Source of the DNA: Chiloscyllium plagiosum
Lineage: Eukaryota
Reading direction: 5' to 3'
Assembly: GCF_004010195.1 (NCBI RefSeq)
Contig: NC_057718.1
Coordinates: 43,718,280-43,782,279, forward strand
DNA length: 64,000 nucleotides
Shown here piece after piece: positions 1 through 64,000 of the stretch. The first letter of the stretch is position 1; every line of letters starts with the position of its first letter. The position numbers and the translations under genes are program-made. The notes beneath the pieces are model-generated. The model was not told the origin of the DNA. It did no database searches and was given only the letters and a program-made list of their open reading frames with translations.

Positions 1-121
1 CATTCGTGGACATCATGGGACAATTTTTAGCATGGCTAATCCACTTAACATGTTCATCTTTGGACTGTGGGAGGAAACCTATACAGACATGGGGAGAACA
101 TGGCAACTTCACACAGTCACC
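1..121 (-). mobile_element. HE1-type (V-SINE) fragment
   Basis: tggactgtgggaggaaacc...cagacatggggagaac...cacacagtcacc is the reverse complement of the V-domain seen in the copies at 33546 and 45190. Confidence 0.7.
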
Positions 122-505
122 TAACATTGACATTTAGTGTTGATGTTTTGTTTTGGAATGTTGCATTTAACATATTTATTCCTAATTATCCATCTTGATT
201 ACAATGACCAGAATGGAAAATAGATATAAATTAATTACAAAACTTAAGATATGCAATGTAAAGTGAAAATGTTCTTTATAGACTAATGCTTTGAGTTCAC
301 TTTATATGGTGTATTATTGTTCGGCACCAGTACTAAATGTTGAGCACATAATATTTGGTATAAGCCATTTCAGTACTAACCTTTAAAAAGCACAACTATC
401 AGAACCTCTTTCATAAATTGCTTCTTTCCATGTTTAATATCCACAGTTTGTCAAAATTCCCTTGTTTCATAGTAATTAGGACATAATTAATTTAATAAGA
501 ATACA

Positions 506-745
506 GTGACGTTTGCGCTACAGTGGTAATATCACTAGATGAGTCATCCAGAAGACCATGCTAATACTGTGGTTCAAATCTCAACATGATAGAATGTGAA
601 TTCACTTACTTAAATCTGGAATTTATTTCCAATAATGGTGACCAGGAAACTTTTACTCCCTGTGTAAAATTCTATATTTTAGTTCTATCGTTCACTAATA
701 GACTTTGGGAAAGGAATCAACCATCCTTATCTGGTCTGGTTTGCA
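506..745 (+). mobile_element. Degenerate tRNA-derived SINE-like element
   Basis: cagtggtaatatcactagatgagtcatccaga...ggttcaaatctcaacatg...ccatccttatctggtctgg. A related copy lies at about 32285-32620. Confidence 0.5.
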
Positions 746-756
746 TTTAGAGTAGT

Positions 757-1583
757 TAGAGTCACAGAGGTTTACAGCATGGGAACAGATCCTTCAGTCC
801 AACTCAACCATGCTGACCAGATATCCTAAATTAATCTAGTCCTATTTGCCAGCACTTGGCCATATTCCTCTAAACCCTTCCTGTTCATATATTGATCCTT
901 GTAAATGTTGTAATAATGCCAGCCTCCACCACTTCCTCTGGTAGCTTATTCCGTATATGCACCACCCTCTGCCTGAAAAAGTTGCCCCTTAGGTCCCTTA
1001 TAAATCTTTCCCCTCTCACCCTAAACCTATGCCCTGTAGTTTTGTCACCCCCACCCCAGGAAAAATACCTTGTCTATTTACCCTATCCATGCCCCTCAGG
1101 ATTTTATAAACCTCTAAAAGGTCACCCCTTAGTCCCTGATGCTCCAAGGAAAATAGCCCCAGTCTATTCAGCCTCTCCCTAAAGCTCAAACCCAGCAACC
1201 CTGGCAAGATCCTTGTAAATCTTTTCTGAACCCTTTCAAGTTTCACAACATCCTTCCTATAGGAGGGAGACCAGAATGTTCCAAACGTGGCCTAACCAAG
1301 GTCCTGTACAGCTGCAACATGACCTCCCAACTCCTATAGTCATTGTTCTGTCCAACAAAGGAAAGCACACCAAATGCCTTCTTCACTATCCTATCTACCT
1401 GTGACTCTATTTTCAAGGATCTATGCACCTGCACTCCAAGGTCTCTGTTCAGCAGCACTCCCCAGGACATTACCATTAAGTGTTTAAGTCTTGCCCCGAT
1501 TTGCCTTTCCAAAATGCAGCCACCTCACATTTATCTGAATTAAACTCCATTTGCCAATCCTCAGCCCATTGGCCCATCTGATC
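757..1583 (-). mobile_element. CR1/HER1 LINE 3' fragment
   Basis: Minus-strand RT C-terminal remnants (KLERVQKRFTRILPGL, RDLGVQVHRSLK) plus the 3' UTR shared with other HER1 copies. Confidence 0.85.
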
Positions 1584-4066
1584 AAAACTCCACATCCACC
1601 GTGAAGTAGTTACCTCTTAGTTTTCCTCTCAAATGAAATGGCCTAACAAACTATTCAGTTTAAGAGCAATTTGGTTTAAACAATAAATGCTCCCCTTGCC
1701 ATATTCAATAAGAAGAAAAAGATATTTTATATGTAAATGCTAGTTTAGAATATATTTGCCTTTAGAAATAAAAAAAATCTTAACAACAGACTTCACATTT
1801 TCTGACTGGCAAATCACTACCTCTGGTTTAATTGCAGTCATAGTGGGGCTGGGAAATTAAGCAATGAGCACTTCTGTCCGGTATCTTGTGAAAATACACC
1901 TAAGCTTATTTCCATTTGTGCTGTATGCCTGTGTAATTCACTCCTGCCACTTTTGAATGAAAGTCTCATTAATTATGCATTGCAGATGCAAATGATGGCC
2001 TTTAGCAAGCCTGTTGATATTTCCAATGTTTAGTGGATTTCTAGCAAGCATAAAAGAGAAGGATTTAACTGCTTGATTTAAAGAACCAGAAGCAACGAAT
2101 TTCTGATGGAATTTTAATACATTTTAATTTTTCATTCAGTGTAAATTGTTTTGATGTATGAAAATTAATTGTACAGGTAAGTTAAAATGCATTAAATTAT
2201 TACTTATAATTGTACAGGAAATTTAAGTTCATTAATTTGATTGATTTTGCATTTAATATTTCATGTACTTTCACATGCTTTCTGGATCAGACCTTGGTGG
2301 CAATCGTTATGTAATTACAGAGGCAATAGAATGACTCTTACCAACATCGTGGAGAACCTAACTTTGAAGAAACAGACTTTGGAGAAATAATTCCCAAATG
2401 TTCTGCTGAGCAAAAACATTCTCACAAAAGATTAATCTGTTGCTTGTCTCTTGTAATACCAAATTTCTCATTGCTTTTCATGATGTACCTCTGCATTTAA
2501 CCATTGGATGCTGTACCAACTGCAGCATCATGATCCACGATTCTGTTAGAAAATGATGAGCTTTGATTTGAAAGAACATAGGTCACAATATTCGATGCTT
2601 TATTTGTTGGTAATTGACCTTAAAAAGTATCTTAGATATATCAGATCAGACCGGGCTCTTGTAGCACAGTAGTAGTGCCCTTACTGTTGGGCCAGACCGC
2701 CTGGATTCAAGTCACAAATGGTCCAGAGGTGTGTCATAACCTGTCTGAACAGATTGTTTGGAAATATCTCAGAGCCAGATTGCCATTATGCCACCAATTC
2801 TATTTATTAGCTCCAGCATATCTGGTTAAGAGTTACTACATTGATTGGTTCTGTAAATTCTAGGTCAGTGTAAGAGGACTTGCAGTCATTTCTAATGGAC
2901 CCAAACATTTTGGCACTCAAACTGCACCTTAGAGACAGTACTGTTCCTGACAGTCAAGGTTGCCAACACACTCAGTATGTTTACTTTTGGCCCGTACATT
3001 TTTCTGGTCTGACATTGGAATTATCTACATTGTCTGTCAATGAGTTAGCCACAGATATGTGAACCAAGTGACTGGCTCACACATAACAAGCAATACATTT
3101 GAGTGTACTTCAAACAATTTCATGCTACTTATTAGCATATCTCACTGCTTTAATGTACCTTGCTCCTGGTTAGCACTCACATGGAGCCCCTATGATTTAC
3201 TATACAAGGAAGAAACATGCATGATTCTTTACTGGAGGTTTTCCAGAAGTAAATTCTTGAGACACTTTTCAAACAACATACTGCTGGTTACCGTGTAGGA
3301 ATCTTGGAAGCATTATGCTTGATTTTTATGATCGTACTCCTCCATAACCTCTCTGTGGAACTATTTATACAATCTGTGTGCAAAGTATGGGATGCAATTG
3401 CATGTCATTTACATTGTTGTGTCCTCTCTGAAAACAGTAAAACATTGCTAGCATAAAAGCCATGGAGAAAATTTGGGTGCCATGTGATTGAAGGACAGAC
3501 AAGGGTAAATGAATACTGCCTATTTTCTCTGTACATTGCACTCACTTTCAGGCCCCATTTAAGAGTTGAATCCAGGAAATTTAACCTGAGAAAACCCTCC
3601 TTCCCACCAAGATTCAATCCTGTCACTGCTGGATCCAATTTTTTTTCCTTACCTTGGTATATGAACTGAGAGACTTTTCAACTAATAAGGAGGTTGCTAG
3701 AGATTACTTTCAATTCTGCTGCATGTGAGTGCAAAGGTAATGCTTAGACCTGACATCATCCACAGTAAAAGAATAAAGACGGCAACCCTAACCACTGAAA
3801 ATGACCCGAAAGTGACTTAGCTATTTGTAAAGGTAATTGCCACTCAGGACTTTACAAATCCATGCTTAAACAAAATATGAAACCTGTGTATTTGGTTTGT
3901 TTTTTAACTGTGGTATAGCACTGAATATTTCCATTGTCTGTGGTCAATATTATGAATGTTTTTCTCTGCATCTTTATGTTATTTGTTTAATGGGTTAAAA
4001 GCAATTTTGTATGTCAGTATATTTGATCCCTATCTAAAGAAGCACACTTTTATTGTATTTTGACAG

Positions 4067-4191
4067 GGTTCTGCTGTTGCAGTTACTCCGATTAATGACA
4101 AAGGACAAACACATAATGATAATCGGTGGTACCATAACTACTACAAGAACTGAGGCTGAAGGAACAATTGTTGTGGACGGCCAATACATAG
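4067..4191 (+). pseudogene. USH2A: Usherin LamG1 exon (human exon 23 equivalent), frameshifted
   Basis: Acceptor tattgtattttgacag|GGT, donor ATAG|gtaatt. Reads GSAVAVTPINDKGQTHNDNRWY, then in another frame ITTTRTEAEGTIVVDGQYI(G), versus human GSPVEVTTTNDHGKQYSDGKWHEIIAIRHQAFGQITLDGIYT(G) (recalled). Length 125 bp versus 127 expected, so a 2-bp loss near 4133; the unshifted frame stops at TGA 4151-4153. Confidence 0.9.
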
Positions 4192-5269
4192 GTAATTTAT
4201 TTAAAAGATAGCATCTAGTTGTGTGGATTGCATTAGGTAATAAATGTCACACACATGATATCAGGATGCAAGATATTTACTCTAAAACGTGCCACAGCAC
4301 AAACTTATCATTATGTATACATAGTATATTTCAAAAAGAAACAAAGAAAGTGTATTTGATGTGTATTATCATTCTAACAGTGCATATCTGTAATAGGGTT
4401 GTTTGTTCATTAAAATGGTTTTGTGCAAAGAAAAATGACATTACATAAGTTTTCAAAATATATCTTTCTATTTCACTATGTAACGTTCTGAAAATGTTGG
4501 CCTAGTTGTACTGACGGCAAAGCTGTCAACTTTTTCCATCAGCACACTGAAACTGACAGTGATGTCTGCACGCGCACAGTTAAATATAGACAGAAATTCA
4601 CCAAGTCTCTGTTAGTGCCTCTTTATTCCTCATCAGGGTACTCTGTGAAGTCCTGGTGTGTGGAAATTAATTAAAAATCACTGGTTTTATCTGAAGTTCC
4701 AATTTGTAAAACATTAATCTTCCGACAGATACCCTTGATTATTGATTGAGGTGTAACTGGGTCTGTAGCAGCATGTGAAGCCATTATTATAACTGAACCA
4801 ACTTCCACATCCCAAAAAACTAATTTTATGCTTGCAGTATATCAAATTCATTCATTATATGCCAAAAATTCCACTGAATTTTAAAATAATATCTTTGATG
4901 GCTGTTTCTGATAAATCAGCTTCCATCTGAATGTCAGGGACAGGGGTTTTCCTAACTAGTTTTGGGCCGCTGTCAGAATCAAATGCAGTTGGAAGGTTAC
5001 ACTATGTAGGGAATAGGCATCATCTGAGATTTTCTCTGAATTGGTCAATTAGTGCCCCATCCAATTAAGGAGGACAGGCAGACTTTAAAGGCTGGAAGAC
5101 ATAGAGCATCAGAAACTGCAGCAGGATGTCATTGCATGTAACTGAGGATGATGGAGTCTCAAAATGGAAGAGAACCCTTCTACAAATGATACCCAGGCAG
5201 CCATGGAGGATCTCCCTGTGTTCTTATCATCTTAACACCATGCCATGCCTTGACTAATTACTTACTATA

Positions 5270-6480
5270 GTCCATGTAGTCTATTATCCATTGCACTGCT
5301 CTCATCAAAACACCTAGACACCTCCTCGAGAAACTTAATCAAACCTGTCAAACTTAATCTCACCCTAACATAACCATGTTGGACATCCTTGATTACTCCT
5401 TTCTTCTCTAAGTGGAGATTAATTTTATCCCTTAGAATTATTTCCAACAGCTTTCTGATTACTGGCCTGTAGTTTCCTGGTTTATCCCTAACCATCCTTC
5501 TTGGAAGTAGAACAGCCAATGTTCACTGAGTTGATCCTTGCAATGAGGGGCTTGACCTGTGATGAAAGGCTCAGTAAGTTTGGTTTAAATTCTCTGGAGT
5601 CTAGAAGAATGAGAAATGATCTCATTGAGACACAAGACCTGATAGGGTAGATGATCCATTCCTCAGGGAATCTGAAACACAAGAGACATCATCTAAGGAT
5701 AAAGAGCCTTTTGGTTAGGAATGAGATTGGGAATCTGTGGAATTCTCTACCTTAGAGCACTGTGGATGCTCCATTGTTGGATACATTTAAGTCTTGGATA
5801 GACACTTGTTCTCGCAGGGCATCAATGGATATGGGCAGCAAATGGGAAAGTGGAATTAAAGCCCAAAATTCACCATACTATCATATGAATTATGAGTATG
5901 AATATGCCACTGGGGCCTCAAGTCTGCAATTAGTGCCTACTGCTCAATTGGTAATATCAAGGTTGATCTGATTCCTGTGCATTCCAACTACCTCCAATAA
6001 CATTTCACCCCTGTGCTTGTCAAGAATTTTTTTGTACTTTGAAGAGTGGAAATTTATTTAAGTGGAGACAGACTGCAGAAAGCTGTAGCACAGAGTAATT
6101 TGAGGTCTTAATAGATCAATCACAAAAAAGTTAACATCCAAATTCTGTGTGTAAAAGGGAAAGCAAATGGAATTTTGGCCTTTATTTCAAAAGGAATGGA
6201 TATATAGAAAAGGGAAGTCATAGAGTCATACAGCACGGAAACAGACACTTTGGTCCAACTAGTCCATTCCCACTAAATTTCCCAAACTAAAGTAGTCCCA
6301 CTTGCTTGCATCTGGCCTATATCCCTTTAATCTTTCCTATTTGTGTACCTGTCCAAATGCCTTTTATATGTTCTAACTGTACCTGCATCTAGCACTTCCT
6401 CTGGCAGTTTATTCCACATAGGAACCACCCTCTGTGAAAAAGTTGCCCCTCAGGTCTTTTTTAAATCTCTCCTGCCTTCT
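5270..6480. mobile_element. Cluster of old CR1 fragments in both orientations
   Basis: DKPGNYRPV...QHGYV (minus, 5270-5519), a + strand 3' fragment at about 5530-5870, and a HER1 3' end on minus at about 6216-6480. Confidence 0.65.
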
Positions 6481-6884
6481 ACACTAACAATGTGTTTTCC
6501 TTTTATATTCCCCCATTCTACTTTCCATGCCTCTGTACTCACATAAGATTTGTTATATTCCGAATTTACTCTTGTTCAGATGGATGATAGTTGACTTGAA
6601 ATATTGGGTTGGATTTTACCAACTAGTTTGTGAACCCAATGTCAGAATCAATTCTGAGTCCCAATTCTTTTCAAAATAATTACACAATGTTTTTAACATT
6701 TTGCTATCATGACCAATTATTGATATACTTACACAATTGCTGCCTAATTAGCTATCACAGTGTTCAAGAGGTGGGAACTCGAGGTGTTGAGTCCCATTTA
6801 GAGAGCACCTGACAACCATCAATGTGGCTGTGTCATTCCAGAGTGTGCAAAAGTGGACAATAGCAAAATGATAATCAAAAGATA

Positions 6885-7056
6885 TTGCGCTGGAAAAGCA
6901 TAGTAGGTCAGCCTGCATCCGAGGAGCAGGAGAGTCAATGTTTCGGGCATAAGCTCACATTCCTCATGAAGGGCTTATGCTCGAAATGTCAACTCTCCTG
7001 CTGCTCGGATGCTGCCTGACCTGCTGTGCTTTTCCAGCGTCACACTTTTTGACTCA
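6885..7056. mobile_element. Fold-back Penelope-like terminal-repeat remnant
   Basis: gctggaaaagcatag...cgggcataagc and its inverted copy gggcttatgctcgaaatgtc...cttttccagc. Degenerate hammerhead-like core near 6963-6990. Confidence 0.7.
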
Positions 7057-7879
7057 GTAGCAAAATAAAAGGTAACTTTGTAAAGATAGTCCCAGGGATT
7101 CGTGGAGGTCTGAGAAAGAGACAATGGGAGTAGGCAGGAATGTTTTATTTTGTGACAACCGCAGGAAGCCACCTGCCTGCCAGACCAAGTAGATGTGACT
7201 AGAAGTTGTGAGAGAGAGTGGCATCACTATCATTACGCATTAATTACTTTTTGCTGATTCACTCTTTATGTCGAAGCTTTAATGCAGCCAGATTGTCTGC
7301 TTTGATGAATTTTAGGTACAGCATGTGACTTGTGTGCCTCTCAAGAAATTGAAATCATGTTTAATTGTCTTAACTTGCTGGCGGCCACTATTGGGATGTG
7401 ATGCCTTCCCCAAGGAGCCCAACCTGAAATAAAATCACACTCTGGCAGCAGTGTGTTGAGTTACCAAAACAAGGTGCTCCTGTGTAAGTTTGCATTGTGC
7501 TACTTCCACAGCAACCTCTGCCTCAGTAGAAAACTTCTGCCCATCAGCTCGATTTCTCACTCTACAGCTGTTTCTTCACCTGTGAAGGAATTCCAGCATC
7601 TTCTGGTGTCCTTTGAGATTTCAAAAGCTTGTATTTCTTTTTTTTACTTTCGAACATGTAGATCCTGTACTTCCTCAATACCTTTTTAATACCTGTCCAT
7701 GTTAGATGCATAATCTGCTGGGCCTAAGAATTGTTTAAATCCTATTGTCCCTGTCCATTTCAAATAAACGATCTAAAGTAATGTACAGGTAAGATTTCCT
7801 TTGTGTGTTAGATATACAAAATTGTAAATGTTAAGAATGCTTGGGATTTTATTATGCTAAATCCAAAATCAATCCTTTT

Positions 7880-9026
7880 TAATCTGATCAGGGACAGTCA
7901 GCAGGGTTTTGTGAAGGGTAGGTCATGCCTAACGAATCTTATTGAGTTTTTTGACAAAGTGACCAAACAGGTAGATGAGAGTAAACCGNNNNNNNNNNNN
8001 NNNNNNNNNNNNNNNNNNNNNNNNNNNNNNNNNNNNNNNNNNNNNNNNNNNNNNNNNNNNNNNNNNNNNNNNNNNNNNNNNNNNNNNNNNNNNNNNNNNN
8101 NNGAGGGCTTAGAATGGTGGGTTAGTAAATTTGCGGATGACACTAAGGTCAGTGGAGTTGTGGATAGTGACGAAGGATGTAGTAAGTTTCAGAGAAACAT
8201 AGATAGGATGCAGAACTGGGCTGAGAGATGGCAAATGGAGTTTAATGTGGACAAGTGTGAGGTGATACACTTTGGATGGAGTAATCGGAATGCAAAGTAC
8301 TAGGCTAATGGTAAGATTCTTGGGAGTGCAGATGAGCAGAGAGATCTCGATGTCCATGTACACAGATCCCTGAAGGTTGCCACCCAGATTGATAGGGTTG
8401 TTAAGAAGGCATACAGTGTTTTGGCCTTTATTAATAGAGGGATTGAGTTCCAGAACCAGGAGGTTATGCTGCAGCTGTACAAAGCTCTGGTACAGCCACA
8501 CTTGGAGTGTTGTGTACAGTTCTGGTCACCGCATTATAAGAAGGGATGTGGAAGCTTTGGAAAGGGTGCAGAGGAGATTTACTAGGATGTTACCTGGTAT
8601 GGAGGGAATGTCTTATGAGGAAAGGCTGAGGGCCTTGAGGCTGTTGTCGTTAGAGAGAAGAAGGTTGAGAGGTGACTTAATAGAGAGACGTACAAGATAA
8701 TCAGAGGGTTAGATAGGGTGGACAGGGAAAGCCTTTTTCCAAGTATGGGGATGGCAAACACGAGGGGACACAACTTTAAAGTGAGGGGAGATAGGTATAA
8801 GACAGATGTCAGAGGTAGTTTCTTTACTCAGAGAGTAGTAAGGGTATAGAATGCTTTGCTTGCAACGGTAGTAGATTCGCCAAATTTAAATGCATTTAAG
8901 TCATCATTGGACAGGCATATGGACGTACATGGAATAGTGTAGGTGAGATGGACTTCAGATTAGTATGACAGGGCGGCACAACATCAAGGGCCAAAGGGCC
9001 TGTACTGCACTGTAATGTTCTATGTT
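7880..9026 (+). mobile_element. CR1 LINE RT/3' end spanning an assembly gap
   Basis: [19 protein letters not shown]...SKFADDTKV...ALERVQRRFTRMLPGM, with tail atgttctatgtt. Confidence 0.88.
7989..8102. other. Assembly gap (114 N)
   Basis: Run of n inside the CR1 copy. Confidence 0.99.
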
Positions 9027-9346
9027 TTTCTTGTGATGGCTGGTATCAAATGCATAAATTGTGTGAATATCCTCTCAGAAGCAAAGAAGGATGAACTTTA
9101 ACGAACAATTGAAACCAATGTTCTACAGTGACTACACAGCCTTGATTTTCCAGTGAATGCATCCCAATGTATTCAAGATCAAACTGAGTAGGTATTGTGA
9201 TGAGTTGCTATTTCACCTCCCCCCTGACATCTGTCACCACTTCCACATCTTCACACGGCATGATTATGGATATTTAATTCATTCTCTCCTACATTCATAT
9301 AAAGCTAAATGTTAGATGATGGTAAAAAAAGTGATCTTGACTGACT

Positions 9347-9745
9347 AGCACCCCCGGCCCACAAGTCTCATTCTTGGTGAAGGGCTTATGCCTGAAACGT
9401 TGATTCTCCTGCTCCTCAGATGCTATCTGACTTGCTGTGCTTTTCCAGCACCACACTCTTGACTCCAGCATCTGCAGTTCCTCACTTTCTCCTGGACTTT
9501 TTAAATGGTTATTTAAAAGCATTTCTAATTACCCTATGACTAGGTCAGTCAGTCATAGGGTAATTAGAAATGCTTTTAAATAACCATTTAAAAAGTCCAG
9601 GAGAAAGTGAGGAACTGCAGATGCTGGAGTCAAGAGTGTGGTGCTAGAAAAGCACAGCAGGTCAGATAGCATCTGAGGAGCAGGAGAATCGACGTTTCAG
9701 GCATAAGCCCTTCACCAAGAATGAGACTTGTGGGCCGGGGGTGCT
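9347..9745. repeat. About 400-bp near-perfect palindrome (195-bp arms, 9-nt spacer)
   Basis: 9347-9541 is the reverse complement of 9551-9745 with about 3 mismatches by eye. Each arm is a PLE terminus plus about 50 bp of AT-rich flank. The right arm continues as PLE sequence to about 9895. Confidence 0.92.
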
Positions 9746-12549
9746 GAGAGATAAATGGGAGGGGGCTTGGAGAAAGGTAGCTGGGAATGTGAAAGGTGTA
9801 TGAAGGTGGGGGGAAAAGGTGATTGGTTGGAGAAAGGTGGGAAGGAAAATGGCCAGGTCAAAAGTGTGGAGTCTCAAGCCTCCAACTTGGCACCGCCCTC
9901 TTTTGAGGAAGAGATTACATTGCAGCTGGGAGTTCCGGCCCAATTTGAGCAGACACTCTGACACGAACAATACAAGCCAATAACATCCATTCTTATTTTA
10001 TGGAATTTGGGCATTTTACTGTTTTTTGAGATTACAAATCAATTTCTTCCTGTTTATTTGAGGACTCCTTGTTTGTCTTGACGTAATATTGTTAGATTTT
10101 GTTTTGTCAGTGGTGGAGATCACATTCTATAATTATATCAATTTTCTAATGAAATTCTAATTTTCTGATGTCAAACCAGCACAGTCCTTCAGGAAAACAG
10201 GAACATGAGTAAGCCATTCAGCTTGATTAGTCTGTCTAAAAATCAATGAAATCATGGCTAATCTGTACTTCAGTATCATAAATGCATCTTTGCTTCATAT
10301 CCTCAAAGAAAATCTATTTGTCTCTAATTAGAATATTTACATTGACTCACTTGCCACAGCTTTATGACAGCATGTCCTAGATTTCTTTGTGCCTGGAGTT
10401 TCTTCCTAATTGCATTTCTAAAAAAATCAGCTTTAATTTTAAGATTGTTTTATTGTGCTGTAGATTCCTAACAAGGAGAAATTGTTTTACTCTATCAGTT
10501 CTATCAAACTGTTTTATTATTTTAAATACCCAATTAAATCAAAACTCAATATTCTAAAAGAAACATAATTTCAAGTTCACTTCAATGTTTGGGGTGATCA
10601 CCTATTAATACTTTCATGTACATTTGATGTACATAGTTTCAATCACACTATAATTTCATTTCCTCAAAATAATTTTCTCATTGTAACTTCCAATGAATCA
10701 CTTGATAGTATTATTTTGCAACAATAACATCACAATTGCTACTCTCAATTTTCAATCAATGTAATTTCAGCTCTACTTTTAACTGTCATCACATTTTCTT
10801 CAGTTTATTAAGACCATGGCATAATAAAAATAATGGAAGTCAGAAAGTGAATAAAAGGCCATAAATCTAATTTGTGGATGTACATAAATTGCCAAAGCTT
10901 TACTATAAGAATGCAACATCATCTGTACCCTGATATTAACCAGACAATTCCCAGCAGCAACGACATATCTATGCACTTGTTCTTGATTAAAACGTCATTA
11001 CTTCTATCACCTGTGTATTTGGTGGTTAATAATTGTAAGGCAGTGGTGTTGGTCTATTTGAAAGACAATGGAAACTCATAGCAATAAAGTATTGATTATT
11101 ACATCCTTATTCAAATTGCATTGAAAATATACATCAAAACATTGCTTAATTAGTTTTCATTAAATTCACTTCATGTAATGAATGCCAGTCTATACAATAG
11201 TTGTTGTATCTAGGCAGCTGGGTTGATGCTTTCTACTTTCTGTGAATGGTTCTCTTCTTTGATGTGCTAGTTGCACAACAATGTTTGAAGATGCAAAATA
11301 TATTAGAGAAATTGATGATATTTTGGACCATATGGCCAGAACACAATAGCTAAAATGTTATAATCAGCAGCAAATGACTGGTGCCTCTTACCCCTACAAT
11401 TGCCCATAGATATTTGATGAAATTTTACATTGGAAGTTGCAGTATTTCAAAATCCAAATTAGCTTTGAGCCTACCATCGAAGCAAGCAGTCAGAACTTTT
11501 TTTTTAACACGAGCAGGCAGAGTACAAATTTGGAAGTGTAAGTTAAAGTAACAGGGTAGAGCAGCCTCACCTATCAGCTGGAGAGCTGGTAAGAGAGCCA
11601 TGCTGCCTCTTCTTGGGGAGTCCTCACTGAACCACATGCCAATCAAGCAGCAGCAAGGCCATCAGTAGACCTGCACCTAGAATCAAGACCCCAAAGCTCA
11701 ACACCTAGTGAGAGTTGCTGGACAGTCAAAGCCTGGCAGCTTGTATTCAGCAGCATTACTAATGAGATCATGGCTGCTGTCAGAGGACACATCTCCCCCC
11801 TGCCCTCCCAGAACCGCAAATTTTAAACAACCAAGGTAAATTATATTTTGGGCATAGGGGATTTCTCAGAGTGAAGGGACAAGAAGATCAAATGCAAGGG
11901 GGTGGAGGAGGACCCTCTGTGGGCCCCACCCTGTCCTCAGGGGTTGATGGTTTTTGTTGGAGCAACTCCCTCCACCCTTGTCAAAGTGATAGGAAACATG
12001 CACAGTTGTGCCCAATGTGTTCTACTTGCTGCTGGATCCATCACAATGATGGCAGGATAAGACCCTCCAGCAGTCAATAATTTAACGTTCCTGTCCACAG
12101 CTCAATTCTGACAGAGGTGTGAAGGCAGCAAGATTCAGGTATGCCACACCTTAACTAACTAATGTCCTTCCTGTTTCCATGCTTGCCACCAGAGAAAGTG
12201 AAAGATTTTTTTGTTCATCCAGTGCAAAATCAAGAAAAGAAAGATTGGAGTAAGAAAGAGGTGGATATAAAAGAAAGAAATAGAATAGAACAATAAAAAT
12301 ATTGTATTTAATTATTTCTTTTTGAATTTCCACTGATAATTTAAATAATGAAGAATTCAACTCAACAATTGTAAATGATCAGTGCCAGAAAAGTTGTTCT
12401 GTCAAAACTAAGTTTTATTACGCTGTGAAGAATTCACTTACAGTTGAATGAACATGACCTGGCTTATTCTGGCATCTTCATTGGGTATACATCAACAAAT
12501 ACCACAACTTCTTACTACTCTATGTTCTTGATTGTTTCAAATCTCACTC

Positions 12550-12743
12550 CGGTAGCTCCGGTTTCCTCCCACAGTCCAAAAATGTGCAGGTTAGGTGAAT
12601 TGGCCATGCTAAATTGCCTGTAGTATTAGGTGAAGGGGTAAATGTAGGTGAATGGGTCTGGGTGGGTTGCTCTTCGGAGGGTCGGTGTGGACTTGTTGGG
12701 CCGAAGGGCCTGTTTCCACACTGTAAGTAATTTAATCTAATCT
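12550..12743 (+). mobile_element. HE1-type V-SINE, 5' truncated
   Basis: gctccggtttcctcccacagtccaaaaatgtgcaggttaggtgaattggccatgc...gggcctgtttccacactgtaagtaatttaatctaatct. Confidence 0.85.
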
Positions 12744-13481
12744 CATACTACCACACCTATTGGGAAGTATTCCAATCTGGACAGTAACTTTGTGATCTCT
12801 GTTTAACCCTGAAAAGTAGCCATGGAAACTTGCTATCCACTGAACATTGATAGTCTCACCTTTATTTCTCCAGCAAAATACAGTGACATCAAACCTCGCA
12901 ACAAATACATTTCCTTAATATTAAAATCCCACTTACATTATTTCAGCCAAACTGCATGCAGATACTGACAATTGTCCAGCTTTCATTCAGTGAGCAGAAA
13001 CTTATGACAGTGAAATTTCAAACCTAAGGGTAAGCTCACTGAATAAATTTCCCAGCTTGCCAAAGAAGGATGTAACATGACTAAATGTGTGTGCATCCTT
13101 TGGAATATCCTTAGGGTACATTACAGTTAGGTCTATGGAATGATGTGATTGAAATATTTTGGTTAAAATGGAACTTTTTGCATACACAGTAGAATGCTGA
13201 TGATGAATTACAAAGCCACGAAAACAAGTAGCTCTTATGATGATATAACTGGTGACAGTAGAGTTGCTAACAATTCTCCTGTTATGTAACAAGTATGAAA
13301 AGGAGCTCCTGACCTGAGGTTTAAAAGGTTTACTTTTCATGTTTCAATTGTTAACAAAATTCTCGAGAATGAAATAAAATCTCCCCTACTCCCATTCATT
13401 CCAACAGGGTGTCACCAGTCCAGTGACTGAGAATGAAAATGAAATGTGAGAACTTTGAAATGAGACTGGTTTAAAATGAAA

Positions 13482-13720
13482 TGTGGGACTTTAAACAGAG
13501 GGTGGTAGGTACCTGGAACACGTTGCCAGCAGAGGTAGTAGAGGCTGGTATGGTAGATTCATTTAAGGTGCGTCTGGGACAGATGCATGAGTTGGTGGGG
13601 AGCAGAGAGATACAGATCCTTAGGAATTGGGCATTCATTTTAGACAGTGGATATGGATCAGTTCAGACTTGGAGGGCTGAAGGGCCTGTTCCTGGGCTGT
13701 AAATTTTCTTTGTTCTTTGT
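13482..13720 (+). mobile_element. CR1 LINE 3' terminal fragment
   Basis: QRVVGTWNTLPAEVVEAG motif and ttctttgttctttgtt tail, about 170 bp upstream of the decayed exon at 13888. Confidence 0.75.
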
Positions 13721-13887
13721 TATTCCTCACTCCTGACTGAGATTAACCAAGACAAACTAAGTGAATTGCAATCATTTTAATGTTTTGCATGTTATAAAAT
13801 AAAGTTTATTTTAACATAGCTGGTCTGTAAGGTACTTGAGTATTTTAGCATATTACCAGATTTACATTAATTGTTATGATTCTTTAG

Positions 13888-13957
13888 ATTCAGCATTTAT
13901 ACAAAGTATTTATAGGTAGGCTTCCACAGGTGTTTACCATTGTCACAGAGGGAATAG
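13888..13957 (+). pseudogene. USH2A: Usherin exon (human exon 24 equivalent), internally deleted with dead donor
   Basis: Acceptor tctttag|AT TCA GCA. 13906-13956 encodes VFIGRLPQVFTIVTEGI versus human VFLGGLPRSYTILRKDP, ending in the same register (17 codons + 1 base). It is followed by ataaaa instead of gt. 70 bp versus about 102 expected. Confidence 0.75.
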
Positions 13958-14600
13958 ATAAAAAAAGTTCTGACCTATTATTTGGTTTAGTTCAAACATT
14001 TTGAGAACTGACATCACTAAGGGCATAGTTCTTGCTTTGGTTCCAAAAATTCATGTTTGTTCTAAATACATATATAAAGGCATTTGAAATCATAATGAGT
14101 TTTTATTTTGGTACACATTGTACATCCTTTAAGCTCCTGAACAATAGATGGTCAGGAGTTGAGAATCAGGATGGCTCCTCCATTACCCTCTTTATTATGC
14201 CCAAGGCTTGCCAGATGACAGACTGTAAAAGGGAAATCTCTTTGCTTACCTAAAACTGGCATAAATCAAGCTTTATTAATCAAATTAGGAATCCTAATCT
14301 GGTCGTAGGAGCCGATGCAAAATTCAGAGCAAATGAGTGAACCTTTTTAACAAAATTTGTTCAACTTTGTCTAACTGATCCGAATGCCTGTTGGGGCCAC
14401 AGTTGCTGCACCATTAAAATATGACACAGGATCAGATTTGGCTCAGATTTCAGGGTGATGCAAAGTGATTGCTCCATTAATTTGACATTGGTTTTGAGAC
14501 ATACTTTGTTTCTCATTCTTCTTCATAATAGTTGATTATATTTCTTTAAGCATTTTCCATGTTTTAATCTAGTGAAGTTGAGAATTAGCAGATCAACCAT

Positions 14601-14821
14601 GATTTGGAGATGCCGGTGTTGGACTGGGGTGTACAAAGTTAAAAATCACACAACACCAGGTTTAGTCCAACAGGTTTAATTGGAAGCACACCAGCTTTCG
14701 GAGCGACGCTCCTTCAACAGGTGATTGTCACAATCACTTGATGAAGGAGCGTCGCTCCGAAAGCTAGTATGCTTCCAATTAAACCTGTTGGACTAAACCT
14801 GGTGTTGTGTGATTTTTAACT
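14601..14821. mobile_element. Palindromic PLE-derived mini-element with 12-bp TSD
   Basis: Inverted repeat 14637-14821 centred on 14729. Flanked by cagatcaaccat (14589-14600 and 14822-14833). Each arm has a hammerhead-like (C/T)TG(A/T)TGA-aggagc-gtc-gctcc-GAAA core. Confidence 0.8.
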
Positions 14822-14882
14822 CAGATCAACCATAATTTTGCTAAATTGCAGATCTGACTCAATCGGCCAAATGGCCGATTTA

Positions 14883-15453
14883 GAGTCATAGTCATAGAGT
14901 CATAGAGATGTAGAGCATGGAAACAGACCCTTCGGTCCAACCCGTCCATGCCGACCAGATATCCCAACCCAATCTAGTCCCACCTACCAGCACCCAGCCC
15001 ATATCCCTCCAAACCCTTCCTATCCATATACCCATCCAAATGCCTTTTAAATGTTGCAATTGTACCAGCCTCCACCACATCCTCTGGCAGCTCATTCCAT
15101 ACACGTACCACCCTCTGCGTGAAACAGTTGCCCCTTAGGTCTCTTTTATATTGTTCCCCTCTCACCCTAAACCTATGCCCTCTAGTTCTGGACTCTCCGA
15201 CCCCAGGGAAAAGACTTTGTCTATTTATCGTATCCATGTCCCTCATAACTTTGTAAACTTCTATAAGGTCACCCCTCAGCCTCCGACGTTCCAGGGAAAA
15301 TAGCCCCAGCCTGTTCAGCCTCTCCCTGCAGCTCAGATCTTCCAACCCTGGCAACATCCTTGTAAATCTTTTCTGAACCCTTTCAAGTTTCACAACATCT
15401 TTCCGATCGGAAGGAGACCAGAATTGCATGCAATATTCCAACTGTGGCCTAAC
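14883..15453 (-). mobile_element. HER1/CR1 LINE 3' end, relatively young
   Basis: Open 155-aa frame MEYCMQFWSP...KLERVQKRFTRMLPGL...GRWD and a (gagtcata)n tail. Confidence 0.92.
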
Positions 15454-16127
15454 CTTCTGCTCCTACATCTTAAAGTCTTATTGTTTTAAGGTCATCTATC
15501 TTGTTGAATGTCACACTGCTACATTTGATAGGAACTGTGGTACAGTGTGCAGTTTTGAATTGCCTGGAAACACTGTTAATGATTGATGTGAGATGTAATT
15601 ATTGTTAATGTTAGTTCCTCTCTTTTCCCAAGACCTCGCTTGCCTTTTTGCTGTCTTGTGAGGTGATGAACCTTTGCTGTCTATGACAAGGGAATTCAAA
15701 TAAAAGAGACGATGAGACATAAAATACATGGCACCCATTTGGAAGTTGAGTACTCAAATTACTTGAGCTGCAAAGCCTCCATCAATAGTGTACAGAAAAG
15801 TATCTAATTTTGTGAGGAAAGGAAAATCCTCTTGTATATTTCCAGCCTACTCCTGTTACATTTCAGTTAATTTGCCAAGCTGTGGATGTTATTCATCAAT
15901 TTAAAACAATCTACGTGTATAAATATGAAAAGCTTTTGTTTAAAGGTGAATCTATCAGTATATTTGGATAATTTATCAAAACTTGTAAAAAAAAATTTCA
16001 TATACTTTGGATATGACAACACACACAAAATAGACAGAAAAAGAAAACATTAAGATACAAGGCATATGTCCCAAAATGTTCTAAATTGTTAAAAGATTCG
16101 TAATACAAAAAGCTTAAGGTTTTACTC

Positions 16128-16347
16128 CTTTGTCTGTCCAGCTGTTGTTCTCTCTCTTTGGGCACTATCCCTACCTATCGTTTACTCATTATCCCCTCTC
16201 CCCATCCTGTCTTCTGCACATAACACTACATTTTCATAGCTACCATCAGTTCTAAGGAAGGGTCACCAGATCTGAAATATTTACTCTGATTTCACTTCAC
16301 AGATGCTGCCAAACAGCTGAGTTTTTCCAGAAACTTCTGTTTTTGTT
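16128..16347 (+). mobile_element. Degenerate PLE terminal repeat (different family)
   Basis: agttctaaggaagggtcaccagatctgaaa...cacagatgctgcc...tttttccagaaacttctg. An inverted relative lies at about 58745-58836. Confidence 0.5.
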
Positions 16348-18314
16348 TAAGATTTTACGAGTCATAGAGTAATAGAGATGTACAGCACGGAAACATACCC
16401 TTCGGTCCAACCCGTCCATGCCGACCAGATATCCCAACCCATTCTAGTCCCACCTGCCAACATCTGACCCATATCCCTCCAAACCCATCCTATTCATATA
16501 CCCATCCAGATGCCTTTTAAATGTTGCAATTGTACCAGCCTCCACCACTTCCTCTGGCAGCTCATTCCATACACATGCCACCTTCTGCATGGAAACGTTG
16601 CCCCTTAGGTCTCTTTTATATCTTTCCCCTCTCACCCTAAATCTATGCCCTCTAGTTTTGGAATCCCCGACCCCAGGGAAAAAAACTTGGCCTATTTATC
16701 CTATCCATGCCCCTCATAATTTTGTAAACCTCTATAAGGTCAGCCCTCAGCCTCCGACACTCCAGGGAAAACAGCCCTAGCAAATTTAACCTCTCCCTGT
16801 AGCTCAAATCCTCCAACCCTGGCAACATCCTTGTAAATCTTTTCTTAACCCTTTCAAGTTTCATGACATCTTTCTGATAGGAAGGAGACCAGAATTGCAC
16901 ACAATATTCCAATAGTGGCCTAACCAATGTCCTGTACAGCCGCAACATGACCTCCCAACTCCTCTTCTCAATACTCTGACCAATAAAGGAAAGCATACCA
17001 AACGCCTTCTTCACTACCCTACCTACCTGCGACTCCACTTTCGAGGAGCTATGAACCTGCAATCCAAGGTCTCTTTGTTCAGCAACACTCACAAGGACCT
17101 TACCATTAAGTGTATAAGTCTTGCTAAGATTTGCTTTCCCAAAATGCAGCATCTCGCATTTATCTAAGTTAAACTCTATCTGCCACTTCTTAGCCGATTG
17201 GTCCATCTGATCAAGATCCAATTGTAATCTGAGATAACCTTCTTTGCTGTCCACTACACCTCCAATTTTGGGATCATCTGCAAACTTTCTAACTATGCCT
17301 CTTATGCTTGCATCCAAATCATTTATTTAAATGATGAAAAGCAGTGGACCCAGCACCGATCCTTGTGGCACTCCACTGGTCACAGGCCTCCAGTCTGAAA
17401 AACAACCCTCCACCACCCTCTGTCTTCTACCTTTGAGCCAGTTCTGTATCCAAATGGCTAGTTCTCCCTGTATTCTGTGAGATCTAACCTTGCTAACCAG
17501 TCTCCCATGGGAAAACTTGTCAAATGCCTTATTGAAGTCTGTATAGATCACGTCCACCACTCTGACCACATCAATCCTCATTGTTACTTCTTCAAAAAAC
17601 TCAATCAAGTTCGTGAGATGATTTCCCATGCAGAAAGCCATATTGACTATCCCTAATCAGTCCTTGCCTTTCCAAATACATGTACATCTTGTCGCTTAGG
17701 ATTCCCTCCAACAACTTGCCCTCCACCGACTTCAGGCTCACTGGTCTTGAGTTCCCTGGCTTGTCCTTACCACCTTTCTTAAACAGTGGCGCCATGTTAG
17801 CCAACTTCCAGTCTTCCGACACCTCACCTGTGACCATCGATGATACAAATATCTCAACAAGAGGCCCAGCAATCACTTCCCTAGCTTCCCACAGAGTTCT
17901 AGGGTACACCTGATCAGGTACGGTGGATGTATCCACTTTCATGCGTTTCAAGACATGCAGCACTTCCTCCTCTGTAATATGGACATTTTGCAAGGTGTCA
18001 CCATCTATGTCCCTACATTCTATATCTTCCATGTCCTTTTCCACAGTAAATACTGATGCAAAATACTCATTTAGTTTCTCCCCCATCTCCTGCAGCTCCA
18101 CAGAAAGGTCGTCTTGCTGATCTTTGAGGGGCCCTATCCTCTCCCTAGTTACCCTATTGTCCTTAATGTATTTGTAAAAACTCTTTGGATTCTCCTTAAT
18201 TCTATTTGCCAAAGCTATCTCATGTCACCTTTTTGCCCACCCGATTTCTCTCTTAAGTATACTCCTACTGCCTTTATACTCTTCTAAGGATTCAGTTGAT
18301 CTATCTTGTCTATA

Positions 18315-18450
18315 GAGTTTAGATCAGAATGGTGCTGGAAAAGCACAGCAGATCAGGCAGCATCCGAGGAGCAGGAAAATCGACGTTTTGGGCAAAAGCC
18401 CTTCATCGGGAATAGAGGCAGGAAGTCTCCAGAGTGGAGAGATAAATGAC
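18315..18450 (-). mobile_element. PLE terminal fragment nested in CR1, about 15-bp TSD
   Basis: Flanked by tctatcttgtctata (18300-18314) and tctatcctgtctata (18451-18465). Confidence 0.8.
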
Positions 18451-20186
18451 TCTATCCTGTCTATACCTGACATATGCTTCCTTCTTCTTCTTCTTAACCA
18501 AAACCTCAATTTCTTTAGTTATCCAGCATTCCCTGTACCTACCAGCCTTTCCTTTCACCCAAACAGGAATATACTTTCTCTGGACTTTCGTTATCTCATT
18601 TCTGAAGGCTTCCCATTTTCCAGCCATTCCTTTACCTGTGAACATTGCACCCAATCAGCTTTTGAAAGTTTTTGCCTAATACCGTCAAAATTGGCCTTCC
18701 TCCAATTTAGAACTTCAACTTTTGGATCTGGTCTATCCTGTTCCATCACTATTTTAAAACTAATTGAATTGTGGTCGCTGGCCCCAAAGTGCTCCCCCAC
18801 TGACACCTCAATCACCTGCCCTGCCTTATTTCCCAAGAGTAGGTCAAGTTTTGCACCTTCTCTGGCAGGTACATCCACATACTCAATAAGAAAATGTTCT
18901 TGTACACACTTAATAAATTCCTCTCCATCTAAACTCTTAACACTATGGCAATCTCAGTCTATGTTTAGAAAGTTAAAATCCTCTACCATAACCACCCTAT
19001 TGTTCTTAAAGATACTTGAAATCTCCTTACAAATTTGTTTCTCAATTTCCCTCTGACTAAAATACAATCCCATAAGGTGATCATCCATTTCTTATTTCTC
19101 AGTTCTACCCAAATAACTTCCCTGGATGTATTTCCAGGAATATCCCCTGTCAGTAAGCTGTAATGCTATCCCTTATCAAAAACACCCACTCCCCCTCCTG
19201 ACGTGCCCTTTTTCTGTCCTTCCTGTAGCATTTGTATCCTGGAATTAAGTTGCCAGTCCTGTCCATCTCTGAGCCACATTTCTGTAATTGCTGAGATATC
19301 CCAGTCCCATGTTCCTAACCATGCCCTGTGTTCATCTGCCTTCCCTGTTGGGCCTCTTGCATTGAAATAAATGCAGTTTAATTTATCAGTCTTACCTTGT
19401 TCTCTGCTATGTCCCTGCCTGCCTGACTGTTTGACTTGCCTTTGTTCTCAACTGTACCAGTCTCAGATTGAAATCTTTCCTCATTATCTCCCTGGATCCC
19501 ATTCCCCCAACCCCACCCCACCCCACCATACTAGCTTAAATCCTCCTGAGCAGCTCTAGCAAATCTCCCTGCCAGTATGTTAGTCCCCTTCCAATTTAGG
19601 TGTAATCCGTCCTTCTTGTACAGGTCATTTCTACCCTGAAAGAGATTCCAATGATCTAAAAATGTGAATCCTTCTCCTATACACCAGCTCCTCAGCCATG
19701 CATTCATCTGCTCTATCCTCCCATTCCTGCCCTCACTAGCTCGTAGCACCGAGAGTAATCCAGATATTATTACTCTCGAGGACCTCCTTTTTAAATTCTT
19801 CCTAACTCTCTGTAATCTCCCTTCAGAATCTCAACCTTTTCCCTTCCTATGTTGTTGGCTCCAATATGTACAATGACTTCCTGCTGGCCCCTCTTCCCCT
19901 TGAGAACATTCTGCATCATCTCTGAGGCATCCTTGATCCTGGCACCAGGGAGGTAACACACCATTCTGATTTTTCGCTGCTGATCACAGAAACATCTATC
20001 TGTACCTCAGACTAGAGAGTGCCCTAAGACAATCGATCGCTTGGAACCCGACATACCTATCATTGCATTACAGCTAGTCTCAATACCAGAAACGTGGCTG
20101 TTCATGCTACGTCTTCATGAGAATCCAACACCCCCTACATTTTTCAAACCAGCATACTTGTTTGAAATGGGGATAGTCACAGAAGA

Positions 20187-20407
20187 GGAGAAAGTGAGGT
20201 CTGCAGATGCTGGAGATCAGAGATGGAAATGTGTTGCTGGAAAAGCGCAGCAGGTCAGGCAGCATCTAGGGAACAGGAGAATCGACGTTTTGGGCATTAG
20301 CCCTTCTTCAGGATTCCTGAAGAAGGGCTAATGCCCGAAACGTCGATTCTCCTGTTCCCTAGATGCTGCCTGACCTGCTGCGCTTTTCCAGCAACACATT
20401 TCCATCT
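20187..20407. mobile_element. Fold-back PLE mini-element nested in CR1 ORF1, 14-bp TSD
   Basis: Inverted arms centred near 20314. TSD atagtcacagaaga at 20173-20186 and 20408-20421. Confidence 0.88.
20311..20350 (+). ncRNA. Minimal type-I hammerhead ribozyme motif (PLE-associated)
   Basis: CTGAAGA (20317-20323) - aGGGC taat GCCC - GAAA (20337-20340) - C GTC. Core intact, palindromic ACGT in place of stem III, stem I weak. Confidence 0.6.
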
Positions 20408-21050
20408 ATAGTCACAGAAGACTCCTGCACTGCCTGCCTACCTCTCTTACCTTTCCTGACTTAACCCATCTTTGTGACTGTATCTGAGACTTTCCCCCTT
20501 CCTATAACTGCCATCCATGACATCCCCTTGCTCTTGTAAATTCCTCATTGCCTCTAACTGCCTCTCTAACCGATTCATTCAATCTGATAGGATTCGCAAT
20601 CAATGGCATTTATTGCAGATATAATCCTCAGTCACCCGTAAACTCTTCCTAAACACACACATCTGACAAGAAGAGCATATCACTCTACTAAGGGCTATTT
20701 TTGTTTCTTTCAACCTACAGAACCAGAAAATAGCACTGTCTTATTTCTCTACAAAATACTGCTCCAGGTTAAATTAATACTTATGGCTTATATTTTAAGT
20801 TGAATCAAGAGGCATATCTGAATATAACATATAACTAAGAACCCACTCTACTCACTACTGCGACTTATTTTAAGGACACGTTTAAAACATCCACTTATCT
20901 GTTTCTGTGCTGTGACCTCTCCCAGAGGTTCCTCCAAGATCAGTTGTGTATTTCATTATTTTTTAATTTTCCCAGACACATTCCGATGTCCAGCAATGCA
21001 TGAATTCAACAGCTAAGGCAGTAACTGCTAACTCTGTCAGTAATGTGGGT

Positions 21051-21070
21051 TTCTTTCTTTCTTTCTTTTT

Positions 21071-21102
<32 letters not shown>
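21051..21102. repeat. (CTTT)n/(CT)n microsatellite
   Basis: ttctttctttctttcttttt...tctctctctc. Confidence 0.9.
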
Positions 21103-21103
<1 letters not shown>

Positions 21104-22685
21104 CTGCACCTGCACTGACCTCACCACGTGCTTCGTTTGTCTGTTCTTCTCCCTTTTAGAAGTGCTGTTTTTTTTTCTCTCAAGTTCCAAAACAATGCAA
21201 AAGCATATAAAACAGTAATTGCTGCTCCTGAAATTTGGAGAAATCACCGAAAACACCTCAGAAAAGGAGCAGCTGTTACAACCAGAAATTTTTCCCGTCC
21301 TCCATCTTGGATTACCCAGAATCCTTGTCAGTCCTGGTTCTTCAATGCAGTATAATTCACATTCTACTTCAAACTTTAATTTTGTTTTGTCAGATGAGGA
21401 AATATACATGCTTAGCTTTTTGTAAGTGTTTATTATAAACATAATTATTCATTGTGACTATTCAATAATATTTCTTATCAACTAAAAACTGCCATGAGTC
21501 ATAATTAGTTGGCTGAAACCACTCCAGGTAACATTTTGAAGTGCAAACTCTCTTGACTTTTAGCTCATCAACATTTCTTCTTTTTTAACATGACAAAGAA
21601 TCCATTTATTTCAACTTATTTAGTGGCTGTCAAATTTTAAGCTTAAGGTGTTCTCATCAAAGGTAAATGAACTGATAATATTATTAAGAAAAACATAACT
21701 CTGCTAACCATTTGAGTAGTGCTAATGAAGCTAGCTATCAACAAAGAAATCAGAACATTAATATGGAGCAGTAGCAGATGGATGTAATTTGAGAGTCCAA
21801 TGATACCAATGCCAAGAGATGTAAGATTCTCATTGCTTGGTCTTATGACTGTAAGTATCATTCCAGACTAAGGTGGCCAAGTATACAAAGTGCACAAATG
21901 TGTCCGTTTAACTTCTACTAATGCTAAGATATGTCAATCTTGTCCATTTTTAAATATTCTAATAGGCAATTGAAATATGTGCAGAGCTACTTTGTTCTAA
22001 AGTGCAAGGTGTAAGCAATAACTTAGTTTTGGTATGGCTGTATTGGTTTTAAAGCCAGCATTACTGTAATTGCACTCTAAGTCAAGGCAATACTGAAGAA
22101 TTATTGACTGGGTTGTTTCCTTGGGATAGATGCAAATTATTGAAAAGTTAATTTCCAATATCCCTTGAACAACTTAAAAGAAGTTAAAACAAAAAGAACA
22201 GAAGTTTTAAATAGGAGATGACTTGAATATGGAATGGGACCATTCAAAGGAAAGGAATACTCAGTAAAGATGCAGAGACAGTTTTGATTAAACAAGTCAA
22301 TCCCTAAATTTATAATTCAATGTTTAGCCCAAGCACAAATCTGGCATGTTTTAGTTTTTTGCAGAATGTTTCATTTAAACAGTATTGAATAAAGAGGGTA
22401 AGAGTTTAAAATTGTGAACTATTATTTAAAAATCTGTAAACTATATTATTTTCAGATTTTGCTACTCTTCTTTATTGTAATAAATTAGTAATGAATGCAT
22501 CCTACGAAATTAAGCTTCCCCTCTGAATATGCTTTTACAATGTTGTATTCAAAGCTTTTATGTACAAACATGAATGCAGTAGAAAAATACTTTGAACTTA
22601 ATTAGTAATTGAGATTAAATGTTATTTTTAATTGTACTGTACATGTTGAATTGAGTGTTAATGCTTGCTTTCTTAGTCTACTCAG

Positions 22686-22879
22686 GTAATACAAAAGTGG
22701 TTGCAGAGGATTTTGTGGGGTGTCTCAGTGATGTGCAGAAAATGAACAGAGTGACTCCAACAGAGATTAGGTTTAGGAACCATTGGATTGAAATAATGCT
22801 GACGAAAAAGTTGTAACATATCGCAGCTGGGAGGGCTGTCCTAGTGTTCTTGTGGGTGGAGCACATTTCCTAGGACAAG
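22686..22879 (+). pseudogene. USH2A: Usherin exon (human exon 25 equivalent), 5-bp insertion and two Trp>stop changes
   Basis: Acceptor at tactcag|GT 22686 (or in-frame tcttag| 22677), donor CAAG|gtaatg. Reads KVVAEDFVGCLSDVQKMNRVTPTEI[+AGGTT]*EPLD*NNADEKVVTYRSWEGCPSVLVGGAHFLGQ(G) versus human EIIQKGFVGCLKDVHFMKNYNPSAIWEPLDWQSSEEQINVYNSWEGCPASLNEGAQFLGA(G). TAG at 22774-22776, TGA at 22789-22791. Confidence 0.93.
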
Positions 22880-23484
22880 GTAATGGTAATTAAACATCTG
22901 TTCCCACTGGGCTGGAACAAAGAAGTAATGTTGTGTCAAATGTTGTACTATTGCACAGGATAAATGCATGGCATTAACAATTCATGTTTGTGAGCTAATG
23001 ATCAACAGACGTACGACATCATGAATTCACATTCTAATATGATGAAGGTGAAGTGTCCAATTCACACAGGCTTATGTTTAACAAAACAAGGTATTTTCAT
23101 TATTCAATAAGTTCTCATTACTAAATGGTGAAAATAACTTGAATTCTAAGGAATCATGTGCGGTATCTCCACCAGGGCAAGTAGTCAGTGAACTCTGCAC
23201 TGGGCCAAATGTCTTTATTACTGGAATGATAATAGTCTATAAGAGATTACAAGAGAGCACATTTTACATTAATACCGGTTTTACATTTTTATTATGTTAA
23301 TATACAATTTATGTTGCATGCCATATGTTTTTGCTTAACAATATACTTTTGGTAAAATTTGGATTAGGATAAAAATAAATGCAAGAATCACAAGACACAA
23401 TTAGTTTGCACCTATTTGTTGTGATGCAGGCAGAACAGAAACTTTGAGCTGTCTGTTAATTTAAATCCAAAGTATGGTACTGGT

Positions 23485-24690
23485 TTGATTTGATTTATTA
23501 TTATCATATGTACTGAGATACAGTGAAAAACATTGTTTTGCATGCTATCCAGACAAATCATACCTTACATAAATATATCAAGTTAATAAATAGACCATAG
23601 CATTATAGCTACAGAAAAGGTGCAGAGAAAGATCAACTCTAATATATGAGGGGTTCATTCTTAAGCCTGATAACAGATGAAGAAGCTGTTCTTGAATCTG
23701 TTGGTACGCATTTTCAAACGTTTGTATCTTTTGCCCGATTAAAGAGGTGGAAGAGAATAAAACAGGGGTTGGCAGGGACTTGGATGATGTGGGCTGCTTT
23801 CCTGAGGCAATGGGAAATATGGATGGTATCAATGGAAGGAAAGCTAATGTTTTTTGATGAACTGGGTTGCATTCTTGTAGTCTTGGGCAGAGCAGTTGCG
23901 AAACCATGTTGTGATGCATTTGGCTAAGAAGCTTTCTATTGTGCATCTATAAAATTGGCAAGAGACATTGTGGACAAGCTGAATCTCCTTAGTTTCTGAG
24001 GAAGCAAAAGCATTGTTGTGTCTTTTTGACTGTAACATTGATGTGGATGGACCCAGGACATATTGTTGGTGATATTTACTCCTAGGAACTTGAAGCACTT
24101 GACTATCTCCACCTCCACACCATTGATAAAGGCAGTCCTCCACTCTGTTTTCAGATGTCAATGACCAACTCCTTAATTTTGCTGACATTGAGGGAGGGGT
24201 TGCTGTTTTTACACCATGCCACTAAGCTCTCTATCTCTTTCCTGCACTCTGTCTTGTTGTTATTTGTAATTTGACTCATTATGGTGCTGTCATCAACAAA
24301 TTTGTAAAGGGAGAGAGAGCTGAATTTGGCCACACAGTTGTGAGTGTATAAAGAGGCTAGTAAGAAGCTGAATGTGCAGCCTTGTGGGATACTGTGTTAA
24401 GGATTATCATGGCAGAGGTATTGTCACCTATCCTTACTGATTGCTGTCTGCGGGCCAGGAAGTCAAAGATCCAGTTGCAGAAGTCACTGTCTACAGTGAA
24501 TAAGCCTTTGGATATTCCGTCTCAAGTGGCGGTATACATTTTGTCAAATGCACTCTCTTCACTCTCGCTTTGGGTGGGATGTAAATTGCTGTCACGATTA
24601 CAAAAGTAAACTCCCATAGCAGGTAGTTGGTACGGCAGTTCACCGTGATATATTCTAGATGCAGGGAGAGTAACCTGCGAGGGTTATCAT
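23485..24690 (-). mobile_element. Internally deleted Rex1/Babar-type LINE
   Basis: Endonuclease remnant LEYITVNCRTNYLLWEFTFVIVTAIYIPP. RT remnants YKFVDDSTIMSQITNNN...LVAWCKNSNPSLNVSKIKELVID and FKFLGVNITNNMSW. Confidence 0.75.
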
Positions 24691-27121
24691 GTCTATTCAC
24701 CATGCAAACTACCAAGTGAACAAATTCAACCTTTCTTAACAAATTACCAAACAAAATGTTAAATATCTGGTTATGCACAGGTTTGGACAGATTACATAAT
24801 AAAATGAGCAAATAAGCTTAAGTAATTTATTGTAAATTGGCATTTTGGGAAACTGAGTTAATTATAATGATGATCAGAGTCTAGTGAACTTTGTTTAAAA
24901 GTACAATCATATGAAAAGGGGCAGAGGTAGGCCACTTGAGCCTGCGCTGCCAGTTAATTTTGACTCCTTACCATTCTTCTAAACTACAATGAGTATAAAC
25001 TTTAACTGTTCAACCTTTCCTCAAAGGCAACTTTTCATCCTAGGAATCAACTTAGAGGATCTTCACTAAACTGTTAATGTAAATATTATCTCTCTTTAAA
25101 TAAGAAAACCAAAGCTGAACATGGCAGTCTAGATGAGGTCTAACCCTGTACAATTATAATAAGACTTGCCCCAACTTTTCTCCTCCATACCACATGCAAT
25201 AAAGACCATTATTCCATTTGGTACTTAATTACTTGCTGTATATTGCTAACTCTTTTGGGTTCATGTGCTACTCAATCAAACCTGTATCCTTCTGAAAATC
25301 TAAATGCATTATCTCTTCTGGTTCCCCTTTATCCAAACTTCTATAAGAACAAAAAGAGAGACACTTATTACTTTGTACTACAAATTAAAACTGCCAACCA
25401 CTGTGGAGCAGCTCTCTATTTTGTACCTTAGCTTCAAAGGAAATCTTCCAGCAGTAATTTTGGAAATCAGGGTGCACGCGCCACAGTGTTTCCATCACCC
25501 CTCCTGTTCTATCGACCAAATCTAATAGGTAGAATCCTGTGACTGTCATTTCTCATTGGGACATTGCTTTATGTCCAGCATGGTATAATTTTGCAACTCA
25601 GACAGAATGTGCTGAAAATACTCTGTAAGTCTGGTAGAATCTGTGGCAAGAGTTACAGTTAACATTGCAGGCCTTTCATAGATTTGTGCCTGGGCATCCT
25701 TCAAATTTACATTTGTGGGATGTTGAGATTTTTGTCATACAAATGGAGAGGTGGAATATTTTTATATTCTATTTGGTGTTCTGCTCAAGACTGGGTTAAT
25801 CATAATGAACTGTAGGTACAAAGAACACAGGGAGTGGCCATTCAGCCCATCATATCTCTACCAGTTCTTAAGAGTTCAACAAACCCCTGATTGTCCATAA
25901 ACCTTCAGGTTTCCAGTTCCTTCTGAAATTTAAGACTGAATCTGCTTCAGCCACTCTTTCAGGTATTGTTTTCAGGAATATGTATTATGATAGAATTTAA
26001 TGTAAGCCTTCCCCCAAGGTGTGTTCAGAGGTAGAAGAGTATGTTTATTTGATCAAGTGTAAGGGACAGTAGGGGACCACATCCCCACATTGAGGAGCCA
26101 CTTAAAGGCTTCATTCAACTACCACCAGCAGCAGCAGCATGTGTACTTCCCATTCATGGAGGCTACCCAGCAAATATGTTGAAATTGCTGATAGCATACT
26201 GGACAATCGCTCCTTTACATTGAGGAATTCAACATCAATAAGGGGGAGCTAGCTAAAAGCCATTCTTTTTACACTGGATGATGACAACCCCACCCCATTG
26301 AGTGGCCCCTTATGTCCCTGCCTCTGCCTTGGGATCCATGGTCAATTCCTCCTACAAGCAATGGTATAACACCAGCAGTGGCCATCAGTTCAATACTACT
26401 GCCAGTGCTAGCAGTTCTTGCAGTGGGCTTGCACTTTATTGAGGGTTTACATAAGTGCGAACCCCAACATTGTATGGATAAGTGATTAATTATTTGAAAA
26501 CTGATTTGCATCTCCTGGCAGCAAACAAAACGATGTTCGCACCATTTCGAAAAATGATGGATGAGACCAACATCATACAGATTAAATTCTACCAAGCACA
26601 TAATTCCACCCATGCACATGATACTATTGAGAGCAGTCCATTGTATGAGGAATGGGCTGATAGCTTCTGAAGCAGAAAGTTGTGACACCAAGAATAAAGA
26701 CCCATTCTGACAGGAGGTGGGAGCATCCAAATCAGCCACTAATTTAGAAAGACAACCCATTCATGCCCATTTCCCACCCCAAAGCTTTTGATGTAAGTAG
26801 AGGGCTGGTTGCTTAGCAACCTCAGCAACATCATTATTAGCAATGGCCACTGCACATTATCAAGGACCTTCTGGCAGGCTGTCAAGGTTTCATTGACTTT
26901 CTTCCCAAAAGGTGACAGATCTCTCCATTCCAAATCCACCCCCATACCCTCTACCTCCCTATTTGTCTGCCCTTCAAAATATTGAATATCCCTGGATATT
27001 CAATTCTTATCCTTGGTCACCCTGCAGCCATGTCTCCCTAATTGCAAATATATCATAACCGTGTATATCAAGTTGCATGTTAATCCATGTGCATTTTTGT
27101 AAATGCTCCACATGTTAAGAT

Positions 27122-29045
27122 ATAGAGTCATAGAGTCATAGAGATGTACAGCATGGAAACAGACACTTCGATCCAACCTGTCCATGCTGACTAGATATCC
27201 CAACCCAATCTAGTTCCACCTGCCAACACCCAGCCCATATCCCTCCAAACCCTTCCCATTCATATACTCACCTAAATGTCTTTTAAACTGTACTAGCCTC
27301 CACCCCTTCCTCCGGAACCTCATTCCATATATGTACCACCCTCTGCATGAAAAAGTTGCTCCTTAGGTCTCTTTTATATCTTTCCCCTCTCACCCTGAAC
27401 TTATGCCCTCTAATTCTGGAGTCCCCCAACCCAGGGAAGAGACTTTGTCTATTTATCCAATGCATGCCCCTCATGATTTTGTAAACCTCTAAAGGGTTAC
27501 CCCTCAGCCTCCAGTGCTCCAGGGAAAACAGCCCCAGCCTGTTTAGCCTCTCCCTCCAACCCTGGCAAATCCTCCAACCCTGGCAACATCCTTGTAAATC
27601 TTTTCTGAATCTTTTCAAGTTTCACAGCATTTTCCGATTGGAAGGAGACCAGAATTGCACACAATATTCCAACAATAGTCTAACCAATGATCTCCCAACT
27701 GCTGTACTCAATACACTGACCAATAAGGGAAAGCATAGGAAATGCCTTCTTCACTATCTATCTACCTGCGACTCCACTTTCAAGGAGCTATGAACCTGCA
27801 CTCCAAGGTCTCTTTGTTCAGCAAAACTCCCTTTGCCCATCTGATCAAGATCCCATTGTAATCTGAGGTAACCTTCTTCACTGTACACTGCACCCCCAAT
27901 TTTGGTGTCATCTGCAAACTTACTAACTATACCTCTTATGCTCACATCCAAATCATTTGTATAAATGACAAAAAGTAGAGGACCCAGCAATGATCCTTGT
28001 GGCACTCCACTGGTCACAGGCATCCAGTCTGAAAAACAACCCTCCACCACCACTTTCTGTCTTCTACCTTTGAGCCAGTTCTGTATCCAAATGGCTAGTT
28101 CTCCCTGTATTCTGTGAGATCTAACCTTGCTAACCAGTCTCCCATGGGGAACCTTGTCAAATGCCTTACTGAAGTCCAAATAGATCACATCTACTGCTCT
28201 GCCCTCATCAATCCTTTTTGTTATTTCTTCAAAAAACTCAATCAAGTTTGTGAGACATGATTTTCATACAAAGATATGTTGGCTATCCCTAATCAGTCCT
28301 TGCCTTTCCAAGTACATGTACATCCTGTCGCTCAGGATTCCCTCCAACAACTTGCCCACCACCGACATCAGGCTCACTGGTCTTGAGTTCCCTAGCTTGT
28401 TCTTGCCACCTTTCTTAAACAATGGCACCATGTTAGCCAATCTCCAGTCTTCCGGCACCTCGCCTGTCACTATCGATGATACAAATATCTCAACAAGAGG
28501 CCCAGCAATCACTTCCCTAGCAGTCCACAGAGTTCTAGGGTACACCTGATCAGGTCCTGTGGATGTATCCACTTTTATGCATTTCAAGACATCCAGCACT
28601 TCCTCCTCTGTAATATAGATGATGACATCTTGAAAAATGTCCATGTCCCTACATTCTATATCTTCCATGTCCTTTTCCACAGTAAATACTGATGCAAAAT
28701 ACTTGTTTAGTATATTCCCCCATCTCCTGCAGCTCCTCACAAAGGCCGCCTTGCTGATCTTTGAGGGGCCCTATTCTCTCCCTAGTTACCCTTTTGTCCT
28801 TAATGTATTTGTAAAAACTCTTTGGATTCTCCTTAACTCTATTTGCCAAAGCTATCTCATATCCCTTTTGGCCCTCCTGATTTCCCTCTTAAGTATACTC
28901 CTACTGCCTTTATACTCTTCTAAGGATTCACTCAATCTAGACCTGATATATGCTTCCTCCTTTTCTTAACCAAACCCTCAATTTCTTTAGACATCCAGCA
29001 TTCCCTGAACTTACCAGCCTTTCCTTTCACCCTAACAGGAACGTA
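27122..29045 (-). mobile_element. 5'-truncated CR1/HER1 LINE with internal deletions
   Basis: VDVIYLDFSKAFDKVPH...SGVPQGSLLGPLLF...SKFADDTKIGG; very similar to the 16359 copy; (gagtcata)n tail. Confidence 0.9.
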
Positions 29046-29834
29046 CTTTATAATGCCTTAAAGTCTTGCAATTCTAACCCTGTTAGTCATTTTAACTTTA
29101 ACTTGAACTATAGCAACATTTGTTTTCCACTCTGTTTTGTGTCTTCCACTTTTGCTTCCTACCTTTCTGTCTTTTGTTTCTATCTTTGTTTCCTCCTTGT
29201 CTATCTCCCTACTCACATTCCCATTCCCTTACCATTTTAACTTAAACTGTCTCCAACAGTAACCCCCCCACCCAAAGGACATAGGTCTCTGTCCTGCCCA
29301 AATGCAACTGATCTTGCTTGTTCACCTAATTTAAGTTTCAAATGAACCCTTTCAAACATTATCATTTACATACTTTAAGTTCAATAATGATATACCATCA
29401 AGCAAGATTAAGACATTAAGTAAATGAATAATTTCAGATTTTATTAAGTATAATTAAGTAAAACAGCAAAAGACAAGTGGGCTATTTCAGTAGCAAATAG
29501 AAGAAACACAGATGTTGTACTTAACAGAAATACAAGACACGCTGCAAAGTGGATGTCCACAGACTGAAAAAATCATTTCCTTCCTCAAGATAAAGCACCT
29601 CAAGTTTTCATGCCAACATAAATGCCTAACTATCTCTGAAACTGCTGACCCTCAGACAAAACTCCCTGACTAACTTGCCTGACCTCAAGTTTCCACACTT
29701 ACAGAAAATCTCTGATTAACTGTAATTAAATTGATACCTCTTCCACATCAACCTGAAGCAGGACCACATGAGTAACGTCTCAAAAATTCAAGAGAGTGAG
29801 GGGCAGAGCTGAGTATGGTGGTCAACACTACGGA

Positions 29835-31400
29835 GAAGGTGCTAGAAAAACAGAATGGCCTGAAGGTGGATAAATCACCTGGGCCAGAGGGACTACATCC
29901 CAGAATTCTAAGGGAGATAGTTGAAGAGATAGTGGAGCCATGAGTGGTGATCTTTCAGGAATCGCTAGAATGAGGGAAAATCCCAGAGGACATGACACCC
30001 CTGTTTAAAAAGGGAGTAAAGCAAAAAGTAGAAAATTACAGACTGATTAGCCTAACCTCGGTCGTGGGTAAGATCCTGGAATCCATTGTGAAGGATGAGA
30101 TTTCTGAATACTTGGAAGTATATGGTTAAGTCAGCATGGCTTCATCAAGGGGAGGTCATGCCTCACAAATCTGCTAGAATTCTTTGAGTAAGTAACAAGC
30201 AGGTTAGACCAAGGAGAGCCAATGCATGTTATCTACCTGGACTTCAAGCAGGCCTTTGACAAGGTAATGCAGAGGAGGCTACTGAGTAAGATAAGGGCCC
30301 ATGGTGTTAGAGACAAGGTGCTAGGATAGGAGATTGGCTCTCTGGCAGAAAGCAGAGAGTGGGGATAAAAGGGTCTTTCTCAGGATGGCAGCCTGTAACA
30401 GGTAGTGTTCCACAAGGCTCAGAGTTGGGACCATAACTTTTCACTTGATACATTAACGATCTAAATGTAGGAACTGAGGGCACCCTGGCTAAGTTTACAG
30501 ACAATACAGAGATAGGTAGAGGGACAGGTAGCATTGAGGAGGCAGGGAAGCTGCAGAAGGATTTGGACAGGTTAGGAGAATGGGTAAAGAAGTGGCAGAT
30601 GGAGTACATTGTGGGAAAGTATGAGGTCATGCACTGTGGTAGGAAGAATAGAGGCATTTTCTAAATGGGGAGAAAATTCAGAAGTCTGAAGTACAGAGAC
30701 TTGGGAGTTCAAGTCCAAGATTCTCTCAAGGTAAACTTACAGGTTAAGTCAGTAGTTAGGAAGACCAATGCAATGATGCCATTTATTTTGAGATGGCTTG
30801 AATATAAAAGCTGGGATGTACTTCCGAAGCTCTGTAAGGCACTAATCAGACCATTTGGATTATTGTGCGCAGTTTTGGGTCCCATTTCTCAGGAAGGATG
30901 TACTACCCTGGAGTGTGTTCAGAGGAGGTTCACGAGAATGGTTCAAGGAATGAAAAGCTTAACATATGTGGAAAGTCTTCAAACTGGGTTTATACTCAAT
31001 GGAGTTTAGAAGGATGAGAGGGGATGTAATTGAAACATACAGAATACTGAATGGATTGGACAGAGTAGATGTTGGAAGATGTTTCCATTGGTAGGAAGGA
31101 CTAGAAACCAAGTACATGGCCTTAGAGTAAAGGGAAGATCTTTTAGAACAGAGATGAGGAGAAACATCTTCAGCCAGAGAGTGGTGAATCGTTGGAATTC
31201 ATTACCACAGAAGACCTTGGAGGCCATGTCATTGAGTATATTTAAGGCTGAGATAGATAGGTTCTTGAGTATCAAGGGCATCTAGCGTTACAGGGAGAAA
31301 GTAGGACAATGAGGATAAGAACTTATCAGCCAAGATTGAATGGCAGAGCAGACTGGCTCTGAATGGTTTAATTTCTGCTACTTTGTCTTATGGTCTTATG
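29835..31400 (+). mobile_element. CR1 LINE of another subfamily, decayed
   Basis: KSPGPEGLHPRIL, ENYRLISLTSVVGK, YLDFKQAFDKV, VPQGSELGP, QRVVNRWNSLPQ; tail tcttatggtcttatggtct. Confidence 0.85.
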
Positions 31401-31949
31401 GTCTTCACCTGCCTATAATACACTTGGAGAGCTCAAAAACATGGCATTTGGAACCTTTCTTCTTTAGTCGCCAGGGAATGAACCTTTCCACCTTAAGAAA
31501 AATTATTAAAATCCAAATCACTGCGAACACAGTAATGGTAAATTTGTGTGGGTCTTTCTGTACATACATGATCTCTCACTTTAAGACTATAGCGTTCGTA
31601 TAGTGTTCTTTGCTTTTGTATCTTAAAACTATCAGTATTTGTTTTTAGTACCATGAGTGTGATGCTGCTGATTTTAATAAAAAGTACTGAAGGTGTCTTT
31701 CCTCATCATTTCCCACAATCTGTCTTTCTTCTCATGGCAATTTCACAACAAATCAAAGCAGTTACTAATGTTATTAATAAATGTAATAGAAACACAGCAT
31801 TTATTCACTAATGATTACTAATTGCCTATTTTTCAATTGCTGCGTAATTGAGGGACTTCTTCTAACAGTGTTGCTGGCTACTACAATTTGTAATTTACTT
31901 TGTCAGTGTTCTGGGATTGTTAAGAATGGACGATGATGGCTTCATAATA

Positions 31950-32168
31950 CAGTTGGTTCTGCAATAACGCGGTGTTTCCGTTCTCATGTAACCCTGTGCT
32001 ATAAGAAAATCACATAATAGCAGTACCTTTTAAACTAATGGGATCAGAATCACGTCATAACCAATACATGCTTTAAAAGTTTGCACTTTGGAAATAGTGT
32101 TCCCAATTCTTCAATCACGTTACAGGGAATTTGCAATAACGAAACATATGTTATAGCAAAATGGCCTG
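31950..32168. mobile_element. Tc1/pogo(Tigger)-like MITE with TA target duplication
   Basis: TA|cagttggttctgcaataacgc ... tgttatagcaaaatggcctg|TA imperfect terminal inverted repeats. A related copy lies at about 60228-60458. Confidence 0.6.
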
Positions 32169-32664
32169 TAGTGTATTAATATTAAAATTGTCTGTTAACT
32201 CTGCTAGATTTGCAAAATACACTTGTTGGCAAAAAGCCTGTTAAAAATAGGTAATTAAAATCTAAAACACAGCATTATTTATAATGGGGATACAGCAGTA
32301 CAGTGATAATGTCACTGAACCAGTAATCTAGAATATTACGGTAGTGTTCTGAGGATATGGGCTTAAATCCAACCATGGGAAATGGTGCAAGTTCAATGCA
32401 GTAAAAAAAAAAACGAGGGTGGAAAGCTAGTTTAGTCATGACACTATAACCACAGTCAGTTAGCGTAAATACCCACCTGCTTCACCAAATTCCTTAGTGG
32501 AAGTAAATCTGCTGTCCTTACCTGCTCTAGCCTACATTTAACTGCAGACTTTACTACTGCTAGTTTACTTTTAACAGTTAGTGCTGGACAATAAATTCTG
32601 GCCTCCAGCGAAGTTCACATCAATGTTTAAAAAAACCTTCATGTTAGAGAAAGAGTGAGGTCTG

Positions 32665-34045
32665 AGAATCATGGAGATGGACAACACAGAAACAGACTCT
32701 TTAATCCAACTCGCCCATGCTGATCAGATATCCTGAATAAATCTAGTCCCATTTGCCAGCATTTGGCACATAACCCTCTAAATCCTTCCTATTCATGTAC
32801 CCATTCAGATGCCTTTTAAATGTATCTGAACTCTCCACACTTCCTCTGGCAGCTCCTTCTATACATACACCACTCTCTGCATGAAAAAGTTGTCTCTTAG
32901 GTCCCTTTTAAACCTATCCCCTCCCACCTTAAACTTATCCCTTCTAGTTTTGGACTCCCCGACCCCAGGGAAAAGACATTATCTATTTAGCCTATCCATG
33001 CCCCTCATGATTTTACAAACCTCTATAAGGTCACCCCTCAGCCTCCGACACTCCAGGGAAAACTGCCCCAGCCTATTCAGTCTCCCCTGACAGCTCAAAA
33101 TCTCTAATCCCGACAAAATCCTTGTAAATCTTTTCTGAACCCTTTCAAATTTCACAACATCCTTCCTTTAGCAGGGAGACCAGAATTGCACGCAATATTC
33201 CAAAAGCAGCCTAACTAATGTCTTGTACAATCCCAACATGACCTCCCAACTCCTGTACTTAATACTCTGACCAATAAAGGAAAGCATACCAAATGCCTTC
33301 CTCACTATCCTATCTACCTGTGACTCCACTTCCAAGGAACTGTGAACCTGCCCTCCAAGGTCTCTCTGTTCAGCAACACTCCCCAGGACTTCATCATGAA
33401 ATGTGTAAGTCCTTAACAGTTAGTGTTAGACAATAAATTCTGGCCTATCCAGTGAAGTTCAATTCATGGGTTTTAGAAATTACTCAATGGTAGAGAAAGA
33501 GTAGGGTTTGAGTCATGGAGATGTACAGCACAGAAACAGACCCTTTGGCACCAGTATGATGGCTCAGTGATTAGTACTGCTGCCTCACAGCACTATGGAC
33601 CTGGGTTTGATTCCCACCTTGAGTGACTGTGTGGAGTTTGCACGTTCTCCTGTATCTGCATAGGTTTTTTCCAGGTGCTCCAGTTTCCTCCCACAGTCCA
33701 CAGATGTGCAAGTGAATTGGCATGCTAAATTGCCCATAGTGTTCAGGGATGTGTATGTTCAGTGCATTAATCAGGATAAATGTAGGGGAATGGGTCTGGG
33801 TGGGTTACTCTTTGGAAGGTCATTGTTGGGCTGAAGGGCCTGTTTCCACACTGTAGGGATTCTATCTATCTATTCCTACCCTGATTTGCCTTTCCAAAAT
33901 GCAGCACCTCACATTTATCTTAATTAAAATCAATCTGCCATTCCTCGGCCCATTGGCCCATTTTACTCTGAGGTTAACTTCTTCACTGTCCACTACACCA
34001 TCAACATTGGTGTCATCTGCAGACTTACTAACCATACCTCTCTTG
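32665..34045 (-). mobile_element. HER1/CR1 3' fragment interrupted by a duplicated segment and a SINE
   Basis: LINE sequence runs to 33412 and resumes at about 33874 (ctgatttgcctttccaaaatgcagcacc). Confidence 0.82.
33546..33872 (+). mobile_element. Full-length HE1-type V-SINE
   Basis: tRNA-like head tggctcagtgattagtactgctgcctcacagcac...gggtttgattccc, V-domain, and tail ttctatctatctatt. Confidence 0.85.
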
Positions 34046-34283
34046 TGGGAAATACCCCAAGGCTAAGTGCAGAAATGTAGACCATGTGAGCCTCTAAAAG
34101 AACCAGACATTTACAAGATGCCGATGGTAGCACACACAAGCGCAGGCCAGATTTACAGTAAGATTCCCCACAGCTGTTTATTCAGTCTATATTTCTTACT
34201 CAGGAGCACTTAAATAGAAGGTCAGTCAAATTAGATTGATGAAATGGTATTGGATATTGGTTGGTTGCCTTCTATTTTTCATG

Positions 34284-34431
34284 GAGAAAGTGAGGTCTGC
34301 AGATGCTGGAGATCAAAGTTGAAACTTTATTGCTGGAACAGCACAGCAGGTCAGGCAGCATCCAGGGAACAGGAGATTCGACGTTTCGGGCACAGGCCCT
34401 TCTTCAGGAAACTTCAGAAATAAAGTTTCAA
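34284..34431 (-). mobile_element. PLE mini-element with collapsed fold-back arm, 15-bp TSD
   Basis: TSD cttctatttttcatg at 34269-34283 and 34432-34446. aataaagtttcaact is the inverted remnant of agttgaaactttatt. Confidence 0.82.
34375..34412 (-). ncRNA. Minimal hammerhead ribozyme motif
   Basis: Minus strand: ttc CTGAAGA aGGGC ctgt GCCC GAAA C GTC gaa. Core intact and ttc/gaa closes stem I. Confidence 0.6.
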
Positions 34432-35169
34432 CTTCTATTTTTCATGACCCTGAACGAAAGCTTCTTCAATAAGCTTCCTTTAACCCATATTACGTTAAGG
34501 AAGCTGTTTAGCATTGCTGTGGAATTCTCTTTTCTCACTATTTTTTTGTCAGTATACCCTCCAGGATTTGTTACATTGGTTTTGAGCAAATACCTGTAAT
34601 AGATTTAGTGTGCAATATATTTAAATGTTGTATGAGATATCAATATGCAGATATTTAACTCTTTAAAACATCCTCAGATTGGTAATAGTGTACAAATAGG
34701 CTACTGTAATACAAGTGCAAGATGTTGTGCTCCAAAAATAAGTGTGCATCATGCATATTTATGTAAATAAGAACAGAATTTAGCTCTCAGTTTTAATCTG
34801 CCAGTCAAATGATAGAAGAATGTTTTGAATGTGTGACACAACTATTTTGCTTACATGGTGTGGCTGCTGTGATTTACAAACTGGTTTCTCAAATGTTTGA
34901 TACTGTTTTCCCTCAGTGCTTCCTTACTCAAAAAAAAAGTTTCCTTGCTATTTTCTCAACATATCCTCTACTAAACTTCTTCCATAATGACAGGAGGAAT
35001 TGAATTGGATTAGTGAGGTGGACCTTTGTCCATTTGTAATGATGAAGAAGTGGATTACGTCTTGTAGTTGCCAGAAGTTTGAAATAATCACACATTTCGA
35101 TTAGACTACATTGAATTTATTCTTAGATCTCACCACGTTCTATGGACTGACACATTTTGTTTGGTGTCG

Positions 35170-38018
35170 AGAGTGCTGGAAAAGCACAGCAGGTCAGGCA
35201 GCATCCAAGGACCAGGAGAATTGACATTTCAGGCAAAAGCCCTTCATCAGGAATGAGGCTTCTGAGCCAAGGAGGTGGAGAGATAAATGGGAGAAGGGTG
35301 GGTCTGGGGGCGAAGGTAGCTGAGAGTGCAACAGGTAAATGGAGGTGGGGGTAATGGTGATAGGTCAGAGAGGAGGGTGGAGCGGATAAGTGGGAACGAA
35401 GATAGACAGGTGGGACAGGTTATGAGGGCGGTGCCAAGTTAGAGGGTTGGATCTGGGATAAGGTGGGGGGGAGGGGAAATGAGAAAACTGGTGAAATCCA
35501 CATTAATGCCGTGTGGTTGGATGATCCCAAGACAGAAGATGAGGTGTTCTTCCTCCAGGCGTCAGGTGGTTAGAGTTTGGCTATGGAGGAGGCCCAGGAC
35601 CTGCATGTCATTGGTGGAGTGTGAGGGGGAGGTGAAATGTTCAGTCACAGGGTGATGGGTTGGTTGGTGCCATTGTGCCAGAGATGTTCTCTGAAGCGAA
35701 GAAGTGAAACCAGGGACCAAGTCAAAGAACTGAAGCCAGGGGCCAACTCAAAGAATATTTTAAATGGCTGCCAGGACATTCACCCCCTCAACCTGCCCAA
35801 ACCCTTCACCCACTTCAACTTCTCACCCTTGCAATGCGCAGTCCTCCACTCCCTCTGCTCCAATCCCATCCTCACCATCAAACTAATGAAAAAGCAGGCG
35901 CAGTGGTAGTTTGGCGCACTGACTTCCCCACAACTGAAGCCAGGTGCCAGCTCAAAGACACCTCCTCCTACTGCCCCTTTGACCATGACTTCACCTCCCA
36001 TCACCAAACCATCATCTCCCAGACCGTACACAGCCTCATCACCTCAGGGGATCTCTCACCCAAAGCTTCCAACCTCATAGTACAAGAACCCTGCACAGCT
36101 CGGTCCTACCTCCTACCCAAGATTAATAAGCCTGACTGCCCTGGCCAACCCATCATCTTGGCCTGCTCCTGCCCCACCAAACTAATCTCCACATACCTTG
36201 ATACTGTCTTATGCTCCCTGGACCAGGAACCCACCCACCAATGTTCGGGACACCACCCACACCCTCCACCTCCTCCAAGACTTTCATTTCCCTGGCTCCC
36301 AATGCCTCATCTTCACCATGGACATCCAGTCCCTCTACACTTCCATCCACCATGATGAGGGCCTCCAAACCCTTTGTTTCTTCCTCTCTCGACATCCCCA
36401 CCAGTACCTTCCATTGACACTCTCATTCATTTGGCTGAACTGGTCCTCACCCTCAATAATTTCTCCTTCGAATCCTTCCACTTCCTCCAGACAAAAGGGG
36501 TAGTCATGGGCACCCACATGGACCCCACATGGGCCCCTGCTATGCCTGTCTCTTTGTTGGTTATGTGGAATAGTCCATCTTCCACAGTTACACCAGCACT
36601 ATTCCTCATGTTTTCCTTCGCTGCACTGATGACTGCATCGGTGCCACCTCGTGCTCCCATGAGGAGGGTGAACAGTTCATCAACTTCACCAACCATTCCA
36701 CCCTGGCGCTAGGTTTACCTCCACCATCTGAGACACCTCCCTCCTCTTCCTGGACCACTCCATCTCCATCAACGGTGACCAACTCAACACAGACATCTTC
36801 TACAAAATCACCGACTCCCACAGCTACCTGGACTACACCGCCTCCCACCCTGCCCTCTGTAAAAATGCTACCCAAATTCCAAATTCCACCGCCTCTGCTG
36901 CATCTGCTCCCAGGAGGGCCAGTTCCACCACAGAACACACCAGATGGCCTTTTTCTTCAAAGACTGCAGTTTCCCCTCCCATGTGGTTGATGAGGTCCTC
37001 CAGCACACCTCTGCCCACAAACCCCACCCCTCAAATTGCAACAAGGACGAAGCCCCCCCCCGGTCCTCACCTTTCACCCCACCAATCTCTGGATATACCG
37101 CATCATCCTCCAACATTTCTGCCACCTACAAACGGATCCCACCACCACCAGGGAAATATTTCCCTTACCACCCTTATCCACTATCCATAAAGACCATTCC
37201 CTCTGCGACTCCCTTGTCAGGTCCACATTCCCTGACCAATCCACTCTCCCCTCCCAGCACCTTCTCTGACACCACAGGAATTTCAAAACCTGCGCCCACA
37301 CTTGCTCCTTCACTTCTATCCAAGGCCTCAAAGGAGCCTTCTACATCATTCAGAGTTTTATCTGCACTTCTACACATGTCATTTACTGTATTCGTTGCTC
37401 CTGATGTGGTCTTCTCTAAATTGGGGAGAAAGGACGCCTACTTGCAGAATGCTTCAGAGAACATCTCCAGGACACCTGCACCAACCAACCCCACCCCGCC
37501 GTGGCTGAATATTTCAACTGTCACTCCCACTCTACCAAGGACATGCAGGTCCTGGGCCTCCTCCATCACCACATCGTAACCACCGAACGCCTGGAGGAAG
37601 AACACCTCATCTTCCACCGTGGGACCCCCCCCCAACCCTATGACATCAATGTGGACTTCACCAGTTTCCTCATTTTCACTCCCTCCACCTTATCCCAGAT
37701 CCAACCTTCCAACTCAGCATCGCCCTCATGACCTGACCGACCTGTCCATCTTCCTTCCCACCTATCCGTTCCACCCTTCTCTCCAACCTATCACCATTAC
37801 CCCCACCTCTGTCTACTTAATGCACTCTCAGCTACCTTCCCTTCAGCCCCTACCCATTTATCTCTCCACCTCCTTGGCTCACAGCCTCTTTCTTGATGAA
37901 GGACTTTTGCCCGAAACGTCAATTTTCCAGCTCCTTGGATGCTGCCTGACCTGCTGTGCTTTTCCAGCACCACACTCTCAACTCTGATCTCCAGCATCTG
38001 CAGTCCTCACTTTCTCCT
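35170..38018 (+). mobile_element. Decayed Penelope-like retroelement (RT + GIY-YIG) with an inverted 5' copy of its 3' end
   Basis: RT motifs YLLPKINKP, LIFTMDIQSLYTSI, LTLNNFSFES...QTKGVVMGT. GIY-YIG remnant HVIYCIRCS*CGLL*IGE. 35170-35698 is an inverted copy of the element's 3' region. Many frameshifts. Confidence 0.88.
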
Positions 38019-39309
38019 CACACATTTTGTCTGGTACCTTGTCTGTTGGGCAGTAGAGAGCACTGTGACGTTTTGATTTCATTTGTATACATGAGTATAG
38101 CAGTCCAATTCTTCAATCATTTTGGGTTAGCAATAAAGCATGCCCTGATTCTTAGGAATGAAGGGGACCAATGAGCATAAGTGGCAGTGGGGAAACACTT
38201 ATGGCACAGTGATCATTGTTCATAATATTTAAAAGGGCAGTTTAAAAAAAGAGAGAATGAACAATCTGGAGTAAAAATAACTTGAGTGCTGACATCTCTG
38301 GAGATGAGCAGAACTGGACTGGATTGATTGATTAATTTATTGTGACATGTACCAAAGTACAGTGACAAGCTTCGTTTACGAGCAGTACAGTCAGGGACTG
38401 GAACCAAAGATTAGCGAGGAATAACATAGCTGAGTGATGGATTAACTTTACGGAGGAGTTGGGATCAGGCACAGCTAAAGTATATTGCTTCAAAAAAGAA
38501 AGGGAAGACAGACAAACCTAGAGATTACTGATTGGAAAATGAGGTTGAAATTAAGGTTGAGAAGAAGTGTGCTTACAACAGGTATCAGGTATTAAACTCA
38601 ATTTTATACAATAGAACTAATCTGAACACAAAGAATTCAGAAGGGAAGTGAAAAGTCATTAAGAAAAACAAAGAAGAATTCTGGAAGAAGATAGTGATCA
38701 GACACTTCACTTATGATTACAAATTGGCAAAGCTGGGGCTGCTTTGCTTGGGCAAGAAAGGGCTAAGAGCATATCTCAAAGAATTGTTCAGAATAATGAG
38801 GTGACGTGACAGTGTAGACAAGGAGGTATTGTTACCACTTGTGAGAGGATCAAAAACCTTTTGCACAGTTTAAAATATTTTGCTGAAGTAGCTAATGTGA
38901 GGTGAGAAAAAGCTTTTTACACTCAGTGAGTAGTTAAGGAATTCAGCTGTGGTGGAGTCTGCTTCAACTGAACCATTCAAGAGATGATACACTGGATGAT
39001 TATTTAAACAGGAGTAATGTGCAGGTTTATGGAGAAAAAGTAGCAGACTGGAACTACACCAGAGAACAAGTATGGACATGATGAGCCAAATATCCCACTT
39101 ATACATTGTAACAATTATGTGGACAAAATTTCTGTCCACAAAATATGTCCCCAGAACTGGCCGCTTAAATAAATGGATATTTATCATGTAGTCAAGGTGT
39201 TTTTTGAAGATTGTTTTAAAAGAATAATTTTGTACAATTGAGAGCTAACTGGCCAGTTAACAGATACACCTGGGAAGTATTCTAATTTACTTTTAGACTT
39301 TTAATTTAT

Positions 39310-40755
39310 TTTGATGCGGGTAAAATGCTTGAATATATAACCAAGGAAGAAATGGTGAGACGTCTGGATAGAAATTGTCCTATCGGGCAGGCATAGCTTG
39401 GGTTAATGAAAGGCAGGTCATGTTTAACTAGTTTACTAGAATCCTGGTTTGCAGGTGCAGCAGGTAATTAAGAAGGTAAATGAAATGTTGTTATTCATTG
39501 TTAGAGGGATGGAGTTTAAAAATAGGAAGGTTATGCTGCAGCTGTATAGGACATTATGAGTGCGGTGTACAATGGAGAATGGTGAATGTAGTGTTTCTGG
39601 ATTTTAAGAGGTATTCGAAAAGGGTTAGCACAAAAGGCTGCTTCATAAGATAAAGATGCACAGCATTACGAGTAATGTATTAGCAGGGTCAACTAACTGA
39701 AAGCAAAAAGTGGGGAGAAATTGGTGTTTTTCTGGTTGGCGATCAGTGGCTAGTGTTGTGCCTCAGGGATCAGTGTTTGGTACTCAATTGCTCACAATTT
39801 ACATAGATGATTTAGAGCTGGGGAGCAAGTCTAGTGTATCAGAATTCGCAGATGACACTAAAATGAGTGGTAGAGCAAAGTGTGTAGAGGACACTGAGGG
39901 GCATAGATAGGTTAAGTGAGCGGGCAAGGGTCTGGTAGATGGAATACAATGTTGACAATTGTGAGGTCGGAGATGTTGGTAGGGATAACAGCAAAATGGA
40001 CTATTATTTAAATAGTTGAAAATTGCAGCATGCTGCATTGCAGAGGAACCTAGGTGTTATTGTGCATGAATCACAAAACATTGGTTTGCAGGTGCAGCAA
40101 GTAATTAAGAAGGTAAATGAAATATTGTTATTCATTGTTAGAGGGATGGAGTTTAAAAATAGGAAGGTTATGCTGCAGCTGTACACTGGTGAGGTCACAC
40201 CTGGAGCACAGTGTACAGTTTTGGTCTCCTTACTTGATAAAGGATGTACTGGCACTGGAAGGGATGCAGAGGAGGTTCCCCAAGTTGATTCTAGAATTGA
40301 GAGTAGGCTTATGAGGAGCGATTGAGTAGACCGGAACTAAATTCATTGGAATTTAGACGAATGAGGGGGAATCTGAAAGAACCATATAAAATTATTAAGG
40401 GAATAGATAAGATAGAAGCAGGGAGTTGTTTCCACCTGCAGGTGAAACTTGAACTAGGGGGCAGAGCCTCAAGATAAGGGGGAGCAGATTTAGCATTGAG
40501 ATGAGGAAGAACTTCTTCACCCAAGGGTTGTGAATCTATGGAATTCCCTGCCCAGTGGAAGCTGTTCAGGTGACCTCATTGAATGTTTTTAAGGCAGAGA
40601 TAGATTTTTGATCAGTAAAGGGATTAAAAGTTAGGGTGAGCGGGCAGGTAAGTGGAGCTGAGTCCACAAAAAGCTCAGCCATGATCTTATTGAACTGCAG
40701 AGCTGGCTTGAGGTACCATTTGGGCTACTTCCTGCTCTTATGTTCTTCTGTTCTT
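39310..40755 (+). mobile_element. CR1 LINE, decayed, with an out-of-order 102-bp internal duplicate
   Basis: SVVPQGSVFG...EFADDTKM, RSHLEHSVQFWSPYL. 39445-39546 duplicates 40082-40183. Confidence 0.82.
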
Positions 40756-42186
40756 AAGGTTGAAAACCCATTTCCAAATGTCACTATGAAACTGAATCCA
40801 TTTTCTCTCTGCACTTCACAGACATTCCCTCTGATAATCAGGTAGAATGGAAAGTTTTTACCAGCTTCACAGTCCCAACGTTGGCTTCTGGTAGCTTCAA
40901 CTTTGTAACCATGTTTTCCTTCCCACTATACCAAATATCGCCAAATTTACATGTGGGCCAATGAGACAGGCACCAAGTTCCAGCAGCCAAATGGATGAGT
41001 TACTTTCAGAAGCCTGACAATTGTCAGTATGTTTCCACATCCAAATGATGAGTGGCTTGGAGGGGAAAATGTAGGTGATGGTGTTCCCATGTGTCTGTTT
41101 CCCTCATCCTTCTTGGTGGCAATTCTTATGGGTTGAAAAATGTAGTCTAAGGAGCATTCCTTGTGAATTTCTGCAGTGCATCCTGCAGATGGTACACACT
41201 GCTGCCACTATACCTGTTGTGGAGACAGTATGTGGATGTCTTGTCAATTAAATGGGCTGCTTTGTCCTGGTTGGTGTCAAGCTTCTTGTGTGTTGTTGGA
41301 GCTGCACTCATCCAGGCATCCTTTGTTTATGCTTAATTGGAACGGAAAGCTAGTTTTCTTTTCCAGTCTGGTTCAAATAATTGAAAGAAAGACTTGGACG
41401 AATGTAAATAGTCGAACTGCACATATCAATTGTGATTCTTGCTGTAATTCAGATCATGCAAAAGAGTCAATCACAAAATACTTAATGGCTCAAAATATCT
41501 TACATTCTTGAACTTGTCATGTTTCTGTATGTGCAGCAGCATAAATTAAGGCCAGAACCTTATCAGAAACCCAGTCAACTTTTACATGAAATTATTCCTT
41601 TCCAAATAGAAATTGAAACAAGATTAAAAATGCCAGAGCCTTAGACTGATCAAAGCATTGAGTTTACTTAAAATCCTTTATTTCAAAATAGTAAAGTAAA
41701 CCAACTTAAGCTTTCCTTTCTAGTATCAGCATTTTAAACTCTTGGTTTTGGATAAGCAGGTGTAGCATGAAATAATTTATATAGAATTACACAGTAACAA
41801 GGCCATTGTTTTATTTTTGTTTTTAAAAACTTTTCGACCATTATTAAGACCTAACAAAAATTGATGACCTTTTAAGTGAACAATTTTGTACAATTGATAG
41901 CTAACGAGGCACATGACAGATACACATGATGGAAAGTTTTGTAATTTACTTTTAGATGCTACAGCACTTTGGTGAAAGTTGAAAAACCATCTCCAAATGT
42001 CACATTAAAACTGAGTCCATTCTCTCGCTCTGCACTTCACAGACATTCCCTCTGGTAACCAGGTCGAGTGAAAAGCTCACACCTCGGATTAATTTTACCG
42101 TTTGTTGGCCTTGTGCACATTGCATTTACTGGAACAATTCTTTCTGCGAGGCCAAATACTGTTTGAGTCCTGTGGTGAGCCTCCTA

Positions 42187-43166
42187 ACACACCGGACCAT
42201 CAACGCCACACTCACAGGAATCCGATTCACGAGAGAAGAAGAAAAGGACAACCAACTCCCATTCCTAGACTTGATGGTACAGAGAACACCAAACGGAGAA
42301 TTCACTACAAGGGTATACAGGAAAGCCACACACACAGACCAAGTCCTAAACCACACCAACACACACAAATGAAGCTGCATCAGGACACTATTCAGAAGGG
42401 TCACAACACACTGCAGTACACCAGGACTGCAAAAAGAAGAAGAGGAACACCTATACAAGGTATTCGCCAAAAACGGATACCCGCGGAACTTCATCAACAG
42501 ATGCCTAAGAGAAAGACCACAGAACGAGGACATACCACAACCAAAAGGACTAGCCACACTACCATATATCAGGAGCATCTCGGAACTGACAGCCAGACTA
42601 CTGCGACCCCTAGGACTCATAACGGCACACAAACCAACAGCCACGCTCAGACAACAACTCACCAGAACGAAGGACCTGATTCCTAACATGAGCAAAACGA
42701 ATGTAGTGTACAAAATACCATGCAAGGTCTGCACAAAACACTACATAGGACAAACAGGAAGACAGCTAACAATCCGCATACATGAACATCAACTAGCCAC
42801 GAAACGACACGACCAGCTATCCTTAGTAGCCACACACGCAGACAACAAGCAACATGAATTCGACTGGGACAACACTACTATCATAGGGCAAGCCAGACAG
42901 AGAACAGCCAGGGAATTCCTAGAGGCATGGCATTCATCCACAAACTCCATCAACAAACACATCGACCTGGACCCAATATACCAACCACTACAGCGAACAG
43001 CTGAAACTGACAACCAGAAGCGGCAGGGACAGACCACTATAAACACCGGAGGAAACATCAAAGAAGCGCTTCGCAGGAGGCTCCCAAGCACTGATGATGT
43101 CGCCTAGCCAGGGGACAAAACGTTTGCAACAAAAACTTCCAGCTCGGCGAACAGAACCACAACAAC
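42187..43166 (+). mobile_element. Penelope/Poseidon-like element 3' part (RT thumb + GIY-YIG endonuclease)
   Basis: One frame from INATLTGIRFTREEEKDNQLPFLDL...VYRKATHTD through NVVYKIPCKVCTKHYIGQTGRQLTIRIHEH...REFLEAWH, broken only by TGA 42370-42372. Hammerhead-like CTGATGA at 43091-43097 with GAAA mutated to AAAA. Confidence 0.92.
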
Positions 43167-43686
43167 CTTCTATCTCTGCTCACCACACCCCTCCCCCCAC
43201 CCCACCGCCCCCACGCTCCAACTGTGTACTATTCATGAAAAACTCACTACTTAACTGGGTTCCTCCATAAGACCAGCATCATCCATGCCATCTTTCAAAA
43301 TCCATTGCATACCTGCAAGAGTGATGCCATCTGCAAACTATCCTTCTCACCTGTGTTATGTGTTGGGAGAGATGACAGAGATGGCAAAGATGGCACCATA
43401 CGTCTCAGGTGGTGCCCTGGTGAGTGACCTGGTGGGTGATGCCACACTAACAGACCATACCAATCTGATTGGTGATCACCGCCTGGATCAAGGAGCACTG
43501 ACGGTTCTGCAGTGTTTCAGAATGTTACATGGATAAAACGTTGATTTTTCCAGGTTTGATTTTGACAATGTTGACCCCTCTTTTGGACTTAGCACCGATC
43601 TTCCGGTTTTTGGGCAAGATAGCTATGTGACCAAACCTGTAGATTATTGAAAGGTTTGAAGTAGCTGTTGGCAAACTTTAGGTGTT

Positions 43687-43843
43687 AGGCAAAAGTGAGG
43701 ACTGCAGATGCTGGAAACCAGAGTCTAGATTAGAATGGTGCTGGAAAAGCACAACAGGTCAGATGAAGGGCTTTTGCCCAAAATATCGATTTTCCTGCTC
43801 CTCGGATGCTGCCTGAGCTGCTGTGCTTTTCCAGCACCACTCT
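43687..43843. mobile_element. Fold-back PLE mini-element with central deletion, 14-bp TSD
   Basis: TSD aaactttaggtgtt at 43673-43686 and 43844-43857; inverted arms. Confidence 0.85.
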
Positions 43844-44175
43844 AAACTTTAGGTGTTGTCAGAGATAATTAAAGTCAAGCATACTGTGATAGTAAGTACC
43901 CAAGTCGGGCCATGCACTCAGTTGACTGGATCCACTGAGATTAATAGTCCACTATAACCAAGAAGGTTTTATCCTTGAACTCCCAAGATCAAGATGGAAA
44001 TGATGACTCTGTACGAATATTCCTTGTGCTCTTGTCTTTTGCAATTAGAAATCACGCCTTCAAAAGCCTTGGAAAATTCTGGCTAGAAAATTAAATTGCC
44101 CTTGCCCAGAAGTTGGTTGTGACCACGTTCCCCTGGTATAACTGCTGAAGAGTCCTCCATTACAGATCTGGGAAT

Positions 44176-44398
44176 GGTCTACTTACATTTACCTATCACC
44201 ATCACACCCATCCTTCCCCCAGCCCCACCTCCCTCCTGCTATATACATCTGAACTCCCTCCTCCTCCTCAGCTGTGATGAAGGGTTTCAGCCTGAAACAT
44301 TGACTTTCCTGCTCCTCGGATGCTGTCTGACCAACTGTGCTCTTCCAACTTCACATCTATTGACTTTTACTTCTAGAATCTGCAGTCTTTTCTGTCCC
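44176..44398 (+). mobile_element. Old PLE terminal-repeat fragment
   Basis: cctatcaccatcacaccc...tgatgaagggtttcagcctgaaacattgac...ggatgctgtctgacc, similar to 37790-38018. Confidence 0.65.
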
Positions 44399-45189
44399 CT
44401 AATGGCAACCTTTTTGTCAGACCAACAAGGTTCAAGGAGGCTGAGGTGGTGACAACATTCTCAGAAATGTTTCAGAACACAATTGCCCAGATAACACATT
44501 GACAATCCCAATACACAGAATTATCTTACCTTAGCACTCAAGACATAAGCTTTATTGGGCTACTCAAATTTCCTCTCGTTTCAGGGTGATTGTCATTAGG
44601 AACTTGGTAGACAAGCAAATTTGGGAATCTATATCTTCAGTGCAGTGTACGTCCTTTGCTGTAGGATTCCCCATGGGAATATGAGGCAATGCATCTGCAG
44701 TGGTTTACTATTTACCTCAGTGGATGTACCATATACTGTCGTAAAACCTTATGGGTCTAATGGATAAACATTATATTCTGGATGACCTCTTTCCCAAACA
44801 TTTAGAACGGAACAATGACCAATGAATTATGAACTGCCTAAATAACAGATTTGCATCCTGGACATATACCAGTCTGCAAGAACTGGGAGCAAAGTGACAG
44901 CCTAACACAATAGATTGTACCTCAGCCATGACTATAGTGTGTAGATATGAGTTGTCATGGGATATTGATTCTATTGAAGCTAGCATCTCCTTGATTCTTT
45001 TGAATTATTTTTGTTGATGTTCTGCTTAAACAACTGCCATAGCATCTGATTAACATGTGTGAAATTGGGTATATGAACATACAGATTCGGAGAGGAAGTT
45101 GGCCATTCACCCTCTTCAACCTGCCATGCCATTCAGTAAAATCATGGCTGTTCTGTTTGTTTCAAATTCCCCATTTTCATCTAATCTCA

Positions 45190-45430
45190 AGTTTGCACAT
45201 TGTCCCCGTGTCTGCGTGGGTTTCCTCTGAGTGCTCCGGTTTCCTCCCACAGTCTAAAGATGTGCAGGTCAGGTGAATTGGCCATGCTAATTTGCCCGTA
45301 GTGTTAGGTGCATTAGTCAGGGGTGAATGGAGGGGATTGGATCTGGGTGGGTTGCTCTTCAGAGGGCCGGTGTGCACTCGTTGGGCCGAAGGGCCTGTTT
45401 CCACACTGTAGGGAATCTAATCTAATCTAA
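45190..45430 (+). mobile_element. HE1-type V-SINE, 5' truncated
   Basis: gtttgcacattgtccccgtgtctgcgtgggtttcc...ccacactgtagggaatctaatctaatctaa. Confidence 0.88.
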
Positions 45431-48400
45431 CCACATCAGTCAAATTAAACTTGTCCTGTTGGAAAGAAGCATTCTGAAACTTCTCAAAGGCAGAAGTCCC
45501 TTTTTGTTTGGAGTTATGACAAGAAATGTCAGAATGTTGGACTTGCTAGATACTTTTTAAACCTACTTAGGTACTTTGTAGCTATTTTGACAGAATAGTC
45601 ATCGCCATTTGCACTATCTAGGTATTTCAATAATTATTGAGAAAGGAACCTGATATATGGGTATTAAGCCACACCTTGCACACCTACTGCCTATCCCAAC
45701 AAAATAAATATTGCTGCTTTATGTCGAATCCAATAATGTAGGTTTGAAACTGTGTGAGATCCAAGGTAATGTTAAAGTTTTTTTTAAACATTAATGTCAG
45801 GTCTCGAGATCTCAAGGTCTTTGGTTAGATGTGCTGACATTCTACTAAAAGCTCTGGTGAACTGAAGTTGAAATCTGAGATTTCCTTCGACTGAGAATAG
45901 CACTGCTGCAGGCATTGGAGTGCGCAGTGAGTAAACAAATATAACTTAATTAATTATTAATTCACTGAACTCTGGGCACAGCTTTATTTATAAGTATTTT
46001 TCAAAGCTTAATCACCAGAGACTGGGTATCATCAGTTAAATTTCAGATAAGTTTTTAACCCATATTTTAGACTTTTTAAAAAAAAGAATGTGAATTGTGT
46101 ATAGAAGAAATCATTTGGAATGCTGAAAAAAATGCCTCATATGCATCTACTTCAAATTGTTCTCAATTGGTGACTGCCTCTAATGGCAACATATGATGTA
46201 GGTGCAAGAAAGCCTTCATACCAGAGGGAGCACCTAATGAGATTATAAATACCAAAGATAAAAATTGAACACCATTTCCTGGAAAACTTAAATTGTTCAC
46301 AATTGGGCATATCTGTTGGATCAAGTGTTGACAAATTTATTTGTGTTAACACAATAATCCAAAGGCTGCAGAATAAGAATACAACAGTTTGTATGATTGA
46401 AAACAGGTAAGAAAAGAATAAGATTAAAAATAAAATATATCAGGAAACCTTCAGAAAGTTTCTTTTTAATGTCAAAAAGACCATGCAATTTTGTACAAAA
46501 TTCAGTTTCAGTAGCTGAAAAAGTAGCCAATTATATAGTTACACAGATTGAGGACTCAAGATTATTGTATTTGATGATTTTGATAGAAAACGATTAGTTT
46601 TCAGGTATGTCCTTCAATCATAGGGAGTTGGATGCAGTCTCAACTGTCTACTTTGAATAAATGAGCTTGTTTCTGGATGTGAGCAAAGTGAAAAACAAGG
46701 TGGGAAGCTCTATGGAATTATTACTGCTACATGTACATATTACCTTTTTAAAAAATTCCTTTCTGTTTTGATACCCTTGAGAATGTATACAAACTGTAGA
46801 AGGGCAAAAGTTATATCACTGCTCCTTCTCCCTTTGCTTTTCACCTTGAAAAGCAGTGAAAAATCATTCTGATATGGTTCCTTAATGCCATCTGCTTGTT
46901 GACTCAGTTATTTCTTCTTTCAGTAGTCTCTAGCATTTCTTCCAAAACAATACCATAATCTCGTCAAACAATGTTGAAAACACAGGATATAATTGTCGAT
47001 TGAAAACAGAAATAAATATTTATGTTTTTAAGCATGTACATATTTTCATGCTTCCAATCTATAATAATTAAACATTTTCAAAATCAACTGAATGAGTGAC
47101 AGTTTTCCTCTACATTTACAGAACCTCCAATGTTAATAGTGGAGTTTCAGTGCTGTAAATACACCATACCTTCAGTACTTCTTCTCAAAACCTCCCATGT
47201 AATCACTCACTAATTCTGCTGTCATAGTTCTTTGAGGCTTGCCTTTTTACCTTTTTACATACTTGGTATGGAGTAATGCTGGTCAAGTTATATGACCAAT
47301 TGTTTCTCTCTGATGAAGACAGCTGCCTACAGCGCTTTGTGGGCTATGGCTAATTATTGGTACTTCTGCTCAATCCAAGAATACAAGTTGCACTTGCTCC
47401 TGGAAAGCTCGCTGTCATGTAAACAAGTTTAAGACTGTTATCTATTACAGGCATGAACTTTAATGAAAGTAAGCATGTGAAATTGAATTCAACTGTAAAG
47501 GACCATATGAGAGTCTTACCAGAAAACATGTGGACGAAAAGAGACAGAGAGATTTGAAGATAGATTGATTGATTGGAAGTAAGTCAAAATAAATGTAGGG
47601 CTTTGAAAGCTATCATGAATGACATGCATAGAGATAAGAAATGAAGAAATGCAGTGACCTATAATTGTCTCGCAAGTGATTTCAGAGTTGTTAAAATTAA
47701 TTGTGAAATCTCCTATTAGCGGCTGTATGCCTCTAGTGTTTTCTCTGTGAATGCTTCCAGGAAGTAATTATTTAGTACGTCAACTATTTTTAGTTCATCC
47801 TTTCTTTAAACTCTATTAGCATCATTAGGCAATCTCACTTCATCTTTGATATCCCTCTCACTGTTGAAGATTTCAAATGATTTCTTTGCTGTTGTATTTG
47901 ACTTCCACAGTTACTTTTAATTTCAGATACCCTTTTGTCCATTGGCTATTTTTGTTGCATTTTTTTGGAGGATGCTGTTATTTCCAAGCATTCCCCTCCT
48001 TCTTTCTCATTTCAGGTGATATCAATTATTTTTAAAACTTAAATGATAAGACTAAATAAAATTAAAAGCAAATTACAGCATTTCTCAAAGATCACATTTT
48101 TGGGGTTGACTCATGCTTATGGATTGTATTTTAAAACAAAAATGGAAGAGATGCATTTATCTATGCCAGCAACATGAAAAAGGTTTGTAGCAAATTGGCA
48201 GCTTATTATATGCAGGGACAGCTTTTATTTTCTATGGATGATATTGTTGAAAGTTTAAATTTCAGACCAAGCAGAAGGAACAATGAGTCTAGGAAATGAG
48301 TCTCCATTAAGAGTTTGAGTAATAATTCTGTAAACTTCAATGAAAAGAAGATTGAGCATGGTGAAAAATCAATTGCTAATTTGTTATGAGCCTGTTATGA

Positions 48401-49335
48401 GCAATGCAATTTTGTCTCAAGGAAATAAAGTTAAGACTACAAACACAGACGTTAACATTTGTTTCAAGATATCACAACTCATGGGCTATTTCAGACTTCA
48501 GCAACAAGAATCTTTGTCACGTCTCATATCCATTAGTCATTATGTCCAGGAGTACAAAGTTATTTGATTTCTCATCACAGCTGGGCAACTAATGATCAAT
48601 AACGTTGCTGGGAGAATAATTCCAGTCATGTACAGGTATTTACAGAAAATACATTCCTGGAGAGATTTGCTGGCAAATAATGTAGTGAGATATCAGAGGC
48701 ACAGCCCCACTACTTCCTTTAGCTAAAATTATCAGAGAGAATTATTTGGGAAGCAGAAACGATCTTTGGCATTGAGCTGGAATCTGAAGTTACTGAAAAT
48801 AAGGAGGAGAAATTCATGTTCATATTCCTCTTGAAATCAGTAGCATTTTTAGCAAATTTGCTGGAAAATGCCAAGAATGGAGCCTCCATCAATTATTGGA
48901 GAGCTTACCTGTTACCCCTGCTATTGCTGGCATCTCATTTCCTTCACAATGCTGACAAAAATGGTCTGGTCCAGACCAAATTGAAATTCCCTCTCTTCCA
49001 TTCCATGTGTCACCATTTAGCAGGATCGCCATGTGGCCAACAATTCTGGAAATGTAGGGGTCCTTAAATGGAAAAAGCTAGTCTTCTTCTAACCTTATCT
49101 TCTGTCTGAAAACAGAGCATTTTTACTATCTTTCCCTTTTGAGGTTATCCCTCAATAGGTTTTCCCTTTTCCGCTTCTCATGCCACCTCTTTTGATGCTG
49201 TATAATTGTTTGCATGAGCAGCACTTTAGGTTTTACGTCCTCACATATTTTGATGTCAGGATGGGCACTAGGGACCCATCACATATATGGAACAAATCCC
49301 GAGAGTTGATATTGAGCTGGATACAAAAGTGTGGG

Positions 49336-49815
49336 TTGTTGTGGTTCTGTTCGCCGAGCTGGGAATTTGTGTTGCAGAAGTTTTGTCCCCTGTCTAGGTG
49401 ACATCCTCAGTGCTTGGGAGCCTCCTGTGAAGCGCTTCTGTGATCTTTCCTCTGGCATTTGTACAAACTACAAATGCCACCACTACAAATGCCGGAGGAA
49501 AGATCACAGAAGCGCTTCACGGGAGGCTCCCAAGCACTGAGGATGTCACCTAGACAGGGGAACCACTACAAATGTTGGAGGAAAGATCACAGAAGCGCTT
49601 CACAGGAGGCTCCCAAGCACTGAGGATGTCACCTAGACAGGGTAACCACTACAAATGCTGGAGGAAAGATCACAGAAGTGCTTCACAAGAGGCTCCCAAG
49701 CACTGAGGATGTCACCTAGACAGGGGACGAAACGTCTGCAACACAAATTCCCAGCGCGGTGAACAGAACCACAACAACGAGCACCCGAGCTACAAATCTT
49801 CTCACAAACTTTGAA
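49336..49815 (+). mobile_element. PLE terminus with inverted arm and three 83-bp tandem units
   Basis: Inverted arm 49336-49463; units start at 49479, 49562 and 49645 (accactacaaat...). Related to the 3' end of the 42187 element. Confidence 0.88.
49700..49739 (+). ncRNA. Minimal type-I hammerhead ribozyme motif
   Basis: GCA CTGAGGA (49703-49709) tGTCaCCT agac AGGgGAC GAAA (49729-49732) C GTC TGC. Core intact, stem II present, GCA/TGC stem I. Confidence 0.65.
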
Positions 49816-50203
49816 AGGTATGGGTGTAACTCCAATCCATAAAGGCAAATGCTGTCGCAAGACCTTCAGATCATAAGTTCACTGGAAAACAAAATGTGCC
49901 AAAGACAAGTATTGCACATGATTTCATGAAAGATTTTGTTATTACTCTTTCGGTCAAAGTACTTTTTGAAGAGGGAAGCAATATTTTAACCAGGATAATT
50001 TGATTTGACTGTTACACTGTTGTTTTCTGTCTGTAAAGCAAAGTATCATAATGGTCCATACTTGGCTGATTGGCCCAGGGTTTGACTTTGTAAAGATTTG
50101 ACAAGTAAACATAAGAGTACATATGAAAGATAAAATGCCTAGCTTGTCAGATCATAAAGGTTTATTATATAAGTTATTTTTGTAGTCTGCTGAAGCATTC
50201 TAT

Positions 50204-50429
50204 GGATGTAGGTTTGCTCGCTGAGTAGAAAGGTTCATTTCCGGACATTTTGGCACCATACTAGGTAACATCTTCAGTGAGCCTCAGACAAAGCACTGCT
50301 GAAACTTCCTGCTTTCTATTTATATGTTTGGGTTTCTTTGGATTGGTGATGTCATTTCCTGTGGTGATGCTATTTCCTGTGGTGAAGTCACTTCCAGTTC
50401 CTTTTCTCATGGGGTGGTAGATGGGGTAA
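50204..50429 (-). mobile_element. PLE terminal fragment (further family), 11-bp TSD
   Basis: TSD aagcattctat at 50193-50203 and 50430-50440. The minus strand has CTGAAGA-tgttacctagtatggtgcc-AAAA-tgtc (mutated hammerhead core). Confidence 0.7.
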
Positions 50430-50982
50430 AAGCATTCTATCCCTGAATTGTACTGTTGCATTGTTAGATATAAAAGAGTTATGGCACAACTCCAACTTTC
50501 AGATTCTTAGGTCATTTATACAAATGACCAATAAGTGTGCTGAAGAAAATATCAACGTGAGACCCCAAACTTGTGCCTATTGTGTATTAGTTTGATCTTA
50601 CATCAAATGTAGATGATGTTACAACTATTGTTACCCAAAGATGCCACTAATTTCTTTCCCTCTATAGTATGTATATCATTTCCCGGTAAAAGTATGAGTT
50701 ATTTCTAATGCCTTCACTAACGCATAGTGTCAGAATACAGCCACATCTCACTTTTATTAGATTGGACTCTACACTGTTTAAGCATTGGTTTGGTTAAAAT
50801 TCCTCATTAGAATGATCTTACAATTCACATATGCCCATCTCTTAATTTTCTGAAGTTAAACTTGCATACATTTGGGAATCAAGGAAAACACTCTCCACTT
50901 TCCAAAGGGATACCAGCAACAATTTGAAATACGTTATTTCATTAAACATTTTTAATTGAATTTTCTATTCCATGTCTTTCAG

Positions 50983-51114
50983 GGTATTTAGTGTACATTG
51001 AAGTGCTTTTTCTGGTGAGATGCAATTTGAGGTTTCATTTCAACTAAAGACAGACAGGTTAAATGGTTTGCTTTTTTTTTTGCTTACAATAAAGAAACAA
51101 AGACAAACCTCAGT
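50983..51114 (+). pseudogene. USH2A: Usherin LamG2 exon (human exon 26 equivalent), two frameshifts and a stop
   Basis: Acceptor catgtctttcag|GG, donor CAGT|gtaagt. Reads GYLV[-1]H*SAFSGEMQFEVSFQLKTDRLNGLLFF[+2]AYNKETKTNLS versus human GFLELHPYMFHGGMNFEISFKFRTDQLNGLLLFVYNKDGPDFLA. 132 bp versus 131. TGA at 50999-51001; T10 run at 51072-51081. Confidence 0.9.
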
Positions 51115-51169
51115 GTAAGTCATTTAATATTTTCTGCTTCTATTAATAAGTAGAACTACAACCTATGTA

Positions 51170-52720
51170 AAAGGTACAGGAGTAGGCCATTCAGTCTTTG
51201 AACCTGCTTGGCCATTTAATAAGATCATAAGTGATCTAATTATAGCCACAAATCTGCATTGAGGCCTTTCACCACCCCCATTCCCACCCACCATTTACCA
51301 AAGATCTATCTGAATTTGCTTACACTACCTTTTCAGTAAGTGCATTCCAAAGATTCAAGACTATCAGAGAAATAATTTTGCCTTATCTTTATTTAAATTG
51401 ACAACGCCTTCTCTTTGAAAAGTAACTCCTAGTTCTAAACTCTCCCATAATAGGAAATATCCTCTACCCATTGACACTGTCAAGACCCTTCAGGATCTCA
51501 TTTCTTTCAATCATGTCTTTCTCATCTAAAATACAGCGAATATAAGCCAGGCCCATCAAACCGTTACTCATGAGAAAACCCACTAATTCCATGTCTAGTA
51601 GGTAGTCTGGTAAACCTCTCCAAACTACTTCCAATGCATATACATCCTCCATTAAATATGGTGACCACTCCTGTATACAGTTCTCCAGATGCTCTGGTAG
51701 TGTCCCATATAACCTCCTTATTTTGTACTTATTTCTCCTTGTAATAATTGATAACATTTTATTAGTTTAGACTTAGATTTATTGTCATATAAAAAAGTGT
51801 TTTTTCTGCATACCAAACATAGAGTGTCACCACACTCCAATGCCATCTTGAAACATTGAATATAATTCAAGGTTTTACTGAAATAGAGTTCATCTTTCCC
51901 TCTTCTTTTTGTTATCCTCCACCACTCCTCCATTTGCTGTGACATATTCCGGGGTCACAGTACCATCCTGCCTTCGCTGTCACCGTCAATCCCACAACTG
52001 CCATGTCCAAGCTGGAGTCATGGACCAGGTCCATATCTCCTGCTCCTTCTCTGATGCTCCTCCACCTGTGACTCTGGTCATTGGCTGCTATGGTCTTGGC
52101 TACGGGTTCCTCCTCCATCAATGCTGAAGCCTCTGTGATGTCAGCACCAGAGCCTGGGCTGTGTAGGCTCAGCCCCAACTGACTGCCCCATGGGAAAGAA
52201 GCCACAGGAAGACTGTGAAAATTACTTTTCCTCATTAGTTTCTTTCCGTGAATGTTAATATTTTGTAATTCATATACCGGGGCATCTAGATCCCTCTCCA
52301 TCTCAGAGATTTTCAATCCCTCATTATTTAGATAACATACTACATTTTTACTCTTTGTATGGATAAGGACAGTGCTGCATTTTCTCACATTATACTCAAT
52401 TTGCCAAATTTCTGTCCACTTATGCAAGATATCTGTATCATTTTGCACTTTCCTTGTGTCCTCTTCACAACTTAGAACAAAGATAGGTTGAAAACTATCA
52501 GCAAATTTGGCAACCATACCTTTGGTCCCTTCATCCAAGACATTGTTTTAACTTGTAAAGAGTTGAGGTTCTGACATTAATCCCTGTGGTACATCACTCA
52601 TTACATCTTGTCAACCAGAAAATGACCAATCTATGGTTATTCTCTGATTTCTATTGACCAGCCACTCTTCTCTCTGTGATAATATGTCAACCCCTACACC
52701 AAGATCTTTTACTTTTTGCA
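51170..52720 (-). mobile_element. Old CR1 LINE remnant, interrupted
   Basis: MDEGTKGMVAKFAD...WQIEYNV, HLENCIQEWSPYL. Starts about 55 bp downstream of the decayed exon 50983-51114. Confidence 0.7.
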
Positions 52721-55223
52721 ATACCTTCATAAAATGTTTTAATGCAGCTTAAAGGAAAAAAATTGAAATCTTGCAAGAACCATGTTCACAAGTATCATGT
52801 TCTTTTCTCTCATTTGGTCTTCCTCTCTTTGTAAATGTAATTTAATGCAAATTTATGTATGCATTTAGAAATGAAAATATTACATATTTATTTATCTATA
52901 TTTATATATTTGTTTATTTGTTTACCAATGTGCTGAATTTGCATTTGAACATTATATAAGTTCCAAACAAAAACCATTGGACATATTTCTCTTGATTTCT
53001 TTAATAAATTTAGAACATCCATAAACAGATGGAAAGAAACTTATTGAATCACTTCTAAGTGAGCAATGTTCTCCTACTTTCAGTAGATGTGTTAACTTAT
53101 TTAAGATAAATTGGTTAATACTGGATCAAACAATGTGGTATCTTAAAATTCTGAAAAACATAGTATTGATTTATATTTGCTTTGTCTAGCAGAGAAGAGG
53201 GCATTTCCACATTAACGTTGTAATAAGATTTTCTTCCACATAAGCACTAAAATTTTGATATATGAATGCTTTGTTTAGGTTACAGAGGTTAATATTTAAT
53301 TATAGAATATTTTACTAATGGCAGCAATGACCTGCTTGGAAGGATAAACCATGGTAAGAACTATGAATGATGTGAAACATGTATGCCATCATTTTTATTG
53401 TCACTGCAATTGCTAACTATCAAAATAACAGCAACAGGCATGCGGATAGGATTTGTATGATGTTTGATAATTAAAATTAAGTTACAGCTAAATCTATTTA
53501 TGAAGTTTTGATAAAAAGTGAAAATCAATATAGTACTGTGCTGTTACTGCTGCAGTATTCTTTGATCAATAATATTTACAAATTACGGTAAACTTCATTT
53601 TCTAAAATATAATAATTTTTGATTTTGTTTCCTGTGGAAAACAACCATGTTAGGAATCTACTGATTATTCTCAGGATATCACAAGGGTGTGTTGTTTTTT
53701 CTCCAGCCCCATAGTTCTGTTGGATCACAAGGCTGCTCTCTCATTAGAGGCAGACAACTGGTAGTGGTTTAACCTGAGTGTCACCACACCTCACTTGAGG
53801 GAGGGGTTGAGAAGAAGAGTCCTTTGTCATAACATCAGCCAGTATCGGAATTGAACCTATGCTGTTGGAATTATTCTGCATTGCACACCAGCCATCCAGC
53901 TAACTAAATCACTTTATCAAAGCTCAGAACATTCTACTTTCATCAACTGATCTATGTAGGAAAGTCTATCTCATGCTTCAAATATGCACTTTTCAATGAC
54001 ATGTGGATCCATTGTCTCATGAGCTAAAAACTACAAATAATACCATCTACCAAATCTCATTCATCTGTTTCACTTCCATTAGTGTTCTTAGTGTTTTGTG
54101 AACAGGCATCTAGGTCTGCCTGGGATTCTTGATTTTTTTTTTGGAATATAGTAGATCAATGTAAACGTATCTATTTCATTGTCTTGCATTCAGTATTTTA
54201 ATCAATTAAAATTGTAAATTCTTCATTGTAATTAGCTGTGAATGTAACATATTCTAAAAAAAGCTTTACTTACATCATTATATATTAACAGTAGCTGACG
54301 AAAACAAGTTAAGAAGTTATCCTGTATAACATTCACGTATGTCACTGAATAAAGCAAGAGTATTTGTGTGATTACGGACATTCCATACCTCTTTCTTTGT
54401 AGCACTCTTAAATTTTCACTGTGAGGAAGCCTCAAAGTCTGAACTATCAAGGGGTCAATCAATGGAAAGTATCAATCAAAATCCTAAAATCCCTTCCTAA
54501 TAACACTGCGCATGTACCTACATCCCAGGAACTACAGCAGTTGAAGGAGGCACATTACTATTACCTACTCATGGGTAACCAAGGATGAAAAATAAACAGG
54601 ACCATAGAAACGTTGTAGCACTAAAGGAAGCCATTCAGCCCATCATGTCATCAAACTAGCCAGCCATTCTAATCCCATTTTCAGCATCTTGTTCATACCA
54701 TTGGAAGTCTCAGAGTTTCTGGTGCAGGTAGAGTTTTCTTTTGTTTTTAATAAGTTGAAGAGTTTGGCCTCAATCACCAAGTCAAGCAACAAATTCTGAT
54801 TCCCTACCCCCTCATATGCCCTTAAATCCTTCTACCAATCGCCTTAAATGCCGGCTTAGACAGTGACACCAACATTCCATGATTGAAGTTTTAAAAACAA
54901 TAGCCATCCAATGGTGGCTGAGGCAACTATCAGACAGATAACTAAACCTGCATTTGTGGGATGGAGTAGGCACAGATCTGTACAGCAACTGCTCATGTCA
55001 TTTCTGTGGAGCGCAGTTCCTCCTGACCCCACAATTTGATTCATTTTAAACTTCACATCTTATGGTGATCTTCAGCTCTACCTGCTGATAAAACTTAGTG
55101 GATAATGCATGGTAAATGCTTTGCTCATTTGTATCCCAAAATCTGAGTGATGATAATACGTACACTATCAGATTTTGAGTTGAATGTTGGAAGGCCCTGC
55201 TCAGATCAACACTTTGGTTATCA

Positions 55224-55337
55224 AGGAGAAAGTGAGGACTGCAGATGATGGAGATCAGAGTCGAAAAGTATTGTGCTGGAAAAGCACAGCTGGTCAGGCA
55301 GTATCCGAGGAGCAGGAGAGTCAACTGTTCGGGCATT
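55224..55337 (-). mobile_element. Short PLE terminal fragment
   Basis: ggagaaagtgaggactgcagatg...gctggaaaagcacagc, with tggttatc on both sides. Confidence 0.7.
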
Positions 55338-57013
55338 GTGGTTATCTAGCCTGTCAGAATTAAGTCACCTAGATGGAATAAAGAAACAGGTCTTTGGGAT
55401 TCTATTGCACCTTTGTTTTTAGCCTGAAGCACATGTAAAAATATTCCAACTCATGTTTATTACACTATTGAAATAAGTGCCCTGCATTAACTCCCTGAAT
55501 ACTTTTACTGTGCCTAGCCTAGCGCAAAGGACTGCACCGTTCTTAGCAATGCAAAATATCCATGCTTTGTTTTCAGGATTTCATATTACAGTATTATGGT
55601 ACAACATCTACTGTTTTAAATTGTCTCGTGTTGGCAGTTTCTAGTGATACCATCAGAGAAACCAGATGCACCTCTTTACATGAGAATCAAACCTCAGTCC
55701 ATCGCCAATCTGTGACTCAGCAACGTTCTTCATTCATCAGCCATGAGTTTCAAACTTTTTAATAGGTTTGTGGTATTTGAATCCTTCTTTAAAGTCTTTA
55801 CTCATAAAGTGAAGCCTTTGTTAATACATTGCCCTTTTGATCCCATTACTTTCTATAATTTAGACCTTTTATCATGAAGAATTATTTTATTGATGGTTAT
55901 CATGTCCACAGGAGGGTCGGTCAACTGTCAGTATTAATCATAGTTGATTTTTTTATGCATTTACTTCATGGGAAAAATGGCCTGTGGCTCCAACTTAATT
56001 TTCTTTTGAAGGTATTATCTGAGTTTTGCATTGCTTCCAGTACTTTCCTTTTGCTTTTTATTTTTCATACTTCCAAATTTGCATAAGCTACTGGGCTGCC
56101 CTTAGGCTTATATCAGTCTAAAACTGTCAACGAAGATCCAATTAGGTCCTCTGAGAGATAATAAATGATCACAAAGGGGTTTTTTTTAATTGATAAGTTA
56201 GATCTGATACTTTTGCTTCCAAAAATTGTGTTAAATTCAATTTAAAAATTTCTGCCAAGGTACCTAAGACCAGTTGCATTTTAATCAATAGCAATAGCAA
56301 CTTGTACATTTATCGTGTTTTTTTGGGGGGAAAGCATTCCAGCTTGTTCCATCTGAGTGTAATCAGATAACAACTACATTTAAATAAGCCTGTGCTTTTG
56401 TCTGAAGTATCAAAAAATTTTAGTTTTCTTTACCCCCCTTTCAGTTTCTTAGACACCTGTTATAGATTTTGTATATTCCCAGCAATTTCTTTTTGCAACT
56501 GAGATTTCTAGCAGTTGCAAGTTTTCATTTTTATTAACTTTGTTATGTATCACCAAGGACAATTTTCACTCTGCATTTGAATCTCCTGTCAACACACATT
56601 ACTAGATTCATCCTAATAATTCTTAAAAATTACTAATTTCATGATTTAGTACACACATGCTTTTTGGCTAGTGCTAAGCTATATGAACAGGACAGTTAAA
56701 GGAAAATGGTTGCATTGTAGACATGAGTTGATGACATGAAGGGACTTCTGGGTGGACTAAGTTTTCCACACTTATGCAGTCAGTCAGAACAGAAAGCAGT
56801 TGAGTTCTGCATAGTGCAGAAGAGAAAACATATTGTGTAGATTGAAATTTATTAAATACACATTTTTCAACTTGATATGGAGAGTTGAGTACAACCTGAA
56901 CTAATATTAATCTGGTGTTGATTTCAATTTTTTTTTTAGGAAAACATTTGATGCAGAATTGAAGTACATTAGATTAATTTGTATTTCTACTTTTCATTCA
57001 TTTGTAATGCTAT

Positions 57014-57318
57014 TAGATTAGATTAGATTCACTACAGTGCGGAACCAGGCCATTGAGCCCAACCATTCCACACCAACCCTCCAAAGAGTCACCCACCCAG
57101 ACCCATTTCCCTCTGACTAATGCGCCTAACACTATGGGCAATTTAGCATAGCCAATTCACCTGACCTGCACGTTTTTGGACTGTGGGAGGAAACCAGAGC
57201 ACCTGAAGGAAACCCACGCAGACATGGGGAGAATGTGTAAATTCCACACAGACAGTCGCCCGAGGCTGGAATTGAACATGGGACCATGGTGCTGTGAGGC
57301 AGCAGTGTTAACCACTGT
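57014..57318 (-). mobile_element. Full-length HE1-type V-SINE
   Basis: ttagattagattagatt tail, V-domain, and tRNA-like head (gtgctgtgaggcagcagtgttaaccactg). Confidence 0.88.
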
Positions 57319-57954
57319 TTTGCCTTCAGCATTAATAAATTTTTAAAAAAACTTTACAAGTAGTTTTCACTATTACATTCACAGTTATTTTACTGACTGC
57401 ATATGCAATCTCACTCTGCTATAACTGGGCTGAGATTTAAAGTGGTTAGTATAGGTACCAAGTTTAAGATGAGCACAGAGAGTGGAGAGAGGCTTCATTC
57501 TGTTCACAGCACCATGAGACTAGGGGGTGAGTTTATAAAATGGAGAGTGACTTCATTCTGAACATCACGTCAAGACAAGAGTCAGCAGATTTAAAACAAA
57601 TGTGGAGTGGAGGAATGGCTTTATTCTGAACACAGTGCCAAGAAAGGAGACAGCAAGTTTAAAAAGAGTGTGGTGAACAGGGAATGAGTTTAAATACCTT
57701 AAAACTGAAGAAAAAGGGAAGTGAAATTAAGTTAGGTTACTAGTAAGTTTTTTCTAGTAAATTAATTATTCTAAGGGTAACAAACAGTTTTGAGAGTAAC
57801 AACATGGCAAATCAATTGCGATAAATGGAGTGTATATCCTTCAGTATGTATAAAGTTATTGACATCCCACATCTCCAAAATTAATACATCTGCAGGATGT
57901 ATCACCAGCTATACAAGCTTGAATTTCAGGTTTCAGAACCTAAGCGGTGGTTGG

Positions 57955-58610
57955 AGCCAGTCACCAAGTCCTAATGGCCTACATCCAAGGGTTTTAAAGA
58001 AAATGGCTCCCCGATAGTGGAGGCATTGGCCAAAGTATTCTAAAACTCACTGGGTTTTACAAGGGTTTCAGCAGCTGGAAAACTGCCATTATGATACCTT
58101 TGCTCAAGAAGTGAGGGAGATAGAAAACAGGAGACTATAGGACTGTTTAGCATTAACATTTGTTATTGAGAAAATGTTAGAGTCTGTTATTAAAGAGGAA
58201 TGGCAGGCCATTAGAAAAGTTTAATGTAATTGAACAGAGTCAACATGGCTTTGTGGCAAGGTGGTCTTACTGAAGTATTCAAGATTTTGAGGGCCCTGAC
58301 AGGTTAAATGAGATGTTTCACCCACTAGTGGGTGAATCTCAAATTAATTGACACAGTTGCAGAATAAGGAGATGCAAAGGAATTTCTTCTCTCAGAGAGC
58401 AGTGAATATCTGGAATTGTCTGGAATGTTTGGAATCTAGCTGTCAGAACTCCAAGGGAGTTCTGAAGGCTAAATCACGAAAGTATTTAAAGATGAGGTAG
58501 GTAGATTTTTGAAAGATTGAGTTGAGGACTATGAAGAACCGGCATGGCAGAAGAGTTAGGTTTTGGGAAGATCAGCCATGATGTTGCAGAATAGCAGGAA
58601 AGGCTTATGA
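57955..58610 (+). mobile_element. Highly decayed CR1 fragment
   Basis: SPSPNGLHPRVLKKMA, ggagactataggactgttagc, caacatggctttgtg. Confidence 0.65.
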
Positions 58611-59937
58611 TCTTTTATACAATAACCACATGATGAAATAATGTGCAGATGAATGTCATCTTGTCCAATGTTGGCTCGCAATGTTTTGCCCACAAAACAA
58701 AAAAAAATTTGAAAGGACTGTTGAATCTGGAAATCAGAAATGGAAGTAGAAGTTGCTGGAAAAACTCAGCAGGTCTGGCAGCATCTGTGGAGAGAAATCA
58801 GATTTAATACTTGGGCTGCAGTGACCATCTTCAGAACATGAGCCAGATGGGTTTTCTTGCAACAATCAACAATAGTTTCATGGTCATCAGTAGATTCTTA
58901 ATTTCAGATTTTTTTTATTGCCATGGCTGGATTCAAACCCAGGTCTTGTTAGCTGGGTTTCCTGGATTTGTGTTTATTGATAAAACCACTAGGCCATTGC
59001 CTCCAGGTTGCTGACAGCTTAGCTGCTTTTTCTGGGCTCAATGGTAATGGATATTGGAAAAGATTCCTATTCACAGGTATTGTATTTCTTCCTTTTAAAA
59101 TCACCACTGTTAAAACCTTCTCAAAAAGCTTACTCTCAACTTCCAACTTTCTATCTCCAACCAATATTTCCTTTTGTTTTACTGAACACTTAGCAAAACA
59201 TGTTCCAAACATTCATACAAAGCATGACCATTAAACATATAGATTTTTAAGAGTTTTGCTTGCTTGTTTGGTGGTATTGCCAATAAAGCATGGGTGTCAG
59301 CGTCCCATACTCCCCCAACAAAGTTTCCTGCCCTTTAAAATTAATTCATGAAATATATCTGCTGGTCTACTCTTGTGTGACCAGATTGCCAATATGGCCT
59401 ACCAGGGGGCTAATATACCAGTCCTGGTATATTAGCTTTTGTGTGTCTTCTTTATCCATACATTTTGAATATTGAAATCATGGCATGTTTAAGGAAAAAA
59501 ATAGAATTATTTATGGAGGAGATAACACATTAAAGATGAGTTAGTATTGGTTTTCAGTCCTAAATTTTATTAACTGTATTGATGGAAGTAAAGATTGTTA
59601 ATTTTTAACATTTAGCTTTAGTATTAATTAATGCTTCACTATTCATTTGGAGGAGAGGGAGATTTCATTAATTAAGGTATGTTTTGCCAATTTAAGTAGG
59701 TGCAGCCTCTATAGTTTTATAGCAAATTTAAGGATACAGCAGTGTCTGTGACTTTATTACTAATTGATATATCTAGTCATTTTCAATCTTGGCAAATTAA
59801 AATACATGAACAACTTTTATCATGCATTTCAAATCCTTCATTGGTTTACAAGATCATAAGCAAAGTGCAGTATTAATTGAATGGAAAGACACATTTGCAT
59901 TGTGTTTTTTTTCTAATTTTGAATTGTAATAATGCAG

Positions 59938-60211
59938 ACTGAATTGCACTCTGTAATTTTGAGCTTCATGTTCAATGCAAATTCAAGTACAGTGCAAGTT
60001 GACTTCTATTTGGGATCTTCTTAATGTGATGATAAATGGAAAAGTGTTATTCTTAAGAAGCAAGGTACAATGGCATCAGTGAATATAAATGGGCAAATTA
60101 AGTAAGTAATGGTCGCTGAGGAAGAAGAACTCAAAATATACTTCCCAGTCTTTCACGCTGGGAGTTTAACTGAAGCAGTAGTACTTTGCAGACAGTATGA
60201 ACTAAAACAAG
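59938..60211 (+). pseudogene. USH2A: Usherin LamG2 exon (human exon 27 equivalent), two in-frame stops
   Basis: Acceptor aatgcag|ACT, donor CAAG|gtttgt, exactly 274 bp as recalled for human. Reads TELHSVILSFMFNANSSTVQVDFYLGSS*CDDKWKSVILKKQGTMASVNINGQIK*VMVAEEEELKIYFPVFHAGSLTEAVVLCRQYELKQ(G), gap-free against MELKSGILTFRLNTSLAFTQVDLLLGLSYCNGKWNKVIIKKEGSFISASVNGLMKH...SPVYVGGIP...CLEQ(G). TAA at 60022-60024 and 60103-60105. Confidence 0.93.
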
Positions 60212-60227
60212 GTTTGTGGCACTATTT

Positions 60228-60458
60228 CCAAGTGATTCTGTTATAATGCGACATGTGTGTTCCTTAGCCACCTCGTGCTATAGAAAATTGTGCTATGGGA
60301 AACTATGATAGAAATCGTGCTGTAGAAGATCGCACTATGGAAAACCTGCTATACCTATCCAGCAGAATATTTGTGTTACTCAAACAATGTCCTCAATTCG
60401 TCAATCGCGTTATAGACAGTTTGCACTGATGAAACACGCATGACAGGAGGACTATCTG
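60228..60458. mobile_element. Tc1/pogo-like MITE copy
   Basis: gattctgttataatgcg...gtgctatagaaaat...aattcgtcaatcgcgttata...tctg|TA, similar to 31950-32168. Confidence 0.55.
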
Positions 60459-60547
60459 TAACTATTTCTCTTTGATTTGGAACTGGTTTTCAAATTCTCA
60501 GATAATATATTCCTAATGAAATCTTTTTATTTTGGTTTGTTATTTAG

Positions 60548-60670
60548 GTCGTTGGTGATTATTTACATAAAAGTACAGTGATTCATTTCAGTTGGAATGG
60601 AGATGGAACCTTGCGCCATTTGGTGTTAACATCTATGTCAGCCATCTAGTCAACTGGTGTCCCAGTAAAC
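60548..60670 (+). pseudogene. USH2A: Possible heavily decayed 5' part of the next usherin exon (human exon 28 equivalent)
   Basis: Pyrimidine-rich acceptor ttgttatttag|GT. Weak similarity of VGDYL to FGGCM and of AI*STGVPVN to SVSSGAVRVN. No recognisable 3' half or donor. Confidence 0.3.
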
Positions 60671-60711
60671 TCTTGTGTTCTTTTTTACTTTTTTTTTTGA
60701 AACTGTGTCTA

Positions 60712-61300
60712 TGTGGCAGTTTGAGCTATGGCCTGGTACCACTCTTGCATTTCAGTCAGGAAATAGTAGCTTCAAGTCCCATCCCAGCAACTTGACCAAC
60801 TAATCCAGGCTACAGACATACCTTCCCAAATTTTTGGAGGTGCTATCTTTCAGATAAACCAAAGGAATACAATGTGGGAAACATGAGGTTAGGCATTTTG
60901 GTAGGATGATAGACAGGCTGTTGGTTAATAAGGGGATTATGGGTTATGGGGGGGAACGCTTGAGAATGGGAAATGTATCAGCCATGATCGGATGGCAATG
61001 CATTTTTGTTAGGCGGAATGGCCTAATTTTGCTCCTATGTTATGGTCCAATTTGTTCTCTTAGGTGGACTTAAATGATCATGTGACATAATTTGAAGACC
61101 AGAGAACCTTCCCTGATTTTCTAACTAATATTTATCCTTTTACCAACAATAATAAAGCAGATTATCTGGCCATTGTCATTTTCTTGTTTTGTGGGACCTT
61201 GCTATGCACCATAAGTCCTGCACTTAACACCCTGAAGGGTAGCTGGCTTAATTGGCTATAAAATACTTTGGGGTAACTTGATGTTATGAAAAGTGCCAAT
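60712..61300 (+). mobile_element. Deu-domain SINE (SacSINE1-like), interrupted by a CR1 scrap
   Basis: ttcaagtcccatcccagcaacttgacc...taatatttatccttttaccaac...agcagattatctggccattgtcat...tgtgggaccttgctatgca resembles the Deu domain as recalled. Confidence 0.55.
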
Positions 61301-61327
61301 TATTTATTGTAGACGTTAACATTATTT

Positions 61328-61586
61328 AAAGGGATTTAAAAGGGACTTGAGGGGCAACATTTTCACACACAGTTGGTTCATATGTGGAATGAACTGCCAT
61401 AGGAAGAAGTAGATGCAGGTACAGTTACAACATGTAAAAGATATGTAGATGGGTACATGAATAGGAAAGGTTTGGAGGAATATAGGCCAAATGCAGGCAA
61501 ATGGGACTAGTTTACTTTGGCAAATTTGGTCAGTATGAATGTGTTGAACTGAAGAGTCTGTTTCCATGCTGTATGACTCTATGACT
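61328..61586 (+). mobile_element. HER1/CR1 3' end
   Basis: aggggcaacattttcacaca...tggaatgaactgcc...ccatgctgtatgactctatgact. Confidence 0.85.
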
Positions 61587-61689
61587 GTGTTTCCACGTCG
61601 CAAATGTGCCCATGGTGTTGGGAAATGGGGTTGCAGGGCATGGGAGAAGTAGTCACGAGTCCTGAATTTCAAGGAATCTGCCAAACAAT

Positions 61690-62019
61690 GGCCAAATATT
61701 GGCCTTTTCAGGCTGGATGAATAAGCACAAGCCTTTCAAATTGAACAGAGCAATAGTTTAAAATGAAAGGTAAGAGAGAATAGACACTTCCGGAAGCAGT
61801 TTTCTTTTAATATTTTTTCACCACTGGGTCTATTGCAGGACAAAGTGCTTGAGGAGCACTTCAACTCTAAAAAGACTAGAGGCAGTGCAAATCTCAAAAA
61901 CTAGAAATCACAAAATTTGTGAAACTGTTGGTGAGTACATTGTGGCAATGAGAAATTTATCACTACGTTGCAAAGATGCCACATCCTTAAGCTGTGCGTT
62001 TCAAGAAAAATATGTGTGT
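61690..62019 (+). mobile_element. Old Gypsy gag remnant, truncated by a younger LTR element
   Basis: ETVGEYIVAMRNLSLRCK...AFQEKYVC resembles the Gypsy gag motif E.V.EY...L..L...C...LRD.FVCG. It ends where the next LTR starts. Confidence 0.45.
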
Positions 62020-64000
62020 TGTCACAAAATTAGTCCCTTTTCTTGCTAAAAGCTGTTCCTTGGCTTAAGGAGACTCCGACCCTGATTTTTGTCAGAGAGG
62101 CAATTAACCAGGTTGGACTCCGATCTGTCTGGTGTGGTACAGAGATGAAAAGGATTTTGAGAGGCCTTTTGTTTATATGTAAACAGATGAGACTTCAGGC
62201 CAAAGTGGTCATGCTTTAGATGTGACCTGTATAAAGGAAAGGGGAGTGGTCAGCTCTCTAGCTGAGCTGGGCTGAGCACTTTTAGTTCAGGCTTGAACTG
62301 GGAAGTTCAACAGGGAGCTGTGTGTAAACTTTCTCTCTTTTCTGCCCTTCAACTTCAACCTGTAAGCATGTGTTCCATTTATACTGGGTTTTAAAGGGAG
62401 TTTGCTTACTGGGACTGTTGTATGTATTCAGAACAGCATAATTAAGTCTAGTTGGATAGTAGGATTCTGTAGGGGTTCTTTATTCTGTTCTTTGTGTTTC
62501 ATTGTGTACTTTTGTGAATACATTTTTTGTCTGTTTTAAAATCTAGTACTGAAAATGTGTTGCTGGAAAAGCGCAGCAGGTCAGGCAGCATCCAAGGAAC
62601 AGGAGAATTGACGTTTCGGGCATAAGCCCTTCTTCAGGAATGCCCAAAATGTCGATTCTCCTGTTCCTTGGATGCTGCCTGACCTGCTGCGCTTTTCCAG
62701 CAACACATTTTCAGCTCTGATCTCCGCCATCTGCAGCCCTCACTTTCTCCTTTAAAATCTAGTAGTAACCTAGCTATCTTATTCCGGGTAATTCACTGTA
62801 CACTTACTGAAACAAATTGCAAAGTTAGATCAAGGGCTGCCTGCTTAAAGATGTTTTGAGTGGTCTAGCTGAGTCCATAACAGATTGGGAGCTCTTTGCG
62901 GAATTTTAAACAGCGAGTGGTAGGTGCTAGTGTCTTTATTTCAGGTGTTGACTTAGTTGGGTAGACAAAGCTTGGGATAGGAATGGCTCTTTCAGTCGCC
63001 AAAAGATTTCTGGAAGTGGATGTGATGACTTTGGAGGTTTTGCAAGAAGTCAATAAGACCAAGCTGCAGGAATTAGCAGACCAGCGGGGATTAGAACTGC
63101 CTCCTTCTGTGAGGAAAGGAGAGATAAATACAGCAGTAGCTCAGCATTTAAACTTGCTGGCGAAACCATCAGAATCTATAGAGTTGGCAAGAATTCAATT
63201 GCAAATGAAACAGCTTGAGTTAGAGGCGAGAGGTAAGGAAAGGGCAGCAGAAATAAAACAGTTTGAGTTACGATTAAAAGCAAAAGAGAGGGAAAAAGAG
63301 AGCAGAGAAAGAAAAAGAGAGTGATTTTGAACTCCAAAAACTGAGACTTGAAAAGGAAAGTCAGCATAAAAAGCTGGAGATAAAGGCTGAGGATAAGCTC
63401 AGTGAGGAAGTAATGTGAACTCATGTGGAAGAGCAGAGAGTTAAAACAGCAAGGTTAGCAGCTGAAGTGGCTGGTGATTATTTGCTGGTCCATAAAACTT
63501 GGTTTGGCTTTCACTGTCAATTTCAGTCCATGAGGGATAGAAATTAGGGCAAAGAGAAATCCTCATGTGGAAAGGGAAAGGTAGATCTCAGTGAAGATTA
63601 TAAGGATAACTTATCACAGGGTAAAAAAGAAACCCTTGAGGAGTACAAAGAAGTTAAAAGGTTCAAGTGTTTTCATTGTAAAAAAGTGGACCATACAAAA
63701 TCAGTGTTGGTGGGCAAGGAGAAAGCCAGATGTAGGAAAGCAAAAAATTCTGGAAGTTTTGTTGGACTCTTAACAAAAGGCACAAGGAAAGTTAGACAAC
63801 TGCCTCAGAGTGTACAAGATGATCAGCGGTTGATTAAGGAGGAAGTGCCAGATCTGCTTAAAAAATATTCACGCAAGGGTAAAGGTTATTCAAATAGGCC
63901 AGGAGTAATAGGTAAGGAGGTTACAATATTAAAGGACACAGGATCCTCTCAGTCTGTAATGCTAAAGGGTGAGGAGACATGTACTACTGAGCGACTATTG
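62020..64000 (+). mobile_element. Gypsy/Ty3 LTR retrotransposon 5' part (LTR, primer-binding site, decayed gag-protease)
   Basis: LTR TGTCAC (62020)...ATAACA (62882). PBS-like ttgggagctc (tRNA-Pro-like TGGGGGCTC). gag starts at 62983 (MALSVAKRFL...), with a CFHCKKVDH knuckle remnant and protease motif ILKDTGSSQS near 63930. Stops and frameshifts; runs off the window. Confidence 0.8.
62549..62750. mobile_element. Fold-back PLE mini-element inserted in the LTR, 14-bp TSD
   Basis: TSD tttaaaatctagta at 62535-62548 and 62751-62764. Intact hammerhead core on minus 62610-62637: CTGAAGA aGGGC ttat GCCC GAAA C GTC. Confidence 0.88.

Follow-up and report, generated by a model that had tools for sequence, protein, structure and literature searches.

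Exon remnants in the window

The window analysed here, a 64,000-nucleotide stretch of the Chiloscyllium plagiosum genome, contains five plus-strand exon remnants (E1–E5) that correspond, in order, to residues 1611–1880 of shark usherin, encoded by USH2A. Exons and lesions were called from splice sites and from alignment to ten intact usherins, and are located as follows.

4067–4207, + strand: E1, usherin residues ~1611–1658, end of LamG1; CAG acceptor at 4064–66
4136, + strand: 2-bp deletion (frameshift) in codon I1634 of E1
4208–4209, + strand: AT in place of the expected E1 donor GT (AAAAG followed by ATAGCA), at a boundary that is predicted rather than proven
13906–13957, + strand: E2, 3′ part only (VFIGRLPQVFTIV[T/R]EGI), 14/22 identical to residues 1670–1691
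13958–13959, + strand: AT in place of the expected E2 donor GT (GGA ATA G followed by ATAAAA)
22686–22879, + strand: E3, residues ~1687–1747, LamG1–LamG2 link; CAG acceptor at 22683–85, GT donor at 22880–81
22766–22776, + strand: frameshifting indel in E3 (ACA GAG ATTAGGTTTAG GAA CCA against T E D W E P)
22789–22791, + strand: in-frame stop TGA (TGG>TGA) in E3 at W1717, which is W in 10/10 usherins
50983–51114, + strand: E4, residues ~1748–1790, start of LamG2; CAG acceptor at 50980–82, GTAAGT donor at 51115–20
50991–51001, + strand: 1-nt deletion in E4, which has 11 nt for E L H S instead of 12
51072–51081, + strand: two extra T in a T10 run of E4 (frameshift; CTT TTT TTT TT GCT TAC against L F F A Y)
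59938–60211, + strand: E5, residues ~1790–1880, LamG2; CAG acceptor at 59935–37, GT donor at 60212–13
60022–60024, + strand: in-frame stop TAA in E5 at Y1819, which belongs to the invariant motif LSYCDG
60103–60105, + strand: in-frame stop TAA in E5 at E1846

In a library of 1.84 billion representative proteins, the best match of the read-through translation of 59938–60210 was the 5,221-aa usherin of Cetorhinus maximus (E = 3.5e-20, 61% identity, residues 1792–1866), the next full-length match being a 1,705-aa protein (E = 5.7e-5). A tblastn search of the window with the Cetorhinus usherin gave five colinear plus-strand groups of matches, four of them with E values of 1e-9 to 4e-22 and the second (13906–13950) weak when taken alone (E = 1.3). 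Sequence comparison confirmed the gene as an apparent USH2A ortholog, the best protein match being usherin and not another LamG, laminin or FN3 protein. The initial annotation had described five ordered plus-strand exon segments resembling the LamG1/LamG2 region of usherin; tblastn, the splice sites and the ten usherins uphold this description, usherin is the top protein match, and the annotated outer limits, 4067 and 60211, are exact exon ends. Against Pfam, the E5 read-through matched Laminin_G_2 with an E value of 0.0014 and 19.6 bits (below the 22.9 cut-off), the E1 translation alone gave no family, and a family was found for only one of eight repeat-like open reading frames. A word-index homologue search with the 46-aa E1 translation, which covered only proteins of 82–2,000 residues (usherin has ~5,200), gave no match.

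E1 is 141 nt long (143 expected) and reads TGG TAC CAT A ACT ACT ACA at its deletion, where 10/10 usherins have W H H I T A T. The AT at its donor is the least certain lesion, because a rival donor-like GGTAAT lies at 4191–96. E2 has kept its last 52 nt, the expected first ~34 nt (SGSTIIGDNTG) being unrecognisable in every frame; the Gly codon split at its end resumes at 22686 (GT) in E3. The indel of E3 (194 nt, 189 expected) can be parsed either as +5 nt or as a 1-nt deletion plus a 6-nt insert, with TAG at 22768–70 and 22774–76, and under the second parse the tally given in the initial annotation (five stops, four small frameshifts, one deletion of ~32 bp and a GT>AT donor) is reproduced. 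Where that annotation lists one AT donor, we find two candidates (4208–09 in E1 and 13958–59 in E2). E4 is 132 nt long (131 expected), reads GG TAT TTA GTG TAC ATT GA AGT GCT against G Y L E L H S S V at its deletion, and contains the sole homopolymer lesion of the window, that in the T10 run. E5 comprises 91 codons plus 1 nt and is free of indels. Two aligner calls were discarded: a TGA at 4061–63 is intronic, because the exon upstream of E1, which ends in ...FDPQ followed by GT (L033), already encodes ...HPFFLFDPQ, and a frameshift at the start of another exon-remnant alignment (L038) was spill of the aligner into the intron.

Authenticity and extent of the decay

Assembled contigs of public sequencing runs, rather than raw reads, were compared with the window over E1–E3. 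A 3,962-letter contig of run X1 spans 4000–5490 (E1), contigs of X1 (13695–14615) and X5 (13695–14333) span E2, and a contig of X5, a second sample from a second study, spans 22411–23000 (E3), all with zero gaps; the stops of E1–E3 show no mismatch to the run contigs among the differences listed. That contigs from two samples and two studies reproduce the indel structure argues against assembly error, and bears out the annotated view that the lesions are real decay and not sequencing error. If the gene worked and its stops and frameshifts came instead from errors of sequencing or assembly, the frameshift in the T10 run and the letters of the window that are private with respect to all four runs (for example, at 13946, 22504 and 11715) would fit, but not the ~50 lesions, more than half of which are base substitutions to stops, the replacement of 20% of invariant residues, or the three exon-1 differences from related species, which are ordinary substitutions. 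Assembly error is further disfavoured because neighbouring and paralogous genes are open in the same assembly, and in a genome search with chicken usherin, stops occurred in 9 of the 12 matches on the contig of the window (C9) compared with 1 of 10 laminin-like matches elsewhere. We give an artefactual origin next to no credence.

The decay is gene-wide and reaches beyond the LamG region of the window, in agreement with and extending the annotated reading. Frameshift-aware alignment of 30 exon remnants covered 2,345 codons between usherin residues 1 and 4962, over ~960 kb of one contig; the remnants run in order on the plus strand of C9 (43.413–44.373 Mb), with the exception of that for residues 340–404 on the unplaced contig C96568, and follow the usherin architecture of an N-terminal LamG-like domain, LamNT, EGF-Lam, FN3, two LamG domains and a long FN3 array. 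Exons for residues 1–1610 (upstream) and 4120–4962 lie on the same contig and strand as the window, and the 200 kb downstream of the window carry residues 1880–2454, again in order. Codon coverage is 45%, leaving out residues 199–339, 960–1020, 1076–1293, 1383–1566, 2455–4119, 4607–4804 and 4963–5221; the exon series ends at residue 4962, with the last 259 residues (transmembrane segment and PDZ-binding tail) outside the search. Stops or frameshifts are found in 21 of the 30 remnants (~28–30 stops and 22 frameshifts). In the first coding exon, stops fall at residues 12, 130 and 184; the 214-codon exon for residues 746–959 has one stop and five frameshifts, and the exon for residues 4181–4606 has two stops and four frameshifts. 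Because the first coding exon is among the broken ones, the short isoform is also gone. The remnant is 70.8–73.9% identical to six sharks that are 83–98% identical among themselves, and its branch length is 0.281, three to five times longer than those of sister lineages (0.057–0.092). Substitutions have also reached 104 of the 521 positions that are invariant in ten intact usherins (20%, compared with 0.4–3.4% in intact sharks). Selective constraint on this USH2A copy is relaxed, as measured at invariant residues and by branch length.

Nine of the 30 remnants have neither stop nor frameshift (E2 is among them, though truncated and without a GT donor), and several of these are well kept (61/65, 49/55, 61/69, 48/56 and 38/44 residues identical to Cetorhinus). 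Identity to Cetorhinus ranges from ~50% to 94% between remnants and reaches 86–94% in five lesion-free ones, against a mean of 74%, a pattern that would be explained if the protein were dead but some exons or the transcript still functioned, be it as a shortened product translated from an internal start, as a regulatory RNA or as exons doubling as ERR-gamma enhancers. The well-kept exons (residues 681–745, 1021–1075, 1567–1610, 1976–2044 and 2287–2342) are, however, scattered among broken ones, so that no open frame connects them; nine lesion-free remnants are also close to the number expected if 50 lesions fell on the 2,345 codons in Poisson fashion, and exons differ in baseline conservation. 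Partial survival of this kind seems to us very unlikely. The Poisson expectation accounts for the number of lesion-free remnants but not for the high identities of some.

Copy number, chromosomal place and partner gene

A genome-wide six-frame search of 3.56 Gb with 1,995 aa of chicken usherin (residues 1–1995) gave usherin-grade matches only on C9, colinear with the window, and for one exon on an 18-kb unplaced contig; the remaining matches were laminin-like, with 27–49% identity. A genome search with exon 1 as query gave no match besides exon 1 itself, and no second usherin locus was found genome-wide in this assembly of 101,977 contigs, which is possibly incomplete. Such fragmentation would suit a history in which the C9 copy is a decayed duplicate and another USH2A, at a different place in the genome, assembled or not, still works, as would the lack of a stop in the aligned part of the unplaced exon (residues 340–404) and the stricter first pass of the two long-query searches (usherin and ERR), in which matches below ~60 bits may be missed. 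An intact copy would nevertheless be expected to score far above 60 bits, and the unplaced exon is as diverged as the rest (41/65 residues identical to Cetorhinus) and fills the gap that the remnants on C9 leave after residue 198 and up to residue 404.

The C9 copy also holds a conserved position. Stop-free ERR-gamma-like exons lie on the same strand at C9:43,241,711–43,282,227, 130 kb upstream of the USH2A remnant; their identity to the ERR portion of a bird ERR–usherin fusion model is 87–96%, the highest of three paralogues (59–74% in the other two). That USH2A flanks ERR-gamma in jawed vertebrates is stated in PMC7617844. Because no second usherin locus was found and the upstream neighbour is an intact ERR-gamma-like gene, an arrangement shared with other vertebrates, we interpret the gene as a unitary pseudogene, and consider a dead duplicate very unlikely indeed. 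An intact USH2A elsewhere, which by the initial annotation would have refuted its reading, did not appear in the search with chicken usherin, and the arrangement that it anticipated is conserved on the ESRRG side. The window very probably holds five exons of a unitary USH2A pseudogene at the ancestral locus of a galeomorph shark; the proposal of a natural USH2A knockout in a shark lineage is supported by the gene-wide lesions, the single copy found and the synteny on this side.

One EPTP match falls inside a cluster of four Calx-beta matches at C2:47.54–47.75 Mb, and for this reason the locus was called ADGRV1-like, Calx-beta matches alone being insufficient. All five matches are stop-free (5/5) and, judged on these five sampled exons, the locus of this usherin partner appears to have been kept.

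Age of the loss and apparent life without usherin

Phylogenetic analysis placed the remnant as sister to Lamniformes plus Carcharhiniformes (p-AU = 0.984) and rejected six alternatives (p = 0.03 to 0.0002) as well as a position outside sharks (AU test, p = 0.0009). This branch point is where carpet sharks (Orectolobiformes) are expected, in a tree of a single decayed gene, with a lamniform reference for the alignment and no orectolobiform sequence included. A decay of ~0.10 substitutions per site follows both from the density of stops and from the 20% of invariant sites that are lost. Contigs from two related organisms, B and C, span E1 and E3 (C also spans E2) with ~96–98% identity, the pairwise divergence being 215/8,429 (2.6%) and 271/7,751 (3.5%), respectively. 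Because the decay is 6–8 times deeper than the per-lineage divergence from B and C, the loss of USH2A is most likely common to several species rather than private to one. A loss more than ~100 million years ago in the carpet-shark stem, with the whale shark included and the partner ADGRV1 kept, is quite possible, although we hold this dating tentatively. The protein library contained no ray or skate usherin, and batoids may have undergone a separate, second loss.

We propose that, in a remote ancestor of the lineage, USH2A was either no longer needed or disabled by an initial mutation, and would then have drifted neutrally by ~0.10 substitutions per site. As far as can be predicted from the gene, neither full-length nor short usherin could be produced, in which case the ankle links of hair cells and the periciliary complex of photoreceptors would work without usherin or be built differently, and sight and hearing in this shark lineage apparently do without it.

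Among the library listings, usherin models range from chimaera to mammals, and usherin-like proteins occur in a brachiopod and a sea anemone. The Chiloscyllium copy resembles the intact cartilaginous-fish usherins that we compared (Cetorhinus maximus XP_078412490.1 and Carcharodon carcharias XP_041063177.1, with further models from Heterodontus francisci, Pristiophorus japonicus, Mustelus asterias, Scyliorhinus canicula and Callorhinchus milii) in its colinearity over residues 1–4962, domain order, exon phases where checked and upstream ERR-gamma-like neighbour. Those genes, however, have open models of 4,760–6,054 residues that are 83–98% identical among sharks, whereas the Chiloscyllium copy is 71–74% identical, has ~50 stops and frameshifts within the 45% of codons covered and can encode neither isoform. 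Engineered or clinical loss of USH2A leads to photoreceptor degeneration and hearing loss; an Ush2a knockout mouse was reportedly described by Liu and colleagues in PNAS in 2007. As in this mouse and in human Usher syndrome type 2A, usherin is completely lost here, but the mouse and human lesions are recent and come with disease, whereas the shark loss is ancient, has become fixed and evidently does not preclude survival in the wild.

A literature search within one library found no report of usherin loss in a shark; the loss is a new case of a sort of event that is already known. Shortwave-sensitive cone opsins are reported to have been lost in cartilaginous fishes (PMC12361510), where again a conserved vertebrate sensory gene has gone in a chondrichthyan lineage. 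Loss of the opsin removes one spectral channel, whereas loss of usherin removes a structural component of photoreceptors and hair cells. For genome annotators, the lack of a usherin model in genomes of this kind would reflect genuine loss and not an assembly gap.

Both Usher syndrome and recessive retinitis pigmentosa trace most often to USH2A, and loss of usherin in people leads to deaf-blindness (Usher syndrome type 2). A wild vertebrate lineage long free of usherin would be a natural experiment, which raises the questions of what takes the place of usherin at the periciliary membrane and in ankle links, whether its absence still lets ADGRV1, whirlin and PDZD7 assemble, and whether the shark retina avoids or tolerates the degeneration known from patients. 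If the loss does date to the carpet-shark stem, an old radiation of sighted, hearing animals would build its hair bundles and periciliary membranes without a supposedly indispensable protein.

Usherin exon remnants in the window

The window (G000:C9:43,718,280-43,782,279, +) is AT-rich vertebrate DNA crowded with retroelement debris, from an assembly of 3.56 Gb in 101,977 contigs. Translation of 59938-60210 with X at its two TAA codons, scored against 1.84 billion representative proteins, reached E ≤ 0.001 with 12 of them; the top protein (5221 residues, E 3.5e-20, 61% identity, residues 1792-1866) is, by source name, the usherin of Cetorhinus maximus (XP_078412490.1, used here for residue numbering), in the same cluster as Carcharodon usherin. 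Local tblastn of this protein against the window gave five colinear match groups on the + strand, three of which contain an internal frame change.

Match groups of Cetorhinus usherin in the window (tblastn)
4043-4208, +, group 1, residues 1602-1658
13906-13950, +, group 2, residues 1670-1684 (weak, E 1.3)
22670-22881, +, group 3, residues 1679-1747
51002-51114, +, group 4, residues 1754-1790
59932-60162, +, group 5, residues 1789-1865

Exon ends and lesions were set with a custom frameshift-aware aligner and then by comparing the DNA with ten aligned, intact usherins, which gave five exon remnants (E1-E5: 4067-4207, 13906-13957, 22686-22879, 50983-51114 and 59938-60211). The outer coordinates of the initial annotation, 4067 and 60211, proved to be exact exon ends. 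The E3 indel can be parsed in two ways that fit equally well, and with one of them the counts agree with the initial tally: 5 stops, 4 small frameshifts, a ~32-34 bp deletion and one GT>AT donor. Among these lesions are a 2-bp deletion in codon I1634, TGA at W1717, and TAA at Y1819 and E1846. A TGA at 4061-63 was rejected as a lesion, being intronic; the exon before it (L033) runs as far as ...GHPFFLFDPQ and closes with a GT donor. At the E3/E4 junction, a Scyliorhinus usherin isoform (X2; P0019) has a 27-residue insert, between Cetorhinus-aligned residues 1747 and 1748, that is absent from every other usherin and is probably a retained intron or a mis-spliced gene model. The introns hold a reverse-transcriptase fragment at 27757-28263 (-) (Pfam RVT_1, E 1.4e-15), similar LINE-like open frames in a different intron at 16652-18224 (-), and an assembly gap of 114 N (7989-8102) inside another LINE-like element; read depth over the LINE-like stretches runs to millions.

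Gene-wide decay at the ancestral locus

The decay extends well beyond the window. Usherin residues 1880-2454 were found in order in the 200 kb downstream, and a six-frame whole-genome search with a 1995-residue chicken usherin located the N-terminal exons further upstream, also on contig C9 and in the same orientation, from C9:43,413,221. Residues 4120-4606 and 4805-4962 form two further loci. With the upstream exons and further loci placed, the relic spans at least 960 kb. Aligned one by one to Cetorhinus usherin, 30 remnants cover 2,345 codons (45% of the protein) and carry ~28-30 stops and 22 frameshifts, spread over 21 remnants; the other nine carry neither, and one of these, E2, is truncated instead.

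Lesions in exons across the gene
First coding exon: stops at residues 12, 130 and 184, plus frameshifts
Residues 404-468: 3 stops
Exon 746-959 (214 codons): 1 stop, 5 frameshifts
Residues 1294-1382: 4 stops, 1 frameshift
Large exon 4181-4606: 2 stops, 4 frameshifts, deletions

The short usherin isoform of humans is made up of 5' exons. Because these are as broken here as the remaining USH2A exons, we consider survival of a short usherin in this genome excluded, judging from exon sequence. The decay nonetheless varies along the gene. Mean identity to Cetorhinus is 74% gene-wide, and five remnants free of lesions reach 86-94%.

Well-kept remnants
L022: residues 681-745
L030: residues 1021-1075
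L033: residues 1567-1610
C9 downstream: 90799-91005 and 186560-186727 (coordinates of the window plus 200 kb)

Chance, unequal baseline conservation or residual constraint might account for this unevenness; such constraint could act, for instance, on regulatory elements of the adjoining ERR-gamma-like gene.

In the chicken usherin search, stops occurred in 9 of 12 matches on C9 versus 1 of 10 laminin-like matches elsewhere, and ERR-like, Calx-beta and EPTP matches in the same assembly were almost all open. Lesions were also checked outside the assembly by aligning Logan contigs of four public runs to 4000-23000, a stretch that includes E1-E3. Run X1, from the window's organism, covered 4000-5490 and 13695-14615 with no gaps, and run X5, from a different sample and study of that organism, covered 13695-14333 and 22411-23000 with no gaps and 2-3 other letters. 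With coverage free of gaps, contigs from two samples and two studies reproduce the E1 and E3 indels as well as the E2 truncation. An X1 piece over 21301-23000 has three gaps, probably the same three that X5 has in 21301-21889 and hence outside E3. Among the differences listed, at 13946 the window reads C (ACA, Thr) and all four runs, including the two samples of the same organism, read G (AGA, Arg, the residue of other sharks). The window letter likewise differs from all four runs at 11715, 13200 and 22504, and at 13033 from three of the four (X1, X5 and X10). The window letter at 13946, and likewise at 11715, 13200 and 22504, is a private variant or an assembly error.

The remnants might be a dead duplicate of a working USH2A elsewhere. 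Off C9, the genome-wide chicken usherin search found laminin-like loci (27-49% identity) and a single usherin exon coding for residues 340-404 (L028, at 17790-17999 of the unplaced contig G000:C96568, 18 kb long), and no intact second USH2A. This exon is as decayed as the other remnants (41/65 identical to Cetorhinus; no stop in the aligned part), fills a hole in the C9 exon series and probably belongs in a gap of the C9 assembly somewhere from 43.41 to 43.53 Mb. The E1 translation, searched against the genome, matched only E1 itself. A bird gene model fusing ERR exons to usherin gave four matches at C9:43,241,711-43,282,227 (+), 87-96% identical and without stops, as against 59-74% at two other ERR loci. 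This puts an open ERR-gamma-like gene on the relic's own strand, 130 kb upstream, and bears out the expected synteny on the ESRRG side; ERR-gamma beside USH2A is an arrangement reported for jawed vertebrates (PMC7617844). A single usherin-grade locus with this conserved neighbour makes a dead duplicate unlikely.

Constraint, lineage and age of the loss

Over 2,345 aligned positions, the remnants are 73.9% identical to two lamniform usherins, 70.8-71.9% to those of four other sharks and 61.5% to that of Callorhinchus; intact shark usherins are 83-98% identical among themselves. The ten intact usherins, from sharks, a chimaera, paddlefish, gar and chicken, agree without exception at 521 positions; at these, the remnants carry 104 amino-acid replacements (20.0%) and X at 25 more, compared with 0.4-3.4% in six intact sharks and 9.5% in chicken by the same leave-one-out count. 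The remnant branch measures 0.281, versus 0.057-0.092 for sister lineages from the same node (JTT+G4 tree). These signs of relaxed constraint, together with gene-wide stops and frameshifts, the ancestral locus and the lack of a second copy in the genome searched, uphold the initial proposal of a USH2A pseudogene.

In a tree whose other sharks are lamniforms, carcharhiniforms, Heterodontus and Pristiophorus, the remnant groups with Lamniformes + Carcharhiniformes as their sister (support 97); Heterodontus branches outside this group, and Pristiophorus outside Heterodontus (support 100 each). An AU test kept this position (p 0.984) and rejected placement outside all sharks (p 0.0009) or as sister to Lamniformes (p 0.030), Carcharhiniformes (p 0.009), Heterodontus (p 0.0002), all galeomorphs (p 0.001) or Pristiophorus (p 0.0009). 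We take the position found to be that of carpet sharks in the accepted shark tree.

Two rough clocks agree on the age of the loss: ~28 stops in 7,035 coding bases, with 4.2% of random changes creating a stop, correspond to ~0.095 substitutions per site, and the 20% loss at invariant sites to ~0.10. The window differs from two related species, in mostly unique aligned pieces, at 215/8429 positions (2.6%; organism B) and 271/7751 (3.5%; organism C), or 1.3-1.8% per lineage. Set against ~0.10, this would make the inactivation ~6-8 times older than the splits from B and C, and both should share it. Compared with B and C, the window's species carries three derived changes in E1: those at 4140 and 4189 replace the amino acid seen in other sharks, and the one at 4169 is silent. 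Orectolobiformes originated ~204 Ma, with family splits predating the K-Pg boundary, according to PMC8529718; loss across the whole order or a family is plausible should this lineage belong there. Usherin models in the protein library come from seven chondrichthyans (two lamniforms, Heterodontus, Pristiophorus, Mustelus, Scyliorhinus and Callorhinchus) and, in both the full-length and the short range, from no carpet shark, ray or skate, which could conceivably mean further losses or simply gaps in the library.

An apparently retained partner and the significance of the loss

On contig C2, an EPTP match (C2:47,656,560) sits within four Calx-beta matches on the same strand (C2:47,536,568-47,751,745), and all five are open. 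To our knowledge, these domains occur together in ADGRV1 alone, and the cluster is most likely ADGRV1, the ankle-link partner of usherin. Given this specific pair and the five open matches, ADGRV1 appears to be retained, as judged from five exons.

Full-text literature searches yielded no report of usherin loss in wild vertebrates, cartilaginous fish included, and no joint mention of USH2A, shark and pseudogene; supplementary gene-loss tables of shark genome papers could hold such a loss. The main text of a catshark sensory-genome paper names none of USH2A, usherin, ADGRV1, WHRN and PDZD7, a cavefish paper reports merely two amino-acid changes, and a protein-fossil paper mentions USH2A solely as a gene that harbours a transposon relic.

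The locus is a unitary, gene-wide USH2A pseudogene in its ancestral place in a galeomorph shark, and the age estimates make the loss old enough to be common to related species. At least one partner of the usherin complex seems to have been kept. Lineage-specific loss of sensory genes is a known type of event; this instance is new, and the gene lost here carries medical weight.
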